Assembly: GCA_051362555.1 (NCBI GenBank)
Contig: CM120647.1
Span: 8,742,001-8,806,000 of the forward strand
From: Lingula anatina
Lineage: Eukaryota > Animalia > Brachiopoda
Length of the DNA: 64,000 bases
Reading direction: 5' to 3'
The position numbers and the translations under genes were made by a program. Shown here in pieces: positions 1 to 64,000 of this stretch. Within the stretch, counting starts at the first letter, position 1; each line of letters opens with the position of its first letter. The notes beneath the pieces were generated by a model, which saw only the letters and a program-made list of their open reading frames with translations, made no database searches and had not been told where the DNA came from.

Positions 1-2010
1 TTAAAATCATACTTAATTAAAAAAAAATACCCAAACATTATTTAATCATATCATATTCTGTTTACATGAAACTTCTCATTACTGTTATATGCACACACAC
101 ACACAAAAAAATTGGATTAATAAAAAAATATAAAGTAACATTACATAATACTCATTCCCTCCAGCAAATCATAATTAACATTAACATAACTAACATTAAC
201 ATAATTAACATAACATATCTTAGTTGTATTAATTGGCTATGTACTTCTAATTAATACTCCTTCAGTCCTTTAATACATATCTCTAAAAAAATTAACACTA
301 TTTAATCAATTATGATTACTTCCATCTTGTAATCATTATCTTATTTTAAGATAAAATTTATAATCCATTAAAATATGTTTAAGCATACATATATATATTG
401 TTTATATTAATAAGTTGTCATTCAGTCAATATTTCAGCACAAATAATCATTTAATGTTCATGTAGTATGAAGCAACATAACATTTTCACTTAATAAAAAA
501 TGTTAATCATTTGCTTACTTATATATCCATATCAGTATCATACAATAAAACTATCATTTAAACTACTCAATTTATTAGTAACACTTAAGTATCTTCAGTT
601 CATTCTGTTAAATTGTACCATTTAATATATATTATCCGTTACTGATCAAGGATATTTACTCTTCAACTAATAACACTCACTTCCCATTTCAATAACATTT
701 TTATGATTCCTGTTACAAACAAACCAAAAAAAAATGAAAATTATATATATATACAAGTGAAAATACATGCAAAAATATGTGGGTAAATAAAGAAAAATGT
801 TAGTTATAACATTGATAAGCTCATTAAGTTCTATTTAAACTGAATAATAAATTTATAATTCCTTAACATGACATTAAAACAATATGGCACAATTAAATTT
901 GACTTAATGTAATATATATTTATTACAAACAAAAGCTAGGCACAACAAAACAAGTGCAGATGAAGCAAGTATTTGAGTAAACCATCCTCCTTTTGTTTAT
1001 TTACATTAAAACAATCTAATATTGGCACAATGCTAATTTCTCTCCTCTCTTAAAAAAAATATTTATTCAATGATAAACCAGAAATTGATCATGCAGAAAA
1101 ATGATTCTGACATCAAAATTTTCTTGGAATATTTTCATTATTTTAAAGTATTTCCAGCAGTTTATTTGAAACTAAATGGTAAGATAAGAGCTTTTTTTTT
1201 TTTTTTTGTTGACTTGATTGATAATTTTTATATCTCCCCATTCAAAAATTAATTGTTGGAAAAACTCCCATGGTGAGATAAACACTTGTCAATATGGTTT
1301 CATATGTGACATTGTAATTGTTTGGCCAAAACGTTTTGATGGGCAAAATAATGAACTGCTATTCTATAGTCAATTCAATAGCAAGACAATTCTTTGAACT
1401 TTTCTTCCTTTTACATACCCCAATCAAGATGGCAATAAGTAAAATAATAACAATGCATGATGCTATATTTAATAAGTTTTCATGTTTGACTATTCCATTC
1501 AAACCAAGTTGATGTTGGCATTAGTAAAAACAAAACATGGATTTGCTTTGACCTTTTGAATTGCCAGTACAGTTGTTGATAAAACTTTCACTTCGTAACC
1601 TACTGCTTATGAAAACAAAATTGTCATTCTTTCCATAATTAAAGCTATGTAGGTTAAAGTTTCATTAAAGTTATTACCTCTGGTAATTCAATATCTCCTG
1701 TTAATAAAAATTCACTCAAAGACTTAAAAATAATGTGTTTCTTTTCCCTTGCCTCTGCCAATGTACCAAGCCTTAAACTTATTTGTGAATCATTGGCTAA
1801 AAATTCTCTAAATTAATGTGACATAGTGAATCCCATGATCCACTTTATCCACTTGAGTTTCAATTGTATCTCCACATCTTTATAATATCAAGAAAACAAA
1901 TATTTAATCCAGATCTACTCCTTATCTAGACCAGCTAAAAATAAGGTTAACGTTATTTCAATCCAGAAAAAATAGATATCCTCCTAACAATAATAATAGA
2001 TGTTTTAATA

Positions 2011-2391
2011 TTAAGTAGCTACTACTGACTTCTTTTTCTTTTTCCCTTTCATTGTTTTATTTGCATGAAACTCTCTTATTAAAATGGAAGGTACCCTATC
2101 TGCAGTAACCCAATCAGATTTTTTAAGGTATTTCCATTTAATTCTATACCACTTTGTACCCCTGTAATTAACACATTTGATGATTTTTTCTGCTTCATCA
2201 TAGCGTTCTTTACTTTCTTGGGGTTGTTTATCAACATCTTTTTGACTTCTATTTTCAACTGAACTATCCTCATTGTCCTGAATTAATTCCTCAGAGACGT
2301 TTTGTTCATTTTTATCATTTCCCACACTCTTTTCTTTTAAAGATTCCCTAATAACAGGATCTACGTAAGGTTTTAACCTGTTGGCATGCAC
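2011..2391 (-). pseudogene. Retrotransposon integrase C-terminal remnant with chromodomain-like fold
   Basis: HANRLKPY is a typical Gypsy integrase C-terminal motif. It is followed by an acidic spacer and YDEAEKIIKC...WYRIKWKYLKKSDWV...VP.ILIREF, a chromo-like pattern. The integrase core and RT are absent upstream. Confidence 0.75.
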
Positions 2392-3005
2392 AGGAGACCT
2401 TAACTGTTAATGTTTTGGCACAGTAATAAAAACATAAGTGTCTACTTGCCCACTTGCTTGTTGGCTTGTAAAAGTCACTGTAGTAAAGTCTTGATTTCTG
2501 GCTGTAGGTATAGTTATAAGTAGTGGAGTTCTTGTAAGAAAATCTCTAATGTGGCGATGTTGTGTCCTTTTTGATTCTTGAGCTCCTCCACACTGGAGTT
2601 TGAAGGTCTCTGGTCAATGTGATGGTCTCTTTACTATGGGAAGGTCTTAGTGACTGCACAATGTTTGTATTCATATTTTGTTGTCCTATTGGTTCTGTGG
2701 CGGTAGCCTGATGATCACTCGAGTCAAGGGAACTGTGGGCTCATGTCTGTTGTCTTGCGTTATAGAATGTTTTATTGGCTGCAGTGTACTGTTATAATTT
2801 GGCAACGGCAAATTTTCTGTTGATGTTGTCCATGTCAATTGCGGACTTCTTTTAACGGTTTCTTCTACTTCATCAACATCCCCACTGATCTTTTTGTTTG
2901 CTGCTGTAAAACTTCTCAATGTTCTCTGTGCAAACTTCTTCATATTTTTACCAGGATCTTTTCCTTTTAATATTTATAATTAAAAGTCAGGTTCCTCCAC
3001 CAATT

Positions 3006-3468
3006 TATCAGCGGGCGATGTCGATGAGCCAGAAACAACAGAAATGCCGTCCAGTTCCAAAATCAGAATAGTTGCTTTATTGAATTTCACTTAGATTTTT
3101 ATTACTGATTAATAGTCAAAATAACATTGTTTCATGTTTATTTCTTTGACTTTCCACTGAGAAACTCTGGAAGATAACTTTCACACACACCTAATGCATG
3201 CCAGCACATCTTCAATTTTTGACTTCATTCAAGTATGTGTGAATAGAATACTTCCACAGTCCCTCAGCTTTACACCTAAATAACCTTATCATACATATGT
3301 AGTATCTATATGTGTATGCAAGTACTGGTAATAAGAGAGAGTGCGTGTGTGTGTGCGTGTGTGTGTGAATGTTTGTGTGAATGTGTTGTGCAAACTTTCT
3401 CAACAACTTCTAGAAGTAAAGGCAAAGATGGTGGTTTTGGTTACATAGAGCGCCACCTTATATTGACA
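3006..3468 (-). repeat. Putative 5' LTR (~463 bp)
   Basis: TGTCA...TGATA termini, an internal AATAAA near 3076-3081, and a TGG-starting PBS 3 bp downstream. No second LTR is present in the window to confirm it. Confidence 0.6.
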
Positions 3469-4115
3469 AGAAAATTATAAAAATGTGCACCCAGTGTAAA
3501 CTCCTTTATCAAATGAGCTTCTTTTTATGATGCAAAAAAGGTATTTATAAACAACTGTGGGGAAATTTCAGATCAATTTCAAGTACTTATGCGCTTAAGT
3601 GTGGAAAATCATTATGAGGAGTGTAGATATGATTTCAAAACTTTTAAAATATTATACATAAATCTGAAAGTGCAATAATTATTATATACACCATTCATTA
3701 GGTAAAAAAAAACAATCTTATTGTTATTGTGCAAATGATGTCAGGTTGAGTTATAAGTACCATTTAACATTTTACTTTTTTTAGATTTTCACCATTTCCA
3801 GAATTTCATTTCTTTGTAAAATGTTAACTTTAGATATTACCATATTTAGTCGCAAATAAACATTATTTTATTCCAATTTTCATCCACAGTCAATTTTATT
3901 CCCACACTCTGTCTCATTCATTTGTTAACAAAGCGCCTTTTTTTTTCATTAAATCATTCATAACTGTGAGATGGCAATTTTCCTTGTAATTTGCTCATGT
4001 TTTTTCCAAAGGCTAATTAAGCGATACATTAACTTTTATGTAGCATAATATATGTTTCAAGACTAGTACCAGTATATGCTGTCTATTAAATAAAATGATT
4101 TTCTATTGTTTTCAG

Positions 4116-7100
4116 CTCCTTATTGGTGGTGTCATGACAGACTGGTGTCTGCAGTATGAAGAAGTTTCCGAAGGACACTACAATTTTTCCTGTCAAAATC
4201 AAAACGACTGTCCAGAACAATCTTATAAAACAAATTCATCGTGCGTCCTAGTCCAGGAACTGTATTTGAATTCATCGTGTAACAGCAATGCTACTTTTTT
4301 AAATGCGTCTGTTATAAATCAGCTATGCAGTGACGAAAATTTCACAATTCCGTGCATCAATTTTACTGTAATAGAAAAAACAGACATTTGTCAACCCTGC
4401 CATGACAGTTGTTCGTCATGCAGTGGTCCAGGAGAGAAGAACTGCACTGAATGTAAAACGGGTTTTCATCTCTCATTTTCTCCCGTGACAACCACAGCAA
4501 TAAGTACAAGCACAACAAGTACAACATTATCCAGTACAATTGTGACTGATGTTACTGATGCTAACGACAATGTGACAATGCATTCCAGTCGAGGAGCTAG
4601 GAGCAAACGAGGTATCACTGACAGTTACAATGATACAACAAATACAACACCAATGACAACATCATCAACAACAGAGCCAACTACTGCAGCAGTGACAACG
4701 GGCGTACCAACCATACGGCAATGCGTGCCATGCCAAGACACTTTAGGCCAGAATACCACTGTTGACCACTTGGTGAAAAAATGCACAGAATGGCTAAAAT
4801 CTGGAATGCCTCCAGTAGAAATAATTCATATCATCAAAAGGTGTTCAAATAAAAATGTCACGATACCTAACGCCAATGCTACATGGTGCTGCCCTCCTCG
4901 ATGCAAAGACGACTGCCTTTCCGATGGTTTTTGCATGGAAAGTACAACTACACCTCCTACACAGCCCACATTCTTGGGCAAATACCTATATATCATCATA
5001 GGAGGTGGCTGTGGAGCGGTGGTGTTGGTAGTGTTAATTGTAGTGGTAGTGGTTGTGTGTGTTAGGAGGAAGAGGAGAAGAAAGAACCATGCTCCGCCTC
5101 CACTCCCTGGATTGGAGGAATTGACCCTAGGGAGGGTAAGCTTTTTTTCACAGCATGAGTTACATGTATTTTTAATTAGGAATTTTCATGTTTCATCATT
5201 GGTTGTTTGGAATTTTTGTTTGTTACTGAGAAAGGTATCGCAAAAAATTCTTCATGGTGGGAACATTCCCACAATTGCTGTCTACAGGCCTTTTTAGCTA
5301 TTAAATAATTATGATTTCTCATTGAAACACACCTATTTTGCAGAACTGTTTTTTAAATCATTTTAGCTTATTGCTCAATATTGCTGGAAACTTTTATCAG
5401 TTCTTAACAAATAGGTTTGATTTTTTTCCAGAACAACGACATCAAAGAAGAGGAGATGGAGGGCGCGGTGGGGCCACTGTGTCCAGGGATTCAGTCCCAA
5501 GATATTTTGAGAAAACATGAGATGATAACAAGATACACGCCAGATCCTCTACGAAAATTCCCAGTAGGTTTTTTATTCAAATAATGACCTTTTAATAGCC
5601 AAAAAAAAAAAGAATTCTTATTATTATGAAAATTTCAGTCATTTTCCCCTCAATCGCCAAGGCATATCCTGTCCAAAACCGTATAGAATATTGGAATCTG
5701 TGTACCCATTTTTGAGTTGAATGACTTCTGATTCCTACTGTTACGAGTGAAATTTACCAGTCACAATCTCTATGACAAGACAACGAGTTACAAAAAAATT
5801 AGGCCCTTAACACATTGCATTAGCCATTACACTTATCTGTATCTTATTTCTTTGAGAGATTTACAAGTTAATAACCTGTCAGATAAATACAAGAGTCACT
5901 TAAATGGAGACTTGACACAGCCAATAAAGAGAATTATTAAGATAATGCAAACAGTTGGAAGTGAAGTTATGAAAGGGAGAAAATAATTACATGAGTTGAC
6001 CTGTCTTAGGGTGCATTCCCAGAGATTTAGATCGATCCAGAGATTTAGATTTAGATCGACCTAACTCCCTGGGGGTTCACGCTAAATTGCAGTCAGCCGA
6101 GCGTGCACGACAGTTAATTACCCCCTTACAGCTTTTAGTAGGCGGGACAGACGCTTAAGCCAGCTAAGCTGACAGTAATCTAGTGAGACTCCCCACAGGG
6201 ATAGATCGATCTAAAATCTATGGGAATGGGGTCTTAGGCCGCATTCACAACCAAGTTGATCCTAACTAGTCTGTGCATCACAGGGGCAGATCAACAGATA
6301 TTTTCTGACAGTCTTCCCAAGTATCTTTGTTTATCTATCCTACATTTTTGACAGTCCTCCGACAGAAAAAAGTAGATAACCGTCAATTTTAACTTGAAAA
6401 TCTGACCATCTTCCGGAAGACCCAGAAGACGGCCCCAATCCGCCCCTGCATCAAATATGGCGAAACTTGACAATGAATTCCCACTTCCTGTGCGGGCCGT
6501 CCTAGCAGGGGAAGAGCAATTAAATCTCAGCACGTTAAATTCAAATAGGTAGTGCCATATTTGATCCGTGTACTTGTTATATTGCGAATCAACTGGTTCT
6601 GAAAGCGTCCTTAAGTGTTGCAATACAGATAAATTTGTAAGTGTAATGCACGATTTGAAAAGGGTCTCTCTTTCTTAAATGAGTACACTGTGAGCATTGG
6701 CGAGGGGTTTTTAATAAAATGCAGAAGAGGGGGTTTACAATCAAGCATATGCAGCTGTGAACAAGAACTAAATTTCACATTTCTTCTTTCAACTTCAGGG
6801 CGAGACCAAAGACAATCAGACAGCCAATGAGGAAGAGGTATGGTTAAGCAAGAAAATTAATGCATTAGGAATAACTCAGTATTTACACAACAGAAAGGGG
6901 AAAAGGGGATAAATGTCTAATTATTTCTTTTTTTATTTTCTGTAAAATGTAAAACTTAACAATAATACAGAAAATGTTTATGAGAATGTCAAACAGTTGT
7001 CGTAATATTATGATTGTTTTGTTGTAAAATTTTGTCTTAAACTCTCTCACCACCATTTTATTCCAGGATGAACTTCCAACGTATGGCAATGTTGATGAGA

Positions 7101-7867
7101 CACAGGATTTACCAACCTATGACAATGAAGCCTTTGTTCGGTCAACTGTGCACTTACGTGGTAAAAAAGATCCACTCAATGAGCAACAAGAATTGCCCAT
7201 ATATGGTAATGTAGAAGATGAGCAGCAGGATCTGCCCATAAATGGTAATGTGGATGACGGGCAGCAGGATCTGCCTGTGATTGGTATTGAAATGTCCGAG
7301 TTAAATGATTTACCGACATATGGCAACATGGAATCCAGTGGCGAGGAGCTTCCTGTGTATGGCAACGAAGAGTTTCAGGATGGTGTTAATATCCGCAGTA
7401 CTGTAGGTGGCGCTGTTCAGAAACATGACAGACCACCAACTTATATAAACTTAGATAAGAAACAACAGGAAGAGTTTCAAAGAATTTTCGGCGTTGGAAA
7501 CGCTGAAAACACACAACCAGAAGAAGAGTCAGAGCTACAAACTTTCTCCGATAATAAAGGAGATGAGGTGCCCACAGAGGCAACAATGAGGGATCCACAT
7601 GGGGGTACAAGAAGTATGATTTCTGATCTTTCTGAGGCTTTTAAAAGATTCAAAATGAGTCAACATAACTCTAAAAGTGCCTCTAGAAAACAGTTGATCG
7701 ACCTTGAGGAAGAAGACACAAAAACAAATGAAAATTCCTCTGACAGTAGTCTTTTACCAGAGGAATCATACGAAAATTTGTCTGGGGAAGCAATGAGAAC
7801 AGGACACACTGCAGTTCAAGAGGAAGATGAAATCTATGAGAATTTTCAAGTGAGCAGACGTCACTGA
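4116..7867 (+). CDS. 3' part of a type I membrane glycoprotein: furin-like/EGF-like Cys-rich ectodomain, Thr-rich mucin segment, TM helix and acidic cytoplasmic tail with multiple YxN motifs (5' exon(s) upstream or outside the window)
   Basis: Four exons with AG/GT borders join in phase 0: 4116-5135, 5432-5563, 6799-6837 and 7067-7867 (TGA). The product has the furin-like repeat CQPCHDSCSSCSGPGEKNCTECKTGF, many NxS/T sites, the TM segment YIIIGGGCGAVVLVVLIVVVVVVCV followed by RRKRRRK, PPPPLP, and a tail of LPxYGN repeats plus YIN/YEN. Confidence 0.85.
6009..6233 (+). mobile_element. PIF/Harbinger-like (Tourist-type) MITE, family A copy 1
   Basis: Imperfect TIRs GGGTGCATTCCCAGAGATTTAGATCGATC / GATCGATCTAAAATCTATGGGAATGGGGTC, flanked by TTA on both sides (6006-6008, 6234-6236). 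Homologous copies lie at 49515 and 58410. Confidence 0.85.
6281..6448 (+). mobile_element. Short non-autonomous DNA element with CAGGGGC-type termini
   Basis: CAGGGGCAGATC...ATCCGCCCCTG flanked by CA on both sides. A diverged inverted copy of the internal sequence lies at about 60820-60970. Confidence 0.55.
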
Positions 7868-9124
7868 ATCCAGTTGAACAGACTCCATTGAAACCAGTTC
7901 AGCAGACGCCATAGAAACCAGTCGAGCAGACGACGTAGAATCCATGTTTATATAAAATAATATCTTTAATTCGTATTAAATTGTGATGTGACGTTAAGTT
8001 TTTGAAGTCATTTTAACAGCATTCAAGTCCCATTTTATCCAGTACCAATCATTATTGCTTTGAATCCATTTTAACAATCTCCCTCTCAACAGACAGATAT
8101 TTAATTATGTAAAATTTTAGAAAATATAATTATCTAAAGAGGGATTCTTTACAGATGTGTATTCTGTAAAAAATTGTAATAGTTGTCCATACATAAGTAT
8201 TTGTTATTTACATAATATAATTTTGTTCCGTCACATTATATAATTATATACCTAAGGGAGGTTGGAATATGCTAAATATCAGAACTGTTGAACAGTTTAT
8301 CAGGCTTTGTTACAACAAAGAGTCCACTAAGTCATACCATCATATTTCATATATTTTCATAACAGAAAGTTAAACACGTAGGAAAATTCAGTAAAAATGC
8401 AACACACTATATTTTTATTATATGTGTAAGTATTTGGCTTGTTGGACTTTATCAAATTGAACTTGTAATTTTTTGCACTGCCTTTAACGAGACACCACAG
8501 CATTTTAGAGCTGTACAGATGTTGTGCTGTTGACTAGCACCGTTTAGAAAATAAGATATATATATATATTATTAATTGCTCAATGACAATTATTCTAGAC
8601 AAACTTACCAAGAGTGTAATAATTCCAGTTATGTGACACAAAGAAGTTGTAATAATTTTGTTAGAATTCATTTTCTTCCTTATTTTTTTTTTTTAATTTT
8701 TCAATAGTGTCACTCCCATTTTATTTAATTTTATGATTAATGATTGAATAATTAATACAAGTCTCACTTGAAATCTTGTCACAATGCTAAGTCCATATCA
8801 TAAAGTCATATTTTCTCTAATGGACAGGTGCTGTAGCATAAGCCTATCTCCATTTTCAATCATTTGTGAACATAAAATTAATTTGCTAATATATCCTGTA
8901 ATTATATGCATTACGCTGAATTGAAATTATTCAAGTCAAATGTTTTTCTACTCCGCTTATTCTAATTCCTTAAAAGGAAAATATTGCCTTAAAAGGGAAG
9001 AACAGCCACTGCTCTAAATCGAAGGTGTTCAATGCAGAAATTCCACTCTACTTCTGCCAATATTTTCTGAAAAGAAAAATAGTACCTCGAACAAAAAAGA
9101 AAAAACAACTTAATACAAAATAAA

Positions 9125-9335
9125 ACTAGAAATTTAAAGAACTAAGAGAGCACAGGCATCTCTGCCATCTGCCATGACAGCTTAGTTCTCCTTTTTAAGT
9201 AAGTGAACAATTAATGGATCACCGCCAAAATGTAACTGATTCTTTTTTCCTATCCTGAAACCTAAGGAAAATCCTCCTGGAACTTCCAGCTAGACCAACA
9301 AAGGCCAAAACATAACCTCCTTGGCAGGGGTAAAA
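9125..9335. mobile_element. Fragment of a Helentron-associated (HINE/pearl-like) element
   Basis: Ends in AAAACATAACCTCCTTGGCAGGGGTAA, the terminal hairpin typical of these elements (family assignment recalled, not searched). Confidence 0.45.
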
Positions 9336-9932
9336 ATAAAATTTTTATTAAAATTACTGGAAAAAAATTTTTCTGTCATATACTTTGCTAATAGGTACTG
9401 GAGGGTAAAAAAACGAATCGGGTAGATTATTGATATAACTGTTATTAAGTTGCCTTTTTAATTATAGAATTGTTGCCCAGTCAATAGGGTTTTATGTTAA
9501 ATTTGTATCTTTTTAATTCTTAATCCTGTAATTTGCAGTTTTTTATGTTATTCTTTATTTTATCATTATGTTCATGATTTTTAATATTTTTATGGTATTA
9601 TTATTGCTGATTTCTGAATTAATAGAAATAAAGATAAACTTTATTGTTACAACCAAAGCATTGTTTATAATTGTGCATGCTTGATCTTTTCTCAGCAGGT
9701 TTTTTTTTTCAAAAAGGAGTGAACAGTTCTCTCCCCCATCACATCCAATGTTTTAGTCTAGATAGATATTTTATTTATTCTGAATTGTGAGCAGAAGCAC
9801 GAGGAATAAAGAAAGCGTTTTCACTTTCACAATATCAGCAAGTCAAAGAAATTGTATTGGAGAGATACGAGATATGCAGATTTACACATATCGCCAGTAA
9901 ATTTGTTTGCTCAAATATCTGTTACTGATCAG

Positions 9933-10063
9933 GGCCCCATAACTCGAAAGCATTGGGCATTGCAACCAAGCACAAGTGTCTCGATTCCATAACTCGCCCC
10001 ATATAATAACCTTGAAATAAAAGGCGATATTGCTATTCGCGTTGCTTTCGAGTTATTGAACTC
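9933..10063. mobile_element. Degenerate Harbinger-like MITE related to the 45372 element
   Basis: GGCCCCATAACTCGAAAG...CTTTCGAGTTATTGAACT termini. It shares CAAGTGTCTCGATTCCATAAC with 45412-45433. Confidence 0.55.
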
Positions 10064-11727
10064 CAAGTTAGTGAATTTCTCTCGAGTCAGCTGTGAATGG
10101 GCAGTCACACAGAACATGTTATATGTTAATTTCTTCCAATCTGATAGAGGCCTGGGTTCAATATGAGAAAATCTGTTGTGGGTTTGATTCAACATCTTTA
10201 AAATTATCTATAAGCTTAAAAAATGAGGTAACCACCATCCTCAGATAAAAAAAAACTTTATTATTCTATATTCAAGCTTTCTGAAATTGTTACAGAAAGA
10301 GAAAAATTGCAATAAATGTTCAACTTGGCTTCAAGATGGCTTTTTGTTGTAATAACACATAACTAATAACTTAAAGTAATAAAGTTAAGACAACTAAAAA
10401 CAAGGACTTTACAATCAAAAAGTATTGCTTTAAAACAGGAAGAAATCAGGAACAAATAAATTATTACACATACATAGACGTCTGTTAATAATATGTCAAG
10501 TGAAGTACATACATGTACTGTCAGATAAATAATTGTTTGAATATAAATAAAAATACGAATTTTGATTAAAAGATGTCACATTATGCACAATGAAGCATTT
10601 AATTTTACATGAAAATTGATAAAACAAGTGTGGAAATTCAAAAAACTGCATTCCTTCTTTTCCACATCATTATTCTTGAATAAAAATGTTCGGGATAAGT
10701 TCAGACTACATGGTCTTCAAAACTGATAGATGCTGGCTGTATGTTGTACACATAAATATATTTCATTGGCATTTATGTCCTCAGTCTATAATTAGTATAC
10801 TGAATTAATCCATTCATTACATAAAACAATGGGAACTAACCTATGAGGCAGCTCCTTTACAACTCTACTAGCAAAAGACCAGTGTCTTAAAACTCCACTT
10901 TCTTTCTGGATAACTTTTTTCCAGGGCAAATCTGCCAATTATTATTCTATACAGTAATTTTACATAAGAAGCCAGCACCTTCACCATTCTCAGTCTGCAT
11001 GGGGTAGTTGCCCTTGTGATTTTCACATTTTTTAAATCTAGACTTAAACCAATTTGCTTATTCATGCATTCATTCAATCATTCAAATATTTCCTGAGAGA
11101 AGGAAAAAAACTGTGTGTTGATACCAATATGATAAAACTTCTGATGGATGCGATCGACACCGATATACACCAAAGCCAAGTATTGACAATAGCCATTTCA
11201 AAGATATTGCAACATTGTACTTTGTACTTATATAATTATATATATAACAAATGTATGGCAGTTGTACAGGCAAATATACTGGTATTTCTTCAGGTGTTTA
11301 CAACAAAATGTGGTTGTGAAGATTATCCAATTTTTGTAAAGGTTTTGTCAGCAGTTATCAAAATTCAGGTATGGTGTTGGTGTGATCTTTTCAAAGGGTA
11401 AAATTGTGAATTTTACAGATACTGTAAGAGCTAATGTCATAAACCTGAAAATTAGCACATTCCTGGAAGTTGATAAGCAGTCGACCTTATATTCTATTAT
11501 TTTAATCAGTAAAAGCACCACAATTACTATACAGAAATACAAATTTTTAATGATTCCAAAATTATGTATCTGAAAGATTCAATTTGATCATTTCCCCAGT
11601 GAAAAAGATCCAGTTATTACTGTTACTTTGATAAGAACATGAGCAATTTAGAAAAATAAAAAGTTCTGCACTAGCTGAGCTCAACATTTCCAAATTTTGT
11701 TACCATGGTGACTTCATGGAAATAAAT

Positions 11728-14700
11728 CTATGCTGCACCCGATTTGTTCTTCTTTCTCATTGGCTGCTCACTCTGGCCTGGAGATGGCTTGGATTCTTCC
11801 TTGGCTTTTTCTTTCTTCAATACCTCAATTTTTGCCCATCGACTTCGGGTTGGGGAGCTTGGCGAGTTTTCAGAATCTTTGAAACATAAAAAAAATCCTT
11901 AATTATCCTTATTTTTTTAACCCTATTATATATCATCTATGTCTATTCATACATGTAAGACTTTTTTCTTATAAGTGATCACATTCTGTGTATCTTTACT
12001 GCATGTGTAAAATCTGTATCATTTAATTTTTTTTTCATTTTATTAAGTTGTGATATTTCTTTAGACTAACTGAATTATTTTTAAAAACATTTTGTATACT
12101 TTGTGTTAAAAATTTATAGTACAGGTTTTTGCTTTGTGTGTGTGTGTGTGTGTGTGTTTGTATGTGTGTGTATGTGTGTGTGTGTATGTGTATGTGTGTG
12201 TGTGTGTGTGTGTGTGCACGTATATATCATAAAATGCTTTAAAAGGGTAAATTCTATTACAATCTCATGTTCAAAAACAAACGGCAAAGACTGTGGTTAA
12301 AAATCTTCAACTATAATACTGTGCTTTACTACTAAAAGAGATAAAAGCATTGGCTAAAAGATCAAAATATATATCTTGCTTCTCTACAAGTTTTAAGTCT
12401 ATTTTTGCATAGTAGAATTTTTTAAAAGTCCATAGGCAGAACAAGCAGTACTTTTAGCTAAGACCAATTTTATCCTGAAATGCCTCCAAACATACTTATG
12501 ATCATAATTAAGTTTTGGAAATAGAATGTAGCCATCTTTAAATTGTTGTAGACCATTTATCAATTAATTGTCAGTTAATAAATGATAATTATTATCCATT
12601 AATAAATTTTAAAATAATTGATATTATATAAATTGGAAATTAAGTAATCAAACTGAAAAAAATATTTGCATTGAATTTTTGAGAGAGACTGCATCCTTCA
12701 TTCAACAGCACATTTTAAGAGAAAAATATATCCTGCATGAAAATAGAAAAAAAATTCCCCAATAAAATAATCAACAATACAGAGAAAAAAAAAAACAAAA
12801 TAAAAAAGGCAAAAACAAACTTAAGGCAAATTATTATTTGGTCCTTTGAAAATTGAGAAAAGGTTTTAGGTGACTTTTTAATGTTGAATACACTATATAT
12901 GCGTAATTTTTTGATGAAATCATAATTCAGTGTAAGACTTGAGGTCCAAAATTTACACAAATCAGGCACTTAAAACAGTTTTTATGCCTTTAAAAATTAG
13001 CTTAAGATAATTATAATCAGGCAATCACATAACAGAACTATCAATCAACAAATCTTTATCAAGGTAAAATCACAGCAAAAACTATGTAGATGCTAATTGG
13101 AAATGATTTATTTAACTATAAAATTTATTCAATTTAGCAAACTTAAATATTCTTATTTCTGGTCAGTGAAAGAGAATAAAAACTTTAATTGTTGTATGTT
13201 AACCATAAATGTGATAGACTCAAAATGTGTTTCTCCTGAAATTCTCATCATTGGCAGCAATTCAAAAATTTCAATGGCAGAAAAAGGAGAAAAAAAGAAC
13301 ATTTAGTCTATAAAACTTAATCTAAGGCCAATTAAACAAAAGAAGCTGAAGTTGAATGTTGGACTTATTTCCACCATCTTTACCAATGAAGGATAAATTG
13401 ATAGCTGACATAAAGTAGTCATCCTTCTAAAACAAAATTGTTTCTGAGCTTTTTGCAAAACAGATCCAATTATCCTTGTTTGGGAGAAAAAATACTGATT
13501 TTTTTCCAGGTTCAATAGACCAAGTTTTGGTCTTAATGTCCAATATTTAACTTCTTTTGTGAAACCATCCCAAAAGATTCATGTAAGCATTTTAATTTAA
13601 GTCTATAGCTAAATCTATATTTGTCAAATGAATCAATTTAGGAAGAAAAAAAAATCAATTGCTACACAAATGTTTCATATTCATGAAGGAAATTCTTAAA
13701 GATAAAGCTGGAATCTGCTCCCACATTAGAACCCAAGCATGTTTATAATGATATATAAGCCTCTACCAATGCAGAAAGTAGCCAAGCAAAGCTTCCGTGC
13801 CATTACCCGATATTTCTTCATAATCCTCATAATCAGAATACAATTCTGACTCATCGTTTTTATCACCCTGGTTACGGAGTTCTAGCAACTGTAATGCTGG
13901 ACTAGCTACAGGTTCTGAGGTGAAATTGACAACCAAAAATTAGGTCAGCTTATTGGGTCAAATGCAAAACAAATCTGGGTCAAGGTCATGGGTCAGGAAA
14001 ATCAAAATAAAATTGGAGAAAATGAATGTCAATTTCATCAGGTTATAGGCCATTTCAAATGAATGGGAAAAGCATTTAAAATGAAAATAAATTCAAAATT
14101 AAAATATGTTTAAATGCATATAGCATACCAGTATTGGTTATTTGCAGTTAGGTTATAAAAGGTCAAGGCCGCTCCAATTAATACTTGCTTGGTAATTTTT
14201 ATGCCCCAAAATAATAAAAGAAAATATGCAAAATATTGAAAAATATACAACAACACAAAAAATAATAATAACTGGATTTGAAAATTAAACAGGGTTAATG
14301 GACAGGGAAGAGAGCAAGAAAAAAATGAAAGATAAATCTGTCATCAAATTTTGTATATACCAAGGTACATGCTTTACCTTTTTTTTTTTTGGGGGGGGGG
14401 GGGGGGGTGGGTAGGGGGGTAATTGTCAGAGGGGAAGGTAGCTGATGGTTAATATTACTTAACATCCACCAGGATTAGGTAATAAAATAATAAAATATAA
14501 AAATTATTATTAATATAAAATGTACTAAACTGCATGCATTGTACCTTATAAAAATCTGTTTCTATATATCATTTGGCTGCAATAAGAACAGAAGGAGGGA
14601 CAAATAACAGATGTTTCAAGAGATACTATGGTAATTCCTCAAAATTAATGTTAATAGTGTAAAATTTATCTAATGTGGTACATTATGTCAAATATCCAAG

Positions 14701-17700
14701 AAATATACCAGTGAATATTTACAAGGCCTTTTTAACACTGAGTGGTATACTTTAGAGTTACAATCTGTACTGGTACACTATGAGAGAGTGACAAGTTACG
14801 GATTCCCACACTTAACGCAGCCAATCAGTCATCTTCCGTCCAAAGAGAAAAAAGTGTCAAACTTGTGAAAATGAGTAAAACCTGTGGCATAACCACATGT
14901 GAGGTTCTTTCAAATGTACCAGTACAGCCTCTATTACTAAAGTATACCGCTTGATGTGAAAATGGCCTCAAGTTCAAATTAGCATGAAAAGGTTCCAGTA
15001 AAATCTAGCCAAATTATATGTATTACCTACATGTCAAATTTTCTACAAATAGGTTTAAATTATAACAAGGCAGCAAAGCTGTCAAATGTACAGACAAAAA
15101 GCAGACAATAACAATGCACAAAACAGGCTACTGTCAATTCTGATGCAAAAGTACATTATGCTTAACTGCAAATTCAACATCAAATTTTAATTATGCTCAA
15201 CAGGTAATACCAATGTAAGTGAAATGTGTAACAAGCGCAAGGCTTCAGGCCCATGGGAGTTTAAGTTCACACTTTGAAAATGCCAGAATGAGAAAAATGA
15301 AAATTTCACATAAAACTGCTTAAATTCAATAATAAATGATAACCCATTTGAGCTGGCTTTCTAATTTGAACTGCATGCCAATCCTACAAATCATACTTGT
15401 AAGTTGAAAATAATAATAAGTAACATAAATTTCTTTTCATAATGTTTGTAGTAGCAGTGCAAAAAGATTTTTGTCAATTTTGATGTAACATTACAAAATA
15501 AATTACAGAATAATTATCACCAATTTTTGATTATTGACTATAAATAGCATGGACATGTAGAAAATTTGATTACCATTTGGCTTCATGTCCATGGGAGCTT
15601 CGAGTCCCACAATGAATATGCCAACATGATAAAAATGAATATTTCACTAAAATGTATAACTTCCAGAAAAAGAAGCCAATTAGACTGCTTTTCCAACTCA
15701 GGCTGCATTTTAGTCCTTTGTTTCTTTTTTGAAAGTTTGACAATCATAAGTAACATGGTTTTCCCATAATGGTCATCATGGCAGCAGCACCAAAAATTGT
15801 GTTTTCTTCTATTTTAATGCAATATTACATAATGCTTAACAGCATAATGACCGTCAATTTTTAATAATAAAATATACGTATCTTGGATTTTCAGAAAATG
15901 TGACTAGCATGGGTCTTCAAGCCCGTGGAGGTTCTAATTAAGTCACACCTTGAAAATGCCAATATGTAAAAAATTAAATTTTCACAAAAAACTGATTAAC
16001 TGCCAAAAAAATTTACCAAATAGTCTGCATTGCCCACTGAAGCTTTATTTAACTCCCATGTTTCTTCCTGTAAGTTTGAGAACAGTAAGTGACATGGTTT
16101 TCCTTAAATGGTCATCATGGGAGCAGTGTCCAAAATAGGGGTGTCTTCAAATTTTGATGCACTATTACATAATGTTTAACAGGATAATTACCATCAATTT
16201 TTAATAATAAAATATTAGTATCATGGATATTCAGAAAATGTTCCTAGCAAAGGTCTTCAGGCCAAAGGAACTTCAAAGTCACACCTTGAAAATGCCAAAA
16301 TGTAGACAAGACAGCACTGTCTTGAAATGTTTTTTTTTTCCATTTTTAACAATTTTTTAACATATAACAAAATTAACAATTTACTGCCATTTATATATGA
16401 TCAACTAAGAAAATTGATGAGATGGGAAAAATATCAATAGAACAGTGTTTAATGTCCAATTTCCTCCATTCTGAGTTTCTGAACATAGTGAATGAATGTA
16501 TCTGACAAACTGCAATGATATGAGTTTATTTCCATTTTTCAAACTCTATTATACAATACATGATAACAAGTTTACCATCATTTTTACATAATCAACTAAC
16601 AATGTTGTAAAGATGCAGGAAATGTCAAACAAACACTTTTACGAATCTTATTAGTTAAATAATGAGACTGTTAACATGCCTAAGAATTGAATCTGAGGAA
16701 ATGTTTAAAAACAGCATAACTTATAAAATAATGGCCCGATTATGCTGATTTTCGAACTTGACCTGCATTTTAGTAAGATTAATTACTCCTGTGAGTTTCA
16801 TGACAACAGGTCTATCGGTTTTCCTTGAAATGTGTTAACAGTGTTGCACATATGCTGAAAAGTGAAAAAAACAGCATAACTACTAAAATAGTGGCCCGAT
16901 CATGCCGATTTTCGAATTTGATCTGCGTTTTAGTAAGATTAATTACTCCTGTGAGTTTCATGACAACAGGCCTATCAGTTTTCCTTGAAATGTGTTAACA
17001 GTGTTGCATATATGCTAAAAAGTGAAAACACAGCATAAATACTACAATAATTGCCCAAACATGCTGATTTTCGAACTTGACCTGCGTTTTATGAATATTC
17101 ATCAGCTCTGTAAATATAAAGCCAAAAAGTAAAACTGTCTTCCACTTATCGTGTTAACGATGAAAGTGCACGGCGACGGCGACGGCGACGGCGACATCGA
17201 CGGCGACAGGGACGGCGACAGAGACGGCGACGGCGACGACAGACGCAGGTGATGGCAATATGTACAGACACATCTGTGTCTGTACATAAAAATGACTACA
17301 AATTCTGTAAGGTGCATTCTGTTAAAATAAATTAGGATAAAATATAAACAATCTGCCAAGATCTTTTACCTTGTAACCAGCTGAAGTCTGTGATAGGCTT
17401 TTTCTGTTTGCGAAGCTCGATCCTGTTTTTTCGACCAGGAGGCTCCCTCTCTGCCTGCTGAAGGTCATGCCGTAAATTATTCTTAGACCACTGTCTCTGA
17501 AATTAATTAAAAAAGAAATAAAGATTCAATATTTATGCTTATTTTATAAACCATGAGATTTATATGCTAGTAATTTTGAATCAAAACTTTCAAGATATTA
17601 TGCTAAGAAAATTCATCAACCAAATTTTATGTACTAAGTAAGGAAAAAGTGACTCAAGGCACCTGTTTCACAAATTCAAGAGCTTTTGCCTGAAAACTGG

Positions 17701-18117
17701 TCTACATTTTTAGGCTTAACTTTACTTCACTTAGATCCAAATTCACAATGATTTTACATAAGGTATGATAACAAGTTTCTAGGTGTGACAATGACATTGT
17801 GTTGGGTGTGACAATGACTTTGCATTAGGTATGATAATTATATGCTTGGTGTGACAGTGACATTGCACTAGGTGTGACAATGACACCGTGTATGGTGTGA
17901 AAATGACATGGCATTTGGTATGATTATATCATACTAGGTGTGACAATGACATTGTGCTGGTTTGTCAGTGACGTTGTGCTACGTGTCTGTGACGTTGTGC
18001 TAAGTGAGAGAACGACACTGTGACAAGTCACTATACATACATTAACAACTTTCCCGCCCTCCTTGCCCTGTTGATCCTGCATAAGCTCACTTAGGGAAGA
18101 CTCAATGGAATGTAAAA
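11728..18117 (-). CDS. C-terminal tail exons (27-30) after the MH2 domain
   Basis: Exons 18117-18041, 17496-17370, 13914-13807 and 11876-11728 are each open in the phase set by the previous exon and end ...KKNKSGAA*. Confidence 0.75.
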
Positions 18118-19020
18118 CTGGAACAAGAGAGACAGGATAAAGGTACAAAAATATATTTCAAATTTTAAAAAAATCATCATTATGCATGACATTATAATAT
18201 TGCCTTAGAAGATTGGTCTGAAAAAATATGGACTTAAAGATATTTCTTTTTTATGAATTGTGACATCTTGGACACAATAATTACATATGAAATATTGCAA
18301 TAATATTTAGAATTATAAAAAGTGCTTTAGACAGGATATTTCTATAGGGTCTTTGTAGTAGGAAAAAAGGTGTGTTGATAGTGGACATCTATCATCTGAA
18401 TAAAATTATTTAAAAAGTGATGAATGTTATTTTCATGCCAATGATTTCCCCCTCCATGCCTTACAATAAACTCAACATACCATGCTCATCATCTAGAGCG
18501 TTAAGTGCTACATAATTAATAATGATGATCCAACAGGGCGTGTCCATGTCATCTAATGTGTTACGGACAAAACTTAAGGCCACAATGCAGTTTGTCCGTA
18601 ACCGCTCCAAGTTTGGGTGTCTGTTACGTAGTTCTAAAGCTATAAGGCTTTTGAATTCTCCCATGTCAAATACCTGAAATAATAACATGAAATACAAAAT
18701 TAAAGTAATATATGACATGATATTAAGCAATTTCCACTTACAGCTGCTTTCTAATGATTTTTCTCAATATCTAAGTATCTATGTTTGAAAATTCACTTTT
18801 CACTTCTAGTGAAACTCATCAAGACAAGTTCATTTACACACACATATTAGATATGATGATTACACATAATAATATAAAATTATAATAATCAATGATCTTA
18901 AAGGAATAAGTTTTTGGGTAAGCAAATGCACTTCTGAAGAAGTGCATGGTTTTTACACATATCATTATACATATTATATACATCATTATACATACACATA
19001 TCATTCTTTTTCTTTACTTA

Positions 19021-19058
<38 letters not shown>

Positions 19059-22000
19059 CTGCAATCAAGTGCCCTCTTCATGAGGTTAGAACCAATTTTT
19101 GGACATTTTACCTTAATGGTCTTCTCTGCTGGCAGTCTGCCCATGTTTCTGATGACGTCTGCCGATACGCTACAGCTGCTGGGGTCATTGTAACCCTTGA
19201 CGATGACATCATTTTTACCCAATCGGATGGCCCAGATATTTCCCTCTTTGTCACGTTTTATCAAAACACCCTGGAATATCATAGAATGAATATTTTCCCC
19301 CAATCAGATGTCGCACTAAACATCAGTATCTTTTACTTTCTTTAAAAAATATTCAGTCAAACATGTCAGTGTCAGTGTTTGAGAGCACAAAATTTATGAT
19401 TATATTTCAAATTCTTTCTTACACAAAAATTGCACACAAATATGTTAAGTTATAGTATGGCACATCACATTCATCCAGAAAGAGCTGATCAAAAACGAAA
19501 TCAAATATTTTAAAAATGTCCTTTGATTCTAGATGCTGCCTTTCTGCTTTCACGAACAATCACGTCCCATATCAGTTCTATTATTTAAAACCAACATTTT
19601 CAGAATTGTGAATGAAGACAACAATCATTCATTAAATAATACATCCAACCTGATTCTGACTTACACAGATAACATATGGTGACAGCATACCCTGAGATTC
19701 AGGGGTTACAAGAAACCTCAATTTATCAAAGGCAAGTAGCTGCGCGCCAAATTACTGGAAATGGCAGAGAAATGCTGATAAAAGAGAAATTTCAGAAACC
19801 TCAGAACTTGGGGTTTTAATGAAAATGGCAGAGAAATGCTGGTAAAAGAGAAATTCCAGAAATCTCAGAACTCAGGGTTGTAATGAAAATAGCAGAGAAA
19901 TGCTGATAACAGAGGAGTGATTCCAGAAACTTTTGAAACTCAGGGTGCCTCAAAGTGACTCAGTGAATTCCAGGAATTTTGTTCGAATTCTTAGAAATTT
20001 ATTCTACATGTGTGACCAGTATAGACTTACCTTTCCTATGTGCTCTCGAACTTTGGCAGTCTTATCATCTCGGAATGGGTTCTCAAACACAGCCAGGCCC
20101 AACCTGAATATTAAAATTTATTAATCATTTTATATGATAAAAATTAAATGATTTTACTGGAATAAGCTTTTCAGTAAGAAAATGCATCTCTGAAGCAGTG
20201 TATTGTTTTTAAACTTAATTGTGAAACTATGAGCCATTTTGAATGATTTCCATTCTGAGAATTCCCCTGTGACGAGGGTAATTATCAATGCATGGGTGAA
20301 AGTTTTCAGTATAATGTCTGATTTCAGGATTTTCAGTCTTCATTTTGGTTGTTTTTTTTTCATATGGTCTAAATGTGATGAGAAATTGCAAGCTACATTT
20401 TTAGTAAATCCATAAAAAGCATTCTTAATATAAAATATGCACATGCATCTGCACTTTGAAATTATTTATATGAATGACTGGTAAATACTAGGCCCATGAT
20501 ATCAACAATTCATTAAAGACACATGATTTATTATTCATCAGCAATGAAAAGCAAATCAGGCAAACCTTGTTAAACAAAAGAAGGATGTTTTATACACTAC
20601 ATTGTATATTCATAGCCAGTTTGCTGTACAATTATTTGAAAAGGTCTCCTTCAACACCTGCACGGTCTATAAAATAAGACCCTGGACTTACTTCTGTCCG
20701 TCGTACTCATGATCCGAGCCATCCACCGTAAACTGGGGCTCCCTGACGTAGAATTTTGCGATCCCTTGCTCTCTTTCCATGTAGACAAGCTTGCACCATA
20801 TATCTGGCTCGAGTGAGGATCGCTTCTGTAGGGAATCTTCAACTATTTGCTACATTCAAGTAAAATAAACACAATTTAACTAGATAGCAATCAAGATTTG
20901 CATGACAAGCAGGTTTTGCTTTCCTGGCTTATAACAGAATATACTTCTGAATCGTCAAAATACTTCTATTTGCTTATCACCAATTATTTATATTTTGTAT
21001 ATTGCCAGATCACGTATTCAGTTAGGCCACATCTAACTTTGCAATAGTACCAAACAAAAATCAGACTCATATCATTTAAATCAGTTACATACGTATGTAG
21101 CAAGAAAGAACAATTTTAAGGGATGCTACTATGAGATCTATGAGAGTGGCAAATTATTAATTTACGTAAATAAAATTTCGTTCTCATTATTTTTACAATG
21201 TCTTACCTGGTACAAAACATCTTTGTCAACTTTCCGTGACAATGGCCGTCTGTAATGACCAGCATCGCTGACAGCAAATTCTGAAGGTGCTTTTACTGAA
21301 GACTTCACACTGGGATACATATTTCTGAAAATGCAGGTAAAAAAAGTTCAGTACCAGGTCTTATTCAACCTACTTTAAAATACTACAGATTTTGAGGGGA
21401 TCTTCACTGAAGACTGTTGAACAGACATGCCCTGCTACATGTTTTGAAAAATTCAAAGGTCACAGAAACTACTGTATAAGATTTCATTCAGTTTATATGA
21501 AAAATAACACCAACTGTGAAGGTGACCTCGATGATTATTTAAGCTTGAATAATATGTTTTTAAAACGAAACTGCTGTATGAGTTTTCAGTCGATTTATAT
21601 AAATATGGTACTTTAATTAAGGTGCCTTAAATTGCACCTAAATAGATATGCAATATTTTAAAAAAATATGATTTTATACTTGAATATATACTTCTGAAAA
21701 AAAATGATTGGAATTTAAACTATCTTGGAATAATGTTTCTGAAATAAAACTACTGCATCAGGTTGCCCTCAACGCATCTATCATATACTCCAAATCTTGA
21801 AGGTGTTTTTAGTGAAGTCTTTAACTTGTTTGGTTGGCTGTTCGTTTTCTTATTACCCAAAATACTGACCATACCTTTTTTTTGCATAAGATTCAACACA
21901 ATCATCTATGAAAATACACAAAAAATACATCCAGTTTTTCTTTCTTACACCCACCAATTCAGTTTAAATTCAAAACAGTGCAAATTCACCATTTTTTTTT

Positions 22001-25000
22001 CATGTGTTTGTACCTATTTTAAGATGTTCCCTACGCCTATATCACCCTACGCCTATTTTCACCCACAATGCTGAACAGATAACCCCACCTCACCTAAATA
22101 CATACAGATTTTCTTATCTCATAGGAAGTCATACCATGCAAAAACCTCATTTAAAATTATAAACTTCAGCCTATCCAAGATGATTCCCATTTAAGTCTAT
22201 ATTTCTAGTATTTTCTATTTTTAAATAGAAATTAAAATTGTGTTACATGACAATCAAGCTGCTTGATTTCAGTAGACTCATACAAATTTGTCTTACAAAG
22301 TAACATCCAGCTTTCCAATGTGTAAAAAAAGTCTGTTTTTTAAAAACAATTAAATAAAACAGTAAAATTATGAGACATCAAACAAAGCATGTCTCTCTAA
22401 TGTAGGTTGTCTGTGTTACTTTTCAGAGTCCCATGCTTTTTATGACTTTCAAATAAAATGGTCACTTATAATAAGCCAAAATGAAAGGCTAAGCAACCTT
22501 TTTTAAACTTTTTTTTGTGTATTCTAGCTACCTAATATAAGATATCACTTTTTAAATCCACTTTTTTGAAATAGTACTGAAAATATATTTTCACTGTGAG
22601 TACTATACTATATAAAAGCAGAAAAGTTTACCAATATCAAATCATGCGCAGTGTTTGCTAAGTGCCCAATTTAGGTCATACATTGTACCGTTTGTCGCCA
22701 TGCAGTCTTGATGATAAAGCCAGACTACGTGACCCATTCATAATGCCCTGTACATGTTACATAAAGGCAGAAATGCATCGACCAATCTAAAAAAATGACA
22801 AATCTAGCAGCTTTAAAATAGATGCTTTATATTGTAGACTGACCTCAATATTGCAACTAAATCCATTAAGAGTGTCCAATTAAAACTAACCAACTCCAAA
22901 AATAAAATTGCAAAAAAAAAAATAAATAAATAAATAAAATAATAATAATAATAATAATAATAAAATAATAATAATAATAATAATAATCCAATATATATGT
23001 ATCCTATCATTGGCATTACCTTTACAGACAGCAACAAACTGGACCCTACAGGCTACTCTATAATACCACAGTGTGCCGGAATGTACACTATAGCTAATAA
23101 GTCCCCGGTCACTTTAATAGCACACGCTGTCTACATCAGACGCGCTAATGCGCACGTCCCCGACAGTGTTAATGATAGGGGGATTACGATGGACAGCGCA
23201 TGTTGCTCACAGCAGTAGGCACTGCCGCCGAAGTTAAACCGGTAATTAAGTCTTTAACTTGACTAAACATGTTTTGCTTTGTAACTTGCGTCCTTCAGTC
23301 TTGCTGTTGCGGAAGCGCCGGCGGGACATATCTCCACCTTGCCGATATTTATCCCGACTCTCGACTTTAAAAGTATTATTGGTTTTGATTTTATCAAAGT
23401 CTTATTATATCAGAAAACCTGCATATTTTCATACGTTAAGAGAATTATAGAAACTGTAGAAAAAGCTACTCGTACATCAGGGACACGCTCGGCTGTCACC
23501 TTGATTGGATAGTAAACGGTTGTCGTAAAATCGCTAAATGATATTAAAACCCGGTGCATAAACTTGAAAACCACCTAGGACAACCTTAGACTGCCACATT
23601 AATCTAATACAACGCAAAAATAAACTATAACAAGTGGTTAAAGCCTTCAAACCAAATGTCGTAAAGTCCCCATATACCTCCATAGAGACAATAAAATAGA
23701 AGAAGCTTGTGAAACAAGAAAAATCCAGTTCCAACATAATAATCGAAATAAAATACTGCCGGGCATCGGAGCGGCCTAAAACTTGGCACGCTTACCGCTA
23801 ATACTGCAGGCTACATCATCCCGTCGCTCGTTTGTAAATTCCGTGCATGGCATACGCACAATCAAACCGTATATCCAAATTCCACCTCTGATGTTTGAAT
23901 TGGTCCTCTCTAACCTACCATTACGAAAAAGAAGCCATGCCATTGGACAATGCGACCTCTTCGGTTACGTCATTTCCTGAATTGGATTGTAGAGAGGACC
24001 AATTCAAACATCAGAGGTGGAATTTGGATATACGGTTTGATTGTGCGTATGCCATGCACGGAATTTACAAACGAGCGACGGGATGATGTAGCCTGCAGTA
24101 TTAGCGGTAAGCGTGCCAAGTTTTAGGCCGCTCCGATGCCCGGCAGTATTTTATTTCGATTATTATGTTGGAACTGGATTTTTCTTGTTTCACAAGCTTC
24201 TTCTATTTTATTGTCTCTATGGAGGTATATGGGGACTTTACGACATTCGGTTTGAAGGCTTTAACCACTTGTTATAGTTTATTTTTGCGTTGTATTGGAT
24301 TAATGTGGCAGTCTAAGGTTGTCCTAGGTGGTTTTCAAGTTTATGCACCGGGTTTTAATATCATTTAGCGATTTTACGACAACCGTTTACTATCCAATCA
24401 AGGTGACAGCTGAGCGTGATCAGGGATAAAAAACAACACCTTGCAGCACTATTACCTATTATTCATCACCAGAAGTTACTGTTTCACTTTTTTCTCCCAA
24501 ATTACAAAGTCTGATGACAACTGAAAGCCTTTAGCCATACCTCAGGGCAGTGGGAGATAGTCTGGATTTGATTAAATGTAATAAAAGTATATTTTGAAGA
24601 ATTTTCCTAGCCTTCGGCAATTTCCGCAAAGCTTCGGCATGCGCGGCAATACAGAGCTGTCGATGTATGTAATCGTGAACAATAGAATTGGTGGAACAAC
24701 GGTTAACGTCGTTGAGTCGTCTGCAACCTACCCGACGGGAGTTCGTGTCCGTGTCTGTACTTTTGAAGATTTTGAAATTGTCATTATTATAAATATCGAT
24801 GAATATATAAAACAGTCGTGGCTAATTGTTTTTGCAACGGAAAGCACAGTAGGAAGGTGTGTTGTTATTGTTAAAGTTATTATTACTCGGGACATAAATT
24901 AGTATGCTAATCTCTTATAATGGTATAATGATTGATACGATGGGTATCAAATAGTTTTCCTTTGATATAAACAACAAAAGAGCGGCCTTCCAAATATCTT

Positions 25001-28000
25001 TGCTGAATGTTTATAACGTAGGTACTATTATGCGCAAAAATATTGATACATGACGCAAACGACATTTACTAATTTTGGTAATATCAATTTTAATTAAAAT
25101 TAAATTTAATTGAAATTAAAATTAAAATTTGTCTAAACGTGCATATTACCATTCACCTTGTTTAAAGGGTTCGCAACACTACATTCTAATACATTTTGCC
25201 AATTTTCATGTTTGCTAGTTTATTTTGATTTGAGAGAAAGCGAGAGAAGACCCTCTACTAGGGCCGCAAATTAATTATGAGTATTTTTCTTCAGTGCAAG
25301 AGACTGTGTAATGAAAAATCAATCTGTAACTCTGGTATAGGGTGGCCTTGTCTGTGTAATAATATACAAGTAGGGGCAGGGGTACAGTTTTGTAGTACAA
25401 ATAGTCATTTTATACATCTTATTGACCTCATCGTCGGGTCATTGTTTACAATAGCGCTTTGTCGCTGTGCGTACCTTTTTGCATTTGAGTTAGACTCAGT
25501 CAGTAACAGCTGGTGATTTTGTCTTTTTTGCGTTTCATTGACAATATTTTGGCCACCTAAGTAGGGAAATGTGGCTCTTTGTTTTGAAATGACATTTCCA
25601 TTGTTCCTTTGAACATGCAAAAGTCAACACACTTACGTCAGCATACTTACTTTGTAATACCAACCAGGGGAAGAAACAAAAGCCTCATAAGGTGTCGTCA
25701 TTCACACTGTAAAAGGTGTTAATTTCATGCTTCTATTGTTTGCCCATGAATCATTATGACAAATTTGTAGGGTTGCCAGATCACTGGCGCTTCATTCAAT
25801 TCTCTATATCTGCCCTGCAGCCTGGGATGAGTGATACTTGACTGACCTTTGTTTACATCTGGAGATTTTCTTTATAATTCGATCAGTGTGCATAAATTAT
25901 GATATTTTCCATCAGGAAAAATACGTGATAATGTTACAATTCTTATTTAACGGATACATAATTACAAAAATTAATTCCTGATTTAATACCCCCTATTTCA
26001 GCGCCTATTCCTGGCTGCGTTAATTATGGGGGGTTGGAAAGTAATCCGTTAGAACGCAGGAGTGATGATTGCTACCCTTACCAACGGTGCATCACCGATC
26101 AACTAATCTCAGCCACCTGAAGCAGAATCACCAACAAAAGACAAATTGGACTACATCTGCCTTCTTGTTGAGACATCTTATGTAAAAAAGGCGATAACGG
26201 TCAAAACATACGTGCTTCGTGGTTTATTAAATGTTCATCGTATTTTTTCGTTCGTTATTCTTATGAGTTAAGCAGCTTCACCTCCGTGACACCCTTTTTA
26301 TTTATTTAAACCATTGTTAGATAAACCATGGGTTTCACTCCAGATTTCACGATCGAGCAGCTGATCATGAGGAGAGTGTAGCATGCTATAGTAAACTACC
26401 CCAAATATATATATAACACCTCCAGGGTTTCACGATCGAGCAAGTGATCATGAGGAGAGAGTGTAGCAGAGAACTTCATTAATGGTCATCATAATTGGTG
26501 GTTGCCTTGGGAAAATGAGTTACATGATTACATAATACAGATACATAATAACATAAGATTAATACTAAAATTTTCCCTGATACAAAAACCCCTATTTGAG
26601 CGCTTATTCCTGACTGCGTTAATTACGGGTGATTAGAAAGTAATCTATGAGGACGCAGGAGCGATGATCGCTACTCTTACCAACGGTAAATCACCGATTT
26701 ACTTGACTCCGCTACTTCGAGCAAAATCACACACCACCAAAAGACAAATTAGACCACGTTCGTCCTCTTATTAAAACAAAGAATGTAAAAATGTGATGTC
26801 GGTCAAAGAAGAGGCCTAGACTACGTGCTTCATGGTTTATTAGATAGGCCTATTCATTGGATTTTTTTATTTCATTATTATAGCTTCACCTCGCGAGACC
26901 CTTTTTATATATTTAAAACACAGCACCCCACTGGTTTCGCGATCATGAAGAAAGGGAGTGTAGCAAAGAACCTCATTAATGGTCGTAATAATAGGTGGTT
27001 GCATTGTAGGCCTAACCTTGTTCATTTTAGTCGACAGACTAAGCTAGAAGAAAGAAAATATCATTATCGCCTCTCTTTACTTAGGAACAATAAGGATGGC
27101 TAGTGGCAGCATTTATAAGTTCTTTTATTTAGAAACTTTCCGATCCTTTGTCTGGGACTGCGTCCGAGAAACGGCGATAACGACAGAGACGTCCTCGAAC
27201 ATTTTGGACTCAGTGCAAATAAAAAAAAAATCCGTTAAGAAGTAGCCTTTAAATGTCCTGGCAAATAACTTTGCGATGGCTCAGAGAGTTCTAGAATGAA
27301 TGACAAGCAACGACATTAGGGTTAATAATAGACTAAAAACTATCAGAGTGTAGGCCTGTCTTACTTCATTTCTAAGGCCATCTTGTGATACGAGTCATGC
27401 TACACTACAAAAGAGGGGGTAGCAGTGGATGATTTAATACAGGGATACCATCGATAGTATATCAATAGAAAATCGCAATCCTCAAATGTTTTTTAATTCA
27501 TTAAATATAAACGGTCCTTTCTCGTACAATGGGTCTGGTATAGTTGTATTGGCCTATCAGTTGGAAACACGTGGTTCGTCTACAATTGCAAATGGCGGAG
27601 GTGCCGTGGTAGTTATTGTCGTAAAATTAGCTGGATACGGTGCACGTGAGAAATTTATTCATTAAATTTAGTTTTCGAGCGTCAGCTTAATCTGGTAAAA
27701 TGCGAGACGAAAAAAATGATAGATAGAGCCTTATGACCCACTGAAGAATGATGCCGAATAATACATCAACGACGTAGTTTATCGGCAGATAAACGTGTTT
27801 CCATTCTCAGCTGACTGAGGAAAGGTTTGAGAGAGCATTTAAAGAAGAGGCGGTCGAACCAATAGTGAGTAGGAAGTGTGCTGCAATCAAGACGAACAAT
27901 ACCGATCATAAGTGGACAGCTAATAACCCCTAATTAACCCCGGGTTACGCGCTGCTGTGTTGACTCCTTGCTGGGAAGGGGTAGCGGCCTCCTACTGCTG

Positions 28001-29721
28001 TGCGTAATCAAACATTGTCTTCTAACATGCGGCTACACGACGGTTGCATTGTATTAATAAAGTAATACCTATTCATAAGGAAGGGGGCGGATGGTAATCT
28101 TACGAGAATTAAATCAGTTATCGATCATACGCGTACCAATAGTCGTGTTTTTTTTTAGCTATACGGTACTTGTAGCTAACTAATACATTATCTGATTGAC
28201 TCAATGCATTGGTATATGCTGGTACATTTATACGTATGCCTTTGCAGACAGCAACAAGCACGAGGCAAGGGCACCCTGCCGTGCGTTCATATTCAGGTGA
28301 CGTTCAGGTAAGCAAACAAAGCTACTCCATCTAATGCTGGCTATCATTTTGTATCAGTCTGCAGTCTTTCATTGAAAATATGATTTTAGTATTATTTTTC
28401 ATCCTTTTTTTTTGTAAAAAATACCTGCTCCATTGTAACATGTGTAAATTTAAAAGCTCATAGTAACCAACGTTAAGGAAAATTTAGAAAAAAAATTGTT
28501 CCAAAGTCTAAGATATCAATTCAAGTTTTGAGTTTGCTTTGATGACAAATTCAGAAGATATGGTCCCTTAAGGGCATTAATAGCAATTAAGCAATTTTCC
28601 CTAGTAAAAAAAATAAAAATAAAATAAAATAAAAATACCCAATTTCAAAGCTCACAAAAGTTACTGCTAGGGATTACGGTATAAGCTTTATCTGCAAATA
28701 GTCTGTCATCAGTTAAGTCACCTATCTTGATAAGAAATAAAAGCCAGAAAACGTGACTCATGAGAAATGTATTGCATCAACATAGAAATTCGTAATTACC
28801 ACTCCAAAAGACTGCAATTTTTAAATTATCTAAACATTAAACAATTCACACATTGTAGACAACTGTAGACTGAACCGAATATTCTGCAGCAAGGACTCTA
28901 TAAATATGGACAGTTTTAAATTAACTTATCAAGTCAAAAACCAGTTATCAATACATACATTTACCTGAGTCATCGGTAGATACCTTCAAAAACAGCAACA
29001 AACTGGAGCAAATAAGCTACTGTAGTTACTTCCTAATAACCTTCTGGTGGCATACTGCAGCAAAATTCATATTATCCAATGTTATATTAAAACTCGATGC
29101 ATAGGTATACTGGTAAATTAGCCTTAATTTACAGAGAGCAACAAAGTCGAGGTAAGCGACGGTACCGTTTCTGAACATCCAGGTCTACAGAAATGCTCTC
29201 ATTACCTAATGCCAAAGTCAAGGCAACTGAATAATTAATTGCCAATAACATGCAACAGCTGATAACGCATGCCTCGTCAAGTCTACGTCGCGTACGTTTT
29301 ATTAGATCAGGAATCTTAGCATTATCAACTAATTCATCAATCTGAGGATGTGTATTTTGTGTGATTGTTTTGATAAAGGACGTGTGTGTTTTTCTTTTAA
29401 ATTTCTTGTCACAGAAGCAAACAAAAACCTGCTATGTGGTTTTACTATGATAAGTTCCCTTGCAGGGCAGAGAAAATCAAGAGAGAAAATCAGAGAAAAT
29501 TAAGGGAAAATTAAGGGAACGGCAAATAATGAGGATCGGAGATTAAATTGCTATCAATCAATTTATCAATCTGTCCTGGTGACCCTAGGGTGCAGCTGCA
29601 GGAAAAAAAGTTAGTCATTTAAATCTGCTCTGCTGATGTCTCTATACATGACTGAAGTATCTTAAGAAACTGAACAGTGCAATTTTTACCAACTTGGATT
29701 CTTAACTTAATGTTTTAATAT

Positions 29722-29772
<51 letters not shown>

Positions 29773-31994
29773 TTGACATCAAAGTGACCTCCATCAATTT
29801 TATATACCTAAAAAGATTAACAGCACCTTTCTATAATCCTAAGCTAATTCCACTGATTGCACTCTAGCAAGAATCCCCCTCAGGGTTGGACTGACCCATC
29901 TAGTAAATATATGTAAATCTGAATGGTCCCTTAGATTTCATTACCTCTTATCCACAAGCTTTCCAGCAGGGGTCCTTCTTAAGCCTCTTCTTGGCTGTGG
30001 TGCCTGTCCGAAGGTCTGGTCAAGGTCCTCCTCAGACCCAAGTCTTGACCGCCGTGACATGGGCTGGACCACATCTGGCATATTATTGTATCTGGAAGAT
30101 TTTTTTTAAAATCAATTACGTTCATTCAGTGCTTTCCTAGACCTGTAATATCTAACAGTATTACTTTTTTATTTCATTCAAAATATAATTTTTTTCATTG
30201 GGAAGAAGGAAATCTTAGTCTACATTGTATAAGTTAATGTAGCACATAAAATAAGTCTAATATTTAAATAATTTACTCTGAATAATAGCAGCCTACTTCT
30301 ATGGTAACCAATTTTGATTAAAGAAAATAAAAAAATAGTCTTTTGTGAATTGTGACTTTATTGAAACTTTGATTTGACTTAATAAAATATATTCAGTTCT
30401 CAAAATCCTACTCAGTGGAGTCAAGTTAGATATATGTTTCGCTTCATCTGTCTTCAAAACAATTTAACAAAAAAGCCCTCATTGTGAATAAAGCATGCAA
30501 ACCTAATTACACTGAATTGGCCTCTACAGTAAACAAAGGTCAGACAAACAGACTGTTCATTCAATTACTGATTCTCGCTCTACCTTTCTCTTCATCTAGT
30601 TCATTAATTTGTTAACACTATCTCTCTCCCTTTTTTCCTGTTTATTCATCCGTCTCTCCTTCCCTCCATCATCCTTACCTTGCTTCATGGGCATTCCTGT
30701 CATTAGACATGGGATGCACCGGTGCTGCACTCTGGTGGTGAGAAATATAACCCTGGGGCTCCCTCTGGGGACTAACGCTCCTTTCCACTAAATATCCATG
30801 TTCATTCACAACCAAATTAGCCTGTTGGGGCCTCTCAAAGTCTGTATTTTGGCCATTTTGATGTCTGTGATCTCTATGGAGATCTCTCTGAGGAGGTGTG
30901 GAAATATTTCGATGGTTGGAAACAGGGTGGCCATTTTGGTAATAATCGGATTCATTTCTGTGAATGTCTCTGTGGTGATAATTGTGTTGATGCCCTCTTG
31001 GGATTACATCATCTTCGTTTTCGTAGTCTGCTGGAGGAAATGCGTCGTAATTAGCGGGACTGAAATTGCGCTGATGAGAATAATATGGGTCCGCAGCAGA
31101 ATACATGTTTTTCTGTTGCAATTGTTTTTGTTGTTGCTGTTGTTGTTCCTTTAGTTTCTCCTCCAACTGTTGTTTTTCTTTCAGTTTTTGTTGTTCTTCT
31201 CTCCGTTTCTGCTCCTGTTCAGCCTCAAGTGCAGCTGCGGCCAATGCAGCAGTGAGTTTTCTCTCCTCTTCTTTTTTCTTTTCTCTGGCTTTTCTTTCCT
31301 CCTCGACCTAAAAAGGGGAACAATTCTTTGACTTCAGCGAAAAAAGGTGAGTTTTGTTTACAGGACTTGACAAAAGGGTCACCATGATGACCTTAAAGTT
31401 TGTAAGCATCCATTGCCTTTCATACCATCCACTACCTGAGAAAAATTTAGAAAAAACTTTTTTCTATATTCATGGACTCTGAGAGATACAAATATAGTGA
31501 CAAATTATTATGTTACACAATATATGAAGGTACTAATATGACACTGATGATTCCAAGATTATGCTGAGAATAGGGTACAAACCATGTAATCTATTTTTTA
31601 ATTATTTTTCTGCAATTCCCATGTCAAATATAAAATAAACAGCAGGAGAGTACTTTTACTATAGTGCATGCATGTACATAAGCTTTGCACACAATTTTTT
31701 TTCTGGAGGGAGTGAGAAAAAGGAGCCTCCAAATTGGAATATATATGCCTTCTCTGCCTCCATCCTCTAACTAGACCCACCATAACATTATTGTTGATAA
31801 GTACTTTAATATTTGAATATGAAAAGAAGAGGGGGTCTTGGAACACTTGATACATATCCACAAAGGCAAGTTTGTGGCATAGAAAAATCTACACGTTTTT
31901 GAAGATTAATTATAAATGTAATAATAGTAGTAATTATAATAATAATAACAATAATAATAACAAGAACAAACTCCTCCCTTCTCTCTCTCTCTCT

Positions 31995-32058
<64 letters not shown>

Positions 32059-32755
32059 TTCACAATCACTAACACTCTCACAAACATACACATAGACACA
32101 CTCACATACTTTCTTTTCTAATAACATATTATGGCAATAATTACCCAATTTGTAACTAACATGTGATTTACACCTCCATCATGCCAACCAATGACTGATA
32201 AGAAGCCCTAACACCTCTAAATTCCCTCTGTCCCTGCCAACAGTCACTAACTCTCACTCAAGAGGTATTAGAACTAATTGTACTACAGTATTACTCAAAT
32301 ATAAACACAGACACAATAATTCCGGGTATGATAATTCCAGTCTTACCAAATCTACAGCCAAAGTTAGCACATTCTGTCATGAAGGTAATATGAAATTTTC
32401 TAGTTGCGTCAACTTGGCCTCCTTGGGCTTTATTCAAGATAAGATGAGATATGCCGACTGTTTGGACTTTAGTGAGCACATAGAGTTTGCAATGGTTCTT
32501 TTGTATATACATTTTTTATAACTGTAAACATATTAAGTTAGTTGAATTATTATTGGTTTGGGTTAAATTTGACTTTTTAAATAAATTACTAAGACCAAAG
32601 AATCTCAAATGTTCTTTTCAACAGAGCTCTCCTTTAATTTTATAACTTATGGGTAATTATACAATCTATAAGAATTATTATCTAACTGAATATTTCCCTA
32701 TGCTTTGGAATGCAATTTCAGTTCGTCTAGTTTCACATCTGATCAAAATTCAGTC

Positions 32756-32791
<36 letters not shown>

Positions 32792-34742
32792 CAGTCAGCC
32801 AGTCTTTTAAATAAATATTGACATTTCAAAGTCCCTGATAAGATAACACTGAATTTGGAGACTGTTACAAATGCTTCTTAGACTCTTCTTACGAGTAGAA
32901 TATAATACTGGTAGACACTGGGGTTTCGAAATTAAATCAAAATCAATGGTATTAATTAGTAATAATTCAATCTTTAAAGAAATATGTTGCAAAATGTGCA
33001 TATATGAAATACTGAATAAAAATTAAAATATGTAAACTACAGAAAGTTACTAAATAAAAGGTAAGGCAGACCTGCATTAAGTAATGGTACAAAATTTACC
33101 ACAAAATTACCTGACTGAAAAAGTAACATGAATCTTTTTTTTTTTTATTTCAGTATAATTTTACTTTTTTTTTAAATTTCACTATCTATTATTATTTGCA
33201 TAAAATGCTACACAGAGGCAAAACACCTGCCCCTACTAAAAACGTGTCCTATAAGCACATGTCTATTATATTGAGTAATATGAATCTTCTGTAATCCTCT
33301 TTATAGTGAGTCAGTGCTTCAGAGAACTTATGAATGAAAACACATTTACTGAATGCTCAACAAATTATCTTAAAATATTATTAGCATACTGAATATCATG
33401 AACTATCGGTCCTTACATGATTAATATGATCTGTCATTCTCTGGGAGAAGGGGATTTCAAAATGCTGTATCTTCATACCTTTATACAGTAGCATTATGTC
33501 TTTTACCATGCACTGCAAGTATGTCCTTGTCAACAAATTGAATACAGTTCAATCATTTCAAAAGGATTACAGGCCTGTAGCCAGCAAATTTCAAAGGGGG
33601 CTTCTTTTTCCAAAAAAAAAGCAGACCTTTTAACCAATTCACCCGACAAAGCATGAAAAATGGCATACATATATGACTGAGATCAAATTTTAATTCATGG
33701 TGGTCATCTTTTCTAGAACAAAGGGCAGTTTTTTCATCCCAACCCTCACCTTAACCCCCCCCCCCCCCCCCACCTACAGCCCCAGGTCGTAGTTACCGTA
33801 GTTACCAAATATCTTGTCAGGTGATCTGTCATACTTAAACATGAATCACTTCGTTGTGCTGTGGTTAATTCTTGGAAGAGTTTGCTGTCACCAATTATTT
33901 TTGACAGGTGCAATATGGACTAGAGCAAGCTCAGGTAGAAACACCCTGGTAGCAAGAATAAATATACAACAGGGGGCCATTTCATAAAATATCTGATGTA
34001 TTGATCAAAACTTGGTCTAAAATATAAGAACAAATTCCTAGTCTTTTTTGCCATAAAAACATCATATTTTGTCCAGTAAAATGAATCATTGTGCTCGTTT
34101 TATAACAAGAAACAAATCGAGGCTTTTTCAGACTAATAACCACTCTTTTTTCAGCTCAAGACAGGTCATTTATCCAAATTTGTGGAGGTGAAAATTTCTT
34201 TGTCCAAGTCAAGACCCACTTTCTTTTGAAAGTTCTTTTTTGAAACAGGCCCGAGAGGAGCAACCTTATGTAAAAATTGTGTTTTTAGATATTAATCACA
34301 CATCACTACACCTATAGAGTTGTACTATGGATGGTTTACACACATATAACTGGAGGATTACCTGTGCGATCCAACTGCACAGTATAATTACCAATCATAA
34401 ACATTTTTCATTTTTACCAATTTATACCTAAATTTATCAACCATTTTCTACAAGAATGAACCAAATATGAGAAACCAAAGTTTTAACATATTGCACTTTT
34501 TGGTAAAAATCAAGTTTTCTCCCAATAACAAAGAAAACAGACTAATGTTTTAACTTGGATCGCCCTTGGTTTCACAGTCTGTGTGTGTAAATGCGTCAGA
34601 CAGGTGTCCCACCATATTTACTTCCTGGTTGATAAAGAGGCTGTCAAACACTTCAAAGGTCAGTGCACAAGCACGTTTTTATATTAGCTTTGCAGGTAAA
34701 TTTGTGCAGGGCATTAAAGTGCACAGACACAAACACTTTGTC

Positions 34743-34785
<43 letters not shown>

Positions 34786-35195
34786 TCTGCATTTCTTCAG
34801 TTGTACCATTATTTTATCTTCTCTTTTATAAAAAAAATTAACCATAAAACAGATAAATGAATGAATGAATGAATGAATGAATAAATGAAGGAATGAATGG
34901 ATCAATAAATAAATAAATAAAAGATAAAAAATTAGTACCTTTCTTTCCTGTCTTATCTTGTCGTGTTCTTGTTGAAGCTGTACAAGATGATACGTCCTCT
35001 CCGCCTGCTGGGTGAGAATAGCCACAAAGGCACTGAGGAGGGACCTCTCTTTCACGAGCTTTTCTTTCTTGGCGCGGAACTTCTTTCTGGTGAGAAACCC
35101 GCGGACATAACTCTGCACGCGAAGAACTTTGGCCTGTATGATGTCCATGTGGAGATTCAGCTGTTCTGTGTGCCAGTATTTCAAGAATACCTGGC

Positions 35196-35241
<46 letters not shown>

Positions 35242-35465
35242 TATGAAATCATAAAACAATTCTAACTGATATACAATAACTGTTAAAACGTATAAATTGC
35301 TAAAAAGAAAAAAAATGTAAATACACAAAAAGTATATAAACTTTTTTGTCTAGTTCATTTATCTTACAAAATTAAAACCTGGATTGATAATTATAAATCT
35401 AAACTCATGTGCTATTCTACTATGGTATTTTCTTACTACTAATATTGCCCGTTCATGCATACATT

Positions 35466-35500
<35 letters not shown>

Positions 35501-38500
35501 AGATCACCTTGTGCATCCCTATCTCCCATCCATGTATGTTGGCTGCCTGCAGCACCTGATAACAATGCAAGGGTATGGGATCCACCTTGGCAGTCAGTGG
35601 GAAGGCAATCATCTTATACCTGGAGTTAATTTGTTAAAAATAAACTTGATAACTATAATGAGTGTTCGCTTCTATAGCAAATAATAATAATAGTAAAGAA
35701 ATAAAATATTATACAACATTCCTTGCAGCAAATTTCCCTTTATATCTAAAGTATTCCCTTTTTTCCAAATCCATCAACAAAATTACTAGTTATAAGATGA
35801 CCCAGATTTGATTTCAAAATTTTCTTATTTTACAAATTAAGAGAAAAGGTGTTCAAATATCCAGGAAAGTATTATATTTTGCTAATTAAAGTGTTACACA
35901 CTTTGTGTGTCTTTAATTCTGAATAAAATATTTCACACTGGTATCATAAAGACATGCACAAAAAGGTACTTGAAAATTTATACAAGTTCATTACAAAACC
36001 TCACCCTTAAGTTAACAAACTGTGATGGCAGCAGTGGGGAGTCGCACTCACCTGTCTAAGAAGGTATGAAAAGGCAATCTCGTGGGAAACCCAATGTGTC
36101 TGATCCTGGTGGTTTCAAGGACCCCAGTGTAGCGGAGTTGTTCCAGAACCATGCGAGGCTCAAAGTTATCAGCTTGTTTGTAGTTATTGGGCTTAATACA
36201 TCTGTAAGAAGAGTTTTTTTTCATTATGAGCTACAGTCATGTGCAGAGACAGTGACATTACAGACACACTTACGACAAAAACGTTTAAGTTGTCTTACAT
36301 ATCTGATTTTAGAGGACAAAAGAATTGTGTGCAAATTCGTTAGTTAAGGGACAATGCCGACTTGCATATATTTTACGTACAGTGTAGATAAGGTCCATCA
36401 TTAACAGCTTATTTGTATTTTTAAAAATGTGTTTAATGCATTATTTCTTTTTTTCAAAATTTTTATTACTATTAATTTTGCTATCAGTTTAAAGCATCTA
36501 AGATTTCTTTTCATATATCAGCTTGAAAAAGGTTATTGTCTTGATTGCAATTCTTGCATTTAAAGCAACTATAATGAGAGATTTATCTTTAAAATCTCAA
36601 TCATTCAATAATTTTTCAACATGAGATTAACAAAATATCTTGTAAGATCACAAATTAGATATCAATCCTACCTTACAAATTGTGGTTCTGCTTCCAGTAG
36701 CTTGCTCATGAGATCTGTCAATGAAGTCTAAAAAAGGAGTTTTAAGTTCTAATTTCAAGATTAAAATCAACTTTGGAATTTCAGTCAAACCTTTTGTCCT
36801 TGAAGGGACAGTTTTTAAACCATTATATTGTTTTCCTGAACTTGTGAGATTCTTTTCTTAATAATCCACTTCCATCTTATGATATCTATACTTCACAAAT
36901 TTTTCTAAATATTTCACCAACCCGTACCTGAAATTTTGCTCCAGCAGTCTTCTGATTAAGGGACTCTTGCTCAACAGTTCTTCTTGCTTGGTATCTGGAA
37001 AAAAGAATCAAGATATTCAAAGTTGTCTTCATTCAAACATGATGCAGAACCATAAATTTTGGAAGCTACAAATTACTGCACCTCACTGCATAGTTCATTT
37101 TTAGTTACTGAAATCTGGTAAATTTTCTACATTTAATTTTCATCACTTTAAATTTAAACAATTTTGAATGTACTGACTATAAATTAAATTACAACTGCAA
37201 ATCTTAGTCAGTCCATCAAATGCCTAAAGTCATTTAAAAAAATTAAACATTAACTTCCATCACACCCTTGGTACCAATTCACTGTTCATTGTTTTATGTT
37301 ACTTAGTAATGTTTTTATTTAACACATAAGATATATAATAGAGAAAAAAGAAAGAAAAATAAAACTGCAACTACACCAAAAACAAGACTGTAATCTTACC
37401 GCTCCTTCAACGCCTTGCCAGCTTGTCTTGAAAGACTCTTGGTACGTCTGCTGACATCTGGTGCCCGACAACGTAAAATGGACTTTCTACTTCGGATTGG
37501 GGTTTTAGAGCTTTTAGATAGAGTTAAAAACATCAAAGTGAGAATGAGATGAAGAAAATACAACCCAAGATGAAATGTCACTCTCTATTTCTTGACATTT
37601 CTTCATTAAGAATCAAAAACAATTATAATTTTTCCAAAAAGTGAAAGAGGCAGCTCAAAAAAATTCAGCTGATAAAAGCGTTAGAGAACTGCAGATATAT
37701 AACTAATTTGCAAACCAAGCACAGAAAAAAAACTCATGATGTGGAAAATTTCTCTTATTCATGAATATTCAAAATAAATTGATGGGTCAGTGCCTATGCA
37801 TTGGTGCTAATGTGCATGTACAGTATACATGTGTGTGTGCTTGCATGCCTGTGGATACACGTGTATAAATGTGTGCACATGTGTGTGTGTGTTTGCGCAC
37901 TCACATAAGTGTATGCATGTGCGCACAACATTCTTGTGCAAGTGTGCATACATGCATTTATATGTACACATGTGCATATACGAGTGTACATGCATGCCTG
38001 CATATGTGCGTGCGTGCATGTCTGCGTACTCACTTTATCAGCAGTGTTCCTGTATCAGCCACTTGGGCAGTAAAAAGATCACAGATAATCTGGGAGTCAC
38101 TGTTCTTCATGCATTCTAGGATATTGGGACTAAGAGTATCACGATTCTTCTCCAGGAAGCCCTCCGCATTATAGATGACCTGAAACATAAAAATCATAGT
38201 TATTTACTTGTAGAATTTCTTATCAAAAATTTTATAACCATCTGAAATTTTAGTTTTAAAATATCTTCTTTTTGTAAAAGATTACTGAACATTTCATAAT
38301 TTAGATATTAGACTTAAAATTTATATAAATCAATTAGGTGATCAATTAATAATTCAATAAATATAAAAATTGTTATCTTTTAATTATTTACTGACTACTT
38401 AAATTGTTATTGTTGTTGACATTATCACCATCATCATTATCATTATTATTATTATATTATATTTTTTATTATCTAAAAACTCACCTGGCCAGCATAATGT

Positions 38501-41500
38501 ATCACCCCAAACGCTGGGACCCTGTTGCTAAGTGACCGCACCAAGTGAGGATTTTTCGTGTGGTGCTGTACGATTTTGTCAACAAAACTGGAGTCTGTGG
38601 CACGTGGGAACTTTGTCTCCTCATCCAGCAAGGAGAAAATACCCACAGGCTTCTGATTGGTAGAAAATACAGATACATATAAGTTCGAATAGAAGTATAA
38701 AGGGCATTCTATTAAAATTTAAATGTTTAAAATGTTGGACCTGAATGAATAAATTAATAAATTAATTAATATGCAGTTGCATTTATTAATACCTTAATAA
38801 ACAAAAAAAAAATAAATAAATATATATGTTCACCTCCAGAAAAAGCTCTAGCAAAGGCCAATTATTGGTAAACTCTATGTTAATCTCTTTCAGCCCCTCC
38901 TTATCGTATTCTTCCAACTCCCAGGCGAAGATGTGCTGGTTGAAGTAATACTGGAGCTGCTCATTGGCCACGTTTATACACAGCTGCTCGAAACTATTTG
39001 CCTCGAAGTTTTCAAACCCTGCAATGTCTAGAATTCCAATTTTGGGACCTGGGCTGGACCTGAAAGAAGTTAACATGGTCAGACTTATATAAAACTTATC
39101 ATTTCTTTAATATAATATATGTTAACAATAAATTAACTATTAATTTACAACTCATGTCTATAAACGATAATTATAATTCAACTCATATATTATATTATAA
39201 TTCAACTCATATATTATACTTTCTGTTACTGTAATAATAATAATAATAATAATAATTAGAATAACAATAATAATTAGAATAATCATATGAATAACATGAA
39301 TAAAAATTTGAGACATTTTTGAGATACAGAACATCTATACTCACTTGTAATCAGGACCTGGTTTCAGAAGGACATTAATTTGGCGTACAATCCAACCAAA
39401 GAGGCGGGCATACAGGGCTTTGGCAAGAGCGTCACGGCCATCACTTGCTTGTTCCAAATTTTTCAGACTGACAATCTTTTCTCCTGAAGTGAAATGATAG
39501 TCTTCATTGTTTAAAAATTCAATTTCATTTCACTGGCATTCAGCAAGACAAGACTCCCTTAGAAAACTACTCAATTAAAGATAAAAATCCTTCCAAAATT
39601 CAAAATATTCCGAAACCAAAATATAAATGACTTCGAAAATGCATTTTTATTATTTTCAAAACACATCTACATCCACATTGACCTAAAATGAGGTTGTTGG
39701 CACTGTATAACATTACAAAAGACCAAAAAAGGTTGAAGAACATGTGTGAGGTGGGGTCCACTTTGCAGCAGTACGGTGAAAATCTATACACTGGAGTAAT
39801 GCCACGTAGCACTAGCTAGTCTGCCATCATTTGTGACCTAACTCTCCTCAAAATCTCACAAAATCTTGCTTGATTTTAATATAGATTGCAAACTATTTTA
39901 TTATTCCCATTAAAGAGGATGCCATCACTTACCCCTGAGCCAGGAGACCTTGGATATCAACACTGATGCCAGTTCTTCTGGGTTCACTCCAAGAAGCTGA
40001 GCCACTAAAATAATATCAATTATATTTTAAAATTTCTCCCCCCATAAATCAAGAAAATAATTTGTTCAGGGTGGTTGGGGTGGGGGTGGAATGGTAGTTT
40101 AATCAAATGACTGAAAAAAAAAAGAGGCGAAATTTCATTATTAATAACTTGAAGAATGGTTGTAGAAATTGCAATTTTTAGTTGGTTATAATCCCTGACA
40201 ATCTTTACTGAGGTGGATTTTCAACTTCAGCAACTAAAACAATATAAAATATCATTTTAAATTCCACAAATATAATTTCTCTGTTGGGTCAGTAACAATT
40301 TGCTCCAGACCAAAAAATATAATCAGGAGACACGAGTGTGATTTTTTAGATTCTTCAAAGTTAAATGCACATTAAGCTAGCTAATTTTCTTTGCTGAAAC
40401 TTATTTTCTGTAGTCGTATCAGGATTTATAGGAAAGTTTTACAGATGAAAATTAACTTAGCAGTGAGTAATTGGTGGAGGGGAGCTGTTAAACAGCCCTT
40501 GGTAATTATAAACTGAATGAAAAGATGTTAACTTTATATCAACATCTGTTGAAATCCCAGTGTAATCAGTTACACACAAATATGTATAATGACATTTACA
40601 TTCAACTACCACAGAAAATATAAGATGCTGTGAATAATTGTACCATGTACTGTAATATGTTAATTGTAACTGCAACAGATAGCTTTAAGTAAAATACGAA
40701 ACAAATTAAAACACATCTTACGAAAGCATAAATAACAGTCTGCATATCACAAAAGCATGCAAGAAACGTCCCCACCAATTTTTTTCCTGCCTACAAGTGT
40801 GTCGACTATAAAACAAGGTTTAAAGACAAGGAAACACATGACAGTCATGACCACTCAATGAACTGTAATATTTCTTGAAAATTGAAGTTCCTCATGCCCT
40901 AGGTACCAAACAGAACAGCAGAACACATTATGCTCCATTATACGGGCACACAGAGACCTTATACAGAGAAAAAGGTAATATTGCAGCATACCAAGTACAA
41001 CATGATGTGTTCACAATGGGAATAACTTAGAATAGAACTGTCTGAAATTGCCTAAAAACACAGGTTGTTAAAAGCTTCATTTTTAAAAATTTTTTTCTAA
41101 AGGTGTGGGATTCTGTTCGATTATTTGCTGATGATCTTTAGCATTTTGTTTAAAGGGTCTAAATTAGTCCCAATGTGAACATGATAATAAAAATATATCA
41201 ACCGGAAAATATCCAAGTACCAAAACAAAGACAGGAATAGAATATAGGCAAATCATACACCCAGCAAACACAATAATACGCTAAACTGCACTTGAAAACA
41301 CATTATATATGTATAATTAATATTTTTAAATCTACATTGCACCAGTCATACCAATCATATGAGCCTCCTTAATATGGGTGGATGCAGAAAATGTGACGGG
41401 GGAGAAAAACGAGCCCAAAATCCATATTCCAATATACCTTTTACCAAGGACATACCCATCAAAAATACCCCCACACCAACAAAATCCTACCTCCTGCTTA

Positions 41501-41811
41501 TAAAACATATTTCCATAGATATTTTGAAAGTCAGTCCACAAGGTATTTTAATAAGGGTCAAGGTCAATCCACAAGGTCAAAAATAAAGGTCAATGTCAGG
41601 TCATAGAAAAGAAGAAGACAGACATTTTCATCGATTATTGAAATATTTCTCAACTAAAAAGGACCAAATGAATGAAAAAATAACTTATACATAAGCAAAT
41701 TAAAAGCACAAGCTTGTAAAGCATCTAAAACACAAAATTAATTTGATTATAATTACACATGAAAATAAGAAGGCAAAATGACAAACAGGTCATAATCAAG
41801 ACCAAACAAAT

Positions 41812-41888
<77 letters not shown>

Positions 41889-44499
41889 CATTAAAAAACA
41901 GTCTTTTTAACAATAACTGACTGAATGGGGCAAGCGCTATTGCACTATTATATGCAACTGCTAAACATGTTAGCTTCAAAATGCTAACTTTGCCATGCAA
42001 TTTTCCTAAGTAACAACTGATGTGTTTTATTCATCTACCGATTGTTTGGTAATACTATATGAATGCTTTGATTGCACTATTTAAGATATTTGATGCAAGT
42101 TCTTACTGTGTCTGATTTATAAGGTGATTTTTGTTGACTGTGTCTGATGTGACTGCCAATTGTGTTGGGTGTGACTGCCAATTGTGTTGGGTGTGACTGT
42201 TGATTGTGTTGGGTATGACTACTGATTGTGCTAGATGTGACTGCCAATTGTGTTGGGTGTGACTTCTGATTGTGTTGGGTATGACTGATTGCGTTAGCTG
42301 TGACAACACATTGCTACAGGTGATCTCCCCTTACCTATGTCTAGTATAACTTCATCTACAATGTATACACCATCAGTATCTGGGTCTTGGGCAAATTGTA
42401 TATCTCCCAAGTGAAGGACTGCAGCAAGTAGAGCAAACACCATGTCTATGTCCTGTAATAAAAAGTGGGATTTTTAAAACTAAGAATTAGTAAAAACATG
42501 AACATGTTTATCATTTTCTTTTCAAATTACCATGTACGTTGCTCTGGTCATTCTTTCAAAATAGCCAAAAACGTTGTCAATGTTTTTATCAGTGTGTGAT
42601 ATATGGTAAATATATACATATGAAAGGCCAAAATTTTCTACTTATCCACTTCTGAGAATTAAATTTTCAAACTTATAAAATTACAGTTTTTATTTTGTTA
42701 AGTTGTTTTACTTAAATGCTACAAAAATGTGATTTAACAAGATTTGTTTATATATAAATATGTGAAAACTTGATGCATTAAAATGTCTGTTGATAATGCT
42801 GAAAATTATGATGCCAAAGATTACACTATAATAAATAACATTCAGTTCAAAAAATTATTTAGAAATTTAAGTGATGTTATTGCTGTAGATTTTTTTGCAT
42901 ATAGAGATGTTTTGATTGAAAAGGATATCATAACTATTGCCTTGTTTTGTAATAATTATTATTTCATGCAAAGGATGAAAACCATGTGCAACAACAATTA
43001 GTAAAGTCTAACCAAATTCATGCTAAAATATCAACAATGAATTAAAGAAATATTATGTTCCATTCTTTATTAAGAAACTGAAAGATGTAAAGTTGGGGTG
43101 CATAATTAACTTGAAAATGTCAAATCAAAGAAATGTGTTAGCCTTATTATAAAACAACATTGCAGGTGGTTCTTGCACATTTAAATGAACACAATATTTG
43201 CTTTATTCAGTAAATAAAAAGGTGAATGGATGAAATATAATTGAAGTGTTAACCTTTTTGGTTTGGCTAGGTTTGACCTGGAAACAAACAACTTATCAAT
43301 CAACTGATCTGCGGGAATTAATGTACATCAGGTGACAATAAAATTGTGATACTGAGAATAGTGTAACCTTGACACTGAAAGTCATGTGACAATGTGACCT
43401 TGACACAAGATGTCATGTGATTATCTGACCTTGACATTGGATGCTTTGGCACTGTCCCAATCAATGTAACGATACTTGTCCAAGATAGTGTTCTTAATTC
43501 AATATAGACATTAAAATTAAACAATTAACAGAATCTATTGACAATTTTATTTCACTAGGTTTTTTTACATATTTGAAATCTCTTAAAATGGAAAATCAGC
43601 TGTATGCTATGCAATTATATAAATATTTTGAACAAATCAAAGACCTAAAATCTGCTTCTGCTTAGCTTTATTATCATATCACCAAGAACTTTACTTACTG
43701 AGGAAGTATAATATTCCTTTGGGTTGCATATGAGGAAAGTATCATAAATTGCAGTAAATTTCAACGTTACCCAAACATTAAGATTTACATTATATTAGAA
43801 AGGAAGGATGAGTACTTTTTTAAAAATTAAATTCACAATGTGTTAGGTGCAACAACAATAACACAATCACTTACATTACAAGCACACAGCATAATTAGTT
43901 ACACAATACCACATATATATGTGACAAACTAATCTAAAGGACATTCAGAAACCCTAAACAGCTACATGGCTTAAAGCTTTCACTTTTTAGCCTAACAGCC
44001 CTTCAAAAACACCAACAACTAAGAAGTCTTGCTTTGATGGCAACTTATTTTTTATCCTTATGCCCCTTTTTCCAGATTTGACAAAATTGTGGATATGTTA
44101 AATGTAATTCATAAGAGACTATTTCTTGCATATGGACATATGGGTTTATTTAAGCTTTTCCTGTTCAGGTCCTTTCTATATAATGCTACAAATAGCAATA
44201 CAAATCTCCTACTTGAAGCCAATTGTGTTAGTTGTGACAAAAGCACAATCTTAGCACAACCTACCTCAGATTGGAAGCCCACAAGTTGCATGATAAGTTT
44301 GAGGTGTTCCAGCATATCCACACAGTACTTGTAGTGTGCATCGCTCCAGTAGAGGGCACTGCCGTCAACAGAAGACAAAATTCTGAAGTAGATGTGGTTG
44401 AAATATGTATTAGCAAGTGGTAAATGTGGTTTTATGTTTAGATATGGAGTATATGTGGTTGTCAATGATTAATATTGTAAAAAATATGGGTTCAGTGAC

Positions 44500-44530
<31 letters not shown>

Positions 44531-47500
44531 TCTGAAATGTGTCAGGGTTAGTGGTAAATATGGTTGAATAAACTTCTACAAATTTTTATGGTATATGTGG
44601 TTAAAAGTTATTCTAAAAAATGTATCAGTAAGTACTGAATATGGTGGGTGGAACAAGTTTCTAATTTGTAGGCCTTGTTGACTTTAAATTCAAATAAGCA
44701 AATGGAAAAAACAATTTTGGCAAAAACTTGTTTTTTGTCAGAGAAATATAAAAATCAATGAAATTAGCTGCTGAGAATAGAGCCAAAAATAACATATGAA
44801 AAATATGTTTTGTGTGTAAGAGTTATTTCGTCTGATATAAAAGAATGACCATGTGAACTTATGTGCTAAATCCACTTGACAGAAAGAATGAAGGGAACAA
44901 CATAAAGTAATTACTGGAAATTCAATTCACCTGTGTTTTTCTGGTTTGTCAAGGAGATAGTTCTTCAATTCTTCTCTGTCAAGCCCAGCAAACATGTAAT
45001 AAAAGATATGGAAATTCTTCTCTCCCACTCCCTGGCTAACCACTCTAGACTTCTCCAGGAGATAGTCATCAATTTGAGCTGAAATTATTAAAAAGTAGAT
45101 GAAGAAAATATATCATTCAAAATATCTAAAATATCATTAATTTATGTTTAACTAAAAAAAAAAGAATGTAATGCTGCTATTTCACAAAAAAATTCAAAAA
45201 TTTGTTGCATTTACTTATATCTTTAAAGTAACACACATTATATCATATATTTTGTGAAATCAAATAAAGGAGCAGTGAAAAGTTTCATACAAATAGAAAT
45301 GTTCGTGTCTAAATATCAAATATCTGGTACACAAAAAAAGAAAGAAAGAAAAGAAAAAATAAAATTTCCTGGGCTCTGTATCTCGAAAGGTTCGCTATGT
45401 TGCGCACGTGCGCAAGTGTCTCGATTCCATAACCGATTCTATTTCGAGATACAGGGCCATGAAATCGAGACACTTGCACACGTGCGCAACATAGCGAACC
45501 TTTCGAGATACGGAGCCCTGGTCTCCATGGTATTATCTCAGGTCAACAAGTACAAATTTCTGCCAAGAGACACCTGTACTACTCACCTCCGACCACCCTT
45601 CCATCTCGGGTGAAGAACAACTCTATAAACTTTCCAAACCGGCTGGAATTGTTGTTCACTGTAGTTCTGGCATTGCCAAATGCTTCCAACAGTGGGTTAA
45701 CCTGAAATAAGATAAAATCATACATCTTGACTTTATTATGGCATAATGTGCTGAAAAACACAACATTTATATGTGAAACAAGTGATTTGCATGCCCTATA
45801 ACAAGTTTTGAGTTAAAACTTTGAGTTAAAACTTTCTTGCAAGTTCAAATCCTTGCCTAAATGTAAAAAGCCTTAAAATCAACAAAGTCAGTCACTCTCT
45901 TTTTACTCCCCCCATCCCTCCACAGCCTCCTATTCCCTTGACCTTTTTTCCAAAACTACTTTCTGAAAGTAGGCAACCCAGTACATTATTCTATTCTGTT
46001 CTCCCTCTTCCCCTCTACTAAAAGCAAATTTAAATACCCATGTTCCACCTATCCAAACTTCTTGATTACTTTTTTACAATAAGAAACAATAACAAATATT
46101 TCTTAACTAATTACAAATCATTTAAATTGGATGTGTTGAATGTCAGATATAACAGATTACTAGCAATTCCAAATGCCCGTGCTTACCTCTACTATACGCT
46201 CATGGAGATTACTGCCACAGTTCTTACAAAGCTGTATGATGTGTTTTACCATTAATTTGGTGCTTTCTGTCTTTCCTGAAAAATGACAGCAGAAAATCAT
46301 CTTTTCTACTTACAGAAAAGGAGGAAGAGGATAGAGAGGTAGGTGTACTGGAAATAAAACAGCGTTTTCAAATTTTCAAACAAAAATCTATACAATTCCT
46401 CAAATGTAATAACCGACCACAAAAAAAATTACCATCAAGCATATTGTGCTGCCATCTATCTGTGGGCACTCAGCCTACATGCGCCATCTATATGTGAAAA
46501 TCTTAACTACCTGCACCAGACTCTCCACTGACCACACAACACTGGTCATTTCCTGAGCGTATCATCTGCTGGAATGCCTTGTCAGCAATGGCGTAGATAT
46601 GTGGTGGATGCTGAGACCGTACCTTTATGTCACAGTATTTTTCTGAGATCTGAAAAAAAATGTGATCATCTATTAGGATAGGCATTGTTGTTGTAAAAAA
46701 ATGAAGATATAATATTCATAAATTTTTATTTATTACTAGAATTTATCTGAAAATATCGATGTCAAAGTACTTTTATAAGCTTATAAAAATATAAAGAACT
46801 CTTTAGTATTCTTTGCCATATGACTAAAACAGAAATACAATTCATATATGTTTATCTTCTACTTAATATGTAGTCCTCATTCTTTGAAATGGCTCATTTA
46901 GTTTTAATAAAGGATACTGTAATTTTAAAATACTTGTAATACCTGAAATCTTAAAATTCTTCATACTAATGGTGTATGAAACCTTTTAGATATATTCATT
47001 ATGTCTTACCTGTGGGGTGTAGATTGGAAGCGCCTTGTAAGGATTCACCGCAATCAGGATGTCTCCAACATAGGTCTGAAATATCGGAATGAAATCAGTT
47101 TTAAAACACAAAAAGATGTCTTTGGGGGCTTGCATGCCCCCTCCTTAAAAAATGACATATTCAGCCCCTTTCACCACCAACCCCACACCTGCTAGCTCCC
47201 AACAAGAGAGAAAACAGCATTTTTCATATTAAAACCCACTAGAGAGATGAGACCCCAAAATAGGGATATATATATGGAGGGATTTTGTAGGTGGCCTATG
47301 TTCTAAGAGGGGAAATAGACATAACTAAGAAAAAATTATATAAATTTCATTTATATATGAATCCTACAAAGTCTGCTATTGCTGTGAAAAGAAAGCAGCA
47401 AAGCCATAAAACTTTTTAAATAAATAAATAAATCTATACCACTTATTTGAGAAGAATGATTTCAGTTCCCAATACTTACATATATAACGCCTCTGCTGTA

Positions 47501-47587
47501 GCGTATCCTCAGCTCAGCCAATAGGATTCTCTCATCCAATTCATTGAGGCTGGCAAGGTCATCGATCAAACCTGTCCCAGGATTCAT
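11728..47587 (-). CDS. Unconventional myosin (class-III-like motor without kinase domain) fused to an Expansion/Rebuf-like MH2 domain, about 1445 aa, 30 coding exons
   Basis: Exons in transcript order, all GT-AG and phase-compatible, 4338 nt in total: 47587-47480, 47075-47010, 46649-46511, 46275-46187, 45701-45587, 45078-44931, 44382-44265, 42452-42335, 40004-39933, 39483-39345, 39059-38834, 38652-38485, 38179-38034, 37510-37400, 36994-36928, 36727-36672, 36201-36052, 35619-35508, 35190-34939, 31307-30679, 30091-29945, 21324-21207, 20849-20692, 20103-20031, 19270-19112, 18673-18481, 18117-18041, 17496-17370, 13914-13807, 11876-11728 (TAG). The joint 29945/21324 is phase 2 to phase 2 (VDK-R-NMYP). 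Confidence 0.82.
12136..12216. repeat. (TG)n microsatellite
   Basis: Direct observation. Confidence 0.9.
14725..14967. mobile_element. Old MITE with ~30-bp imperfect TIRs (Harbinger-like GGCC ends)
   Basis: GGCCTTTTTAACACTGAGTGGTATACTTTAG ... CTAAAGTATACCGCTTGATGTGAAAATGGCC. The TSD is not preserved. Confidence 0.55.
15240..16302. repeat. Diverged tandem repeat, period ~340 bp, just over 3 units
   Basis: The motif GG(T)CTTCA.GCCC..GG...AGTCACACCTTGAAAATGCC recurs at about 15241, 15579, 15912 and 16252. Confidence 0.7.
16303..17292 (+). mobile_element. Helentron-associated/pearl-like element with internal ~160-bp satellite, (GACGGC)n tract and 3' hairpin
   Basis: Near-identical ~160-bp units start at 16711, 16871 and 17030. 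A (GACGGC)n tract spans about 17170-17240. A perfect 13-bp stem ATGTACAGACACA-TC-TGTGTCTGTACAT (17260-17287) is followed by an A run. The left boundary is approximate. Confidence 0.7.
17780..18030. repeat. Minisatellite, ~23-bp unit (GGTGTGACAATGACATTG core)
   Basis: Direct observation of repeated units. Confidence 0.8.
18481..21324 (-). CDS. Expansion/Rebuf-like atypical Smad MH2 domain exons (22-26)
   Basis: Spliced product [90 protein letters not shown]...[57 protein letters not shown]. It has the MH2 hallmarks (WC, TVDG, HIGKGV, FD, SFV, TPCWI) with features recalled for Exp/Reb. Confidence 0.88.
19758..19950. repeat. Tandem repeat, ~62-bp unit x3
   Basis: GAAATGGCAGAGAAATGCTGATAAAAGAGAAATT...CAGAAAC repeated. 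Confidence 0.8.
23484..24418. mobile_element. Foldback non-autonomous DNA transposon: 429-bp TIRs, 77-bp spacer, 8-bp TSD (hAT/P/MULE-like)
   Basis: Arms 23484-23912 and 23990-24418 are reverse complements with about 3 mismatches by eye. The termini are CA...TG. The TSD ATCAGGGA is at 23476-23483 and 24419-24426. Confidence 0.92.
25951..27003. repeat. Diverged tandem duplication, two units ~590 bp apart
   Basis: CCCCTATTT.AGCGC.TATTCCTG.CTGCGTTAATTA...ACGCAGGAG.GATGAT.GCTAC.CTTACCAACGGT occurs at about 25990-26090 and 26589-26688, and the similarity continues through both units. Confidence 0.75.
29724..29768. repeat. (GA)n microsatellite
   Basis: Direct observation. Confidence 0.9.
29945..35190 (-). 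CDS. Converter/IQ neck, charged helix and low-complexity linker exons (19-21) of the myosin
   Basis: Exon 35190-34939 encodes VFLKYWH and the IQ motif [14 protein letters not shown]. Exon 31307-30679 encodes an E/K/R/Q-rich helix followed by an H/N/Q/Y-rich linker. Exon 30091-29945 is open in the expected phase. Confidence 0.9.
31980..32055. repeat. Compound (CT)n(CA)n microsatellite
   Basis: Direct observation. Confidence 0.9.
35508..47587 (-). CDS. Myosin motor domain exons (1-18) of the myosin-MH2 gene
   Basis: The motifs [34 protein letters not shown]-loop [18 protein letters not shown], switch [43 protein letters not shown], switch [37 protein letters not shown] and FVRCIKPN...QLRYTGVLE are all intact. 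Confidence 0.96.
41813..41886. repeat. (GT)n microsatellite
   Basis: Direct observation. Confidence 0.9.
42135..42320. repeat. Minisatellite, ~22-bp unit (TGTGTTGGGTGTGACTGCCAAT)
   Basis: Direct observation of repeated units. Confidence 0.8.
45372..45517. mobile_element. Palindromic Harbinger-like MITE with CTG (CWG) TSD
   Basis: Near-perfect inverted arms of ~55 bp, GGCTCTGTATCTCGAAAGGTTCGCTATGTTGCGCACGTG... and ...CACGTGCGCAACATAGCGAACCTTTCGAGATACGGAGCC. CTG flanks both sides (45369-45371, 45518-45520). Confidence 0.8.
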
Positions 47588-47720
47588 TACTGTTTTTATC
47601 CTAGCAACAGTTCTTATGGCCGCGTTTCACTTGTTTCTGTTATTTGTTGAGGTTTATAATTGGCAAATTTGTTCATTTATCCAGTAGTATATCCATATTA
47701 CAATTGACCTGGTTTACAAC
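47588..47720 (-). other. 5' UTR part of the first coding exon of the myosin gene
   Basis: Acceptor TTTTTTCAG immediately before 47720. There is an in-frame TGA upstream of the ATG at 47587 and an out-of-frame 20-aa uORF at 47676-47614. Confidence 0.6.
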
Positions 47721-49514
47721 CTGAAAAAATGAATATTACCGAATGAATATATGTCCTTTAAATCTTCATTTAGACAGAATACAATAAAAATATAGTTAGA
47801 AAATCAAGAAACTTATTGCAATTCTAATATGTCTTTAATTACAAGCACTTCCAAAATGCATAGAGATTTTTAAAAAACTGGAAAAATTGCTAATAAAAAG
47901 AAGATTCATTTATTTCAGTTCACATTTGATGTATCAAAACTTGAATTGTCTGTATAAAGATATGTACGTATTTTGACATTTGATTTTAAATTGCACATTT
48001 GAAATAAATAAATTCTGTATTTGACTTTCTTTAACCTTACCTTAAAGGTGTGTTTTTCTTGACCTTTGGCCAGGTAATTAATTCAAACACCTGCCTTCTG
48101 TATCCTGCACAGCTTATACTTTGTCCTTAGAATGATTCTGTCCACATGAACTAGTCTACAGATCTCAAAGTATTGAAACCTGGGAATAAAGATTAACGGT
48201 TTCTATATGTTTATATACGTTTTTGCCTGTTTACTCTTACCTTATATAAGAATAAACGAATGGATGAATGAATATTATAATCTGAAAATGTAACCTCAGT
48301 ATCTACAAAATTCATAAACACTGTTTTTCAGGTGGTGATAATTCAAATCACCTGCTATTTAAGATGCACAGCTTGTCCTAACTAAGACATTTCAATCCAT
48401 AAGGTGAACATAGAATAGTTACCTAAAATATAAAGATCACAGTATCTAAAAAGATCAAACATGAATATACGTTGTTATTTTTTCCTGGTAACTATGTAAA
48501 ATATCAGATTCTGCTGCTCTTGGTGTACCACACATCATCAGATTTCAGTTATTGTCCTCAGACAAATCAGTCTTCAGAAAACAAAGAAACAATGTGAAAT
48601 GAAATACAAAGATGGTATCTGCTATTTTCCAGATTATTAGTCATCAAAGCACCTGGTTTTCTAGGTGAACTGCTCACAGATCGTCCTCGAGAAAAATAAA
48701 TTCGTTAAAGCGACAATAAAGCAATCTGACAACACTGACATCATATCCTATAACTCGCATACAATATTCTGCCTCATACTGTCAATCATAAAAAGAAATG
48801 CTGCCCAAGGTATGTACTTAAAATTATCCGAGTCCTATCTACAAGCGGAAATACAGTAATCCGAAAACAAAGAAGCATCATCTTTCAAGTTCTTTTTTTT
48901 TTTAGATAATCAATAAAAACACACACAGGTTATTCTTGAGTTTCTGCTAACACCAAGTCTATCAAATAACCAGGGTTTATGATGTTCTATGATAAATATA
49001 ACAGACACTCTGGAAAAAAAAGAAATATATGAACAAGTGAGACAGCTGGTGCTAATTGACGTTCATAATAATAAAAGGAACACAACTCATGATAGATTGG
49101 AAAACCACACGATATGAACAAAATTAATTGGTACTTCTCTCAATGCTTCTTTCACTCATCCTTTTATCAAGATAAGAACATAAAATGAATACAGGAGTTA
49201 CCCAAAATTTTCAAACACCTAATATCTTTCAAATTTTTTTCAAAAATCGTCACTATTGGTAAAACTCAAAGTAAAATATTTTCTGGTACATGAAGCCAAG
49301 TAGCTTTAAAGAATAGAAATTAAATCACATTTTTTTTAGATTTAACGAATAAAGCACTCCTTTGGAAAATATAAATCAATAAACCAATTTTGTTTGAATG
49401 AATAGGACAGTTACCGTAACAATTTCTGAGTGTCTGAACAGATGGTGCGTGCTATGTTATAATCAAACAAGAAATTTTGAAAATTGGCATTAGAACATAC
49501 TGACAGGAAACATA

Positions 49515-49729
49515 GACCCCATTTCCAGAGATTAGATCGATCTACTTTAGATTGACCTAACTCCCTTGGGGTTCACGCTAAATAGCTGTCAGCCGGGCGG
49601 ACACGAAAGTTAATTACCCCCTTACAGCTTGTAGTAGGTGGGACGGACATTTAAGACGGATTATCTGACAGTAATCTAGTGAGACTCCCCGCCGGGATAG
49701 ATCGATCTAAAAGCTCTGGGAATACAGCC
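49515..49729 (+). mobile_element. Harbinger-like MITE, family A copy 2
   Basis: Collinear with 6009-6233 and flanked by ATA/ATA. Confidence 0.85.
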
Positions 49730-50412
49730 ATAGCTGCCTTTTAATATATTTTGTCCAATTTAGCAGTGCCATCTGAGTATCTTAATTCATTCTGAAATTC
49801 CAAGAAAAATTCCAAGAAAATTTAAATAATAGAAATATGACATGATAAACCCAACGCTCTTTGGTAAAAAAAAGAAGTGAATTGTTTCTAAAGAGACGAA
49901 ACAGGAAGTCAGTCATGTGATCAAAGCCCTTTGATGGAAATTCGAAACAACATTACTAGCATGTGAAACTTTTTTTCCTTTCATTTTTCTCCATCCATCC
50001 ATGTTAAGCCGAAGTCTTCAAATGATCCATTTAAATTACAGATCACAAATGGGATCATGCAATCACTTCAATATCCACAGCTAAAGACTTTCTCTCAGGA
50101 ACAGCATCATTTCCCAGGACACCCAATCCATTTTCTAGCCCAGTCCTTAGCTTCCTTCCCTACCATAGGGGACACTTTGAAGAGAACGTAAATAGTATTA
50201 GATCAATATTTTCCCATACTCTGATCTTTCTCGCTAATGGTCTTTGTGTGTACAATCTTATGATCTTCATTTTCATGTGTGTTCAGAAAGGATCTAAATT
50301 GAAACTGAAACAGACTAATTGACATCATGAGATATCTGGATTGATGTGAGACAAGATTTAATGTTTTTTGGGTCTGAAACGAGAGAGAAAGAGAGAGTGC
50401 AGGTGTGAGTCA

Positions 50413-50414
<2 letters not shown>

Positions 50415-50475
<61 letters not shown>

Positions 50476-50499
50476 GGAGGGAGAGAGAGGGGGGGGGGG
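50415..50499. repeat. (TG)n(GA)n microsatellite with G tract
   Basis: Direct observation. Confidence 0.85.
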
Positions 50500-51059
50500 A
50501 ATAGTTTGCCTATGACTTATGATAAGTTAGAATCCATGAGAACACAACCTACGAAACAAATTTTTCCAATCTAAAAAATGTGGCATAGAGCAGTATCTTA
50601 TCATGACATCATGTCTGTCATTTTTTTCCCTTATAACACTCTGAGAGAAATTAGATACAAGTAGATCAATTTTTCCCTCTCTTTTACTCCCTTGATGAGG
50701 CCCCTAAACTGTATAATTGGCTGTGTAATGTGATTATCATCTTAGTGTTACAGTTGTGGAATAATTCTGCTGTGGCTTACCAGACATTGGGTAATTATAA
50801 GTAATAAAACTCTCTGAATGGCCTTACTGGAACAATTCTCACAACGAGAGACAAGCATGGCGCAGGTGCTAATGAGGGAATAGGGGGGGTTGGGGGGAGG
50901 AGGAGAGTAGTTTGTGGCAATTACCAATTTCTTTAGCCCACTAGCCCTTCAGAAGCTACTAGGTGACCCATAGCAGAATTATAAGTGGCCATTAACTGAT
51001 GTACAATATTTTACAAAATTTTACTTGTCTGCCTTCAGTTTTACTTGCATCTGGCATAA

Positions 51060-51341
51060 GGGGGGTGGGTGGGTGGGCAGACTAGGGTGGGTGGGTGGGT
51101 GGATGGGCAGACTAGGGTGGGTGGGTGGATGGGTGGGCAGACAAGGGTGGTGGGTGGGTGGGTGGGCAGACTAGGGTGGTGGGTGGGTGGATGGGTGGGC
51201 AGACTAGGGTGGTGGGTGGGTGGGTGGGTGGGCAGACTAGGGTGGTGGGTGGATGGGCAGACTAGGGTGGGTGGGCAGACGGGTGGTGGGTGGGTGGGTG
51301 GGTGGATGGGTGGGCAGACTAGGGTGGTGGGTGGGTGGGTA
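51060..51341. repeat. G-rich minisatellite (GGGT)n-GGGCAGACTA, G-quadruplex-prone
   Basis: Repeated GGGTGGGTGGGCAGACTAGGGT units. Confidence 0.85.
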
Positions 51342-51546
51342 GAGATCCGGGGAAAGGTTATGCCAAGGACGGTCACCATTAAAATGGAGCGAATGGTACG
51401 TCTCTTTCCTGACGGTATTTGACTGGCAAAAGAAAATGTTCATTGAAGCTGGTGGTAAAGATGTCCATCAATAATAACAATAATAATAAAAAACACTGAA
51501 AAGGCATCTTTTTCTAAACATCTTAAAAGATATAAAGATGCCTATC

Positions 51547-51579
<33 letters not shown>

Positions 51580-52309
51580 GCATTAAAAAGGCATATTTTT
51601 CTAAACGCCATCAAAAATATAAAGAAATATAAATATATAAATATTAAGCTCCCCATGAAGTAACATCCAGGTTACCTAACAGATACTCCACTGTAAATAA
51701 ATTATTATAATTAATATCAATCAATAAATAATTAATGAATACATCAAGTGATTGCAGAGAGTGCAACTGCTGTCTAAAGGGAGGGGGGAGAGAAGATATG
51801 CCAAAGGAAAAATAATAATTAATTAAGAACAAGGAGTCATCTCAAGCTTCAGTGTTCTGGCTCTCTATAATATTCATAGTTCATAGTTCTGAAAAAGGCT
51901 TGGTCTTTACTGACCAAAACATATGTATACCCTTTTAATAAAAGTGAAATAAAATTATCCTATTACAATAAGACATAATCTATATAATTACATAATTATA
52001 TAATTTTAAAAAATCACAGAATTAAACTTACCTTTTAAAGTGAATTTTCCCTATCACATTTCAACTCCTAAAATAAATTGTCTCAGATCTCTGGCGACAA
52101 GGAAAAACTGTAACATTGTATCATGTTGTCGGGAGCAGCTGGAAGGAGGAAGACATGTCAGATTATGTGCCAAAGGAATCCTCATCGTGTGCAACATGGT
52201 GGCCTCATAAGATCATGACTGTGCGGACTGTGCACAGTCCAGTAGACTGCATGACTGGCAGACAGGAAGGGAGAGAGTGGAAGAGAGGTGATGTTTGTGC
52301 TGACAGGAA

Positions 52310-52467
52310 GAGAGAGAGATCGAGAGAAAGGGAGAGACTGGCAGACGAGCTGAAAGACATTTTTGTGACTAGACAGGAGAAAGAGAGAGAGAGAGAGAGA
52401 GAATGAGAGGGAGGGAAAGAGGGAGAGGGAGAGAGGAAGGAAAGCATAGAAGTAGATGGACAGATAT

Positions 52468-52507
<40 letters not shown>

Positions 52508-52575
52508 GAAAAGCAAGAGAGAAAGAGAGAGAGAGAGAAAGAGGAAAAGCAAGAGAGAGAGAGAGAGAGAGAGAT
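52310..52575. repeat. GA-rich low-complexity tract
   Basis: Direct observation. It gives rise to several spurious ORFs. Confidence 0.85.
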
Positions 52576-52808
52576 GAGCTAGGAAAGCAAGCAGACAGAC
52601 ACACAAGCTGCGATGTTGTCAAAGAGACATGTACACAGTTGAACAAGCTGACAAATAGGCTGACACTTATTTTTTAAAAATGACAAATAGACCATTTAAT
52701 TATTTCTGTTCCACTTTTTCTTACAAAGTGTATAAAAAAACATATATCAATGTGAAAGAAACAATGATAAAGACAGATGTATAGGGAAATATAAATAAAA
52801 CAACTTAC

Positions 52809-52886
52809 CTTTTCTATAACTTTGTGCCTTTACTCTCGTAGGGAACTTTTGTGCAACTTGGGAATTTCACCAATTTTTTCAGACAG
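52809..52886 (-). other. Candidate non-coding 5' UTR exon of the myosin gene
   Basis: GTTTTAG acceptor and strong AAG/GTAAGT donor, with stops in all three frames. Similar candidates lie at 52067-52032 and 58249-58203. Confidence 0.4.
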
Positions 52887-55800
52887 CTAAAACAATAAAA
52901 CAAATACATTCAAGACTGTGGACCAGGTGTGTTTTTGTCTTTTGTATAATGATGATAAAAAAGATGAATCATTTCTGAAGACAGACGGTCATGTGACTAA
53001 CAAGTCACATGATCATTAAGGCTCTTTTATGTTACAAGTCAGAATTGTTATGCTGCATAGGTAAAAGTTTAGTCTCTTCGGAAAACTATATACCTTTTTA
53101 AAAAATATTTAAATACAAAATAAAACAGAACTGCAGCATACTAATAACATTCTCAAAACTTGTATTTGCTGAAATAATAAAAAGAACTGGAACAAAAAAT
53201 ATATGGCATTAGTCGTTAATAAAAGTAGCCAGCCAAGCAGGATGCCATCTGAGTATATTTGCAGCTATGATCAGGTGGGCAACTGCTGAGGTGGTGATTG
53301 GATTTCCCATATTGAAAGTTATTTGTTGTCAGAAATGATTACAATAGGACTTCTCTTGACATAATTCATAAAGAGTCGAATTCATTCAACCAGCCAATGG
53401 GAATACATTCAAACTGATCATTTGTGCCCTTTCGCAGCTGCCTCAAGAAAACTATTTCTTTGATTTTCTTCTTTCCTCTGGATCTGAGCACTGTGATAAA
53501 AAAATAGTTCTGATGTACAAACACAAGCAATCATCATAAAACTATTTTTAATTGGCACAATTTCTATTCAAGGTAATAACCTTCTCAGTCACTGCCATAA
53601 ATGCTCTCTTCTGCCAATATCTCTCATTAAAAAACAATTTCACTGACACATTTTCTATTCTAGGCAACTGACATTCAATCACTCTGAGAACAGGCCAGCT
53701 GGTACAATATAATATGGCAGCTCCAGGGGGTCAGTTTTACAAAATAAAAAGGACATCAGTACTTATTAATTAAATTGGACTAAACTTAATTGTAAGAGCA
53801 AAAATTTTAGTCTGTTTGAAGAAAGTTAGATCAGCAATATTATAAGTCCACTGATAATATGAAGCAATATAGGTGTCTTATTTTTAAATTAATGGAATAC
53901 TATGAATTTATCCTGAATTGAAGTAGACCAAAATTTTCAGCCATAAACTTAAAAAATAAACGACGACCCCCAGGGCATGTACCATTAAGGTACCCCCTTA
54001 ATTCTCCCTCCCAGCTCTAGGGGGAATTCTACAAAAGGACTAAACTTTAAAACCAAACATTTTAGTCTGTTTTTAACAAGTCAACAAATCAGCAATTATC
54101 AGTCCACTGATAATATGAAACATTATAAAATAGGTAATGTTTTAGAACTATTATTATAGTTATCTTATTTCATCAATTACCCCTAGCAGCTTCAGTAGGC
54201 ATGCCAGACATTTAAGCCGCTTACAGTGAATGCAATTTAGTAAGAATCCCCACAGAGTTAGATCAATTCAGCTAATACAATGAGTTTATGGGAAGGCTCC
54301 CTAAAGTCTCAAATAATTAATGCCCGTCCTCAGTATGTTGGTGCCTGTATGCTGTAACATGATAAACACAGACAATAAAAATAGCAATGAAAAGTGACTA
54401 TGCAATCCACTAGTGACTCATATAATATATATAATTGAATTACAATTGTATGCATTCACCACAATGACTATACAGTCTGACATTTACTTCCATCTCTTCA
54501 TATAACATTATACCATGATACCTAGCTGCCTGGGTTGCAAATTTTGTGCATTAAATCTATGCTAACTCTCTACATTTTTGTTTTGTCATTTTCTTTTAAT
54601 CTCAATTCAACAAATTGTTACAAAGGTTCATGATGATGTATTTCCTTCTTTTTTTAAGAAAATGACAAAGTAACTATAACAGAGATTTTGAGAAATACAT
54701 GAACAGACCAGGCCAGCAGCTAACTCCATACATTTCACTGGTACACAAATTCTACATATTTAGTACAGAATCCCATTGTTTCCTGCAGTTACAGTGTATA
54801 TATTCTATGGTAAATAAGACACCATAAGACAATGGATCTACGCATTTCTAAGTACCGTCACACTCATGGCAACTCTGTATGTAACGTATACTTATCAAGA
54901 TGTCATCATCACCTGAATTCTAGTCTCCATTTCACTGATCTCCCCGATACCTCCATGAGAAAAAGAACATCATAATATCACCATACAGGCGCTTCCCAGG
55001 TATAATACACGTACATCCCAACTTCACCATGATACAGCCATACTCGTACAGACTAGAATTGGCCAATACAGTCCAGAGGAAGGACTTTTAATTAACAGCA
55101 GGATGTATGATTGCTACTTGGGAAATTGAATCAATTTTTCATGTGCTAATCAGTGGGAGGTCATTACAGGATTGTACTTATGCAGAAACCATGAAAAATG
55201 AATATCTACGGAGCCCTCCAAGAATGCAGATTCCGCCAAAGAAAAAATTGCAAAAAAAAAATTCTTGATATAAAATATTACAATGCCTAGATTCAGTTGA
55301 CAGCTGTCCATCTTGAAAATTTCATCAAGATTTTTGAAGGATTTTTCATTTCTTTTGACAAACAGAGGAAAAGGCACACAAACAATGAAAGCACATCGAG
55401 TTAGAAGTTAGAAGATCAAGGAAATACACTCTCTTATGTACGTCTCACAACAGAACATTACACCAATTAAAAATAATCCCTTGTCATGATTTTAAATTAA
55501 TTTTTATATTAAATGACTGAGATTATGTATAATAATTCTTTTTATCTTTGATTTTCTGGACTTAGTCTTATAACCAGACACCGAAGATGGCAAATATTCA
55601 GTCACTACAAAAAAATTCATATGGTTCCATTTTCATGTATACAGGCAAAAAAATTACAACAAAAATTTTAAGACCTATGACACTCAGTCTGAATCATAAA
55701 GACTAACCTTCCGGTCACCGATGGATGACCTTCCAGACTTACTGAGCAATGACATAACCGGAATGGAAGATTTGACAAAGCCAACTCATAACCATTGTCA

Positions 55801-58409
55801 CTATATAGTATTGAATTATTATTCACAGTGGTGACTCACCTTCAGATCCTGATAGTGAGGGGGGGGGAATTAAAAGGATCTACTAGCAGATTCTGGATAT
55901 TGAGAAGGATCAAAATAAAAGATAATTTTTGTCAGATGTCATTTTGCAGAAAATAAAATAAGTATACCATTCTTTGTGACTTGTTAAATATGTATCTTAA
56001 AACTTATGTGAATTTGGGTAATCAATAAATAGATTGGACAGTAATTATCTGGCTGAACTGATACAAATGTGAAAGTTCTGTTGATGAATATCTTTTCTTC
56101 TCCCTTTCAGACTCTGTAATCTTATTTATAATAAGTGTAACTGGAAGACATCTTCCACACTGTCAGATATTTCCAGATGCAGACAATTTATAGGCAATAA
56201 TGCAATCCGGGCCACTTCCCATAAGATACATTATATCTAATTAGAAACATAACACCACACATTCTGCCTAATATGTGCCTATTGAATGCAATACATTATG
56301 CAGAACATAAAAGTAATTTACAGTATTTTGTCTGGCAAAAATAAATAAATTAATAAATAAATAACTGACATAAAGAGGGTAGTTTAAGATTCGAGCCTTT
56401 AAGTGCCCTGAGATGTGTATATATTAAAAATGTCTGTCCTCTGACTAAATGTCCCACAGTGATAAATGTCCTACCTTTGCAAAAATGACAGCTGTATTTG
56501 TTATCCTTATTTCCTGTCAAAACTGGTACAAATTCACAATTTTTATATGTCAACTTTACCTGAAAACCCTACCTTTACAAAAATGACAGCTGAATTTGTT
56601 TTCCTTATTTCTCCTCATAACTGGTACAAAGTCAAAACTTATATGTGTCACAATCAACTTCATTAACCAAGAGCGACAGATACTTAAATAACGATATCTT
56701 ACCTCGACTTCTAATTGTCACAATCAAGTCCTCAACCAAGAATGACACAAACAAATAATATCATCTTACTTCAAAGAAATAGTATGAAGACAGCCACGAC
56801 TTCCAAATGTCACAATCGAGTCCTCAACCAAAAATGACACATACAAATAATAATATCTTACTTCAAAGAAATAGCATAAAGACAAGAAGACGTCAAAGGT
56901 TTATTGTGTCAAATAATAACTCACTCCTTCACCAAGGAGACACAGTCAGCCTAGAACTCCATTCTATCCACAGGAATGTCCATTATGACTTCATCATGAC
57001 CAAATAAGACGGTTTAAGTGGGGAAGACAAAAAATGAAGCGCACGTCTCTCAGAGGCCACTTTGTCCTGAGGTCATGCTATAGGACACTTTTGATTTATT
57101 TGACCACGAGAGGGATGGACCCAAGTCTGAATAAAAATAACAGCTGGTATGGTAATCAATGATGAGACTTTTCCGACTTTTGTCGGAATTTCGACTTTTT
57201 AAGGGTCATTTGGGTCATTCTTGTGAATCCTGTACCCTGGACCCTTGGCCAATTTTCCTCCTTTTTCAATGAGGACTGGTCTCATCCCTGGGTAATGGTG
57301 CTCTCATTTCAACTAGGAAAGATTAACAATTCTTTAGGAACATAATTTTGCAAAAAAATGTTGGTGCTATTCTGAGAGCTTTCAAAGAGAGACATGCAAC
57401 TAGTGTTTCTTTTTCTTTCTTTTTCATGACATATTGAGAGATTTAAAAAATTGAAAGATGTGTTACTCAAAAAACAAAATGCCACCTTGTCATATTCAGA
57501 GACAATTAAAGTAAAAAAATTAGAGAGGGGTAAAAAATGAATCCCACTTGAACAGAGATACATACAAAAGAGGTGCTTGTGCAGAAATCTAAATTACGAC
57601 AAATCACACTCTCAATGGACATTTAACCAAATATACCTGGCAATCTGCGCTGGTTATGCTTGACCACATGAAAGAGAGTCAGACTGACCTGTGGATACAG
57701 ACTGACCACAACTAGCACTGAGTACCAAGTTACCACACCTGATGATGGGAGGCACGCAATATATATCACAGATATATGTAAAACTGAAATGGGACAGACT
57801 GGCAGGTTTCAGATAAGGGGATAAAACATTTGTGATTTGCTGATAGCAATGAGATCATATTATGAGATTTGGAGATACTCAGGACAAAAAAAACTAATAT
57901 TATATATGGTTGAAATCTCAGTTGGGGTGGCCAGGCATTTGCTTTCTAAGTTTTTTTTATCTCTGTTTTCCCTATCCTTCATCCCCCCCTACTCTCCTCT
58001 GTCCCCCTACCCTATTTATCCCTTCCCCAGCTGTCCTCTCTCTCTCTCTCTCTCTAAAGATTTCTCTTGTTCTCTCTCTCTTATTCTCTCTCTTTTAAAT
58101 TTCTCTCGAAACAAATCCAGCCAATAAAAATTCACAATATGATCACAATTGTCAGCATTTCCTTAAGTTTGCATGTACAATGAAAAGAAAAAGATGACTC
58201 ACCCTTAAGATCTGGTACAATTAGGCATGCAGATATAAATTCAACTTGACTGCAATATACACATTACAAATCAAAAGCATCTATAACCACCTATGTGGCA
58301 GCAAATTGCATCACAGAAAATAAACTAGAACTTTCTTAATATACTTGTAGCCTACAAAGACACCAAAAACATGTATCAGTTTATGAAATTACACCACCGT
58401 GAAGATATA

Positions 58410-58632
58410 GGCCCCATTTCCATAGATTTTAGATCGATCTATCCCTGTGGGGAGTCTCACTAGATTATTGTCAGCTTAGCAGGTTTAAATGTCTGCCCCG
58501 CCTACTAAAAGCTGTAAGGGGGTAATTAACTATGGTGCGCTAGACTGACTGCAATTTAGCATGAACCCCCAGGGAGTTAGGTCGATCTAAATCTAAATCT
58601 CTGGATCGATCTAAAACTCTGGGAATGCACCC
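58410..58632 (-). mobile_element. Harbinger-like MITE, family A copy 3 (inverted)
   Basis: Reverse complement of 6009-6233 with high similarity, flanked by ATA/ATA. Confidence 0.85.
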
Positions 58633-58679
58633 ATAGATAGATATATCTTATTAACATTGATATACCAGACTGCAAAGTC

Positions 58680-58903
58680 AAGTGTCTCAGAGACAAAAAC
58701 AGCTTACTGTCCTCAATTAACTTGTAATTCACATATAAGTTTTTCAGAGACAAAGCAGCTTACTGTTTCAATTAACTTGTAATTCATACACAAGTGTCTC
58801 AGAGACGAAAGCAGCTTACTGCCCTCAATTAACTTGTAATTCACATATAATTTTCTCAGAGACAAAACAGCTTACTGTCCTCAATTAACTCGTAATTCAT
58901 ACA
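58680..58903. repeat. Tandem repeat, ~56-bp unit x4
   Basis: CAGAGACAAAACAGCTTACTGTCCTCAATTAACTTGTAATTCA repeated at about 58688, 58745, 58800 and 58856. Confidence 0.85.
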
Positions 58904-61900
58904 AAGTCAGACCACTGAACTTATAAAATGACATCAGTTTTAAAAAAAACACCACTGTGTGCATTATGAATAAAATAAAATAAAAAACAAAAATATAATA
59001 TCACAAAGTTAAAACACAAACTATAATCAAATATCACCTACCATGACATTTGACAGCAACTCAAATCACTAAGAATAAAATGTCTGTTGATAAAGTTGGA
59101 TTGAATAAAGATATAAGTTTGTTAAAAAAACACCGCAGCATGTGTATAAAAACAAACATCACTTACATTTAACAGCAACAGCATTTGACAGTGACTGCAG
59201 TGCCTAAGAATAAAACACTTTCTTCAATAAACTTATAGTATACAATTGACATTAATTTATAAAATAATACCACTGTATGGGAACCAAACACAAATTTCAC
59301 TCACAATGACATCTGACAGCAATCAACACAGTACCTAAAAATAAACCACTTTCCTTCAATAAACTTGGTCATATACAATGACATTAGTGTAGAAACTCGC
59401 GTTGTGCACCCACTGCGTGTGTGTTTACAAAGATTCTTTGGTCCTTAATGACACAGAAAGTGACAAAGTTGACAGACCACGTCGCATCTGTGACCACATC
59501 TTCCTGTCACGGGGACAAAAATGGCGTGTTTACACACACAAAGTATAGTCAAAGGACTTTTGGTCAATCTATCTCACAATCTGTGGTGCTCATACGTTTA
59601 TATATTGATTTATATTTATGCTTATACATTTATTTATTTATTTATATTTACATATTATTTTTGGGAGAAATTTTTTGATAGAATGTTATTATGATTAAAA
59701 AGAAAGAAGATGAATATATTATTTTTCTTATCGATTTTTGATATATTGTGAAAAAAAATTAACGGTTTAGTGATGTCTTCTATGAAATAAATTTTCAAAA
59801 TAAAATTACATGATTGAAAACTATCATTAACTGACTGTAACCAAAAAACTAAACCTGATATAAATCAATAAGATGGGTTTCAAAAGGACACTAGAAACCA
59901 GACATCTCTATTTTCCTGCCAAATTGAATTTTCCTTGAAATAAATTAATTTTCACCTATATATGAACCATTGCTGGACATGTCCCTGCAATTTGATTTTT
60001 CAAATTTTTGCCATTTCAATATTGATAATTGATTTAGTTCGAAATGTTTCTCATGATGTTAATAGACCACCTTGTCTTTTTGTACTGTTCGGAAGGAAAT
60101 ATGAAGATCATCCACTTTTATTTGAGGGGTTTCATCGATTTTAAGGTCTGAACTGAGAAAGATAAGCAGCTTTACAGGATATGTGAACATAGATAATATC
60201 ACTTAAGGACATTTTCACAGGCATATCATATACCTTCAACATTTTTTATATTAAATAATACTAAATTGGGTACAAGTATATGCAGCTATATGTAGTAAAT
60301 CTCATGTTCCATGTCCACAAAAAGGACTGTTTCAGTCCCACTATATTTATGTGTGTGTCAGTGTGCCCACCACACTTGCTGACAAAACCACTAAGAGACA
60401 GTACTATACTGATAAGAAAGTCCTAAATGAATAATTCAGTATGTTTCCATGCTAGCTGTTGTAAGACTTGAGGTGTGATAATGAACTTAGTGTGCTGTGT
60501 GAATGCATTTATAGACTCTGCATTTATGTGTCAATTCACATCAGGAGTAAATTAGACAAGAAATAGATCAATTGACATTACCTGGCTGTGTTTACATCAG
60601 GAATAACTAAGACCAGAAGTAGACTTATTGGCATCACCTTGGTGTGTTCACACTTAGTAAAACAGATCCTAAAAATAAATAATATTACCTGTTTCATTTC
60701 CCTTCTCTTTAATGAGAAAAAGAAACTTATAATCATAGGGTTGATAATAATGGGAAGGACAAACCTACAACTCTTTTAACAATGGAACATAAGGAAATGG
60801 TGCATTGCTATTGCTTCCGGGGCAGACAGAGACTGTCTTCTGGAATAACATCAGAATTTTTCAAGTTCACATTGATGGGCATCTAATTTTTCTGTCGGAA
60901 AACAGTCGAAAATTGAGGATGGGTCAACAAAGATAATTTGGAAGACTGTCAAAAAAAATATCTCTGGACCACCCATCCCCCCCCCCCAGTGCTTTACCCT
61001 GTAAATGTTGTCATACTAACAATAACAAAATTCTTGACATCACCAGTATATTGTTACATTATCAGTGATACTGGGTGTGGATAATGAGATAATAATAATA
61101 ATAGCATCATTCACTATAGTACCATCTGTTATATAACCCTTTGCTAATAATGTAATTAGCTCCATTTATGTTAATCATTCCATTGCTTGGCTTTAAAAAT
61201 GCAATCATTTATTTTGAATTTTCAACATTTATGATTTTACAATTTCCGTTGTAAACAAACACATGCAAGCACACACCCATGCACACATGTTAATGCTAGC
61301 TTACGTACACATACATTCGAGAAATAAATAACTATAAAGACTAGAATCTCACACAAATTCAAATATCAACAAAATACTTCTGAATCACCTGCTTGTTGTC
61401 TACATAGCAAAAAAATGTTTCATCAGGAAATAGAATTGATCAATTTCGTGATAAATTACCCTAAGATCCAGGTGACAGGCCCGTTAATTGGCGTGCACAA
61501 GAGAGTGCAATTAAGTGGTAATAGCGAATAATTGTGTGACACTGGAATTACTGACATGTACATGATGACTTCAGAAGTCTACTGGTGTTTCTTCATATTT
61601 TCAAAACTTGATTTTTATTACTTTTTCAAATATCAAAATAGAAAACGGGGTTCATCTTGGACAATTATTTTTTGCATTACTCAACACGAGCCTGAGCAGT
61701 TTATACAGCACTAAATAACCTGTTTTAAACGTATCTATCTGAAAAAAAAACTACATTAGAAAATTTTCTGTGTTAATACCTATAATTTTCAAATCTGGGA
61801 GGAATAATGGGGAACCTTCAAGCCAGGGGTTCAAATTATAAACATTAAACAGCCTGACTCATGGGTAATGCATTTTTTTTAATCAGTAAAATCCAATTTC

Positions 61901-64000
61901 ACATCCAGGGTTGTCTCTTCTGGGTGGTTGTATTCACACTTCCACAAATCATGGTATTTTGGTACAACTTCAATGGAAATGCCACTTCAAAGTCTTGTGT
62001 CGATGTAGGGTTCATGTTAGGTTTGGTGTGAACGTGGTCTTACCAGGGATGGCCCCTTTTTTTCCTCTGATACAGAGATAGCCAGTCTCACACTATTTTA
62101 TGGTAATCACTCCCCAATTGTGAACACTTTATTTTGATTAATATAATAACTATTATATAAATATAACTTTTTTTTTAAATTAATCCTTGCTAACTTTTAT
62201 AAAAGCAAACTTTCAGACAACAAGCTTAATCACTTTTCACAACTTCTCATTCCCTGTTTTTATTGTAGTATCATCAACAAAAAATAATTTTGCAAAATAT
62301 CAGTAATCACTTTCTTTAAATAAGGCAAATAATTCAATAAATATAGATAAATAAATATAGATAAATAAATAAAAGAATAAATGAGGCAGACAATCTGCAC
62401 CAAATGAACTATAAAACAACAATCCAGCACAGTGCTGTAGCACAACATGAGTTTCGGTGATTGCCACTTCATATTCACATTTAATACATAATATCTACAA
62501 GTATTACACACTGTCTCAAGAAGGTCTAGACAGTTCTCAAGATGGATGGCCTGTCTGGATGAGACAATGTCTGACTTCAGTTAACTTAAGGGGTCATTCA
62601 GCTAGCTTTTTTTCTTTAAATATATTTATGTATATTCCAAGTTTGTAATTGGACATGCAAGCAATGATACTTTTAAAAAGAAAGAAAAAAGCCTCCGACC
62701 TCAAACATAAAAGGACTTAAATAACAACTACCAATCTGCATACAGGTGTATATAAACCAAAAAATAGAAAAAATTAATAAAATATTTTGAGCAGTGGCCC
62801 CATCTAATGTTATTAGCATTAATTGCTAACAACAAGAAATAAAATCATAAAAATGAAAGAACCGAGTTCATGCTAAAGGAAACAGTAGGCCACACCCTCC
62901 ATCCTCTTTATAAAAAAACTGCTTTGCTATAGAACAAATCTTCATAATATTTCATTGGGTTTACTGAAACAAAACTATATCCAAGCCATAGTCCCCAAGC
63001 AATGAAAATTCCACATGTTAAGTACATTTCCCCCAGGCACTTTGTATGTTGATATCTGCAGGCTAACCTGGCATTTTCCTTAATATATTCTATATGTATG
63101 TAAACTTTATAAGCTTCACGTTCAATTTATCTAAAAATATTCTAACCTGGACAGAATTTTTTTTACAATGATCAACACATAGTAGACACTGAATGATCAT
63201 AAAAATTTCAAAACTTTTCGGGCTTTTTTTTTCTATTCTTGCTTGAAACTTTCTATTCTTGCTTGAAAGTCTTGCTAGACTGCTTGACTACATGTACCTT
63301 ACAAGACAAAAAAGTTTCCATACTTAAAACCATTGTTTTTAATTCTAACTAATGCACAGTCAGCAAGCCTTTTAATTAAGTCTACATATCATATCTTAAC
63401 TCAGGGTTTGGGGTACAGACATCAATACATTTTGTCCATTTTAAAAGTCTAAACTATAACAGATGACTTTGATATTACTTGGAAATATACTGCAACACTA
63501 TTTCTCAATCACAGCCATTTTCTCATTTTCATTCACACTAGATGCCTTTATAGTTTAGCTACCAGTACCCTTTCATAAAAGAATTACCTTCTCTTCCTAG
63601 ACCTCAAAATGGAAGAGTTGTTAGTCATGATGATGTCTCATGCTAGAAACCATTATCAAGTTACACACAGGCAACCCACACACTGCATGCAATGATGTTT
63701 GCAGAGATTTATGGTATTAAAAAAGTTAATGAAATTAAATTAAGGAACAAAGAAGAAGCTTGAAGGTTTTATCAGTGATGTTTTTTTTTTCAGTACCACC
63801 AATTTAAGGGATATCAACTGTTCATTTTGGCCAAAAAATGGATTTTCCAGGGGTAAAGGACATTTTCCCCAAACTTACAGATGGTAAATGAATCCATTCT
63901 GACATTCAAAGTTAGTTCCTAGTTTATTAATTTTTTTCTAAAAAGTTTTTTTCTTCTTTTTTTTTGTAATAATCTCTCAAGAGATTATTACAGAGGGTAG

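What the first reader, a model, noticed from the sequence alone, without database searches (positions are those of the whole stretch)
11728..47587. Myosin motor fused to an Expansion/Rebuf-type MH2 domain: candidate motor-adaptor for chitin secretion
Seen in sequence: 30 exons splice without a frameshift into motor, IQ, charged helix, linker, MH2 and tail. The 8.6-kb intron between the myosin part and the MH2 part has matching phase 2 ends, and I found no alternative terminal myosin exon inside it. Established knowledge: Drosophila Expansion and Rebuf are MH2-only Smad-like proteins required with the chitin synthase Kkv for chitin deposition, and molluscan chitin synthases (e.g. Atrina rigida CS1) carry an N-terminal myosin head. 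Inference: this protein joins a motor resembling the chitin-synthase-linked type to the domain that insects use to control chitin synthase. That points to an actin-based system that positions or delivers chitin synthase at apical microvilli in shell, radula or chaeta formation. Myosin-MH2 architectures may already be listed in myosin domain surveys. The Exp/Reb identity and the chitin link are what appear unexplored.
Basis: partly seen in the sequence, partly recalled or inferred. Interest (0 to 1): 0.92.

Follow-up and report, generated by a model that had tools for sequence, protein, structure and literature searches.

The report
Myosin-borne ancestor of Expansion chitin factors
This brachiopod gene joins a myosin motor to the same kind of protein domain that fruit flies need to export chitin; the fusion is already listed in myosin surveys, but the insect factors Expansion/Rebuf are likely its motor-less descendants, and a role in chitin secretion in this animal is untested.

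Summary
The gene is real. Thirty GT-AG exons give 1445 aa, 10 substitutions from RefSeq Lingula anatina 'myosin-IIIb X2'. RNA reads span the 8.6-kb intron (11 reads in one run). The motor motifs are intact. The MH2 is Expansion-type: PDB 4R9P E 3e-45 against 1e-12 for Smads; model TM 0.87 against 0.70 or less; N-alpha helix and short L3 loop.

The architecture is published: class-80 myosins with lophotrochozoan orphans, and choanoflagellate and sponge myosin-MH2. The same fusion occurs in molluscs, a sea star and cnidarians. Rooted on cnidarian and two unnamed myosins, the MH2 tree puts motor-less ecdysozoan Expansion proteins inside this family (no Smad outgroup). Sampled gastropod motors are degenerate. 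No paper linking the two was found; this scan noted the kinship earlier in two annelid genomes.

The chitin role is not shown: fly Rebuf does not co-precipitate or co-localise with chitin synthase, and CM2 is missing. Best reading: an actin motor placing an Expansion-type adaptor at the apical membrane, acting on chitin export indirectly if at all.

The parts
11728..47587 (-). Whole coding region, 30 exons, 1445 aa (myosin head, IQ, charged helix, linker, N-alpha-MH2, tail)
   Evidence: splicing, match to P0001; RefSeq XP_013418100.1
35179..47587 (-). Myosin motor, exons 1-19 (aa 1-720): 47587-47480, 47075-47010, 46649-46511, 46275-46187, 45701-45587, 45078-44931, 44382-44265, 42452-42335, 40004-39933, 39483-39345, 39059-38834, 38652-38485, 38179-38034, 37510-37400, 36994-36928, 36727-36672, 36201-36052, 35619-35508, start of 35190-34939. 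P-loop, switch I and switch II intact; long basic loop 2; no N-terminal kinase (in-frame stop 14 codons upstream of the ATG)
43254..43277 (-).
35074..35127 (-). Single IQ motif (aa 738-755), in exon 19
   Evidence: 17-19.9 bits, just under the Pfam cut-off; conserved in relatives
31110..34953 (-). Charged helix (about aa 796-866; end of exon 19 and start of exon 20), 51% E/K/R; single alpha-helix or weak coiled coil, not resolved
29945..31109 (-). Low-complexity linker: rest of exon 20 (to 30679) and exon 21 (30091-29945); no match in 162 other proteins held
21325..29944 (-). Intron 21, 8620 nt, phase 2; spliced out in RNA reads
28518..29168 (-). Weak sense-strand RNA depth inside intron 21, with candidate donors after 28965, 28800 and 28722: possible alternative first exon of a motor-less isoform (not shown)
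21207..21324 (-). Exon 22: in-frame ATG at 21320 (Met1061, 385 aa to the end) and first half of the N-alpha helix
18481..21221 (-). N-alpha-MH2 domain: N-alpha helix aa 1094-1109, MH2 core aa 1115-1281; exons 22-26 (20849-20692, 20103-20031, 19270-19112, 18673-18481)
11728..18117 (-). C-terminal tail, exons 27-30 (18117-18041, 17496-17370, 13914-13807, 11876-11728), with three short tryptophan-centred motifs shared with mollusc and sea-star myosin-MH2 proteins; no CM2, no SxS end, no membrane span

Best explanation
This is a class-80-type myosin, with an intact motor, one IQ lever and an Expansion-type N-alpha-MH2 domain on one transcript, that likely walks on or grips apical actin and so places the MH2 adaptor at the apical membrane, where it would recruit partner proteins that organise that membrane and would affect chitin export only indirectly. 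Shown: gene, splice, domains, catalytic motifs, fold class. Inferred: motor activity, plus-end direction and apical or microvillar location (from the myosin III/XVI/36 neighbourhood, partly recalled); the adaptor role (from Drosophila Exp/Reb). Evolution (inferred): the fusion predates bilaterians and was inherited vertically; ecdysozoans lost the motor, leaving Expansion/Rebuf, and in arthropods the CM2 motif likely took over apical targeting.
For: Junction reads and RefSeq model. P-loop, switch I, switch II and SH1 region intact; motor 55% identical to the sea-star protein. MH2 closest to Expansion by sequence (E 3e-45 vs 1e-12) and by model (pLDDT 95.6; TM 0.87, rmsd 1.7 A vs TM 0.64-0.70 for R-Smads and Smad4). 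15 of the 150 best MH2 relatives carry a myosin head or its remnant; named ones are bivalve, gastropods, sea star, two cnidarians. MH2 tree of 33 rows rooted on 2 cnidarian and 2 unnamed myosins: bilaterians 98/96, protostomes 82/77, motor-less group 95/83 with Priapulus first, then the Trichuris group, then arthropods; the motor tree is compatible. In flies the isolated N-alpha-MH2 does not localise, needs apical localisation to act, and is proposed to recruit other proteins (PMC9894549 passages); here CM2 is absent and a motor is present.
Against: No localisation, ATPase, tissue or knock-down data exist for any member in what I read. The tree has no Smad outgroup: the root is assumed, the protostome node is under the star threshold, and a clade of sea-star plus lophotrochozoan rows without Expansion is not rejected (p-AU 0.29). 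Only 4 of the 18 motor-less rows are named; the other 14 were grouped by tree position, so the group statistic is partly circular. Sampled gastropod motors have lost switch I/II residues and loop 2, so motility is not needed in every member. CM2 is also missing from the Trichuris-group rows, which have no motor either, so 'CM2 replaced the motor' cannot hold for all ecdysozoans. The motor class was not tested against class 3, 16, 28 or 36 sequences.
Confidence: 0.55

Rival explanations
1. Direct motor-adaptor for chitin synthase: the MH2 binds chitin synthase or its vesicles and the motor carries it to microvillar tips in shell, chaeta or radula cells.
For: MH2 is the domain that Drosophila needs for chitin translocation; the motor is reported as sister to or mixed with class-36 chitin-synthase myosins; Lingula has 31 chitin synthase genes, most without their own myosin head (PMC4595640).
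Against: No co-IP, complementary localisation, and Exp/Reb absent from Kkv interactor screens in flies. Three of the four ancestral lophotrochozoan chitin synthases already carry a motor (PMC3942024). The family occurs in a sea star; that echinoderms lack chitin synthase is recalled and I could not confirm it (the deuterostome enzymes named are chordate only). Motors are degenerate in the sampled gastropods.
Confidence: 0.13
2. Chitin-independent actin-protrusion or signalling myosin: like myosin III or XVI, it works in microvilli, sensory processes or receptor-kinase signalling, and ecdysozoans alone co-opted the freed MH2 for chitin export.
For: [quoted passage not shown]
Against: Protostome myosin-MH2 and Expansion share MH2 details that the sea-star and cnidarian rows lack (the Asn and Ala after the PxW motif). 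Choanoflagellates, sponges and cnidarians do have chitin synthases, so an old chitin link is not excluded.
Confidence: 0.27
3. Two neighbouring genes, a myosin and an Expansion-like gene, joined by mis-annotation or rare read-through.
For: The intron is long and holds repeats; in 2 of 4 runs the MH2 exons are about twice as deep as exon 21.
Against: 11 junction reads; depth 0.06 or less next to both intron ends in all 4 runs; 4 of 4 RefSeq isoforms fused; the same fusion in three phyla besides brachiopods.
Confidence: 0.02
4. The MH2 acts in TGF-beta/BMP signalling by binding Smads or receptors.
For: The fold is shared with Smads.
Against: N-alpha helix present, which in Expansion clashes with the trimer interface (PMC4388265); L3 loop six residues shorter than Smad4 and equal to Expansion; no MH1, no SxS end; fly Exp/Reb do not transduce TGF-beta.
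Confidence: 0.03

Closest known systems
Class-80 myosins and the lophotrochozoan orphan MH2 myosins (Kollmar and Muehlhausen 2017, PMC5583752; passages seen)
   Same: Myosin head plus C-terminal MH2; best motor match among the proteins held is the sea star Acanthaster (883 bits, 55% identity)
   Different: Brachiopods are not named in the passages or the species table searched; the paper left the lophotrochozoan members unclassified and does not mention an Expansion link in the passages seen
Choanoflagellate and sponge myosin III-like MH2 proteins (Sebe-Pedros et al. 2014, PMC3942036; passages and section 13)
   Same: Same domain pair; proposed there as the source of the Smad MH2
   Different: Not compared here by sequence; the non-bilaterian rows I hold show no clear N-alpha helix match
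Drosophila Expansion/Rebuf, N-alpha-MH2, PDB 4R9P (PMC4388265, PMC4305360, PMC9894549)
   Same: N-alpha helix, short L3 loop, 37% identity, TM 0.87, no MH1
   Different: Expansion has no motor, carries the MH2 at its N-terminus, and has CM2 and a PxLPPR motif; here the MH2 follows a motor and the tail has three different tryptophan motifs
Class-36 myosin-chitin synthases of lophotrochozoans (Atrina CS1 type)
   Same: Reported as the nearest motor class
   Different: No chitin synthase domain and no membrane span here; motor kinship not re-tested
Myosin III (the RefSeq label)
   Same: Same broad motor group
   Different: No N-terminal kinase; in-frame stop upstream of the ATG

Membership tests
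Class-80 / orphan MH2 myosins | Myosin motor with C-terminal MH2 on one chain | tested here: met
Class-80 / orphan MH2 myosins | Motor groups with ambulacrarian class-80 motors to the exclusion of class 36 | tested here: inconclusive
   Closest held motor is Acanthaster, but no class 3, 16, 28 or 36 motor was in the set; the survey itself found this unresolved
Expansion/Rebuf (N-alpha-MH2) | N-alpha helix before the MH2 core | tested here: met
   aligns with Expansion residues 35-48; helix 12-27 of the model at pLDDT 96-97; rmsd 1.7 A over 205 columns
Expansion/Rebuf (N-alpha-MH2) | Shortened L3 loop | tested here: met
   no gap against 4R9P, six-residue gap against Smad4; short in all 17 rows
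Expansion/Rebuf (N-alpha-MH2) | MH2 at the N-terminus of a motor-less protein | tested here: not met
   MH2 at aa 1094-1281 behind a motor; a motor-less isoform from Met1061 is possible but not shown
Expansion/Rebuf (N-alpha-MH2) | CM2 motif behind the MH2 | tested here: not met
   profile from 29 motor-less relatives: training minimum 35 bits, Lingula best -3.3 bits and upstream of the MH2 (3 of 300 shuffles as high); also absent in 19 other rows of the myosin side and in the Trichuris row
Expansion/Rebuf (N-alpha-MH2) | Required for chitin translocation at the apical membrane | not testable with these tools
   needs knock-down or rescue
Smad | MH1 domain, long L3 loop, C-terminal SxS (R-Smads), trimer interface free | tested here: not met
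Myosin III | N-terminal protein kinase domain | tested here: not met
Class-36 myosin-chitin synthase | Chitin synthase domain and membrane spans | tested here: not met
   (best 19-residue hydropathy 1.66, inside the motor)
Active myosin motor | P-loop, switch I arginine, switch II glutamate, SH1 region, converter, IQ | tested here: met
   sequence only; ATPase not measured

The most novel reading that the evidence does not exclude
Expansion/Rebuf, the factors that open insect chitin synthase for export, are the decapitated tail of an ancient myosin that brachiopods, molluscs, annelids, echinoderms and cnidarians still keep whole. The motor-bearing form is the lophotrochozoan chitin-export factor, carried up the microvilli that template chaetae and shell matrix, and the Lingula locus already makes a motor-less, Expansion-like 385-aa isoform from a promoter inside intron 21, showing how the motor was shed. 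The descent alone I put at about 0.75, the chitin role at about 0.35, the short isoform at about 0.25; the probability given is for descent plus chitin role.
Probability: 0.28. Interest if true: 0.82.

Novelty: new member of a known kind. Interest (0 to 1): 0.55.

Why it matters
How Expansion/Rebuf license chitin export is open: the fly work postulates an unknown 'Factor X' and found no direct binding. If these proteins descend from a myosin tail, their partners are likely cargo at actin protrusions, which narrows the search and links fly cuticle to microvillus-templated chaetae and shells. It also corrects 'restricted to protostomes' for the N-alpha-MH2 domain (a sea-star myosin carries the matching helix region) and shows one ancient myosin tail as the likely source of both Smad and Expansion MH2 domains. 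One cheap test exists: put the Lingula MH2 into exp reb mutant flies. The gene itself is annotated and its architecture catalogued, so the value lies in the connection, not the discovery.

Tried and rejected
No whole genome is held for this window, so Lingula paralogues, a separate motor-less Expansion gene and chitin synthase linkage could not be searched. The run search listed no indexed RNA holder, only 9 raw-read runs of the same species label; 4 of the 9 were laid once; read support for introns 18-20, for exons 1-16 and for the candidate internal first exon stays unseen. Word-index protein searches returned only P0001 (1 of 79 and 1 of 1023 candidates) and one unnamed 85-aa fragment (1 of 19); the last was meant to fetch Smad sequences as outgroup and did not, so the trees have none. 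The Atlas gave only generic MH2 and myosin clusters, none with a chitin synthase family in the rows shown. The 114-row careful tree did not finish; the quick tree was used to pick 33 rows; 47 of 161 matching proteins were dropped as near-copies or incomplete, and three long branches, Aplysia among them, were left out of the 33. A DPYY stretch at aa 873-876 resembles the CM2 core but scores far below true CM2, lies on the wrong side of the MH2 and is absent from relatives: treated as chance. Met1061 is not matched by a methionine at like distance in Patella, Aplysia or Acanthaster, so the short isoform is not family-wide. Three paper searches on chitin synthase in echinoderms gave nothing usable; the supplement of PMC3942024 could not be searched and the main supplement of PMC5583752 was too large to read: both may bear on the taxon claims and on whether a link to Expansion was remarked there. 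The paper on Expansion and receptor-kinase signalling was not found. No complex prediction was run: no chitin synthase sequence was held and I claim no direct binding.
Full report
Observation. The window holds a minus-strand gene of 30 coding exons from 47587 to 11728. All introns are GT-AG and the frame is open for 1445 codons. A search with one MH2 exon returned one protein, 100% identical over the exon: Lingula anatina 'myosin-IIIb isoform X2'. The spliced product differs from it at 10 of 1445 positions. Its cluster has 4 RefSeq isoforms, all with motor and MH2. So the fusion is already in the public annotation, under a wrong class name: there is no kinase domain, and an in-frame stop lies upstream of the ATG.

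The junction. Four RNA runs were laid on 16800-36300. Run X7 shows a joint from 21326 to 29951 in 11 reads; rebuilt, it is the predicted 29945/21324 splice with two synonymous differences. Seven other predicted introns appear in the joint table; 50 rows were not shown. Depth in the bins next to both ends of intron 21 is 0.06 or less in all 4 runs, so there is no terminal exon beside exon 21 and no first exon beside exon 22. Run X1 is stranded and fits minus-strand RNA. Run X4 has almost no reads on the gene, so expression varies between samples; the tissues are not given.

Anatomy. Motor aa 9-720, one IQ (sub-threshold in Pfam, conserved in relatives), a charged helix of about 70 residues, a linker with no match in other proteins held, MH2 aa 1115-1281, and a 150-residue tail. 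P-loop, switch I, switch II and SH1 region are canonical, and loop 2 is long and basic. There is no membrane span.

The MH2 is Expansion-type. Against all PDB sequences the best of 29 matches is 4R9P, Drosophila Expansion, E 3e-45 over query residues 11-208; Smads follow at 1e-12 and match only from residue 23-34 on. An AlphaFold2 model on a 62-row alignment has pLDDT 95.6 and a helix at 12-27. Foldseek ranks 4R9P first (TM 0.87, rmsd 1.7 A, 37% identity), R-Smads and Smad4 at TM 0.64-0.70. The two structural marks named in PMC4388265 (parts 2 and 3 of 6 and passages read), the N-alpha helix and the short L3 loop, are both present. The CM2 motif, located from the deletion primers in PMC9894549 and found in a moth relative, is absent.

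The family. HMMER over 1.84 billion representatives gave 682 matches; the best 150 were listed. Pfam on 47 of them found a myosin head in 14 and MH1 in none; my own motor profile found 15 of 150. Twenty proteins were looked up and 14 could be named. With motor: Sinanodonta, Patella, Haliotis, Batillaria, Aplysia, Acanthaster, Rhopilema, Hydractinia. Without motor in the record: Solemya and Ridgeia (on the myosin side of the tree, possibly incomplete models), Priapulus (partial), Trichuris, Halotydeus, Chilo. The quick tree of 114 rows splits 22 rows holding all 15 motor-bearing ones from 92 motor-less rows. The careful tree of 33 rows, rooted on two cnidarian and two unnamed myosins, gives bilaterians 98/96, protostomes 82/77 and the motor-less group 95/83, branching Priapulus, the Trichuris group, arthropods. 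This follows the species tree and is what motor loss in ecdysozoans predicts. Limits: no Smad outgroup, 4 of 18 motor-less rows named, and the alternative grouping of sea star with lophotrochozoans is not rejected (p-AU 0.29). The motor tree of 11 rows is compatible.

Two further patterns. Motors are intact in Lingula, Acanthaster, Sinanodonta and two unnamed proteins, drifted in the cnidarians, and degenerate in the sampled gastropods, which lack loop 2 and, in Aplysia and Batillaria, switch I/II residues; the library keeps one protein per 50% cluster, so intact gastropod paralogues may be hidden. Bilaterian myosin-MH2 tails share three tryptophan-centred motifs: a profile from 8 non-Lingula tails finds the Lingula tail at E 7e-10 and three more myosin-side proteins, and no motor-less ecdysozoan-side protein under E 0.6, among 145 searched. 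They resemble basic amphipathic calmodulin- or membrane-binding helices (recalled, untested).

What is known. PMC5583752 (passages) defines class-80 myosins with a C-terminal MH2 in Ambulacraria and notes lophotrochozoan orphans of the same architecture that are sister to or mixed with class-36 chitin-synthase myosins. PMC3942036 (passages and section 13) reports myosin-MH2 in Salpingoeca and Oscarella and derives Smads from it. The three Exp/Reb papers contain the word myosin 0 times and describe the family as protostome or ecdysozoan. Library searches: myosin + MH2 domain + chitin synthase gave only the two surveys (likewise); Rebuf + myosin + MH2 gave 0; the 8 papers on Expansion, Rebuf, MH2 and chitin were seen as a listing and three were read in passages. 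Subscription journals and two supplements were out of reach. Two earlier notes of this scan report the same kinship in annelid genomes; my reading was written before I saw them and they are not independent support.

Mechanism. In flies the N-alpha-MH2 is needed for chitin translocation, does not localise alone, does not co-precipitate with Kkv and sits between Kkv patches; the authors propose that it recruits an unknown factor or shapes the membrane (PMC9894549 passages). The simplest model for the Lingula protein is that the motor supplies the apical targeting and the MH2 the recruitment (0.55). Whether chitin export is the output here is open. For: Lingula has 31 chitin synthases, most without a motor (PMC4595640 passages and supplement part 15), and choanoflagellates, sponges and cnidarians have the enzyme (PMC3942024, PMC10216261 passages). 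Against: presence in a sea star, where chitin synthase is recalled as absent but unconfirmed, and motor decay in gastropods. Direct carriage of chitin synthase is the least supported form (0.13); a chitin-independent role stands at 0.27.

A lead. One bin of intron 21 (28518-29168) has low depth in the 3 runs that express the gene, none in X4, and in X1 from the sense direction only (about 436, 651 and 944 aligned bases). Exon 22 has an in-frame ATG that would give 385 aa with the N-alpha helix about 34 residues in, against 27-45 in four motor-less relatives. In X7 and X8 exons 22-23 are about twice as deep as exon 21; in X1 they match exon 20. An internal promoter would explain this; 3' bias and mismatches at the end of exon 21 would too. 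No joint from that bin was among the rows shown.

Verdict. Observation confirmed; interpretation partly supported. A new brachiopod member of a catalogued myosin kind, with a well-supported and apparently unpublished link to Expansion/Rebuf and an untested chitin role. Interest 0.55.

Noticed in passing
window 23484-24418: A 935-bp near-perfect palindrome (94.5% self-complementary) inside intron 21, read deeply from both strands in all 4 RNA runs: likely a foldback or MITE-type repeat.
   Followed up: partly
window 4044-7864, + strand: Convergent neighbour gene: cysteine-rich repeat, threonine-rich stalk, one membrane span and a cytoplasmic tail with repeated LPxYxN tyrosine motifs; looks like a single-pass signalling receptor; only weak Pfam hits.
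   Followed up: partly
window 2014-2973, - strand: Open frames ending in a chromo-like domain (Pfam E 0.006-0.02), like the end of a retrotransposon integrase.
   Followed up: no
window 16800-17300: Highly transcribed dispersed repeat in intron 28, depth in the hundreds in all 4 runs.
   Followed up: no
P0007, P0008, P0014, P0076, P0103, P0155, P0192: Gastropod myosin-MH2 motors have lost loop 2 and, in some, switch I/II residues: candidate pseudo-motors with a kept MH2 and tail.
   Followed up: partly
window 17370-17496 and 11728-11876: Three short tryptophan-centred tail motifs conserved from sea star to molluscs, brachiopod and partly annelid; function unknown.
   Followed up: partly
P0088, P0161, P0097, P0134: Cnidarian and two unnamed myosin-MH2 proteins have the short L3 loop but no clear N-alpha helix match, so the helix may be a bilaterian addition; not folded.
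   Followed up: partly
RNA runs X1, X4, X7, X8 on window 16800-36300: Most laid reads are only 90-99% alike to the window, so the animals under this species label are strongly polymorphic or not all one species.
   Followed up: no

What the first reader, a model, noticed from the sequence alone, without database searches (positions are those of the whole stretch)
18481..21324. Atypical Smad-like MH2 of the Expansion/Rebuf family in an apparently non-arthropod genome
The domain lacks an upstream MH1 and a C-terminal SSxS. The canonical L3 loop (SFVKGWGxxYxRQ) is replaced by [15 protein letters not shown], so TGF-beta receptor coupling is unlikely. The pattern IWxKxxxMER..IAKxY, DGSD..YDG.KLGL..FENP.RD.KT..V..HIG.GV.IK.D..GNI, FDM..F....ELR...P...RL...C matches what I recall of Exp/Reb. 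These proteins are best known from arthropods, so a lophotrochozoan member would imply an origin early in protostomes. Here there is one MH2 copy, whereas Exp has two.
Basis: partly seen in the sequence, partly recalled or inferred. Interest (0 to 1): 0.7.

Follow-up and report, generated by a model that had tools for sequence, protein, structure and literature searches.

The report
Myosin motor with Expansion-type tail
The odd Smad-like domain is the tail of a brachiopod myosin motor gene, and it is the same kind of domain that flies need to export chitin, so the fly factor is likely a myosin tail that lost its motor.

Summary
The domain is real and is Expansion-type, not Smad-type: best PDB hit is Drosophila Expansion (E 3e-45 against 9e-13 for Smad4), and the predicted fold has Expansion's extra N-alpha helix and short L3 loop (TM 0.88; Smads at most 0.70). 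It is not a stand-alone gene. The five exons are exons 22-26 of a 30-exon myosin (motor, IQ, charged helix, linker, MH2; 1445 aa) matching Lingula anatina XP_013418100 at all but 10 residues; RNA reads join the linker to the MH2 exons across an 8.6-kb intron in 4 of 4 runs. MH2-tailed myosins are published (class 80, lophotrochozoan 'orphans', choanoflagellate, sponge). Their link to Expansion/Rebuf was not found in 8 literature searches. In my tree stand-alone Expansion joins bilaterian myosin tails (98/97, rooted on other myosin tails, no Smad outgroup), so Expansion likely arose by motor loss. A few reads hint at a headless Lingula isoform. A role in chitin secretion is untested. The scan noted the same fusion earlier in annelid DNA (e1-7274881, e1-9571620).

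The parts
35508..47587 (-). Myosin motor domain, coding exons 1-18 (aa 1-716), start ATG at 47587; no N-terminal kinase; P-loop GESGAGKTE, switch [10 protein letters not shown], switch II DIAGFE intact
   Evidence: (PF00063 aa 9-720, E 3e-207)
43254..43277 (-). Optional 24-nt micro-exon (8 aa) in the motor, AG/GT flanked; present in 3 of 4 RefSeq isoforms
34939..35190 (-). Exon 19: end of motor, single IQ motif, start of helical stalk
   Evidence: PF00612 E 1.1e-4, above cut-off as a single exon; 17 bits, below the 20.3 cut-off, in the whole protein
30679..31307 (-). Exon 20: E/K/R/Q-rich helical stalk (60 of 86 residues in aa 781-866) then H/Q/P-rich low-complexity linker
   Evidence: RNA depth and joint to exon 21 in 4 of 4 runs
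29945..30091 (-). Exon 21: linker
21325..29944 (-). 8,620-nt intron joining the myosin part to the MH2 exons; holds a 449-nt inverted repeat and short duplications
   Evidence: joint 21324-29945, CT..AC, 6/6/6/8 reads in X1/X7/X8/X9
28965..29003 (-). Candidate alternative first exon (donor at 28965; 5' end not mapped, the upper coordinate is a guess) spliced to 21324; closed in the MH2 frame, carries an out-of-frame ATG
   Evidence: 0/2/3/6 reads, plus a variant row 0/3/4/0
23020..23060 (-). Second candidate alternative first exon (donor at 23020; 5' end not mapped); shares 44 nt at 80% with the 28981-29024 copy, so reads may cross-map
   Evidence: 0/2/4/2 reads
21207..21324 (-). Exon 22: linker end and start of the N-alpha helix; holds the in-frame ATG (aa 1061) from which a 385-aa headless form would start
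20692..20849 (-). Exon 23: N-alpha helix and first MH2 strands
20031..20103 (-). Exon 24: MH2
19112..19270 (-). Exon 25: MH2
18481..18673 (-). Exon 26: MH2 helical bundle and short Expansion-type L3 loop
18041..18117 (-). Exon 27: helix after MH2
17370..17496 (-). Exon 28: tail blocks (WSK, RK..R.EL, [YF]SW) conserved among bilaterian MH2-myosin tails
13807..13914 (-). Exon 29: acidic tail (absent from RefSeq isoforms X3 and X4)
11728..11876 (-). Exon 30: last coding exon with conserved WAK block and stop TAG

Best explanation
The MH2 exons are the tail of one spliced Lingula myosin gene (motor, IQ, charged helix, linker, Expansion-type N-alpha-MH2), which likely works as an actin motor whose MH2 is predicted to bind cargo rather than TGF-beta receptors. 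Shown: the gene structure, its expression and splicing from stalk to MH2, intact motor motifs, and Expansion-type sequence. Predicted: the Expansion fold with the N-alpha helix, which in Expansion covers the Smad trimer interface, and a short L3 loop without the phosphoserine-binding site. Inferred: the motor brings the N-alpha-MH2 and its partners to apical actin, the job that CM2 helps to do in motor-less Expansion; and Expansion/Rebuf are the ecdysozoan descendants of such a myosin tail after loss of the motor (about 0.6). The cargo I think most likely is machinery for apical matrix or chitin export (about 0.35, untested).
For: 30-exon model open for 1445 aa, all joints AG/GT and in phase, 10 differences from RefSeq XP_013418100.1. 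RNA joint 21324-29945 in 4 of 4 runs and 30088-30676 in 4 of 4. Same architecture in 14 of the 150 best relatives, 6 of the top 7, named in Sinanodonta, Patella, Aplysia, Acanthaster, Rhopilema and the Hydractinia cluster. PDB sequence search: Expansion 4r9p 157.5 bits against 51.5 for the best Smad, alignment covers the N-alpha helix, no L3 gap against Exp and a 6-residue gap against Smad4. AlphaFold model pLDDT 95.7 with helix 10-25; Foldseek TM 0.88, rmsd 1.7 against 4r9p, Smads at most 0.70; VIA Z 31.2 (rmsd 2.0, 205 aligned) against 21.2 (rmsd 3.4, 176 aligned). Tree: Exp clade 97/86, joined to bilaterian myosin tails 98/97; the species-tree topology is not rejected (p-AU 0.40). The 4 species-named records of the stand-alone clade are all ecdysozoan; no species-named myosin-type record is. 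Mis-called Exp records break at Lingula intron sites: 11 of 26 breakpoints near three sites, and 9 of 35 at the fourth. Class-80 and orphan MH2 myosins group beside class-36 myosin-chitin synthases (PMC5583752).
Against: The joints between exons 18/19 and 19/20 (motor to stalk) were not listed in my RNA lay (depth there was low); they rest on phase, the four RefSeq isoforms and homologues. The tree has no Smad outgroup; it is rooted on three cnidarian-type and two unnamed myosin tails, bilaterian myosin tails form their own group at 75/89, so Exp may be their sister rather than nested in them. Most stand-alone records carry no species name (5 of the 10 looked up had one; about 120 were not looked up), so stand-alone Exp in non-ecdysozoans is not excluded; PMC4388265 states conservation in Mollusca and Annelida in its conclusions. 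The intron signal comes from protein fragments, not DNA, the records are not independent, and Smad introns were not compared. No evidence on cargo, tissue or motor activity. Exp/Reb do not appear to bind chitin synthase directly (PMC9894549). The AlphaFold alignment was rich in Exp sequences and 4r9p predates the model's training, so the fold match is not fully independent.
Confidence: 0.85

Rival explanations
1. A stand-alone Expansion/Rebuf orthologue with the MH2 near its N-terminus, lying just downstream of an unrelated myosin gene; or, in weaker form, the myosin gene also makes such a headless protein from a promoter inside the 8.6-kb intron.
For: Reads join exon 22 to two other donors inside the intron (23020: 0/2/4/2 reads; 28965: 0/2/3/6, plus a variant 0/3/4/0), and no joint from 29945 into the intron was listed. 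Both upstream pieces are closed in the MH2 frame; the first in-frame ATG gives 385 aa with 32 residues before the N-alpha helix motif, against 33 in Drosophila Exp. Depth falls from about 32-39 reads on exon 22 to 12-20 on exon 21 in X7-X9.
Against: The myosin-to-MH2 joint is present in 4 of 4 runs, so a purely separate gene is excluded. The alternative joints are absent from X1 and come from one study; the two donors share 44 nt at 80%; the 28965 piece has an out-of-frame ATG; 3' bias and sequence differences between individuals could explain the depth step; none of 4 RefSeq isoforms is headless. No CM2 and no Exp-type N-terminal motif.
Confidence: 0.25
2. Expansion and the MH2 myosins are old paralogues: a stand-alone N-alpha-MH2 gene split from the myosin tail before or at the base of bilaterians and was kept alongside it, so Exp is not the ecdysozoan orthologue of this gene.
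For: In the best tree bilaterian myosin tails (with Acanthaster) form one group (75/89; 78% of bootstrap trees) sister to the Exp clade. Many Exp-clade records are unnamed and could be non-ecdysozoan.
Against: The orthology topology is only 2.7 log-likelihood units worse (p-AU 0.40). Named records are complementary by taxon. PMC4305360 found orthologues in arthropods and nematodes.
Confidence: 0.35
3. The myosin carries a cargo unrelated to chitin (for example receptor, endocytic or microvillar proteins); the chitin role is an ecdysozoan co-option.
For: The architecture occurs in an echinoderm, cnidarians, a choanoflagellate and a sponge (PMC3942036). CM2 is missing. Reb is also tied to luminal-matrix recycling and Exp to receptor tyrosine kinase signalling (PMC6176944, PMC4388265). 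PMC4305360 calls Exp/Reb a new invention for ectodermal chitin.
Against: The N-alpha-MH2 is the part of Exp needed for chitin translocation (PMC9894549) and is 37% identical here over 205 columns. Lingula has 31 chitin synthase genes and chitinous chaetae (PMC4595640).
Confidence: 0.55
4. A divergent Smad acting in TGF-beta signalling.
For: It has the MH2 fold and hits Smads at E about 1e-12.
Against: No MH1, no SSxS, L3 six residues shorter, extra N-alpha helix, fused to a myosin; Expansion outranks every Smad by sequence and structure.
Confidence: 0.02

Closest known systems
Class-80 myosins and lophotrochozoan 'orphan' MH2 myosins (Kollmar and Muehlhausen 2017, PMC5583752)
   Same: Motor plus C-terminal MH2, no kinase; the motor is 55% identical to the Acanthaster MH2 myosin, the highest of 12 MH2 myosins compared.
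   Different: Class 80 was defined on Ambulacraria; lophotrochozoan forms were left unclassified. The passages I read do not mention brachiopods or Expansion. Named cnidarian records extend the range.
Drosophila Expansion / Rebuf (N-alpha-MH2, PDB 4r9p)
   Same: Same domain subtype: N-alpha helix, short L3, 37% identity, TM 0.88; apparent shared intron sites.
   Different: Exp/Reb have no motor, put the domain at the N-terminus and carry CM2; here it follows 1,090 residues of myosin and is followed by other conserved blocks.
Choanoflagellate (Salpingoeca) and sponge (Oscarella) myosin III-like-MH2 (Sebe-Pedros 2014, PMC3942036)
   Same: Myosin with C-terminal MH2, proposed as the state from which Smads arose.
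   Different: Those sequences were not identified among my hits; whether they have the N-alpha helix was not tested.
Myosin IIIb (RefSeq name of XP_013418100)
   Same: Motor of the myosin III-like group by automatic naming.
   Different: No N-terminal kinase domain, which defines class III (PMC3942036); the name is misleading.
Smad2/3/4 MH2
   Same: Same fold (Z about 20-21, rmsd 2.5-3.4, 170-178 aligned).
   Different: No MH1, no SSxS, short L3, extra helix on the trimer face.

Membership tests
Smad (R-, Co-, I-) | N-terminal MH1 DNA-binding domain (R- and Co-Smads) | tested here: not met
   Pfam on the whole protein finds myosin head, IQ and MH2 only
Smad (R-, Co-, I-) | 17-residue L3 loop for receptor and phosphoserine binding | tested here: not met
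   six-residue gap against Smad4, none against Expansion; loop lengths from PMC4388265
Smad (R-, Co-, I-) | C-terminal SSxS (R-Smads) | tested here: not met
   protein ends KNKSGAA, 160 residues after the MH2
Expansion/Rebuf | N-alpha helix preceding the MH2 | tested here: met
   sequence aligns from 4r9p chain position 35; predicted helix 10-25 at pLDDT above 95; structural alignment spans model 5-212 to 4r9p 27-236
Expansion/Rebuf | Short (11-residue) L3 loop | tested here: met
   ungapped against Expansion
Expansion/Rebuf | Stand-alone protein with the domain at the N-terminus | tested here: not met
   spliced to a myosin; a headless extra isoform remains possible
Expansion/Rebuf | CM2 motif C-terminal to the domain | tested here: not met
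   pattern found in 24 of 170 stored proteins, none a myosin; Lingula has only an unrelated-looking PYY at aa 874, upstream of the domain. The pattern is recalled, and sits between the flanks encoded by the deletion primers of PMC9894549
Expansion/Rebuf | Placement inside the Exp clade of an MH2 tree | tested here: inconclusive
   outside the clade (97/86) in the best tree; Lingula as sister of it is not rejected, p-AU 0.26
Expansion/Rebuf | Required for extracellular chitin deposition | not testable with these tools
   needs knock-down or rescue
Class-80 / lophotrochozoan orphan MH2 myosins | Myosin motor with C-terminal MH2 | tested here: met
Class-80 / lophotrochozoan orphan MH2 myosins | Motor-domain tree placement with class 80 and apart from class 36 | tested here: inconclusive
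   no class-36, -3, -16 or -28 references were on hand, so no motor tree; only identity: 55% to the Acanthaster MH2 myosin, top of 12
Myosin class III | N-terminal protein kinase domain | tested here: not met
   head starts at aa 9; no kinase in Pfam scan; all 4 RefSeq isoforms start at the same Met
Active myosin motor | Intact P-loop, switch I, switch II, relay and SH1 motifs | tested here: met
   activity itself not measured

The most novel reading that the evidence does not exclude
Expansion/Rebuf are a myosin tail that lost its motor, and the ancestral MH2 myosin delivered chitin-export machinery along apical actin; the Lingula gene still makes both forms, the full motor and, from a promoter in its long intron, a headless Expansion-like protein, showing the route by which the fly factor arose. 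With the neighbouring class-36 myosin-chitin synthases, one myosin clade would then have been tied to chitin secretion twice.
Probability: 0.2. Interest if true: 0.85.

Novelty: new member of a known kind. Interest (0 to 1): 0.6.

Why it matters
How Expansion/Rebuf make chitin synthase export its polymer is an open question, and the papers I read treat them as a protostome or ecdysozoan invention and as the only non-Smad MH2 proteins. The myosin surveys list MH2 myosins without linking them to Expansion. Joining the two gives Exp/Reb an origin, predicts that they act as cargo adaptors at apical actin, offers domain-swap tests in flies, and gives a candidate regulator of chitin in shells and chaetae. 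It also bears on the proposal that the Smad MH2 came from a myosin tail. The gene itself is already annotated and its architecture is published.

Tried and rejected
No whole genome was held, so I could not look for a separate Exp gene or class-36 genes in this assembly. Word-indexed homologue searches found only the protein itself and one 85-aa fragment; the full HMMER search was needed. No RNA holder was listed by the index; only same-label raw-read runs were offered. In the first RNA lay a highly expressed intronic repeat crowded out the joint table (212 rows hidden). The ESM Atlas gave only generic MH2 clusters and no usable taxa. Supplement searches of PMC5583752 and PMC4388265 gave 0 hits; their figures and sequence lists are not held as text and may name Lingula or non-ecdysozoan Exp entries. 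A PDB search with the whole protein returned myosins VII, X and XV only and does not assign a class. A bacterial promoter scan near the 23020 donor was at chance level and is not relevant to an animal. A search of the scan's notes by sequence and by place gave nothing. No complex was predicted: no partner is claimed. Rejected: Smad, myosin III, separate gene, 'Exp has two MH2' (only one unnamed cluster, P0016, had two).
Full report
Observation. Three of the five match Pfam MH2 on their own, in profile order. The first exon begins in phase 2 after an acceptor and the last ends in phase 1 at a donor, so the gene runs on at both ends.

The whole gene. Reading the rest of the window showed a myosin upstream on the same strand. 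A model of 28 exons from 47587 to 17370 is open for 1360 codons with every joint AG/GT and in phase (two donors mis-picked were corrected); two more exons complete it at 11728. The last MH2 exon found one database protein at 100% (1 hit among 79 candidates): Lingula anatina XP_013418100.1, 'myosin-IIIb isoform X2', 1445 aa, one of 4 isoforms. My model differs from it at 10 of 1445 residues, so the window is Lingula anatina or a very close form. Pfam gives myosin head 9-720 (3e-207), IQ 738-755 (weak) and MH2 1115-1281 (2e-30); no kinase, no MH1. P-loop, both switches, relay and SH1 motifs are canonical.

RNA. The index listed no RNA holder; nine same-label raw-read runs were offered and I laid five. 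They come from other individuals (many fixed differences). The joint across the 8,620-nt intron (21324-29945, CT..AC) is present in 4 of 4 runs (6, 6, 6, 8 reads, 5 starts each), as are 30088-30676 and 20849-21207. Joints 19269-20030 and 20101-20690 appear in 3 of 4 runs. The stranded run X1 puts the RNA on the minus strand. Against: the joints 31307/34939 and 35190/35508 were not listed, where depth was low, so the motor-to-stalk link rests on phase, RefSeq and homologues. One search also shows exon 22 joined to two donors inside the intron (23020 and 28965) in X7-X9, all one study, but not X1. Both pieces are closed in the MH2 frame; the first in-frame ATG would give a 385-aa protein with 32 residues before the helix motif, against 33 in Drosophila Exp. 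The two donors share 44 nt at 80%, one has an out-of-frame ATG, and no 5' end was mapped, so a headless isoform is a lead only.

Which MH2. Against the PDB the domain hits Expansion 4r9p at 3.2e-45 (157.5 bits) and the best Smad at 8.7e-13 (51.5 bits); the alignment covers the N-alpha helix and has no gap in L3, whereas Smad4 needs six extra residues. An AlphaFold model from 64 sequences (pLDDT 95.7, helix at 10-25) matches 4r9p at TM 0.88, rmsd 1.7, Smads at 0.65-0.70, and at Z 31.2 against 21.2. By PMC4388265 this helix covers the Smad trimer face and the short L3 lacks the phosphoserine site, so TGF-beta signalling is unlikely. Expansion's CM2 pattern (recalled; consistent with primer flanks) occurs in 24 of 170 stored proteins and in none of the myosins. 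Instead the bilaterian myosin tails share their own C-terminal blocks (10 aligned).

Relatives. HMMER over 1.84 billion representatives gave 683 hits at E up to 0.001; the best 150 were listed. 14 of 150 have a myosin-head match, 6 of the top 7; no Smad-type L3 was seen among them, and none of 31 scanned had MH1. Of 10 myosin-bearing clusters looked up, 6 carry a species: Sinanodonta, Patella, Aplysia, Acanthaster, Rhopilema, Hydractinia. Of 10 headless ones, 5 do: Solemya (groups with myosin tails; probably a fragment), Drosophila rhopaloa, Agrilus, C. elegans and Halicephalobus. Several mollusc-type copies have degenerate switch motifs.

Tree. 118 domains were kept and 38 partial or isoform rows dropped; I chose 46 for IQ-TREE, with groups assigned after seeing the first tree. 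Rooted on three cnidarian-type and two unnamed myosin tails, the 24 stand-alone rows form a clade (97/86) that joins the 17 bilaterian myosin-type rows (98/97); the latter group has 75/89. Holding Acanthaster with the outgroup, the topology expected if Exp is the ecdysozoan orthologue, is not rejected (p-AU 0.40); nor is Lingula plus Exp (0.26). No Smad sequence was available as outgroup. A cnidarian-type tail also prefers Expansion to Smads, weakly. Mis-called protein records give an indirect view of introns: 11 of 26 breakpoints that I counted in Exp-class records fall within 3 residues of three Lingula intron sites (about 3 expected; nominal P 5e-5, records not independent, window chosen afterwards), and 9 of 35 records turn non-homologous, ending in Q, at the fourth site. 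Exp-class records also break at a site Lingula lacks. Smad introns were not compared, so this shows common descent, not exclusivity.

How it likely works. Shown: one transcript from stalk to MH2, intact motor motifs, Expansion-type domain. Inferred: a single-IQ actin motor with a charged helical extension and a flexible linker holding a monomeric protein-binding domain. In flies the N-alpha-MH2 is needed for chitin translocation, does not localise by itself, and CM2 helps apical accumulation; no direct binding to chitin synthase was found (PMC9894549). A motor in front of the domain would supply that localisation. MH2 myosins group beside class-36 myosin-chitin synthases (PMC5583752), and Lingula has 31 chitin synthases (PMC4595640). 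I put the gene identity at 0.85 or better, origin of Exp by motor loss at about 0.6, a chitin or apical-matrix cargo at about 0.35, and a headless isoform at about 0.25.

What is known. The architecture is published: class-80 and lophotrochozoan orphan myosins (PMC5583752; passages; supplement text searched without hits) and choanoflagellate and sponge myosin-MH2 (PMC3942036; passages). The Expansion papers do not mention myosin: 0 occurrences in PMC4388265 (abstract, parts 1 and 3 of 6, passages; short supplement text), PMC9894549 (passages) and PMC4305360 (passages); PMC6176944 was seen as passages and not searched for that word. Iordanou 2014 was not seen. Eight searches listed no paper whose title or abstract start links the two; subscription journals and supplementary figures are not covered. 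The scan itself noted the same fusion in annelid DNA (e1-7274881, e1-9571620, unchecked AI notes seen after my reading was recorded).

Verdict. A real, expressed, already annotated MH2-tailed myosin: a new member of a known kind. The interest lies in the apparently unreported tie between Expansion/Rebuf and these myosins, which is well supported at the level of the domain and plausible but unproven as origin by motor loss or as shared chitin function. Interest 0.6.

Noticed in passing
P0008, P0009, P0015, P0077, P0104 (relatives): Several mollusc-type MH2 myosins (Patella, Aplysia, unnamed records) have degenerate switch I/II and relay motifs and only 24-33% head identity to Lingula, suggesting motor decay while the MH2 is kept.
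   Followed up: partly
P0089, P0149 cluster (Rhopilema, Hydractinia): Cnidarian myosins with a short-L3 MH2 tail; cnidarians are not named for this architecture in the passages of the two myosin surveys that I read.
   Followed up: partly
P0016 cluster (unnamed, JGI/IMG): Exp-clade protein with two tandem MH2 domains, the only such case among 31 scanned.
   Followed up: no
window 4044-5297 and 7028-7867, + strand: Convergent neighbour: exons for a membrane protein with a Cys-rich furin-like repeat, Thr-rich stalk, transmembrane helix and a cytoplasmic region with repeated LP(T/I/V)YGN tyrosine motifs (Pfam hits all below cut-off).
   Followed up: partly
window 2011-2973, - strand: Broken ORFs with a weak chromo-domain match, like the end of a retrotransposon integrase (the element type is my inference).
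   Followed up: no
window 15060-17295: Repeat inside the intron after exon 28 with read depth in the hundreds in 4 of 4 runs, mostly from other copies; includes a 160-nt tandem unit.
   Followed up: no
window 23484-24418: 449-nt inverted repeat, 97% complementary, 37-nt spacer, in the long intron; looks like a young fold-back element.
   Followed up: no
window 43254-43277: 24-nt alternative micro-exon in the motor domain.
   Followed up: partly
window 51063-51340: G-rich 30-nt tandem array (9.4 copies) upstream of the first coding exon.
   Followed up: no
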